37,085 bases of DNA from Reclinomonas americana ATCC 50394 (Eukaryota): positions 147,146-184,230 of the forward strand of contig PS015035.1 of NCBI GenBank assembly GCA_048213135.1. Direction: 5' to 3'. Below the pieces are notes generated by a model, which ran no database searches, was not told where the DNA came from, and saw only the letters and a program-made list of their open reading frames with translations. The position numbers and the translations under genes are program-made. Positions 1 to 37,085 of the stretch are shown in pieces; the first letter of the stretch is position 1; the number at the start of each line of letters is the position of its first letter.

Positions 1-546
1 GACTCTAACGTGTTCCTGGCCGAGGTGTTCAAGGTCCTGTATCAGATCTCCACCGTGGAGAAGAACCGAGCCACTTTCCGTCGTCTCGGCGGTTTGCCGT
101 ACTTGCTTCGTGCGCTTGAGTCGCGGGATGTCGGTCTTTTGCGCGCCGCCGTCAAGAGTGTCTACGTGCTGAGGTTTGTTCCCGTGCGTGCATGCCGGTT
201 GACTGATGGTAGGCGTCGCTCACTCGTTGGTGCACGCAGCATCGATGACGACATTGAGGCGGAGATCTGCCGACTTGGCGGCCTGCGTCGAGTGATTGAT
301 CTCATGACGTCGAACGACTACGAAGTTCAACGCCGTGCCCTGTCATCGCTGTGCAACCTGTCGGTCAACGAGGTCAACAAGGAGGAGATTCGGAGATTAC
401 GTGGCATTGCGCCGGTGGTGCATTTGCTGGAGGTCGGCGACGAGAAAGTCCGTCGCGATGCTGCTCGGTGTGTAATCTGCGTGCACGCTGGTAATGTTAT
501 ACGTGTGTGTGTGTGTGTGCTGACTGTCGCGTGTTACGCAGCGCCC
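1..546 (+). CDS. Armadillo-repeat coding fragment (2 exons and the start of a third); probably a mis-oriented contig of the large ARM/coiled-coil gene
   Basis: Spliced translation gives ARM repeats (EKNRATFRRLGGLPYLLRAL; AEICRLGGLRRVIDLM; NKEEIRRLRGIAPVVHLL). Introns 174-239 (G|GTTTGT...GCTCAC...GCAG) and 468-541. No start or stop; ends at a 20-N gap facing the truncated 3' end of the minus-strand ARM gene. Confidence 0.75.
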
Positions 547-566
547 NNNNNNNNNNNNNNNNNNNN

Positions 567-3500
567 CGGCGACAGGACCTCTGCGCGTTGACGCGTGTTT
601 TGTTTTCAGTCACCAACAACCACAAACGAGCGAGAGAGAGGAAGTGAGATACACGAACCGCCAAGTTGATCAGTGAGGTGCGTGCGCAGCGAGGCCACCA
701 CCTGCTCCACACCGGCATGCACCAAGAACTCGGTCTTGGCCTGCTCGATGGAGCACAAGTTGGCCAGGCAGACGGCGGCGTTGATTTGTGAGTCAGCCTG
801 CCATCGATAAACACATGTTGAGTTGAAAACAAGAGACAAACAAACAATTCACGCCCCGTCGTGCTCGCACAAACCTCACGTGCGGCCAGCAACTCGATGA
901 GGACCTTGACGAGGCCGAGCTTGACCATCTCCGGTCGCGCATCCGCCTCGCTGCTCAGCTCGGCCACAATGGCCAACAACTGCGCACGCAGCATCTGCAT
1001 CGCCTCGGCCGTGGAGGTGACGTGGTGCAGGAAGAGCCGAACGATGCGCGCGACAAAGTTCATCTTCTTGATCAACTGCACCGTCTCCTCGAAGCGCAGC
1101 AATTGCGACACACAGCTGAGGCTCTCCTTCACCGTGTCGGGGTCGCGGGAGGCGACAGCCTGCAAAATGACCGGCAGGCCATTCAAGCGCATCACATCCT
1201 CCGAGAATGTGTCGTGTGCGCAGAAGAAGGTCAGCGACTTGGCGGCGAATCGCGCCGTCACCGTGTCGTTGCTGGACACCGCATTGAGCATCACCGGGAG
1301 GCCACCGAGACGCAAGAACTCGGTCAGGTTCTCCTCTGCAACCACCGTCGACGTGAGACCTCACACATTTTCGACAACAAAGTTCTCAGGCACAGCACAC
1401 ACGACGCACGGTTGATGAGCAAGTTGGAAATGGTGCGCGTGGCATAGCGACGCGTCTCCACGTCGGACAGCTCGAGCACGTGCAGCAGGGCGGGGAGACC
1501 GCCATGTCCGCGAATCTCAATCTTGTTCTTGGCTGCGCGACACAGATCAGACACCAGCGAAGAAACGGAAGCAAGAGGAGCGACACATGAACGTACCATT
1601 GACGGACAGGTTGATCAGAGTGCCCGCAGCGCTGCGTCGCACGTCAATGTCGGGCGAGTGCAGGCACTCAATCACCTCCGGAATGCCGCCGGCTGTGCGA
1701 ATCTCCACACGGTTCTCGGCTGTACCACCAATTATCGTGAGAGGGTGCGACACATCACGACGAAACAACATGGCAGCGTGTGGACGAAACTGTTGATCGA
1801 TAGGACCATCAGTGCTCGAATGGCACCCTTCTTCACTTCCAGATCGTCGGAGCGCAAACAGTCGACAAGCACCGGAATACCACCGGCTTCACGGATTTGC
1901 ACCTTGGTGTTGGCTGCACACTCACGGGTCAGCCACTTTCCCTTTTTTTTCGCGCCCCAACAAACCACCCCACTCTGGCTCACCTGCAAAACTGAGCGAC
2001 CGCAGCGTCTTGACGGCATCACGTCGCAGCAGCTCGTCGTTGCGGAAGCCTGCCAGCTGGATGAGGTACGGCACCACGCCCCGGCCGACGACGAGTCGTT
2101 CGTTCTCGTCGTTGACAGAGAGCGACCGAATCAGTGCCATGGCAGCGAGTCCGACCTCTCGGTTCGGCGGGTCAATCATCACATCCACAGTCGGGTCCAG
2201 GCCGCCCGCCTTGCGAATGTCCTCTTCCGCACCCTCGTCCATGCACAGCACATTGAGGATGCGCAGCGTGTGCTTCTGCACCTCCGGTCCGGTGTGCTGG
2301 ATGAGCGCGGTGAGACGCCGCAGGGCATTGGCCTGGCGAACCTCCGATCGCACCGCCGCTGTTCGATTGTACACACGCGTGTAAGCAGGGGAGCACCATC
2401 AATCACCACCGNNNNNNNNNNNNNNNNNNNNCCACCACCACCACCACCAATTCACACACCTTCCTTGGTGGCCAGCTCAAAGAGCTGCTTCAGCACCACC
2501 TCCAACTCGTCCGTCTCGGCCGTGCGCAGGCGCTGCAGCAGCGACTCGACACGATTGGCCGCGGAGCCGTTGGCCTGCGGAGTGCCCCAGGCGGCCAGCG
2601 GGGCCTTGGTAGTCGGCGGAGTTTCGGGTGCCGCCGCGCCTGCCGAGGCTGCCGCACCAGGCACCACGCCACCGTCGGTGACTGGCGCCGAGGTCGGCCG
2701 GCCGGCTCCGNNNNNNNNNNNNNNNNNNNNNNNNNNNNNNNNNNNNNNNNNNNNNNNNNNNNNNNNNNNNNNNNNNNNNNNNNNNNNNNNNNNNNNNNNN
2801 NNNNNNNNNNNNNNNNNNNNNNNNNNNNNNNNNNNNNNNNNNNNNNNNNNNNNNNNNNNNNNNNNNNNNNNNNNNNNNNNNNNNNNNNNNNNNNNNNNNN
2901 NNNNNNNNNNNNNNNNNNNNNNNNNNNNNNNNNNNNNNNNNNNNNNNNNNNNNNNNNNNNNNNNNNNNNNNNNNNNNNNNNNNNNNNNNNNNNNNNNNNN
3001 NNNNNNNNNNNNNNNNNNNNNNNNNNNNNNNNNNNNNNNNNNNNNNNNNNNNNNNNNNNNNNNNNNNNNNNNNNNNNNNNNNNNNNNNNNNNNNNNNNNN
3101 NNNNNNNNNNNNNNNNNNNNNNNNNNNNNNNNNNNNNNNNNNNNNNNNNNNNNNNNNNNNNNNNNNNNNNNNNNNNNNNNNNNNNNNNNNNNNNNNNNNN
3201 NNNNNNNNNNNNNNNNNNNNNNNNNNNNNNNNNNNNNNNNNNNNNNNNNNNNNNNNNNNNNNNNNNNNNNNNNNNNNNNNNNNNNNNNNNNNNNNNNNNN
3301 NNNNNNNNNNNNNNNNNNNNNNNNNNNNNNNNNNNNNNNNNNNNNNNNNNNNNNNNNNNNNNNNNNNNNNNNNNNNNNNNNNNNNNNNNNNNNNNNNNNN
3401 NNNNNNNNNNNNNNNNNNNNNNNNNNNNNNNNNNNNNNNNNNNNNNNNNNNNNNNNNNNNNNNNNNNNNNNNNNNNNNNNNNNNNNNNNNNNNNNNNNNN

Positions 3501-6500
3501 NNNNNNNNNNNNNNNNNNNNNNNNNNNNNNNNNNNNNNNNNNNNNNNNNNNNNNNNNNNNNNNNNNNNNNNNNNNNNNNNNNNNNNNNNNNNNNNNNNNN
3601 NNNNNNNNNNNNNNNNNNNNNNNNNNNNNNNNNNNNNNNNNNNNNNNNNNNNNNNNNNNNNNNNNNNNNNNNNNNNNNNNNNNNNNNNNNNNNNNNNNNN
3701 NNNNNNNCCGTCGGGAATGCGGGCGCGCGGATCCTTGGTGCGCGCCTGGGCGAGTTCGTCTTGCAGCTTGGTCTTGTCGTCGTGCAGCTTGCGGATAATG
3801 TCGTCCTTGGAGCGAATCACCTGCTCCAGTTCCGCGTACTGTTGCTGGAAGTCGTTCTTCAAGTTCTCCAGATCGGCCTGATGGCGTTGCATTTGCTGCT
3901 CGCGTGCCGTCTCCAGGTACTCGCTCTGTTGCGCCAACTCGCTCTCCAGCAGACGGATCTTCTGCGTTGCCATTTGCGTCTCCGTGCGCACATCCTCGGC
4001 GTGCTGCTCGCGCATGGACACGATCGTGCGCATCAGCTCGTCGCGTTCCTCGGCCCACCGCCGAGTGCGCATCTCCAACTCCTGACGCGCCTGTGTCGCA
4101 AGGAATCAGCCAAGTGGCCGCATATCACAGACACACACACAGAGCACAACTCACATGCGCCAACTCGTCACGCATGCGTGCATTGGTGAGAGCCAGAGTG
4201 CCAGTCTCCTTGTTGGAGAAGGTGTTTTGACGCAAAAGCTCCTCCTCCAGCTGATTGATCTTGACAATGGCCGCTGGGAAGCATCATTTCACCTCACGTC
4301 AGCGACAACAGTGGCAGTAAACACGAGGACACGCGACGACGCACCATCTCGCTCCTCCTTCAACGACTTGGTCAGCGCGTTGGTCTCCTGCTTCTCGGCC
4401 ATGAGCTTGACAAACTCCTTCTCGACCAGGTCGCGGTCCTCGCGCAGCGCCGCCTCCTGGCGGTACCACTCGTGCTGGGCGGCCTCGAACTCCGAAACTG
4501 GCATGAACTGCAGCGTGTCCTCGGCAATGTTGCGCTCCTGCAACACGGCGCTCAGCTTGAGGTGCTGCACGCGCATCTCCTCCTGGTGGTACTCGCTAAT
4601 CTGGTCCAGCTCACGGCGCAGAGACGAGATACGCTCCTGCGCCGACGCCAATTCCTGCAGTGAATTCGAGTGGCGATCCTTGAGTTCGGTCAACTCGACC
4701 GTCAAGCGCTGCGCCTCCACATTCGGCTTCTCCACCGCCAACTGCGCGCGCAGCGACTCCACCTGCGCCTCCAGCTGCTGGTTGTGGGCGGCCAGCGAAT
4801 TAATGTGCCTGCGGGCAAACTCCTCCTGCTTCAACAGCTCGTCCTCCAGCAGGCGCACACGCTCCTCCGAGCTCTTCTCGTGGTCGAGACGGGCCACGAG
4901 CTGACGGTTCACCGTCTCGCGCAGCAGGCCTTNNNNNNNNNNNNNNNNNNNNNNNNNNGCAGTCGCTGCACCTCCGACGCCAAATCCGACGACTTGCGCT
5001 CGTGGTTGGAGGCCGAGTCGAGCTCCTGCAACAGACGGTTCATCTCCCTCTCGAGAGACTCGAAGCGCTGCTGCTGGAACGACTCCTGCTGCTCGATCTC
5101 GCGCTTCAGCATCTCGATCTTCTCGTGCGCACCGTCGCGCGCCGACTCCACTTGCCGGGAGAGCGAGATCTCCAGCTTGGCCTTGTCCAGATTTCTGTGC
5201 GCACATTGTTACAGTCAGCCCATCAGCCGAGGGAAAAAGGGCGAAGCGAGGCGATAGCACTCAACTGCAGAGCATTCATGCGCACAAAGTCCTGATTCAG
5301 CTTGTTGTAGTCGGCCTGCAGCGACTCGTTGAGAGCCTCCAGCTCACGGACACGATCCACNNNNNNNNNNNNNNNNNNNNNNNNNNNNNNNNNNNNNNNN
5401 NNNNNNNNNNNNNNNNNNNNNNNNNNNNNNNNNNNNNNNNNNNNNNNNNNNNNNNNNNNNNNNNNNNNNNNNNNNNNNNNNNNNNNNNNNNNNNNNNNNN
5501 NNNNNNNNNNNNNNNNNNNNNNNNNNNNNNNNNNNNNNNNNNNNNNNNNNNNNNNNNNNNNNNNNNNNNNNNNNNNNNNNNNNNNNNNNNNNNNNNNNNN
5601 NNNNNNNNNNNNNNNNNNNNNNNNNNNNNNNNNNNNNNNNNNNNNNNNNNNNNNNNNNNNNNNNNNNNNNNNNNNNNNNNNNNNNNNNNNNNNNNNNNNN
5701 NNNNNNNNNNNNNNNNNNNNNNNNNNNNNNNNNNNNNNNNNNNNNNNNNNNNNNNNNNNNNNNNNNNNNNNNNNNNNNNNNNNNNNNNNNNNNNNNNNNN
5801 NNNNNNNNNNNNNNNNNNNNNNNNNNNNNNNGAATTGGTCACGCTCAAAGTTGGTGGCCGAGCCGACACGATCAAGCTCCTCCTGCAACTGCAGCACTTT
5901 GATGGCCGCATCGTCGAGCTGCGACAGCCGTCCCGTCAGCTTCTCCACCTCAGATCTGCGTGAAGGAGAGTGGAAATGGTCGTGAGGGCAGGTGTCAAAA
6001 ATCACTGGCGCAACTGCGTCGGTCAGCACACGCAACTTGAGTGCATCTCGTTCCTGGAACATGGCGTCGATCTGCTCCGGCGAGTAGCGTGCCGCCTTGC
6101 GCGTGCTGTTCTTCAGCTGCTGCATCTCGGCATCACGCATCACCAGCTCACGGCGTGCATCCTCCAAGTCCTTGCGCGTGTCGCGCAACTCTGCCAGCAC
6201 CGCCTGGTACGACTGCTCGGCGTGCGTGCTCTGCTTGAACAGCTCGCGCTCGTAGTCGTGGATCTTGTCGGCGGCGGCACGGCCGAGGCTCAGGTCGGCG
6301 GTTTCCTGAAGGCTCTTGTTCTGCCGCTCCAGTCGCTCCACCGTGGCCTCGAGTTCGGCGACACGAGCGAGACGTGCGCTCATCGCATTGCGCTCGTTCT
6401 CAGCACGGGTACGCAGCTCCTCGGACACGGCCAACTTGCTGGCCACGTCGGCCACCTCCGAGTCGGCGTGGCGCGAGATCTTACGAATCTCGTTCTCCAG

Positions 6501-9500
6501 CGCCGTGATGCGGTCGTTCGCCTCGCGATAATCCTTCATCGGCACAGTGCGATCGCGCTCCTCGGCCTCCGTCTGCTGACCCATGGTGTTGCGACGGCGA
6601 GTGCCCTCCTCACCGCGTCGCAGCTGAGCCTCGGCATTCTGCAATGCCACGGTGCTGCACAAAAGAACGGAACGGTGTCAGATGCCAGAAAGACGCATGA
6701 ACGGCGCCCGATTACAAAAAGACTCACCGATCCTGCAGCTCCTCCTGCAACCGCTGCACCTCCTCGCGCATCTGCCGCGACTGGTTCTCAAAGTGCAGAC
6801 CCTGCTTCTCCAGCTCCTCGGTGAGCGTGTAGACCTTCATCGAGGCCTCGGTGCCCTCCTCCTTGGCGTTGGTGCGCAGAATGTGCAGCACATTCTCCAA
6901 GTCGCTGATCTTTTGCGTCAGAGCCAGATTCTCCAGGTTGAGAGTGTGCAGCGCACGATCACTGTTGGCGCGCTGCAGCTCGGCAAACTCGGCTTGCTCC
7001 TGCACACGGGCCTCCTTGTCGTGGGCATGCTGCTGCGCCGCCTCCTTGGCGGCAGCTTGCAGCTCGCGAACTTGCTCTTGCAGATCGTCCAGGTGCTGAT
7101 GGTAGAACTTGCCCTGCTGTGTGAGCTCCTGCTGGACCTCGCGCAACTTGAACTCGGTGGCAGCCTGCTCGGCCTCGGCGCGCTTGCGCGCGTCGTGCAT
7201 CACCGTCAGCTCCTTGCGCATACGGTCGAGCGCCTCGCCCTCCGTCTTGGCACTCAGGAAATCGGCCATCAGGCGTTCGTGGTCGCTGATGGCGCGATCA
7301 CGGTCGCCCTGCGTACCCGACACCTGCCGCTGCAGCGACTCAATCTCCGCGCGCAGCCGGTTCGCCTCCTGCGTGGAAGCCTTGTCGGCCACCACCAACT
7401 CGTGCTCCAACGTCTTGACGCGCTCCTCGGCCAAACGCGACCACTCTGCGTGCTGCGACTGTGCATCGCGCAACGCCGACTGTGACTTGAACAGGTCGCG
7501 CTCGGTTTGAGCTAGCTGCGCTTGCACTTGCTGCAAGAGTCGACGAGTGTTGCGCTCCGAGTCTGTTAGCGTCGCCTCCGATTCCTCGGCCAACTCACGC
7601 ACTTGGCCAATCTGACGCTGCACGTCGCGCTCAGTGGCCGCCAACTCCACCTCCAGCACGCCCACACGACGGGCCGCAGCCGACGCCTCGTCCTCTGCCT
7701 CCTTTCGCACGCGCTCGGCCTTGACCACGCGTTTGCGCTCCTCGGCCAGTTCGTCTTGCGTGCTCTTGAGCTGCATGCGAAAGATGGTAAGCAGCAGCGA
7801 GGTAATCAGGTTGCTTTTGACAAACACACAGCAGGTACCATTTGCTCCAGCGCCTGCACAGCGGCACGCGCCGACGCCACGTCGCCGAGATTGTGCTTCA
7901 GCGAGTCAACCTTGTGCTGCAACTCCGACACCGAGGACTCGCGCGTGGCAGTCTCGACTCGGTTGGCCTTTTCGAGAATCTCGACTTCGCGCTCCAAATG
8001 GCGCACCCGCTCAACGCCAGCATGCTCGCGCTCCACGGCCGAACGCAAGTCACCCCGCAACTTGTCGCGCTCCTGGGTCGCCAGTGCCAGTGCCTCGCGC
8101 GCCCCAATGAGATCGGCATCGGCCTTGCGCAGCTGGGCACGCAGCTCCGGCACAGTGTCTGCGGTGCGACGGGCACCGTCCAGCTCCGACCGCAGCTCCT
8201 CCACCGACTGAGTGAGATTCGACTGCACCGCCAATCCTCGATCGGCCACCAAGTCACGCTCAGAGCGCAACAGCGACAACTCCTCCTCCAGTCGCAGAAT
8301 GTAATCTGCGGCCTCCCGCTCGCGCTCCAGACACTCCAGACGCTGACCCTCGGACGAGTCCTTCAACGCCTGCATGTGCATCAACTGACCCTTCAACGAG
8401 GCAATGGTCTGGAAGTGCTCCTTCTCGCGCTCGGTCGACTGCTTGGCGTTGGCGTCACCGGCCACCACCACGCCAAGTTCGCGGCGCAGCATATCGAGTT
8501 CCTCTGCGTGCGGGTGTCAGACGAATTGTGCTGACAATCTCATGCAAAGTGTGGACGCACCTTGCAGCCCAGCAGCCTCGTTNNNNNNNNNNNNNNNNNN
8601 NNNNNNNNNNNNNNNNNNNNNNNNNNNNNNNNNNNNNNNNNNNNNNNNNNNNNNNNNNNNNNNNNNNNNNNNNNNNNNNNNNNNNNNNNNNNNNNNNNNN
8701 NNNNNNNNNNNNNNNNNNNNNNNNNNNNNNNNNNNNNNNNNNNNNNNNNNNNNNNNNNNNNNNNNNNNNNNNNNNNNNNNCTTCGCCTGTTGCACGACGC
8801 GGGCGGCCTCACGCTCCGAGAGCACCAATTCGTTTTCGAACCGACGAACATGTTCGGCAGCCTCGCGATTCGCCTCCTCCAGCGCCTGCACCTTGCGCTG
8901 CAGCACCGCCATCTCATTCTGCATCACTGTCACCTGCGCATTGCGCTGGGCCAGGGCCTGCGAGCTGGCGTGCATGCTCTTCTCCAACTCCTCCAGGTGC
9001 TTGGCGGCAATGTTGGCACTGGCCAGTTCGCGCCGCAGCTGCGCCGAGTGCGTGTCAAAGTCCACGGCCATGGTCGTGCCGCGGCGGTTGAGCTCATCGC
9101 GCTCCGCTTGCAGCAGGGCCAGCTCACGATCCAACGCCTAGCAGCCAGCAATGGCAAAGTCAGCAATCAAGCAGCGAACACACACACACACACACAGAGA
9201 CAATCATTTTTTCGTGCGCACCATGATCTTTTGCACGCCGGCGGCATCCTGCGCCTCCAAGTGGCGCACACGATCCTGCAGCTTTTGGATCTCGTCGATC
9301 TTGTCCTGCAGCACCTTCTCGCACGCGGCATAGTCCGTCGCCAGTCGACGCACCGTCTGCTCCAAATTCGGCACCTGCTGCGCCTGACGCTCGTGCTCCG
9401 ACAAATGGCCGAGCGACTGGTCAAACACGCGTCGCAGGTTCTCCAGGGACTCGTCGCGGCTTCGCAGTTCGCGTGACGAGGAGGACACAGCCACGTTCAG

Positions 9501-12500
9501 TTCCTGCTCGGCGTGGCGCACACGCTCCACACCGAGGCGCTCACGGTCGAGAGCTGCTGCCAGGTCGGCCTCGAGCTTGGCCACGCGGGCCTTCTCCTGC
9601 TTGAGNNNNNNNNNNNNNNNNNNNNTGCATCCTGCGTGCGTGCCAACTCCTGTTGCAACTCGTTCGCCGTCTTCTCCACCGCAGTGAGCGCGGCACGATG
9701 ACCCTCACCGGCCTCCACCGATGAGCGCATCTGCGCGACCGCCGTCGTCAGGTCGGAGACCTGTCGCTCTCCGCCGCTCAGCGAGGCGTCAAGAACCGAC
9801 AACTCCCGCTGCAGCGCCATGGCACGCTCGCGTGCCGCCTCCTCGCTGGCTGCGGTGCTGGCCAGACGCCGCTCCAACAGCTCCGCCTGTCGCTTGAGGC
9901 CAGACACCTGTTGTTCGCTGGCGTCGCGCTGCCGTTTGAGCTCCTCCACCGAGCTCTCCAGCAGCGCCACACGATGCTCCGCACTGCGCTTGTCGACATT
10001 CAATTCGTCGATACGGCGCTGGATGGCCTCGGCAGGCTCCAGGCGCAGGCGCTCGTTCTCGGCCGCCAACAGCGCCAGCTCCTTGCGCAGCTGCGAGGTG
10101 ACCTGCTGTGCGGCTTCGTCGACCTCGCGCAAGGCCTGCACTTCGGCCTGCAGACGCATGATCTGCGAGTGCTGGTCGTGGGCGAGCTTGTCCTTGGCAA
10201 TCAGCGACTCGCTGTACGAGCGCAGATTGTGCTGCAGCGACTCGAGCGACTGCGACGCCGCGTCGGCGCCCAGTGCTTCGCCGCGAAGCGAGCTCAGCTG
10301 CTGTTGCAGGGTCTGCAGCGCACCGCTCTGCTGCTGCAACTCGGCCTCGGCGTTCTTCTCCAACAACTGCAACTCGACCTCCAGTTGGCGCTTGCGCGCG
10401 GCACCCTGCCGCTCGCGCTCCTCGAGCACCGTCAAGTCGTCACGCAGACGCACGACCTTGGCGCGTTCCGACGCCAGCAAGTCGGCCTGCGACTCGACCT
10501 TGCGCACCAATTTCTGCATCACGACAGTTTTTTTTTCAGTGAACAGCAGCAGTGACACACGGACGGGGGTGAGTGAGGGAAAACAAACCTCGAGCTTGGT
10601 ACCCGGATCGTCGGTCGGGGACACCAGCGTGGCCGGGATGGCCTTGAAATGGCGCTGCCACTGGTCGATTTCCGCGCGCAAGCGGACACCCTCGCGCTCC
10701 TTCTCGTGGCTCAGCTTGGACAGCTCCTCGCGCAGCAACTCCGCCTCCTCTGCCAACGCACGGTTGTAGGCAACGGCCGAAACCTCCATGTCGGTGGCTT
10801 CGGCGAGACGCCTCTCCTTTTTGGTGCGGTCCAACGATGCAGAGGCCACGTTGCGCTCCATGTCGGTCAGTGCCTTGCGCAGTGCCGCAGCATCGTCCTT
10901 GGCCGCCTGCAGCTCCTTCTCCACACCGCCGCTGTGTTGCAGACGATTCTGCAGCTCCGCCAGCTGCTCCTCCAGCTGCGCAATCTGCGTGTTCTTCGTC
11001 GCAGTCACATGCTCAGTCTCCAGTGCGGCCAGGCGGACCTCCTGCTCCAGCAGTCGCATCCGCTCGGCCGACGTGTTCTCACGCTCCGCGCCGCTGGCGA
11101 GTTGCGCGCGCAGCTCGTCAATCATTCGCTGCTTGTCCGTGACATCGCGCTCCAGACGGCCACGTTCCTGCACGAGCCGACGACAACAACGTGANNNNNN
11201 NNNNNNNNNNNNNNNNNNNNNNNNNNNNNNNNNNNNNNNNNNNNNNNNNNNNNNNNNNNNNNNNNNNNNNNNNNNNNNNNNNNNNNNNNNNNNNNNNNNN
11301 NNNNNNNNNNNNNNNNNNNNNNNNNNNNNNNNNNNNNNNNNNNNNNNNNNNNNNNNNNNNNNNNNNNNNNNNNNNNNNNNNNNNNNNNNNNNNNNNNNNN
11401 NNNNNNNNNNNNNNNNNNNNNNNNNNNNNNNNNNNNNNNNNNNNNNATCCCGCATCGCAGGCCCTGCTCTATCAGCAAGAGTTGGCGCAAATGAAGGCGG
11501 CTGCCGATCGACAGCAGTCGTCGCACGACACGGCGCTCGACGAGCTGCGTGCGGCGCTCAATGACTTCCGCTCGCGCGCCGAGCGCGACAAGGCGGAGGA
11601 GGCGCGCAAGCTGGGCGACAAACTCTTGGCGTACACCTCGCACGCCTCCGACAAGGACGCCGAGGTCAATGCCCTCCGACGCGAGTTGGAGGCCACTCGT
11701 CGCTCACTCGCCAACATGGCGGAACGCGAAGAGGTGGCCACGCAAAAGGCACTGCTGGCGGAGAAGGAGCTGCGCCTGTTGCACCAGGTCAGCGCTGCGG
11801 AGCTGGCGGAGCGCGATGGTCAGACCCGCGCCCTCAACCAGGCCGTGGACGACATGAACAGCCGACTGGAGCGCGGCGAAAAGTCGCATGCCACGCTGAC
11901 CGACTTGCAGGCTCACCTGCAGGAATTTGTGAAGCGGGTGGCCTCCAAGGATGCCGAGCTGGCGGCGCTGCGTGGTCAACTGCAGCGTACCGAACTCGAC
12001 CTGGAGGCCAGTCGCGAGCGAGAGGAGGAGGCCTCACGCCGTCTGGCTCTGGCGCAGCGGGAGCTGGCGGCGGTGCACTCGCACACGTCGCGTGCCGAAC
12101 GCGCTGGGCAGGAGGCTCAATCGGAACTGCTGCGTGCGCTGGGTCGCGTGGAGGAGGAGAGCCGCACATCGGCAGTGACCTCGGCGTCGGTGATGGCGCT
12201 GCGTGCCGAAATGGAAAAGCTGTCTGCGGTGCGTTTCTGATTCCCCTTCCCTTTCTCTTGTGCTTTCCCCCNNNNNNNNNNNNNNNNNNNNTCCAGTGCA
12301 CGCGCCGAACCCTCGCGCACCGCAATCTCCTGCTGCAGATTGGCAATCAGCCGCTCCGCGTCCGCCTCGCGCTCGCGAGCCAGTGCCAAGTCCGTCGAGG
12401 CCTGCTCGAGCTTGCCGCGCGTCTCGTCCAGCTCCTGCACCAGCGAGCCAAGGAACTCGTCGTACACGGCAATCTTCTTCACCAGCTCGTCCATGGTCTG

Positions 12501-15500
12501 CGTGGTGATGCGTCCACGGCCAGATTCCTCCTTCAGCTTCACCTTGGTGGCGTCGATTTCACGGCGCACCACCTCCAGGTCCTGCTCGTTCTCCCGCGTC
12601 GAGCGCTCCAGCAGCGCCAACTCGCGAGTAAGCTGCGAGATCTTGTCCGAGGCCAGGCGCTCCCGCTCTTCCACCTCACGCAGGCGGCTGTTCTCCGCCT
12701 TGAGTGCCGCCACTTCGCTGTTGCGCGCCTCGAGAGCCCGCGCGTGTGCGTTGAGCTGCTGCTGCAACTCGCTCAGCGTCTGACTCACGTCCTGCGACTG
12801 GCCGAGCTTGCTCCGCAGGCTGTCCACAGAGTGCTCGAGTGCGNNNNNNNNNNNNNNNNNNNNNNNNNNNNNNNNNNNNNNNNNNNNNNNNNNNNNNNNN
12901 NNNNNNNNNNNNNNNNNNNNNNNNNNNNNNNNNNNNNNNNNNNNNNNNNNNNNNNNNNNNNNNNNNNNNNNNNNNNNNNNNNNNNNNNNNNNNNNNNNNN
13001 NNNNNNNNNNNNNNNNNNNNNNNNNNNNNNNNNNNNNNNNNNNNNNNNNNNNNNNNNNNNNNNNNNNNNNNNNNNNNNNNNNNNNNNNNNNNNNNNNNNN
13101 NNNNNNNNNNNNNNNNNNNNNNNNNNNNNNNNNNNNNNNNNNNNNNNNNNNNNNNNNNNNNNNNNNNNNNNNNNNNNNNNNNNNNNNNNNNNNNNNNNNN
13201 NNNNNNNNNNNNNNNNNNNNNNNNNNNNNNNNNNNNNNNNNNNNNNNNNNNNNNNNNNNNNNNNNNNNNNNNNNNNNNNNNNNNNNNNNNNNNNNNNNNN
13301 NNNNNNNNNNNNNNNNNNNNNNNNNNNNNNNNNNNNNNNNNNNNNNNNNNNNNNNNNNNNNNNNNNNNNNNNNNNNNNNNNNNNNNNNNNNNNNNNNNNN
13401 NNNNNNNNNNNNNNNNNNNNNNNNNNNNNNNNNNNNNNNNNNNNNNNNNNNNNNNNNNNNNNNNNNNNNNNNNNNNNNNNNNNNNNNNNNNNNNNNNNNN
13501 NNNNNNNNNNNNNNNNNNNNNNNNNNNNNNNNNNNNNNNNNNNCCGACTGTCTTTTGCGCGTCGAGCTGCGCAGAGTTGTTGTAGTGCTCCAACTGCGCC
13601 AGTTCGTGCTCCAGCTGTCGGATCTTGTCGGATCCCTGCCGTTCGCGCTCGCGCACCTCCTTCAGCTCGTCGTACGCATTGGTGAGCTCGCCTTGCAACC
13701 GGTACACACTCTTGCGAGCCGTGCTCAGCTCTTGCGACATGCGTTCCATTCTGTATGGGCGCGGTTAGTACCAGCAGCAACAGGACAAGAGCGAGCGAAG
13801 AGAGAGGGAGGGGGGGGGCGGACACGAAACTGCGAATCAAAGGTCGAGGACGGCGCAGCAAACACCACGGCCTCTCGTGGCGGCTCCGGACGCAGGTCGT
13901 CGGCAGCACGTTGCATGCGACGCAGCTCGGCATTGAGCGTGGACACCTGTGGCATGCGCGTGAGCACACCTGTCTGTTTCTTTGGAAAGGAGAAACACAC
14001 TCACCTTGTCGACAGCAGAGGCCTCACGCTCCTGCAACTGGGCGCAGTCCTTCTTCAGCTGCGACACCTCGCGGTCGAGCTTGAACACCTGTGTGTGTTT
14101 GCGTGCCGACACAGCAGAGCGTTGGTTGTCGAGTCACTTGCACAACAACACAACACAGAGCGACTAACGCACCTCCTCCTTCAGGTGGCGAATCTCCACA
14201 TCCTTGGCGCGCAGCTCATTGGCGTGCACCTCGTCGGACGAGGCATCCGAGCGCATGCGCGCAATCTGCGAATCACGCTCGCGCAAGTTTTTCTCCAGGC
14301 GGGCTGCGCAGTCGAGATGACAGTCGTGAGGACCATTGAAACAAACGAACACATCAGAGCTCTGTGTACGTGCTTGCTCAACGCACCAAGTTCCTGCTGC
14401 TGTCGCGACATGTCATTTTCCATGCGCTTCAGCTTGTCCACCAGGCGCTCGTTCTCGTCCTGCAAATGCGTGCTCGACTCCTCCATCACGGACAGTCGCT
14501 GCCGCAGCTCATTGTCGCCAGTGACGCGCTCCGTGCCGCTCGATGGTCGCACGCGGAGCGAGAGCAGCGAGGCCGGGGCTGCCGCGGTCACAGCAGACGA
14601 GCCCGAAGCGGTGCTGCGGGTGGCCGACGACGGTCGGGTCGGCACGTTCTCCTTGCTCAGTTGCCTCGCAATCTCTTCACGCTCACGGCTCACCGCCTAC
14701 ACGTTGCGCCAACAGGTGAGTCAGCAGGCAGAATGGAGCGGGCTGAACAATGTCATGCACGCACCTCCTTGCGCTCCAGTGTGGCCTTCTCGCGCGCCTC
14801 CATGGCAGTCTCCATGTTGGCACGGAAAGCGTCAATCGCTCGGCGTCGCTCCGTGTCGTTGTCGCTCATCAGAGGCGCCAACGCGGCCGGGAGGGCCTCA
14901 CGGACCTCGTTGCGCTTGCCGCCGCTGCGGTCCTCCTACACGAACACGCGTGTGAGAGACTTGCGCGCGCTTGTGCGATAATGGTAGAAATTTCCCTTAC
15001 CGTGCACTTGATCAGCGTCTCCACAGCCATCTTTCGCACCTCCACGTCCTCGTCCTCGGCAAACTCCGCAATCGCCTTGAGCGACTGCTCGCGCGTCCTC
15101 TCCACCATCATGTTTCCGTCGACACACATGTGGTACACGCCCTTTATGGCGTGGCGCTTGGTCTTGATGTCGCGCGAGACCAGCGACTTGAGAATTGCAC
15201 TGCCGGCACCGAGAGCCATGACAGCGGCGCGGTTCGCCTCCTCCATCACCATAAACGAGAGTGCGCCCATGGCGTACCTGGCGATCGACACAGCGAATGA
15301 GCAACAAGCAAGCAAGCAAACAGCGAGAAGAGGAAAAGTGCAGCTCACCGACGAGCCTCCGGCTCACGGCCCTTGAAGCACTCCAACACAATCTGCACAC
15401 CGTCAACTGACGGCACGGCCGCATTGCTGCGCCATACAACAGGGTGAGTGTGTGTGGGAAAGGGCGAAGGCCTCGCCCTTTTTTCTCAAACGCAGACTCA

Positions 15501-17008
15501 ACTTGGCCGGATCCTGGCACATGTGCATGGTTGTGGCCAGAGCGTAGCAGCGAGCCTCCAAATCCGAGTCCTTGGTCAGTCGCAGCAACACCGGCAGCGC
15601 ACCGATGCGTCCAAGTGTGGCACGCGTGCGCTCTCCCAGGGACGCATTGCACAGACACCGCAGACCGAACCGCCGACTCTCCACATCTTGCGTGTTGCTC
15701 ACACAAAACAAAATCTCCTCGAGACCACCTGCGACACGCGCGCGCGCCGTGATGAGCAACCAGCGAGGAGGAGTGGGAAACAGGAAGGAGTAAATGATGC
15801 TTGCCGAACCTTCCTGGATCAACTGCGACTCGTTGTCTTCGTCGCTGTTAGAACAAACACACAAAGGTGTCAGAGTGCACTTGGTGAAGAAAATAGCACA
15901 TGTTGTCACCCCAACGCACCTGGCCAGGTTGATCAAACTGCACAACACGCGAGCCATTTGAGTTGATGAGTACACACAGGAGGAGGAGGAGGAGGAGGAA
16001 GAGGAAGGGGAAACAACGCACCTCGCAAGCGCATAGCGCTGCGTTTCTGGATCGTCCACCTTCAAGCATTCGATGACATTGCGAATGCATCCGAGCGGGC
16101 GGAACTGCATCTTATTCTGTGGAAGCGGGTGTCAGCCACCGCCATAGAGCACACAATAAAAGGAAGCGCGCGGCGCGCAACTTCGACGTTGATGGACAGG
16201 TTGCACACCTGCAAATCATTATGCACACAGAAAAGTGTGAGAAACACACACGGGAGAGAATCTGTGAAACTGCGACACGCACTGTTCGCAGAGCATCACG
16301 GCGAGTGCGAATGTCCTCAGCGAGGAGACACTGCACAATGAGCGGGAGACCGCCCTGCAGGCGGATTTCCACCTTGTTGATGTCGTGGATGCTCAGGTTG
16401 CACAGCGAGCTGCGACACCCGACAAATCAGCCACAAGAGAGTACGAAGAAATGGGCAAAGCGTGTGCGCACCGCAACGCGACACGCGTAATCTCGATATC
16501 CTGCGTGCCGCTGGAGAGGCAGTCGAGAATCGCTCCCACGCCGCCCAATCGCAAAATCTCCTTGCAGCTCGGCTCCTCAAAACTCATATTACACAGCAGA
16601 CGCAGGCACAGCTTCTGCACATCGTACGAATCCACAGAGAGCCACTCCACAAGAATATCCAAGCCACCCTGCTGTCGAATCTCCTCGCGGTATTGCGCTG
16701 GATGACGATCGCCATCAGCGTCGCAAAATAGAAACCCACATATACACACACACGCAAACCGCGAACTGACCATGCTGACTGATCTTCCACAAGATCCACA
16801 GTCCATCGCGCTGCGATGCTGCGTCGCCCTCGGTCAACATCTCCAGGAACTTGTCGACGCAGTTGTTGTGCTCAATGTTGACATGAAGCGATTCTGTCAC
16901 AAGAGAGAGAGAGTGAGTCAGGGCGCCAATGTCACTCTTTTGCGTGTGCGACTCACCATCGATTGTGATGCGACCGACTTCGGCCTGCCCCGCAGGCCGT
17001 GCGCGCTC
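567..17008 (-). CDS. Giant multi-exon protein: N-terminal ARM repeats, very long coiled-coil rod, C-terminal ARM repeats (partial; interrupted by gaps; start codon unresolved, probably ~17010-17135)
   Basis: More than 30 GT-AG introns join in-frame exons. ARM repeats at ~14990-16890 (REEIRQQGGLDILVEWL; KVEIRLQGGLPLIVQCL) and ~567-2500 (NTKVQIREAGGIPVLVDCL; NKIEIRGHGGLPALLHVL). Continuous E/Q/R/L/A-rich heptad sequence from ~3710 to 14940. Confidence 0.85.
11447..12228 (+). CDS. Coiled-coil exon fragment on an apparently inverted contig, belonging to the surrounding minus-strand gene
   Basis: Open heptad-rich frame on + between two N-gaps, ending at a G|GTGCGT donor (12229). It carries the same ERE...EL-LL motif at 98-aa spacing as the flanking minus-strand exons. 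Confidence 0.75.
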
Positions 17009-17134
17009 CTGTTATCAGAAACACACATGCCAAGTGAGCGCGCGGAGAAGCGGGGAAACAAACACAGAGTCCGATCTTCCGCATCATGTGAAATCGATAA
17101 ACGTGTCGCGTGCAACACACGCACTGGCGAACAT

Positions 17135-17753
17135 GCTCCCTCTCTCTATATCACTCTCTCGCGTGCGCGTGTGCATTCTTTCTGCGCGCGTATGTATGCA
17201 CAACATTCATTCACACACAAAGAGCGATTGCAAACAGCGGAAACAAAGACACACACTCTCTCTCACGCACGCACGTATGCAGTCACGCTTCACACTCTCT
17301 CGCCACACGCACACACACACTCTCTCACTCTTTCTCCTCGCTCTTCCCGTCTCTCTCCGTCGAAAGTGAGCGTGAGATGGCACACACAAACTCACCGGTC
17401 GCGACATTTAACGCCCCTGAGTCTGTCACACGCACACACACGCACACACAAACACAAAGTGCAGCACGCTCCCTCGCACACACAAACACAAACAAACACA
17501 AACAAGCGAGCGTGGTTGGTGGTTCGTTGGCGAGCACTGTCCACACACATTGGCACTGTCCACCTTACGCGATTTTTGTGTGCGCGCGCGTTTTCTCTTC
17601 CGTCTCTCTCTCTCTCTGCGTGCGTGCGTGTGCACAACTCTCTCTCCCCCTCCTCTCTCTCTTGTCTTCGTCTCTCTCCCTCTCTCTGTGGTCAGCAAGT
17701 TCGCGACTCAAATTCCGCACGTTGCGCTGCGCGTGAGGCCTTCTGGGGACCCC
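17135..17753. promoter_or_regulatory. Divergent intergenic region, putative bidirectional promoter, rich in CA/CT/TG dinucleotide runs
   Basis: Lies between the 5' ends of the two large genes, which are head-to-head. No credible coding frame; degenerate (CA)n, (CT)n and (TG)n tracts. Promoter function is inferred from position only. Confidence 0.5.
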
Positions 17754-20700
17754 ATGCGAGCGCTGCTCTTGCTGCTGCTGTTGCTGTTATCAGTGACAGT
17801 GGTGGCCAGCAGCAGCAGCAGCACTCATCGCCTTCTCCACCAGCACCACCACACTGCGCACGTGTTCGATTCAGATGCATGGATGACGATGATGAGGAAC
17901 ACCACTGCGCACGATGATAATGGCGCACGGATAGGCAACTATGCACTGTCGCGGTTGCCGGTGTGCTTTGTGGAACTGGAGAGCATCGACAGTGGCGGCA
18001 GAGTGATTGCAACGCGCGATGCTAATATCAGTGTGCGTGTCCGCATAAGCGGCGGCATCAATAACAGTGTCGACGATGGCGACAATGCTGGAGGTGGTGG
18101 CATTGCTGGTTTTGAGCTGTTGTCGTATGCGTTGCGTCGTCACGCTTTATTGTCTTCTGTGCATGTGTGTGTCTTTTGAGTTTGCATTGATCGTTGTTTG
18201 TGATATTGTGTGTGGGCCCGGGCAGTGATGAGACGAAGAGTGTTGTGCGTCGTCAGCTCGTTCGCATGCGAGTGCATGTGGAGACTCGGGAGGACGATGA
18301 GTGGACGGCGTGGTCGCTTGTTCGGCAGTCGTCGGTGCGGTATACAAGTGTGCATGTCCTGCCCTTTGTGTGTGTGTGTGTGTTGCACTCATTCCGCGCG
18401 CTCCGTGCAGAACTGCGGTCGTGCATCGTTTCTGATTGGCGGCGGCGGCTTCCCGTGGCGGCAACATGCCAACATGAGTGATGTCATTGAGTCGCACACG
18501 CCGCACGTGCAGGTGCTGCTGCGTGGACAGAGTGCGCCGACACGCACTGTGAAGAGCGAGGTGGTGCTCACGCGCGCCGACGAGCTCTCCGCCTTGCGTG
18601 TCACATATGCCGGCGTGTCGGTGCGCTCGGCTCGCATTGGGGACGACGGCGAGCTGCGGTTGCTGCTGGACGATGGCGAGCTGGTGGAGGAGGCGCCGGT
18701 GTTTTCGCAGGCGGCGCATGCGCTGGGCTCGGCCGACTTGCGTGGTGCTTTCGAGCTGCTCAGTGTGGCCGATGGCGAGGTGGTCGTCGGATTCCGCCTC
18801 ACTGGCGGCCACCCCGATCCAACCATGCCGCTGCACATTGATCCACCGTATCACTTTTGGGGTGCGTGACGACGTGTCAAGGTCGGTGTGTGACAATCAA
18901 TGTTCACTTCTGCTGGCTTGTCTCCACACAGGCTCGTTCTTTGGTAGCGTCGACAAGGACGACACGGCGACCAGTGTGGCCGTCTCGCCGTCGGGACTGA
19001 TTGGTATCGCTGGCTACACCTTGTCGCACACTCGCATGAACTCGTTCACTGTGCCAATGTCTTCCTGTTGCGTACTGCCAGCTGTCGCCTTTGTCATTGT
19101 TTGTGTACGTTGCCTCTCTCTCACGCTCCGTCACGGCACGCAAGATTCCGGAATTGTCGACACGGTGGCCTTTGCAGCCATTGTCGATCCGCAGACCTAC
19201 TCGTTGGTCAACATTGTTTACTATGGTGGATCTGGTGCGTCGTCGTGATCGTGCCAAGCGAGATGTGTGCCACTATTGCTCACCATTACACGTGCTCACA
19301 GGAAACGACGCCGCCAACAGGTATTCACCACCGCCTTCACCCATGATGCCAACACAGTTTCTGTCGTTTGTGTCATTCTCGTCTCCTACTCGCACAGCAT
19401 TGCATTTTCCTCGGCGGAAGACGTTGTGATTTGCGGTGCGTCACCAGCGGTCCTTCTTCTCTTCTGCACACATTATTCCTCATCTCCTTCTCTACTTTCT
19501 CCTTGCAATCAAAAAAACAAGGCACGACGACGTCACCGATTATTCCCACAAGCGTCGATGCGTGGCGACCGACCTCGGTCACCTCCAACTCGGGTATTGG
19601 ATTTGTGGCGCGACTGACGCAGCTGGGTGTTCTGGTTGGCGGCACCTACGTGACCAATGTCGGCGCAACCACATGCGAGTCGCTGGCACTCGACAGCCAG
19701 AACAATGTGTTCATCACCGGCCGCTTCAAGTCTCTAGATGCTGATCCCACCGTTGTCGACTGTGGCATGGGGTGCACCAGTGCGGTCATCTACGTTATGG
19801 TGTGTTGACGCCATCGATGCTGTTTTCTTTTGCGGATCACTCGCTCACCACTCCACCTGCCAGCGATTTGACCCCACTGCTCGCCTCCGCCAAACCTCCG
19901 CAGTCATGTTTCACACGAGCTCGGGCGAACTGAATGGCGACTCGCAGGGTGGTACGTGGGCAGCTTCTGTTAGTGGAGCACTGCTGCACACATCTTATGC
20001 TGTCGTCGCACACAGACCTGATTGCTGTGGACCCTGCGGATGACCAGGCTGTGTTTGTTCTTGGCCGCTCTCGAGCCACCAATCTTTACACTGTATTTGT
20101 GCGCGTCACTCTCTCTCTCTTTGTGTTATCATCGCTGCAAGTCTCACTCCGTGCTCTGCGCCTAGTCAACCTTTGGGTACCACAACGCCTTTCAAGTATC
20201 CAATCTTGTGGAGACCGCAGCCGTCGACCGCGCCGTTCTGCTGAGACTCGATGTCACCAACAACATCACGCTGGATGTGAGTGGCATTTCCCGGTGGAGT
20301 AATTAGTCTTGCGTGATGATTCTGAAGCGAGGTGTGCGACGCAGTACATTCAATTCATTGCCGCGGAGGCAGCGTACATTCCCGGAGCAGTGTCTACCGT
20401 TCCTTGCAGCACAATCGGCACGACTTTGCTGATCAATGGCACTTCTGTGTGGACTGCGGGTACGCCCCTTCCCCTCCCCCCCCCCCCCCCCCCCATCCGT
20501 GAATACCGCCAGAGCTGTCTTACAATCGTGCTTACAGTGGCCGCCGATATCAACATCCTCGTGTCAGCGTGCTCGTCCCCAACGCAATGTGTCACCAACC
20601 CATTGCAGGTGGCCGGTGGTCGCGAGGACAGGGGTGCATCCTATTCCCTTGGTGATCCTCAATTCTATCGCATCTACATTAGCGAGGTTCGCGTATGTTC

Positions 20701-23700
20701 TGCCGTGTCTGCGCGTATGGTGCAACCTCATCCTTTTTCATTCAGATGTACAAAGGGTCTGGTGCACCGCTGGTTTCTGGTTTCGCCACTCGAGTCAATC
20801 AGAGCACACTGACGGCGGGACGCATGGTCATTGATCGCAGCAACACGTTGCGTGTTTCCTTTTCGGCGCTGGGTGCCGACTCGACTGTTCGCAACTCACA
20901 GTGGCCACCACCATGCAGCATATGGGTGACCACGGGAGACGATACCTCCAGTCTTCACAGAGTCAATGTCACGAGTGCAGACGCGATTTCGGGTGATACT
21001 CCGGATCCCAACGCTCCGTTCAACAACATGCTGGATGACTCTCCGTACCAGGCCACGGGCACAGGTGTCGATGGACAAGCTGTGAAGTCTGGTAGCGGCA
21101 TGTTGGTAACGGTGGACAGATACGGCAATGTGGTGTTTGTGGGCACCTCCAAGTACGGCAAGAGTCAATCGGGCGACATCCCGCCTCTTTCCGCCACCAC
21201 CGTGACCTCGATCGCTGCACCGACTCAGTTTTCCGAAGGCGTCAATTACGACATTTACGTTGCGCTGCGTGTGGAACCATCCTGCTTCTTTATGTCTGGC
21301 AGCCATGTTCACCCGCAAGTCGTATTGTTTGCAGGTTGGAAAAGTGTATCAGGCAGAATCTGTGCCTGATGTCGCATTCACGGCCGTGCACACCGACGCA
21401 ACGCAACAGACGCTGCAGTCTATCGTGCTCCAGGTGTGTGTGCTACTGTCATTGCTGCTTGCCAAGACTGTCGTCTCGTCACCTACTCTGTTCGCACGAC
21501 GCCACACAGTGGACGTTGCCAACGACACACATTGCGTGGGGTCGCTGGACCGCCGATGTGCAAACAGCAGTGAGTGGCAGCAACATGTGGGCCCCGGCCA
21601 TGACCACGACCGCACCAAATGTGAATTCCGCCGGCCTTGACCTGCCGGCACTGCCTGTCACTTTGGACTTTCGCGTTCGAGCCGTCACTGTGCGAACACA
21701 ATTCGCTGGTCCGTGGAGCACCGTGTTCACGCAAACTTTTGCTGATGGTCTGTCTGTGTTCCATTCCGTGTTTGTCGCACTGCGCCTCGTTGCTGACTAC
21801 CAGCTCGTACAGCCGCCGTGTGGGATCCAAACAAGTCGCTTATCGACTGGATTATCAGCGACCCCGCTGCGGCCGTTAACATACCGAGTGGCACTGTGAT
21901 TCCGCCGATCGTTGGTCTGAACGTGGGCTTGACTGCTAGCGCCATCATCAACCGACTGCCGCCGGGCCCTCGCAGTCGCTCACTGACACTGCGAGCCAAC
22001 AGTGGTGGCGTGACATTCGATTGCCAGAACACCTCCATCATTCAACTCACGGCCACGGACCAGTTGTGGCTCCGTCTGACGTTCGTCGGCATTACGTTTC
22101 TGCGTTGCACGCCTCCGTTTGTCAACGGCTACCAGACCACGGACTACTCGATTTTTCTGCAGTCAGACGGCGCCAACGGCGACGCCAGCAAAACTCACCA
22201 ACTCACGCTTCGTGACTGCATTGTCCAGTCGTCGGATTACTTTGCGTACCTGGAGGAATCCGTCGGCGACTTTACCGTCACCGTGCGAGACTCGGATTTT
22301 CCGTTCACACTCTTTGCTCGCTCCGGTTCGTGGCTGGGTGTCTTGCTTTCTTTTCGTTCCACGTGTGTGACTTGTTCTGCTGATTGTGTGCTCGCGCATG
22401 GCAGCCCCTGGACACACCAGCAAAAGCATCACCACCTTTACGAATTCCACGCTCATCGGCTGCGACTCGTGCGTCCGCATCAGTGGGGCAATGACCTCGT
22501 TCACCATGTCGTACAGTACGTGCACTGGTGCCTTCCGTGGGTGAGTCGCATACGTTGTTAGTTTCGACGCATATCCACGTGCCGCTGAAGCGCGCTGCAA
22601 CTACAGACCGAATAACAGCAATGAGGCGTTAGCGCCATGTATCTACGCGAAGGGATGTTTGTCCACAAGGATCCTGTATTCCACCTTTGCCAACAACACC
22701 ATCGACTCATCGCCTAACGAAGCGCTGACCGCGGCCGCTGTGGCACTCATTGGGACGGGTACCTCGTACATCGAGAACTGTCAGTTTATCAACAATTTGG
22801 CAACCTACACTGTCGCTGCTCGCCCTTCTGGCGACCAGGACGCAGCAGGAGCGCTTCTCATCAATGGTTTGTCTGGAAGGGGAAGGGTGTTTTCTTGTTG
22901 AAACACCGTACGCTGACCTGAAGAGCACAGACGTGAATCACATTCTGACCGTGACGGCCAGCGCATTCAGGAACAACAAATCCGTTGGCGGCACCGGTGC
23001 TCTCGACTGCGCCTGTGCGTCTGCTCGCGAGCAGTGATGAAAAGTATGCTTCTGGTTTGCTGATCTGCCTGCTCTTCCGCAGCTGGTAGCTGCTTGGTAA
23101 CCGACAGCGCGTTCTCTGGCAACTCTGGGCGTATCGGTGGTGCCCTGCGATTCCGTGGTACAAGTTTCGTGGGAGTTGTCTCTTCAGCACGTTGGTTTCT
23201 GTGTGTCATGCGTCTGCGCGTGCGTGTTTTCACAGCCAACACGGTGACCATCATCGGCAACACGTTCACAAGCAATGTGGCGACGGAGCTGGTTGGTCGA
23301 CCGCTTCGCTTTGGCAGTATTTGTCGTCCATCTTCCGCTGCTAACAATGGAATTGAACTGCAGGGAGGTGCAGTGGGCGTGTACGGTGGTTTCATGACCA
23401 TGTGGAATTCCGAGTTTGTGAACAATGTCGCGAATCTGGGTGCCGGGTGTGTTCGCCTTTTATTGGTTGCTTTTGCCACTTGCCTCTGCCACTAACTGCA
23501 AAGTGGTGGTGACGCAGTGGTTTGGTGTTCTTCGCCTCCGGGTCGATCGTGAACTGCACCTTTGTCGGCAACAGTACGCCACTGCGAGGCGGCGCCATTG
23601 TGGCCAACGGAGCGCCGTCGCTCATTCTCACGTTACGTGCCACCGCACTGTCGGGCGCATTGTCGCACGCTTCGTCTCACACCGTTGTTATTTTGTCTCG

Positions 23701-26700
23701 CAGGGCTTCCACAATCACGGGCAATAGAGCGGGTCAGGGGGGCGGAATCGATTCTTCCTTTTCTCTCCTCCGCCTCGTGAGGATGACTGCATCGGGGAAC
23801 ACGGTTTGTTGCAGTGTCTGCGCTCCGCATTTTGCTCTTTAAGTACTGAAGATGATGAATGTGTTCAATGTGGCGCAGGCTAGCGATCATGGCGGTTTCC
23901 TGTTTTCGTACTACTCCACCTTGATCATGTCGCTCTCCACCATTCGCACCAGCGGCTCAACCGCTGGTTCCGGTGGCGGTGTGTATGGCATCCAGTCGAC
24001 CACCGCCATCGACAGTACCTCCTTCACTTCCAATTCGGCGGCCAAGACTGGCGGAGCGCTCTACCTCGATCGGTGTCCTCTGGTGATGACCAACTGCACG
24101 GTGACGGACAACATTGCCGGTTCTGGTGGCGGCGTGTCGTTGATCGGCTCCAGGTCACGCGCTGCATCGCACGCACTTACTCACGTATCTACTCGCTCAC
24201 AACTGCTCGTGCATGCAACAGACCAAGCTCCATGTCAAATTGTGTGGTTTCGCGCAACTCGGCAACGTCGAATGGCGGCGGAATTCTGGTCGACGATAGC
24301 GCTCAGCTCTTGATTACTGGGCAAAGCACGCGAATCTCGCAAAACAGCGCTGCCACTGGGGGCGGCATTGCGTGCACTCTGGTGTGCTTGATTGTCACGT
24401 CACGATTGGAGATTGCACTTTGGTGTTGGAACTCATCACGCTGTGTCCCGCAACACAGTGCAACGAGTTGACGCTCACTGGCAACTCGATCTCGGAGCCA
24501 GTGCTGATCACCTCCAATGTTCTGACCAGTGACCCGAGTGCCTCCGCACCTCCAGTTCTCCGAGGTACGTAGTCTAGTGCTTCTGTCAGAGGAGTGATCG
24601 TCTGATGCATGATGTTGATGATGATGCTGCGCGCACAGGAGCTGGTGTGTTCGCGCAGCCTGTGCTCACAGCCCGGTTCAGTCTCGTCAACTTTGACACG
24701 AATCAGTGGTATGTGGGATTGATTCTCTCCTCTGCGTTTTCTTGCGCTGTTGCTTATCGTGCCGCAGTGAGGACTGCAATGGTGGCGCGATTTATGCTTC
24801 CGATCCCGGTGACATGTACGTCAGCAGCTGGTGCGTACAACGATGAGATAGGATAGGAGAGGATGAATACGACGGTGATGTGTTGTTGTGGCTCACCTTC
24901 TCGATTGCAGTGATTTCGTCAACAATAATGCCACCTTTGGAGGTCTGTACCACCAAACCCCCAGCGCGTTTCATGTTTCTCCACGCTGTGTGCTGACTTG
25001 TTCTTGTCTGTGTGCGCACAGGTGCCATCTACTACTCGTCGTCCAAGTTGCCGGCACCGGCGACAAACGACACTGCAAGTGTCGATTTTGGCGATGCTAT
25101 GAACCCGCTAACTTCAGCTGCCAGTGTGCGCACCGTGGGTGTACTGGCCACCACCAACGGATGCATCACGTCGTCCTCATTTCGCGGCAATTCGGTGAGT
25201 GATGACTGTTCACAACGTTCACACTCAGTACTCTTTTGTCGGCGCTGACACCCCGTACACTTGCTCTGCAGGCGTTGCGTCGTGTCTTAAAAAGGTCGTG
25301 GCCTGTCTCATGTTGCTGATGGGGTGTTTTGTTTGTCTAGTGCGGCTGGCGGTGGTGCCATTTACTACGACCGCAGTTCACCATGCGCCACGTCGCTGAC
25401 CTTGACGGCCAACACGGCAGCGTATGGTGGCTCGTTGGCGTCCGCAGGCCGCGTACTGCAGTACGAGGCTGTGAACACAACAAGCGGGGACGCTGCGACT
25501 AACCCTCGTGGCTCATCGGCGTCAGCACCTCTGACGGCACCCAGCGGCAACTTTGTGCGACCATTCAATGTGTACTTGGTGGACACGCTTGGCCAGCTGG
25601 TGCGCAGCTCGAGTGGAGTCAGTGTGTCCATCGATGCAGCGACCTCCAATGTCACCGTCAGTGGTGCCCGTTCCATGGTGTTTGACAGCGGCGTGGCGTA
25701 TTTCGACAGCCTTGTGGTTCGTCAATAACAGAAGTGCTTTTCTTCGTGTGTCTCTTTTCTCTTACTGTGGCTTCAGATTGTCGGTATGCCAAATACGGTG
25801 CAGACGCTTCGTGCCACGAGCGATACCACCAATCTGGTCATCTCGGTTCAGATGGACGCTTGTGTCGCCGGACAGTACCTCGATACCACGGCGCAGCGAT
25901 GTCGANNNNNNNNNNNNNNNNNNNNNNNNNNNNNNNNNNNNNNNNNNNNNNNNNNNNNNNNNNNNNNNNNNNNNNNNNNNNNNNNNNNNNNNNNNNNNNN
26001 NNNNNNNNNNNNNNNNNNNNNNNNNNNNNNNNNNNNNNNNNNNNNNNNNNNNNNNNNNNNNNNNNNNNNNNNNNNNNNNNNNNNNNNNNNNNNNNNNNNN
26101 NNNNNNNNNNNNNNNNNNNNNNNNNNNNNNNNNNNNNNNNNNNNNNNNNNNNNNNNNNNNNNNNNNNNNNNNNNNNNNNNNNNNNNNNNNNNNNNNNNNN
26201 NNNNNNNNNNNNNNNNNNNNNNNNNNNNNNNNNNNNNNNNNNNNNNNNNNNNNNNNNNNNNNNNNNNNNNNNNNNNNNNNNNNNNNNNNNNNNNNNNNNN
26301 NNNNNNNNNNNNNNNNNNNNNNNNNNNNNNNNNNNNNNNNNNNNNNNNNNNNNNNNNNNNNNNNNNNNNNNNNNNNNNNNNNNNNNNNNNNNNNNNNNNN
26401 NNNNNNNNNNNNNNNNNNNNNNNNNNNNNNNNNNNNNNNNNNNNNNNNNNNNNNNNNNNNNNNNNNNNNNNNNNNTGTGTGCTTGGCACTCACAAGACGT
26501 GCAACTAGTGTGCCGTCTGTCCCGATGGTGGTGTTTGTGGCGACGGTCTGCTACTGGGGCAAGATGAAGTTGCGTCACTTCCACACATGCACTGCGTAAG
26601 ATGCCGCGACTCATTTCTTTGCAGGGATTCTGGCGACCGCGATCCGACGCAATTGTATTTTACCCAGTTGCGTTGCCGGCCTTTATTCGTTCGCGTCTTA

Positions 26701-29700
26701 CTCATTGCTCTTTTGCACTGACCGCTCTATTTCAGTGTCCGAACAGCGACTGGTGCCCCTCGTACTCCACGAATCGAGTGTGTCGTGGCGGACACACTGG
26801 TCGCGTGGTAAGCGTGTGCTGCGTACTTGTGCCCTGCGTGCGGCAGACACTAACTTCTGCATTTTTGCGCCTGTTTCGCACCAGTGTGCCGTCTGCCAGG
26901 GTGCGTACACGTCCATGTCTATCTTTCGTTCAGACCTCCTGCTTCCTGACATTTTATGTTCCTCCCGAGATAGATGGCTGGTTCTTGAATGGTAGCTCAG
27001 GATGCACCAGTTTCGTAGACGCGTTGGCAACAGCTGTCTTTATCGTCGCTCACTGCGTGTGGCGGCGGTGGTGGTGATGATGATGATACAGAATGCGCAT
27101 CCTCCGCCCGAACAGCTCTCACGCTGGTTATTTTCGCCTCGGTTATCGCTGCTATGGTCTTCTTCTTCTGTGCGTCAACAATACATCTGCGCTGCACACC
27201 GATTTGTGTATTCACCATGCGTTTCTGTGCAGATTTGATTCGCACTGCCGGGTAACGGAGTACACGAGCTGTTTACATCACAAGGTTGTGCCTCTCTCAC
27301 TCACACTCGCGTATTCCTCACGCAGTGCCATGATCAAGCTGCGCATTTTCGTCTCCTTCCTGCAGGTCCGTTAAAGTCAAACCATTGTATTTGTGCACGC
27401 GTTTGTTTGTGCTGACCACGCTGCTCTGCCCGCGCGTGCAGATGGTGTACGAGTTGCCCGAGTATCAAGTACCGTGGCCGCTATCGTGCGTCTGTCGCTC
27501 TCTTTGCGCATCAGTGGCCTCGGGGATGCAGCAGTTGACAGTGTGCATACAAACAGTTGGCTCAATCTCAGCACTCAATTCGCTTTCTTGGAGCTCGACA
27601 TTCTCCAGGCGACGGTGCGCATCGCGTAGAATAGTTGTTGTCTCTCAAAAGCGCACAGGATCGTGCAACTGACTGCGTCTGCTGCAGTCGTTCCGCTGCA
27701 TTGCCCCCAGCATTGGGTGCGGCGGGGAATGTTCGATTGCTTGTTTCATTCTATGCTGCAGCGCTCACACGGTGGTGGTGTTGCAGAGACCTGTACTTTG
27801 TGAAGATTGTTCTCATCCCGCTGCTGCCGGTTATTGCCATTGGCATCCTCTTCATCGTTTTCGTTGCGTCACAGCTGCAGTTGCAATTTTTCGCCCGCTT
27901 GTCTGAGTGCCCGGTCCGTGCCTGCAGCTGCTATCCAGGCCCGCTGTCCGCGCGAAGCTAAAGCTGTGCTGCTGTCGCTATTTCCTTTGCCGTCGCAAAT
28001 GGAAGCCCGTTGATGAGCTGGGCGACGACGACGACACGGCAAACGATATCGATGCTGTGGACGTGGGTGGCGATAACGACTCGGTGTCATCACAGAATGA
28101 CCAGTTCGTGGCATCGCCGGAGGCACTGCGGGCAGGCTCCACGCAGTACGCGTCCACCGAGCTTTCTACGTTTTCACCACCGTCACCTGACGATCAGGCG
28201 GATCGAACCCGGGTGCGCCCCATTGTGCCTTGTGCTGCTTCATAAATGCAATCTGTTGCTCACAACTTGTGTGCAGACTACCTCTGCCGGAGCGACCATG
28301 GTGTGTAACTCGCACGTGACTGATTCGCGTGGGCTGTTGGTGTTGTTGCACCGCTCACTGGTGCCTTCTTTGTTGCAGAATCGCAATGATGTAGTGTCGC
28401 CGTCAATGGTTTGTGCACGTGCTTCGGACGCGCCAGGTTTGCTTGCTGCACCACCAGCGTGTGCCACTGACGCGCGTATGCGCGTGGCCGAGAGTTGCGT
28501 GTTTTCCCACACAACTGGAACAGAGTGAGACACAACCTAACGCATTTCATATCTTGGTGAGCAGAGGTGGCTCGCGGCCTCAATGCGACGAAAGACGCGT
28601 CGGTGGCGTCCTCTTCCGACGGAGAGGAGCGAGATGACTTTGATTTCATGTCTGTGGGTGAGTGCATCGTCCTGATTGGAGCGCGCGGCTTCAGCCTCGT
28701 TCGCAGTGACTGAACAATATGCATGCATGCGGCAGACTCCATGATGGTGCTGAGTCCATTCGAGCTGTTTGTGCAGCGGAGGTACGTGGTTGCTCAGATT
28801 GCTCTTCACGTACAACCGATATATTCATGCTTTGCGCACAGTTTCCTCGTCGTCTTTATCGCCTACCCGGTATGTGGAGCAGAGTGTGTTCGTTGCGTTG
28901 TACCTCTCATGCTAACTCGCGCGCTGTGCAGGGTGTCGGCGGTGCGTACTAGGACAGTGAGAGATCAAGAAGTCGCAACAATGCTCTCGCTCACACCTGT
29001 TTGTTTCGCAGCCACCCTCCTGTCGTACTTTAACTGTCAGGTGGGTTGGCTCTCTCGTGTGCCATGCTTGTGTTCTGATCCACTCAATCTGTCGAGTGCA
29101 GTTGCTCAACGACGGATCGTGGAACAAGAAAGGCATGTTGCTGCTAGGGGTCTCGTTGTGTGAGTCTGTGACTGCGGCTGCTAATGCATGTGTGGCTTGA
29201 CAGATTTTTCAGTGGCATGCTACGACACCAAATGGTTCAGCTTCTTGCCGTGGGTGGTGCGTGGCATTGATAAGTGTGCGTATTTTTGTGCGGGGCGACT
29301 GCTGACGTACATCTGAGCAGTTGGTGTGGTGCTTCCTGATCCCGGTCGGCTTCCCCCTGGCGTGAGTCCATACGCACCCGCTATTCTCGTCGTGGAGGCA
29401 ACCTCAAACTCCATGTGTGTGTGCTTGTGCATTCACAGCATTGGACTCACGGTCGGCTTCAACCGACGCCGACTGCGTCGATTCAAGTTTGAGCATCGAT
29501 GGGGGTTCCTGTACGAAGGTGTGAATCACGAACGTGCTCGTTTGCTGTATCTGTCAAGCTCATTATGTCGCTCGTACACAGCCTATCGGTAAGTATGTGT
29601 GTCGCCGCTGCAGCAAACATGTCTGCCTTCTGATTGCGTTTCACGTGGGCGATCTGCTGGCATCTGGCAGGAAGGGAGTTTCGTTGTCTCTGTCCGTTTT

Positions 29701-32054
29701 CATTGCTGCTGACCAATCTCATTCGCTGACTCGCTCTGTGTTTGTGACTGTCGTCTGCAGGCCGAATACTGGGAGGTGTGTGCACACTTCACTTTCTATT
29801 CACTCAGTGTGCGTGAATCGGTGTACTCATTTTGTGTGTCGATTGGCAGGTCACTGAGCAGGTTCGACACCAAGTCGATTGCATTCTCTAACGCTCGTTG
29901 CGCACTGTGTCGCTAACAGCGTGTGTCACTTGGCTTTGCTTCTGCACAGATTCGCAAGGTGAGTGTGTTCAGTTGTGGTGTATATCATTGCGCGGCTATG
30001 CCTCTTGTCTCACGATGCGTTTCTTGTCGCAGCTCACACTGGCCAGTCTGCTGATTGTGCTGGGTGAGTTGATGTTGCATTGTGCGACTGTGTCAGTGAC
30101 CACGCTCACCGCGCAGCCGACAGGTTTCCAACCGGCACTCCAAATCCTGCTCGGTGTCGTTGTGTCGGCCGCTGCAATCATCGGTCACCTCATTGTGCGA
30201 CCATTCAAGGAGCGAAGTGACCAGTGGCTGCAGGTGAGAGGCAGAAGGGCGAACAGGGAAAGAGATTGAAAGTGGGAAGGAGGGCGAGGAGGAGGAGGAG
30301 GAGGAGGAGGAGGAGGAGGAGGAGGAGGAGGAGGAGAAGAGGCGTTGGAGAGAGAGAGAGCATACATAGCCATGTCTCTAATGACATGAAAATTTCATAG
30401 TGTGTTCGTGAGAAAGGGGAGGGGAAAAGTGGGAAGGAGGGGAGGAGGAGGAGGAGAGGGAGAGATAGTGCATGTGCTTTGCAGCGTTTTTTCTCATTCG
30501 TGACTACGCCTGTACAGACGGCGTCACTCATTGACATTTTTTGTGAGTACTGTAACCATCCGCTTCGTGTGTGTTGCTGCCATTCACTCACTGTCGACCT
30601 TGTTTTTTTTTTTTGAACAGCGCTGCTTGTTCTCGGCATGGCACTGAGGTAATTGAGATGCCATATTGAAGAACAGCGCGACAAAGTGAAGGAACTCACT
30701 TGTGTGTTTCCTCTGTGTGTAACAGGATGCAAACACTGCCGTCTGAGCGCAACTGTTGCGTATTGCAGCGTTGCACCTTCTATTGATGGGGTTTCTCACA
30801 ACTGTGAATCAGTTTTCAACATCATTCTCGTGGTGCTCACGTGCTTCAGTGCGTATCCATCCTGCTGCATGACGGTGCAATCGCCGCACACTTGGCTCAC
30901 TTAAATTGTGTTCTACTACAGTCATCATTCTCGGCGGTACGATTCTGTTCCTTGAGGTACGTGTGACTGCGATCGTCAGAGAAAATCGCACGTGGCGCCA
31001 AGTGAAACTCAATCACTCTTTTCCATCGCCGCCAGATCACTGTCGAGGTGTGTAGCTGCAGGCAGCATTCGTTGGCATGTTCTCCTTGCGTCGCTGACAC
31101 CACTGTGTGGCTATTTCGCAGTCCCGTCGTGTCGTGGCGCACTACCCTCGTCTCCGTTGCTTGTTGGGCTGGGTGTTCTGCTTCTGGTGCGCACAACGGT
31201 GTTGTTTGCATAGGAGCATGACGATGTCACTGACCCTGTGCGTTGTAGCATCAAGCGCTGCCGACCGGCGTACATGGAGCATCCTAAGGCGCATGTACAT
31301 CACGATCATGCGCACGACGACGACGACGACTACGAGGATGAAGAGGACGAGCGCACAGTTATGCTGGAACTGCAGCAGTATCCGATGTTGGCGCCCATGG
31401 ACGACGATGCAGTTCTGTCGTGTTCTTCCCAACGCATGCGCGTGTGTTTGTGTGTATGAGTGCATATACTCACCGCTGCGCTCGTCGTTGCAGCGTGCAC
31501 GCATGACCAACTTGGTCCGTTCGTGTTTCGCGGCGGCGACTCAGTCTGTGGGCGGCGCTGCTGCGGCTGCGCAAGATCCGGCGTCGCCTGCTGCTTCTGA
31601 AGCCAAGCCGTTCCATGTGCTCCTCCGGGAGCATGCTGCAGCTGCCAGCGCTGCAAGTCAGGCACTACCGGCTCAAGTGACACCACCACCATCATCGCCT
31701 CGCACGCCACCGCTGCATCCAGCCGACGAGACGCGGCCCGGCGGCGACGTGCTGTCACTCCCCGCATCGCCGCGTCTCCTGTTACCGCAACCACCACCGC
31801 TGCCGTTGGTGGTGAGTGGCAGCGCCGATGGTCGCCGGGAGCGGCGCCACACCTCGGCCGATCGCACGGAGGTGCTGCTGCCCGGCACGCCAGTCCACTC
31901 GTCGCTGGACGATGACAACTGCAGCAACATCTTTCCTGTACAAGACTTCTCCGACGACGAACGCCGCAGTGGTGGTGGCAGCAGCAGCCACAGTGGCTCC
32001 ACTAGCCCACGTCGCCAGCTGTTGCCTCGCTCGCGGTCGCGGTCGCCAAGATAA
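17754..32054 (+). CDS. Large secreted-ectodomain multi-pass membrane protein: signal peptide, SBBP-type beta-propeller module, fibronectin type III, Pmp-like parallel beta-helix repeats, Cys-rich region, multi-pass TM domain, Pro/Ser-rich tail
   Basis: ATG at 17754 (MRALLLLLLLLLSVTVVA, signal-like); TAA at 32052-32054; at least 73 introns traced. Spliced motifs: PLHIDP..GSFFG..DDTATSVAVSPSG..IAGYT and GGSGNDAANSIAFSSAEDVVICG (SBBP-like); LQWT...DFRVRAV...GPWS (Fn3); many N-A-x-x-GGA(I/L) repeats; CAVCPDGGVC/CRGGHTGRVCAVC; KLRIFVSFLQ, VPWP, DFSVACY, PVGFP, GFLYEAY..YWE...RKL, RPFK. These last motifs are typical of the TM region of protist Pmp-repeat membrane proteins. Confidence 0.85.
25272..25273 (+). 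other. Putative 2-nt micro-exon (GC)
   Basis: GCTGAC...CTGCAG|GC|GTTGCGT, between introns 25195-25271 (77 nt) and 25274-25340 (67 nt). It supplies the 2 nt needed to join a phase-0 donor to a phase-2 acceptor, giving GNSAAAGGGAIYY. Confidence 0.7.
30286..30337 (+). repeat. (GGA)n microsatellite in an unusually long intron (30234-30517)
   Basis: Directly visible run of GGA triplets followed by (GA)n. Confidence 0.9.
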
Positions 32055-32131
32055 TGTACACGAAGTCGTCCTGCTTGACATGACGCACTCCATTCACTCG
32101 TCCGTCTCGAGACAAGAAGGAAGGCGCACAG

Positions 32132-35042
32132 ATGGCGCACTTTCAAGATTACACACCAGCTTCCTTCCACCGAGAGGTGTGAGCTCGTAATGCGAGCGAC
32201 TGTGCACGCACGTATTCTCACTCACATGCCTCGTCAGCGACCAACATACGATGGCAAACGTATGCGACCGCCCGTGGAACGCAAGTACTTTGACTACACA
32301 AGCACCATGTTGAGCGCACAGGAGGTGAGCAGACAGACTGAAGAAGAGCAGGAAAGGTGCATGTGAGACTGAATGTTGTCGCGCGCACACACACAGTTCC
32401 AAGTCTTTCACGACCTCACCGACCCTGCGTTGGAACTGGAGCCCGACTTGCCTTACATGAAGGACGTGCGTATGTGTATGTATGTGTGTGTATGTGCGCA
32501 TGAGAGACGCGACTCACACGCAAGAGTCCACTTGCGACTGGGACACACAGTTGTTGCCGACCTTTGTGGAGACCAAGGCCTCGCAGAGCATCACCACACG
32601 CTTTGCGCATCCGTCGAAGAACAAGGAGCGATGCGCCAACAATGTGATTGTGTGGACTCCAGAGGGGCGTCGTTTGATTGCCGGCAACGCCAAGGGCGAG
32701 TTCACCCTGTGGAATGGCTCTGCGTTCAACTTTGAGACCATTCAGCATGCGCACAACATGCCCGTGAAGGCCATGGAGTGGAGCCACAACGAGGTGTGGA
32801 TGATCTCGGGTGACAATGCCGGCGAAATCAAGTACTGGCAGACCAGCATGAACAATGTCAAGGAGCTGCCGGAGGCGCACACGCAGCCGGTGCAGTCGTT
32901 GAGGTTCGTGTATATGCATAACTGGTGTGCGTACGAATGTTGCTGAGAGCGAGGGCGTGGGGCCACCAGCTTCTCGCCCACCGACATCAAGTTCGCGTCG
33001 GGGTCGTCGGATAGTGTGGTGAAGATTTGGGACTTTGAAACGTGCACTGCCGAGTGTGAACTGCGTGAGCATCGTGCCGACGTGCGGTGTGTGGCTTGGC
33101 ACCATCGCAACTCGATCATTGCCAGTGGCGGCAAGGACCACGTGGTGAAGCTGTGGGATGCGCGAGCGGCGCAGTCCATCAACGACCTGTTGCGTCAGTG
33201 CTTCTCGCTTATTGCGAATCACGTGGCTGACAATGCGTTGTGGTTGCAGTACTGTGCACAAGGATTCGGTGTTTGATGTCAAGTGGAATCTCAACGGGGT
33301 GTGGCTGGCCACGGCGTCGCGCGACGGCACCGTCAAGATCGTCGACATGCGCAATCTGAAAGTGCTCAGCATCCACCGTCGCTCCAACAATCCCGGAAAC
33401 GATCCGCACGTCAATTGTTGCGTGCTCTGTGGAGGGCATTTGCGTGTATCGTGTGCTTTCAGAGTCCATTAACAGTGCGTGAGTGCAGCCGTCTCGTGGC
33501 ATCCTTTCCACGAGGATCTGTTTGCCAGCGGGGCGCATGACGGATCCGTCATGTTCTGGTTCGCCGGCTTGGAGGAACCGCAAGCGGCCATCTACAGGGC
33601 GCACGAAGACGCTGTGTGGGATGTGGCGTGGCATCCAATGGGACACATCTTGGGCTCCGGCAGCAAGGACAACTGGATCAAGTTCTGGGTGCGCAACCGG
33701 CCCGGCGACGACATGATGGACCGGTACAGCCGACTGGAGGTGCCCAAGAGCATTTTTGCGCCCGAANNNNNNNNNNNNNNNNNNNNNNNNNNNNNNNNNN
33801 NNNNNNNNNNNNNNNNNNNNNNNNNNNNNNNNNNNNNNNNNNNNNNNNNNNNNNNNNNNNNNNNNNNNNNNNNNNNNNNNNNNNNNNNNNNNNNNNNNNN
33901 NNNNNNNNNNNNNNNNNNNNNNNNNNNNNNNNNNNNNNNNNNNNNNNNNNNNNNNNNNNNNNNNNNNNNNNNNNNNNNNNNNNNNNNNNNNNNNNNNNNN
34001 NNNNNNNNNNNNNNNNNNNNNNNNNNNNNNNNNNNNNNNNNNNNNNNNNNNNNNNNNNNNNNNNNNNNNNNNNNNNNNNNNNNNNNNNNNNNNNNNNNNN
34101 NNNNNNNNNNNNNNNNNNNNNNNNNNNNNNNNNNNNNNNNNNTCAGCCGCGCCCGGTTCAGGTACGAGATAGAATTCTCTGTGTGTGTGTGTGTGTGTGT
34201 CTCTGCACTTTTCGTTTCTCACCTTGCATCCTAGTCTCCAACTCGGCCGTGGCCCACATGCCGGCGATCCCTGGTCTCGGTTGGGGCGGCCGTGCCAACG
34301 ACTTTTACGATTCCTCGTCGTCATCGTCGTTTGGTGCTGGCGCCGGCGTCGGCGGTGGCGCACCTCCGCCCCCCGCGCCATCCAACAGCTACCCACCGCG
34401 CTCCTACCAGGGACCGGGAGGCGGTCGTGGAGGACCACCGGCACCACCCAACCACTATGGAGCGTCACGCGGGGCGCACATCAAGGAGGAGGGTGGTCAC
34501 ATGCCGCCGGGAGGCCCGCCAGGTGTGCCCTACGGTCGGCCGCCCATGCCACCGCACGGTGACGGACGAGGTGCGATTTTTTGCGAGGTTGAGTTGTGCT
34601 TTTCTTGTTCTCACTCCCTGCTATTCAGGCGGTCATCCGCCACCACCGCCGCCGCCACCACCTCCGCCGCACTTCAACATGGGTCAGTACATGCAACAAC
34701 AGCCACCTCCTCGACAGGGACCGCCACCACCGAATTACATGCACGGAGCGCCGCCACCACCGCCACCACCACCACCGCAACATGGTGGCGGGTGGGGTGG
34801 TCCACCAAACAGCATGATGCAAGGACCACCGCCACTGCCTCCACCACCACCATATGGCCATGGTCTTCCGCCACCGCCGCAGCCACCACCATATGGGTGA
34901 GTCGGGTGTCTGTTTCAGATGTTCATCTCCCGACTATCTCACTCTCCTTCTCCTCGACAGTGGCCATCGACCGCCGATGCCCATGCCGCCACCGCCGCCG
35001 TCACAACATCACATGAGCTCGGATCATCCACCTGGTGTTTAG
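32132..35042 (+). CDS. WDR33: pre-mRNA 3'-end processing WD40 protein WDR33/Pfs2/FY with a Pro/Gly-rich C-terminal tail
   Basis: Spliced protein contains the family-diagnostic motifs [73 protein letters not shown] and [12 protein letters not shown] at 32132; TAG at 35040-35042; at least 9 introns; internal N-gap at 33767-34141. Confidence 0.95.
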
Positions 35043-35155
35043 CGCAGAGCAGAAACAATGAAAAAGAAAAAAACAATGTCGAATCGTTTATCATTCATCG
35101 TCGTCAGTGCGCGACTCCCTGAGCAGTGTGGCCAGCAAACCGAGTGCCATCATCG

Positions 35156-36411
35156 CTACACTGCTCCGGTGATGCGACTGCGATCCATCTGCGCCCGGTA
35201 GCCCTTGACCGACTTGGCCACCGAGCGACCGGCGCCGCACGAATGGCAGTCCACTCGATGCAGCCGAGTCGCTGCGTCCTTGCCGATCACCGTCAGCAGG
35301 GACTGACACGTGCTGCATCGCACGTACTCCTCGATGTATCGGCGAAGAAGCTCGGCCATGTCCTTCGCCTGTGCGCGGGGGAGGCGGAGAATGAGTGACA
35401 CCAGTTCGATATTCACATGCAGTTCTGCCAAACAATACCTTGTAGTGACCGCGCAGGAGCAGGCCGCCGCGCATGTCCACACTGCCCGTCGTCGCCAGCT
35501 CGAAGAGAATAAACTGCAGCAGGTGCTGCTGCCGATCCAGCGGCGTGCACGTCGACGTGACGGTCGTTGTCGTCGTCGTGCCTGTCGTCGTCCGAGCCTC
35601 CAACCTGTTCGATATATGTGCATCAGCATCAGCAATCATGACTTCTCTCTCTCTCTTTCTCTCGACCGAGCACTACGCAACGCCTCGCAGAACAGGTGAA
35701 AGTTGACAAAGCAGCAACGCCGACCGCCCACTCGCTCCATCACTGGAGCCGTGCGACTCGGCGTCGTTGTCGTCGATCGCGACGAAATCGAGCAGTTGTC
35801 TGCATCGTCGAGCGACGCAGCCGCCACGGGCAGCGCCCTGCGCGGCGCGTGATGTGCCGCAGACGTCCTCGCCGCCATGGCCACCATGAGACGGCTCACC
35901 AGAGTGCTGTACGAGTACAGGCCCGACATCACGTCCTCCTCGGCATCCTCGTCGTCCACAGCAGTCGTCGCGTCGTCTCCTCCTGTCGCATTCATCGCCT
36001 TCTTGCCTTCTCCACCACCACCGCCTGCGCCCTGCTTCTTGTCTTCGACCTCCTCTGCGCCCTTGTCGGCCTTCTTGCTCGTTGCGGTGCTGCGCTTCTT
36101 CTTCTTCTTCTTCCCGTCGAGAGCCAAAACTGGCACCTCGACATCGACTGCCTCCGGCGACTGCTTTGCCGGCTGAAGAATGCCCGGTCCACGCTTCTCA
36201 CCACCGCCCTCACCACCGCTCTCCGAGTCACCGACGGATGACATGTTGTCTCCGCAAGCAGCATCCTGTCGGAAAAAGAGTGGGAGGTGTGGGAGGTTGT
36301 CAGTGAGCAAGATTTCGGTAATAAAAAGAAAAAGACAACATCAATGCTCACCGCTGCGGCGCATGCTGCAGCTGATCTGCAGTTCATGGTGTTGTATGCT
36401 TGTCTGTTCAT
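35156..36411 (-). CDS. EIF2S2: Translation initiation factor eIF2-beta-like protein (eIF2B/eIF5 domain with C4 zinc ribbon), divergent
   Basis: Poly-Lys box (DGKKKKKKR), YSYSTLVSR, CFVNFHLFC, HLLQFILFELATTGSVD, LLRRYIEEYVRCSTC...CHSCGAGRSV. Introns at 36266-36351, 35604-35681 and ~35369-35438. Start is either 36411 or the in-frame ATG at 36244. Confidence 0.8.
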
Positions 36412-36524
36412 GGTTGTTGTCGTTGTTGTTGTTGTGCTCGTTTAAGTTACTCTCTTCTCTCTCTCAATGATGCAAAAATGACAAAATACACTTCAGCTCG
36501 ATCGGACAGACAGGATCTAATCGA

Positions 36525-37085
36525 TCAGAATGGCAAAACAACAGGGCGCGGGTAGCGTGCACGCAGGGGGACCTTGGAGGCGTTGAGCGGCGACAGGGTG
36601 AGTGGAAGATTGCGCGCATTCAGCGACGGCGACGAGAGCGGGGAGAGTGGAAGCGATCGCGAGCTGTCGGGATCGTAGTTGGATGGCGATCGTGCCGACG
36701 ACAATCCAAGCGAGTGTGGCGAGGCCAGCGATGAGGAGCCTGACGGAGACAACGCGGATAGGACAGTGGTGGTCGTTGACGCCGACAAGGGAGTCAGCGG
36801 CGAGATGGACGAGATGAAGGAGAGACGTCGGGGCGACGAGTCCACCGTGCCGTCCATACCGCCGTCGTCGGCATTGATCTCCAGTGGATCGCTGCGTGCC
36901 GACGACGAGAAGAAACTGCGTGCGTCGTCGTCGTCGTCGTCATCGTCGTCCTTGCTCCAGTCGTGCACGTCAAAGTCGAGCAGCACGCGGTCGAGCACCG
37001 AGTCGGGGGCGTGCTGGGGACCGCTGGGCGACGGCACTGTCAACGCACTCTCCGGAAAGCGGATCTGCACGCCGCGCCACCGACT
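36525..37085 (-). CDS. 3' end of an unidentified gene, Ser/Pro/Asp-rich low-complexity C-terminus
   Basis: Open minus-strand frame from near the window edge to a TGA at 36525-36527, with codon usage like the neighbouring exons; no recognisable domain. Confidence 0.55.
   Translation of the reverse strand, partial: SRWRGVQIRFPESALTVPSPSGPQHAPDSVLDRVLLDFDVHDWSKDDDDDDDDDARSFFSSSARSDPLEINADDGGMDGTVDSSPRRLSFISSISPLTPLSASTTTTVLSALSPSGSSSLASPHSLGLSSARSPSNYDPDSSRSLPLSPLSSPSLNARNLPLTLSPLNASKVPLRARYPRPVVLPF

Follow-up and report, generated by a model that had tools for sequence, protein, structure and literature searches.

Introns traced from the sequence of an intron-dense, 37,085-nucleotide stretch of Reclinomonas americana DNA (the window, meaning the whole stretch that was analyzed) confirmed that a second class of putative 5' splice sites, with T at +3 and G at +6, is real, abundant, and restricted to exons that do not end in G. 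The 103 well-supported introns of this single 37 kb window, to which all donor statistics below refer, comprised 75 with ordinary donors (G at +5), 22 with shifted donors (T+3/G+6), and 6 with donors of other kinds. Ordinary donors followed a G at 64 sites and another base at 11, and the base preceding the shifted donors was A at 12 sites, C at 7, T at 3, and G at none. Shifted donors made up 22 of the 34 donors that follow a non-G base vs. 0 of the 69 that follow G. The preliminary description of this DNA had claimed that no shifted donor follows a G and that the class covers nearly a fifth of introns, and both claims hold in the final set; the association of T+3/G+6 with a non-G base at -1, which it had offered for testing, was strong (Fisher p = 5.6e-14). 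Fourteen of the 22 shifted sites read exactly GTTGCGT and the class consensus was GTT[G/T]CGT, and each of the 11 ordinary donors that follow a non-G base was a perfect GTG[C/A]GT. Every shifted site began with GT and joined open frames. The shifted introns were similar to the ordinary ones in median length (72 vs. 73 nt), had the same 3' ends, and showed no difference in a branch-like motif.

The introns were traced independently with a gene finder written for this purpose, and the result was refined with orthologue profiles and by hand. We compared four parses: one with an ordinary-donor matrix, which was trained on ordinary donors only and is therefore biased against the shifted class; one with a two-class donor model; one with a two-class model limited to intron positions; and one without a donor matrix, in which every GT counted equally. 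Seven doubtful predicted introns were removed, the predictions for 26476-30233 were replaced by a hand-curated chain of 30 exons, and region 30234-32150 was left out of the 103-intron set. All 22 heptamers listed in the preliminary description were found at their coordinates and strands, and its tally of their -1 bases (12 A, 6 C, and 4 T) was likewise correct. Twenty of these donors entered the final set, and two, 30755 and 31412, which fall inside the omitted region, were not placed; donors 20847 and 23164 were newly added. The two-class parse recovered 19 of the 22 claimed sites together with 3 extra shifted donors, and the intron-only two-class parse also recovered 19. The latter gave 62 canonical donors after G and 20 after non-G, and 0 shifted donors after G and 23 after non-G (Fisher p = 1.1e-11), and the parse without a donor matrix picked 12 claimed sites per run and 14 over three runs. 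The window contains at least six genes. Shifted donors had been assigned to four genes, which is too few: they occur in at least five, among them ARM/coiled-coil genes, a Pmp-like giant gene, a WDR33-like gene, and an eIF2-beta-like gene.

We then asked how such donors might be read. Displaced by one base, the shifted class mirrored the frequencies of the ordinary class at -2, +3, +4, +6, and +7. Its -1 position (A 0.55, C 0.32, G 0.00, T 0.14) corresponded to the ordinary -2 position (A 0.35, C 0.25, G 0.12, T 0.28); G at shifted +4 was found at a frequency of 0.73 vs. 0.64 at ordinary +3, C at shifted +5 at 0.91 vs. 0.53 at ordinary +4, and T at shifted +7 at 0.91 vs. 0.79 at ordinary +6. 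When base pairs were counted against the conserved U1 5' end, assumed to apply to the host's own U1, the shifted class averaged 5.89 pairs in the +1 register vs. 3.50 in the canonical one, ordinary donors averaged 3.51 vs. 6.63, and the +1 register paired better at 21 of the 22 shifted sites. Furthermore, where the exon ends in A, the donor was shifted in 12 of 13 cases, as expected if A-1 pairs with U1 position 10. On balance, these data suggest that the shifted introns are true GT-AG introns, spliced by the major spliceosome, whose donors are probably read by the ordinary U1 5' end one base out; that U1 is the reader, and that the rule extends genome-wide, we infer from the sequence statistics of the window. 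The shifted-register reading proposed in the preliminary description therefore finds partial support, from the sequence fit, the U1 pairing, and the excess of A-1, and the variant snRNA proposed with it gained none from the window.

According to this reading, the block complementary to U1 would lie one nucleotide deeper in the intron (H/GUU-NN-GU vs. G/GU-NN-GU, with the slash marking the exon end). G+1 would pair with U1 C9, the usual partner of exon G-1, and A-1 would replace A-2 opposite U1 U10; U+3 would replace U+2 opposite U1 A7, and G+6 and U+7 would replace G+5 and U+6 opposite U1 C4 and A3. U+2 would face U1 C8 and stay unpaired. Cleavage would then be set later in the reaction, at the sole GU of the bound stretch. 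Once U1 had gone, U6 would face a G at +6 instead of +5, a handover that the mechanism leaves unexplained.

Bulged and asymmetric-loop U1 registers were reportedly described by Roca et al. in 2012, and they offer another way to read the same sites: U1, and later U6, would keep the normal register while one U of GUU is bulged (bulge +2/+3). As in those registers, the shifted donors carry an extra nucleotide between GU and the G and U that pair with U1 C4 and A3, and a bulge at +2/+3 suits GUU sites. The intron pairs that it allows (G+1, one U, a G+4 wobble, G+6, and U+7) equal those of the shifted register, and two donors of the window with G+6 but without T+3, g/GTCACGC at 24154 and g/GTAACGG at 27252, both after G, resemble a bulge at +3. 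In addition, Tan et al. 2016 (PMC4856993) list 68 predicted human sites of this kind. However, bulged and asymmetric-loop registers keep G-1 paired: with -1 still facing U1 C9, a G would be expected there as in 64 of the 75 ordinary donors, yet it was observed at 0 of 22 shifted sites, where -1 instead copies the A-rich, G-poor ordinary -2 position. We consider the bulge possible but unlikely.

A more far-reaching proposal is that a two-register code operates genome-wide at about a fifth of introns, those whose exons lack G-1, as a normal and selected mode, the spliceosome having adapted by means of a variant snRNA (U1 or U6) or of a U6 handover that tolerates G+6. We regard this as quite unlikely. 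The class might also have a dedicated reader and so form a true second splice code, with recognition by a protein factor, by a variant U6, or by a variant U1 (for example, one changed opposite U+2). That the class is discrete and tight, with a single heptamer at 14 of 22 sites, and that it takes up a fifth of introns, would fit such a reader, and humans are reported to possess variant U1 genes (PMC3561869). On the other hand, a dedicated reader drew no support from within the window, where an Rfam scan at gathering thresholds gave 0 matches and hence no U1, U5, or U6 gene; the free positions of the motif are already accounted for by the ordinary U1 5' end; and the introns resemble the others in length, 3' end, and branch-like motif. 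A dedicated reader thus seems very unlikely.

It is also conceivable that exon ends were misplaced for part or all of the class, and that ordinary donors nearby are the real ones. Junctions were placed from sequence alone, and the gene finder did err in 26476-30233, where wrong frames and 1-nt exons had to be corrected by hand. A shifted donor at 29155 in the two-class parse was dropped in curation because an ordinary t/GTGAGT at 29160, 5 nt away, was preferred. An apparent excess of phase 2 among shifted introns (p = 3e-4 before curation) was rejected as an artefact of wrong frames, and it was gone once these were curated (phases 6/6/10, p = 0.10). In-frame alternatives with G+5 exist within 30 nt of donors 18131, 23164, and 23632. 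Against misplacement, the ordinary-donor-matrix parse still recovered 8 of the 22 claimed sites despite its bias, and at several of the 14 that it missed, conserved parts of exons were left out or truncated. When in-frame alternative GTs within 30 nt of each shifted donor were listed, no alternative bearing a donor motif was seen for 16 of the 22 that the two-class parse had called (among these 22 is 29155, later dropped). An antisense parse yielded 10 introns and 0 shifted donors. All 17 composition-matched decoy motifs, run with intron-only matrices because decoys that keep the exon columns are confounded, gathered fewer donors than the true motif (1-9 vs. 23). The GTTGCGT k-mer occurred 14 times in sense and 2 times in antisense, yet the composition-matched GTGTGCT gave 14 and 3, so enrichment alone is not decisive. 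Likewise, the lack of G at -1 is by itself only moderately surprising, since just 12 of 96 sense-strand T+3/G+6 motifs in the background follow a G. The decoy and antisense controls, together with the orthologue profiles and the repeat periodicity described below, argue against misplacement, and we think it most improbable as an account of the class.

Repeat periodicity fixed donors 1790, 15502, and 16181, all on the minus strand. The predicted shifted donor a/GTTTCGT at 1784..1790 was picked by all four parses and closes the first of three successive 123-nt exons, each of which encodes one ARM repeat. In the gapless alignment of these exons, donor 1790 coincides with the ordinary donors 1596 and 1409 in its position within the repeat. 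All four parses also picked a/GTTGAGT at 5259..5265, with no in-frame GT within 30 nt, a/GTTGCGT at 6030..6036, whose sole in-frame alternative within 30 nt lacks a donor motif, and a/GTTTCGT at 13824..13830. Two further minus-strand candidates were chosen by both two-class parses and the parse without a matrix. The first, a/GTTGAGT at 15496..15502, yields an ARM unit of 41 residues, vs. 36 in the canonical-only model, as read from the translations. The second, a/GTTGCGC at 16175..16181, closes a 27-nt exon (VCNLSINVE) that the canonical-only model skips, and restores a 41-residue ARM unit. In the same region, a shifted donor at 16477 in the intron-only parse was rejected, as the ordinary donor at 16471 preserves the ARM motif ALRSLCNLS.

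On the plus strand between 18131 and 25280, which includes the Pmp-like repeats, five putative donors were picked by both two-class parses. The one at 18131..18137 (c/GTTGCGT) is ambiguous, its in-frame rival c/GTATGCG lying 6 nt upstream. Donor t/GTTGCGT at 19067..19073, which the parse without a matrix also chose at one of three penalties, has no other GT in frame within 30 nt, and the same is true of c/GTTGCGT at 20847..20853, one of the two sites new to the list. At 21259..21265 (c/GTTGCGC), the in-frame alternatives lack a donor motif. The other new site, a/GTTTCGT at 23164..23170, restores the F-x-x-N ... GGA(L/V/I) motif of the Pmp-like repeats, and its G+5 rival lies in frame 27 nt downstream. 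Two more donors were found in all four parses: c/GTTACGT at 23632..23638, with an in-frame rival t/GTCGGGC 18 nt downstream, and c/GTTGCGT at 25274..25280, which follows an exon of only 2 nt. For the latter, the AAGGGAIYY frame requires this exon, GC (25272-25273), between two introns.

The hand-curated chain at 26476-30233 on the plus strand is open throughout its 30 exons, six shifted donors included, and its translation runs CAVCPDGGVCGDG...GFWRP. Its predicted shifted donors begin with a/GTTGCGT at 26569..26575, picked by the two-class parse, and a/GTTGCGT at 26667..26673, picked by both two-class parses. The third, a/GTTTCGT at 27010..27016, was chosen by both two-class parses and the parse without a matrix; the chain reads CAVCQDGWFLNGSSGCTKC across it, and it has no in-frame GT alternative. 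At c/GTTGCGT, 27863..27869, which was picked by the intron-only two-class parse, the canonical-only parse took an in-frame GTTTTCG 6 nt upstream that lacks a donor motif. Donor a/GTTGCGT at 28494..28500, found in both two-class parses and in the parse without a matrix at one penalty, closes a 115-nt open exon and likewise has no in-frame GT alternative. The last, a/GTTTCGT at 29678..29684, follows a 7-nt exon and was recovered by all four parses. The chain has micro-exons at 29582-29958. Within 30234-32150, also on the plus strand, the motif is present at both claimed candidates; t/GTTGCGT at 30755..30761 was picked by the parse without a matrix only, at two of three penalties, and a/GTTCTGT at 31412..31418 by none of the four parses. 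An ORF at 31098-32054 had no match in a search for homologous proteins.

Orthologue profiles could be applied to two genes. In the WDR33/Pfs2-like gene on the plus strand, the candidate donor t/GTTGCGT at 33189..33195 outscored every other in-frame GT..AG pair within 36 nt on the profile, by 7.1 bits in the case of 33198 (554.0 vs. 546.9), and its join was gapless against human WDR33 chains, the missing residues being exactly those that it supplies. A second donor of this gene, t/GTTGCGT at 33417..33423, was picked by all four parses and exceeded any in-frame alternative within 36 nt by 6.4 bits. In the eIF2-beta-like gene on the minus strand, both two-class parses picked c/GTTGCGT at 35675..35681. 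Against a 107-member profile of eIF2-beta relatives, the model using this donor scored 169.7 bits vs. 161.7 for the canonical-only model; two nearby alternatives without a donor motif tie with it at 170.2-170.3 bits, and the profile cannot separate them. A comparison of the eIF2-beta-like exon with PDB sequences gave no relevant match.

Two other origins were ruled out: none of the 22 shifted donors resembles RTATCCTT, the consensus of U12-type donors, and an all-against-all blastn of 121 predicted introns revealed no sequence shared among shifted introns, as an introner or transposon-derived family would have. The 17 hits of that search were all between ordinary introns and occurred at multiple offsets, which we read as what GT-repeat tracts would give. 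The shifted class is like U12-type introns in being a discrete second donor class beside the main one, and unlike them in that its introns, besides lacking the consensus, are otherwise indistinguishable from their neighbors. Also related is the way in which exon G-1 and intron G+5 compensate for each other at ordinary donors, which comparative studies have established. There, as at the 11 non-G ordinary donors of the window with their GTG[C/A]GT, weak pairing on the exon side is offset on the intron side; this compensation retains the register, whereas the shifted class appears to alter it.

The closest precedent is the shifted (+1) U1 register that Roca and Krainer reportedly described in 2009 at atypical human 5' splice sites. 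Such human sites are rare, reportedly a few dozen, and are reported to have been proven with suppressor U1s. The donors described here have in common with them a GU followed by U, G at +6 instead of +5, and an exon without G-1, and would share the placing of G+1 in the pairing position of G-1, with cleavage at the GU. Unlike the rare human sites, they account for 22 of the 103 introns traced in a single window, have a tight consensus, and are known from their sequence. Tan et al. 2016 (PMC4856993) show the shifted register in their Figure 1B, citing Roca and Krainer 2009, and put human 5' splice sites in all noncanonical registers together at 2.1%. In the literature searched, shifted registers appeared only in human work, apart from a single speculative remark about a tunicate (PMC13326754), and we found no organism-wide report.

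In humans, out-of-register recognition of 5' splice sites has been a curiosity, studied mainly as a confounder in predicting the effects of splicing mutations. Gene finders that use a single donor matrix will mis-annotate genomes with donors of the kind described here. If one intron in five is indeed shifted, the organism would offer a natural system for studying how the cleavage site is chosen independently of the position at which U1 binds, how U6 takes over from U1 at a site with the conserved G at +6, and how a coding constraint on the exon, the lack of G-1, shapes introns.

Shifted donors, 5' splice sites of the form H|GTT-NN-GT with T at +3 and G at +6, occurred in the window only after a base other than G, and the class reported in the preliminary description is confirmed within this window. 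The final set comprised 103 introns, with a hand-curated exon chain substituted for 26476-30233, the stretch 30234-32150 left out, and seven doubtful predicted introns (2406, 11752, 17548, 17328, 17124, 36562 and 36351) dropped. There were 75 ordinary donors, with G at +5, 64 of them after G and 11 after non-G; 22 shifted donors, none after G and all after non-G (12 A, 7 C and 3 T); and six other donors, five after G and one after non-G. The association between donor class and the -1 base was strong (Fisher p = 5.6e-14): 22 of the 34 donors that follow a non-G base were shifted, as were 12 of the 13 that follow A. All 11 ordinary donors after non-G, one of which follows A, were perfect GTG[C/A]GT hexamers (seven GTGCGT and four GTGAGT). 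Twenty of the 22 sites originally claimed are in this set, and two shifted donors, 20847 and 23164, lay beyond that list. The remaining two claimed sites, 30755 and 31412, fall in the excluded stretch and are candidate donors. An apparent excess of phase 2 among shifted introns was gone after curation (6/6/10, p = 0.10).

The heptamers at all 22 claimed sites were present, position and strand alike, and were preceded by 12 A, 6 C and 4 T, as had been counted. GTTGCGT occurred 14 times on the coding strand and twice on the other, never after G; this strand count by itself is weak evidence, because G and T are generally abundant on the sense strand and GTGTGCT, a heptamer of matched composition, also reached 14 against 3. 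Introns were traced using a purpose-written dynamic-programming gene finder that scored codons by log-odds and introns by trinucleotide content and a length prior, and that re-estimated its splice-site matrices on its own predictions. With a single donor matrix, which was dominated by ordinary GT-NN-GT donors and thus biased against the claim, 8 of the 22 claimed sites were kept; at the lost sites, the parse often picked donors without a recognisable motif or omitted exons. A two-class donor mixture, which converged at 75:25, recovered 19 of the 22 and three additional shifted donors. When the mixture was limited to intron positions and was blind to the -1 base, 62 G+5 donors followed G and 20 followed non-G, the corresponding numbers for T+3/G+6 donors being 0 and 23 (Fisher p = 1.1e-11). 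Even with no donor matrix, all GT being equal in score, 12 claimed sites were matched exactly per run and 14 when three runs were pooled, and every shifted-type donor chosen was a claimed one.

The two-class model placed 10 introns on the antisense strands, with no shifted donors. We also swapped the shifted matrix for 17 decoys with the same columns permuted, using intron-only matrices. The decoy motifs gathered 1-9 donors each versus 23 for the true motif, which was used at 23 of its 58 sense-strand occurrences; the top decoy, GTGTCGT, overlaps members of the true class such as GTTTCGT. When the acceptor and frame of each of the 22 shifted donors in the two-class parse were kept constant, no in-frame GT within 30 nt bore a donor motif at 16 of them, and G+5 in-frame alternatives were present in this range at 18131, 23164, 23632 and 29155.

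The giant Pmp-like repeat protein, whose tail is Cys-rich and crosses the membrane several times, is encoded on the plus strand from 17931 to at least 30233. At 26476-30233 the gene-finder output was plainly wrong (wrong frames, 1-nt exons), and we assembled 30 exons by reading the sequence. This chain is open throughout, its product reads as Cys-rich repeats (CAVCPDGGVCGDG..., CAVCQDGWFLNGSSGCTKC) and, after them, membrane helices, and all 29 introns are 53-88 nt long. Their donors comprise 22 G+5, one g|GTAACGG and six shifted, the last being exactly those claimed for this stretch (26569, 26667, 27010, 27863, 28494 and 29678). The shifted donor 29155 of our own parse was replaced in the chain by an ordinary GTGAGT donor at 29160. 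Five successive micro-exons of 7, 7, 15, 12 and 9 nt lie at 29582-29958 (+) inside the otherwise open chain, separated by introns of 74-88 nt and encoding YR/KG/AEYWE/VTEQ/IRK. At 25195-25340 (+), the protein (FRGNS-A-AAGGGAIYY) can be continued in one frame only, which requires a 2-nt exon, GC, at 25272-25273, flanked by introns of 77 nt (GTGAGT...CAG) and 67 nt (GTTGCGT...TAG); either splicing is sequential around this exon or the draft assembly carries an indel. About 25 C residues stand in a row at 20466-20496 (+) within an intron of the giant gene, and a (GAG)n tract lies at about 30275-30335 in the region 30234-31700 (+). Judged by eye, the giant gene may run on through an exon at 30483-30542 and end at the TGA at 30646-30648, in which case 30755 and 31412 would belong to a different transcript or lie in an untranslated part.

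Translation of the gene models gave at least six genes in these 37,085 bases of GC-rich eukaryotic DNA, which contain twelve N runs and very many short introns; an Rfam search of the window found no RNA genes. In the WDR33/Pfs2 orthologue (about 32100-33766, plus strand), all in-frame GT..AG pairs within 36 nt of five introns were scored against an orthologue profile, without a splice model. The model junction scored highest at all five, 33189 beating a donor at 33198 by 7.1 bits and 33417 being ahead by 6.4 bits. The exon-by-exon alignment to human WDR33 chains left uncovered exactly the residues supplied by the 33189 join. In a library of 5.8 billion proteins, the best relatives of the exon at 32551-32901 (+), from early fungi (blastocladiomycetes and zoopagomycetes), ichthyosporeans (holozoans) and metagenomes, were 53-63% identical and none exceeded 63%, suggesting that the source organism is not represented in that library; public protein sets apparently lack its proteome.

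An ARM-repeat gene fragment occupies 1-546 (+), and the minus strand carries, at 567-12842, a region of ARM repeats and one of long coiled coil, perhaps one gene. Here, at 1410-1913 (-), three successive exons of exactly 123 nt align gap-free. Each encodes an ARM repeat of 41 residues, and their introns agree in phase and in position within the repeat, so that the shifted donor 1790 corresponds in repeat position to the ordinary donors 1596 and 1409. The layout of these exons is a tidy one repeat per exon. The piece at 11447-12271, bounded by an N run on either side, gives a leucine-rich minus-strand translation unlike the coiled coil around it. It resembles coiled-coil coding sequence read in antisense, and its orientation in the assembly may be inverted. 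For the second ARM gene, which lies at 13544-17008 (-) and combines ARM repeats with a coiled coil, inspection of the translations suggests that donors 16181 and 15502 yield 41-residue repeat units and that the canonical-only model loses the VCNLSINVE motif or cuts a unit to 36 residues. In the Pmp-like repeats, 23164, absent from the claimed list, brings back a recurring F-x-x-N ... GGA motif. In the eIF2-beta-like gene (35156-37085, minus strand), a profile built from 107 relatives scored the model with the 35681 donor 8 bits higher than the canonical-only one, and two adjacent junctions without a donor motif scored level with it.

Read one base later, the shifted class matched the ordinary class at all positions left free by the classification: shifted -1 versus ordinary -2 (G 0.00 versus 0.12, A 0.55 versus 0.35), +4 versus +3 (G 0.73 versus 0.64), +5 versus +4 (C 0.91 versus 0.53) and +7 versus +6 (T 0.91 versus 0.79). 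Counted against the conserved U1 5' end, from which this organism's own may differ, the mean number of pairs in the normal and shifted registers was 6.63 and 3.51 for ordinary donors, and 3.50 and 5.89 for shifted donors; 21 of the 22 shifted donors paired better with this U1 end in the shifted register. From the sequences we infer, as the mechanism of best fit, that shifted donors would be read by U1 in the manner of the shifted register described in human, its 5' end pairing one base out of the usual position. Under the main alternative, in which U1 would keep the normal register and one U would bulge, G should be preferred at -1 as usual; G-1 was found in 0 of 22 shifted donors versus 64 of 75 ordinary ones. 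A dedicated variant snRNA would be a further, less likely reader. Shifted and ordinary introns had median lengths of 72 and 73 nt and the same GCAG/ACAG 3' ends, with a CTNAY motif about 20 nt from the 3' end, and no sequence common to the shifted introns beyond the splice sites was found among the predicted introns of the window; otherwise ordinary in this way, they are neither a transposon-like family nor U12-type. Two donors at 24154 and 27252 (+) have G+6 without T+3, both after G (g|GTCACGC and g|GTAACGG), and these motifs may reflect genuine bulging of the +3 base, in a second, rarer noncanonical U1 register.

The original paper on the shifted register is reportedly that of Roca and Krainer in 2009. 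Tan et al. (2016, PMC4856993) treat this register as a previously published rarity; in their account 2.1% of 5' splice sites in human use any of the noncanonical U1 registers, and 68 human sites are predicted for a bulge at +2/+3. Full-text searches on shifted registers returned only studies in human and, for a tunicate, a single speculative sentence, and in the texts so searched we found no report of an organism with the shifted register as a routine class. Whereas in human the shifted register appears from these sources to be a rarity, shifted donors in the window make up 22 of the 103 introns, and a weakly pairing exon end seems to be compensated here by either a perfect hexamer or the shifted register.
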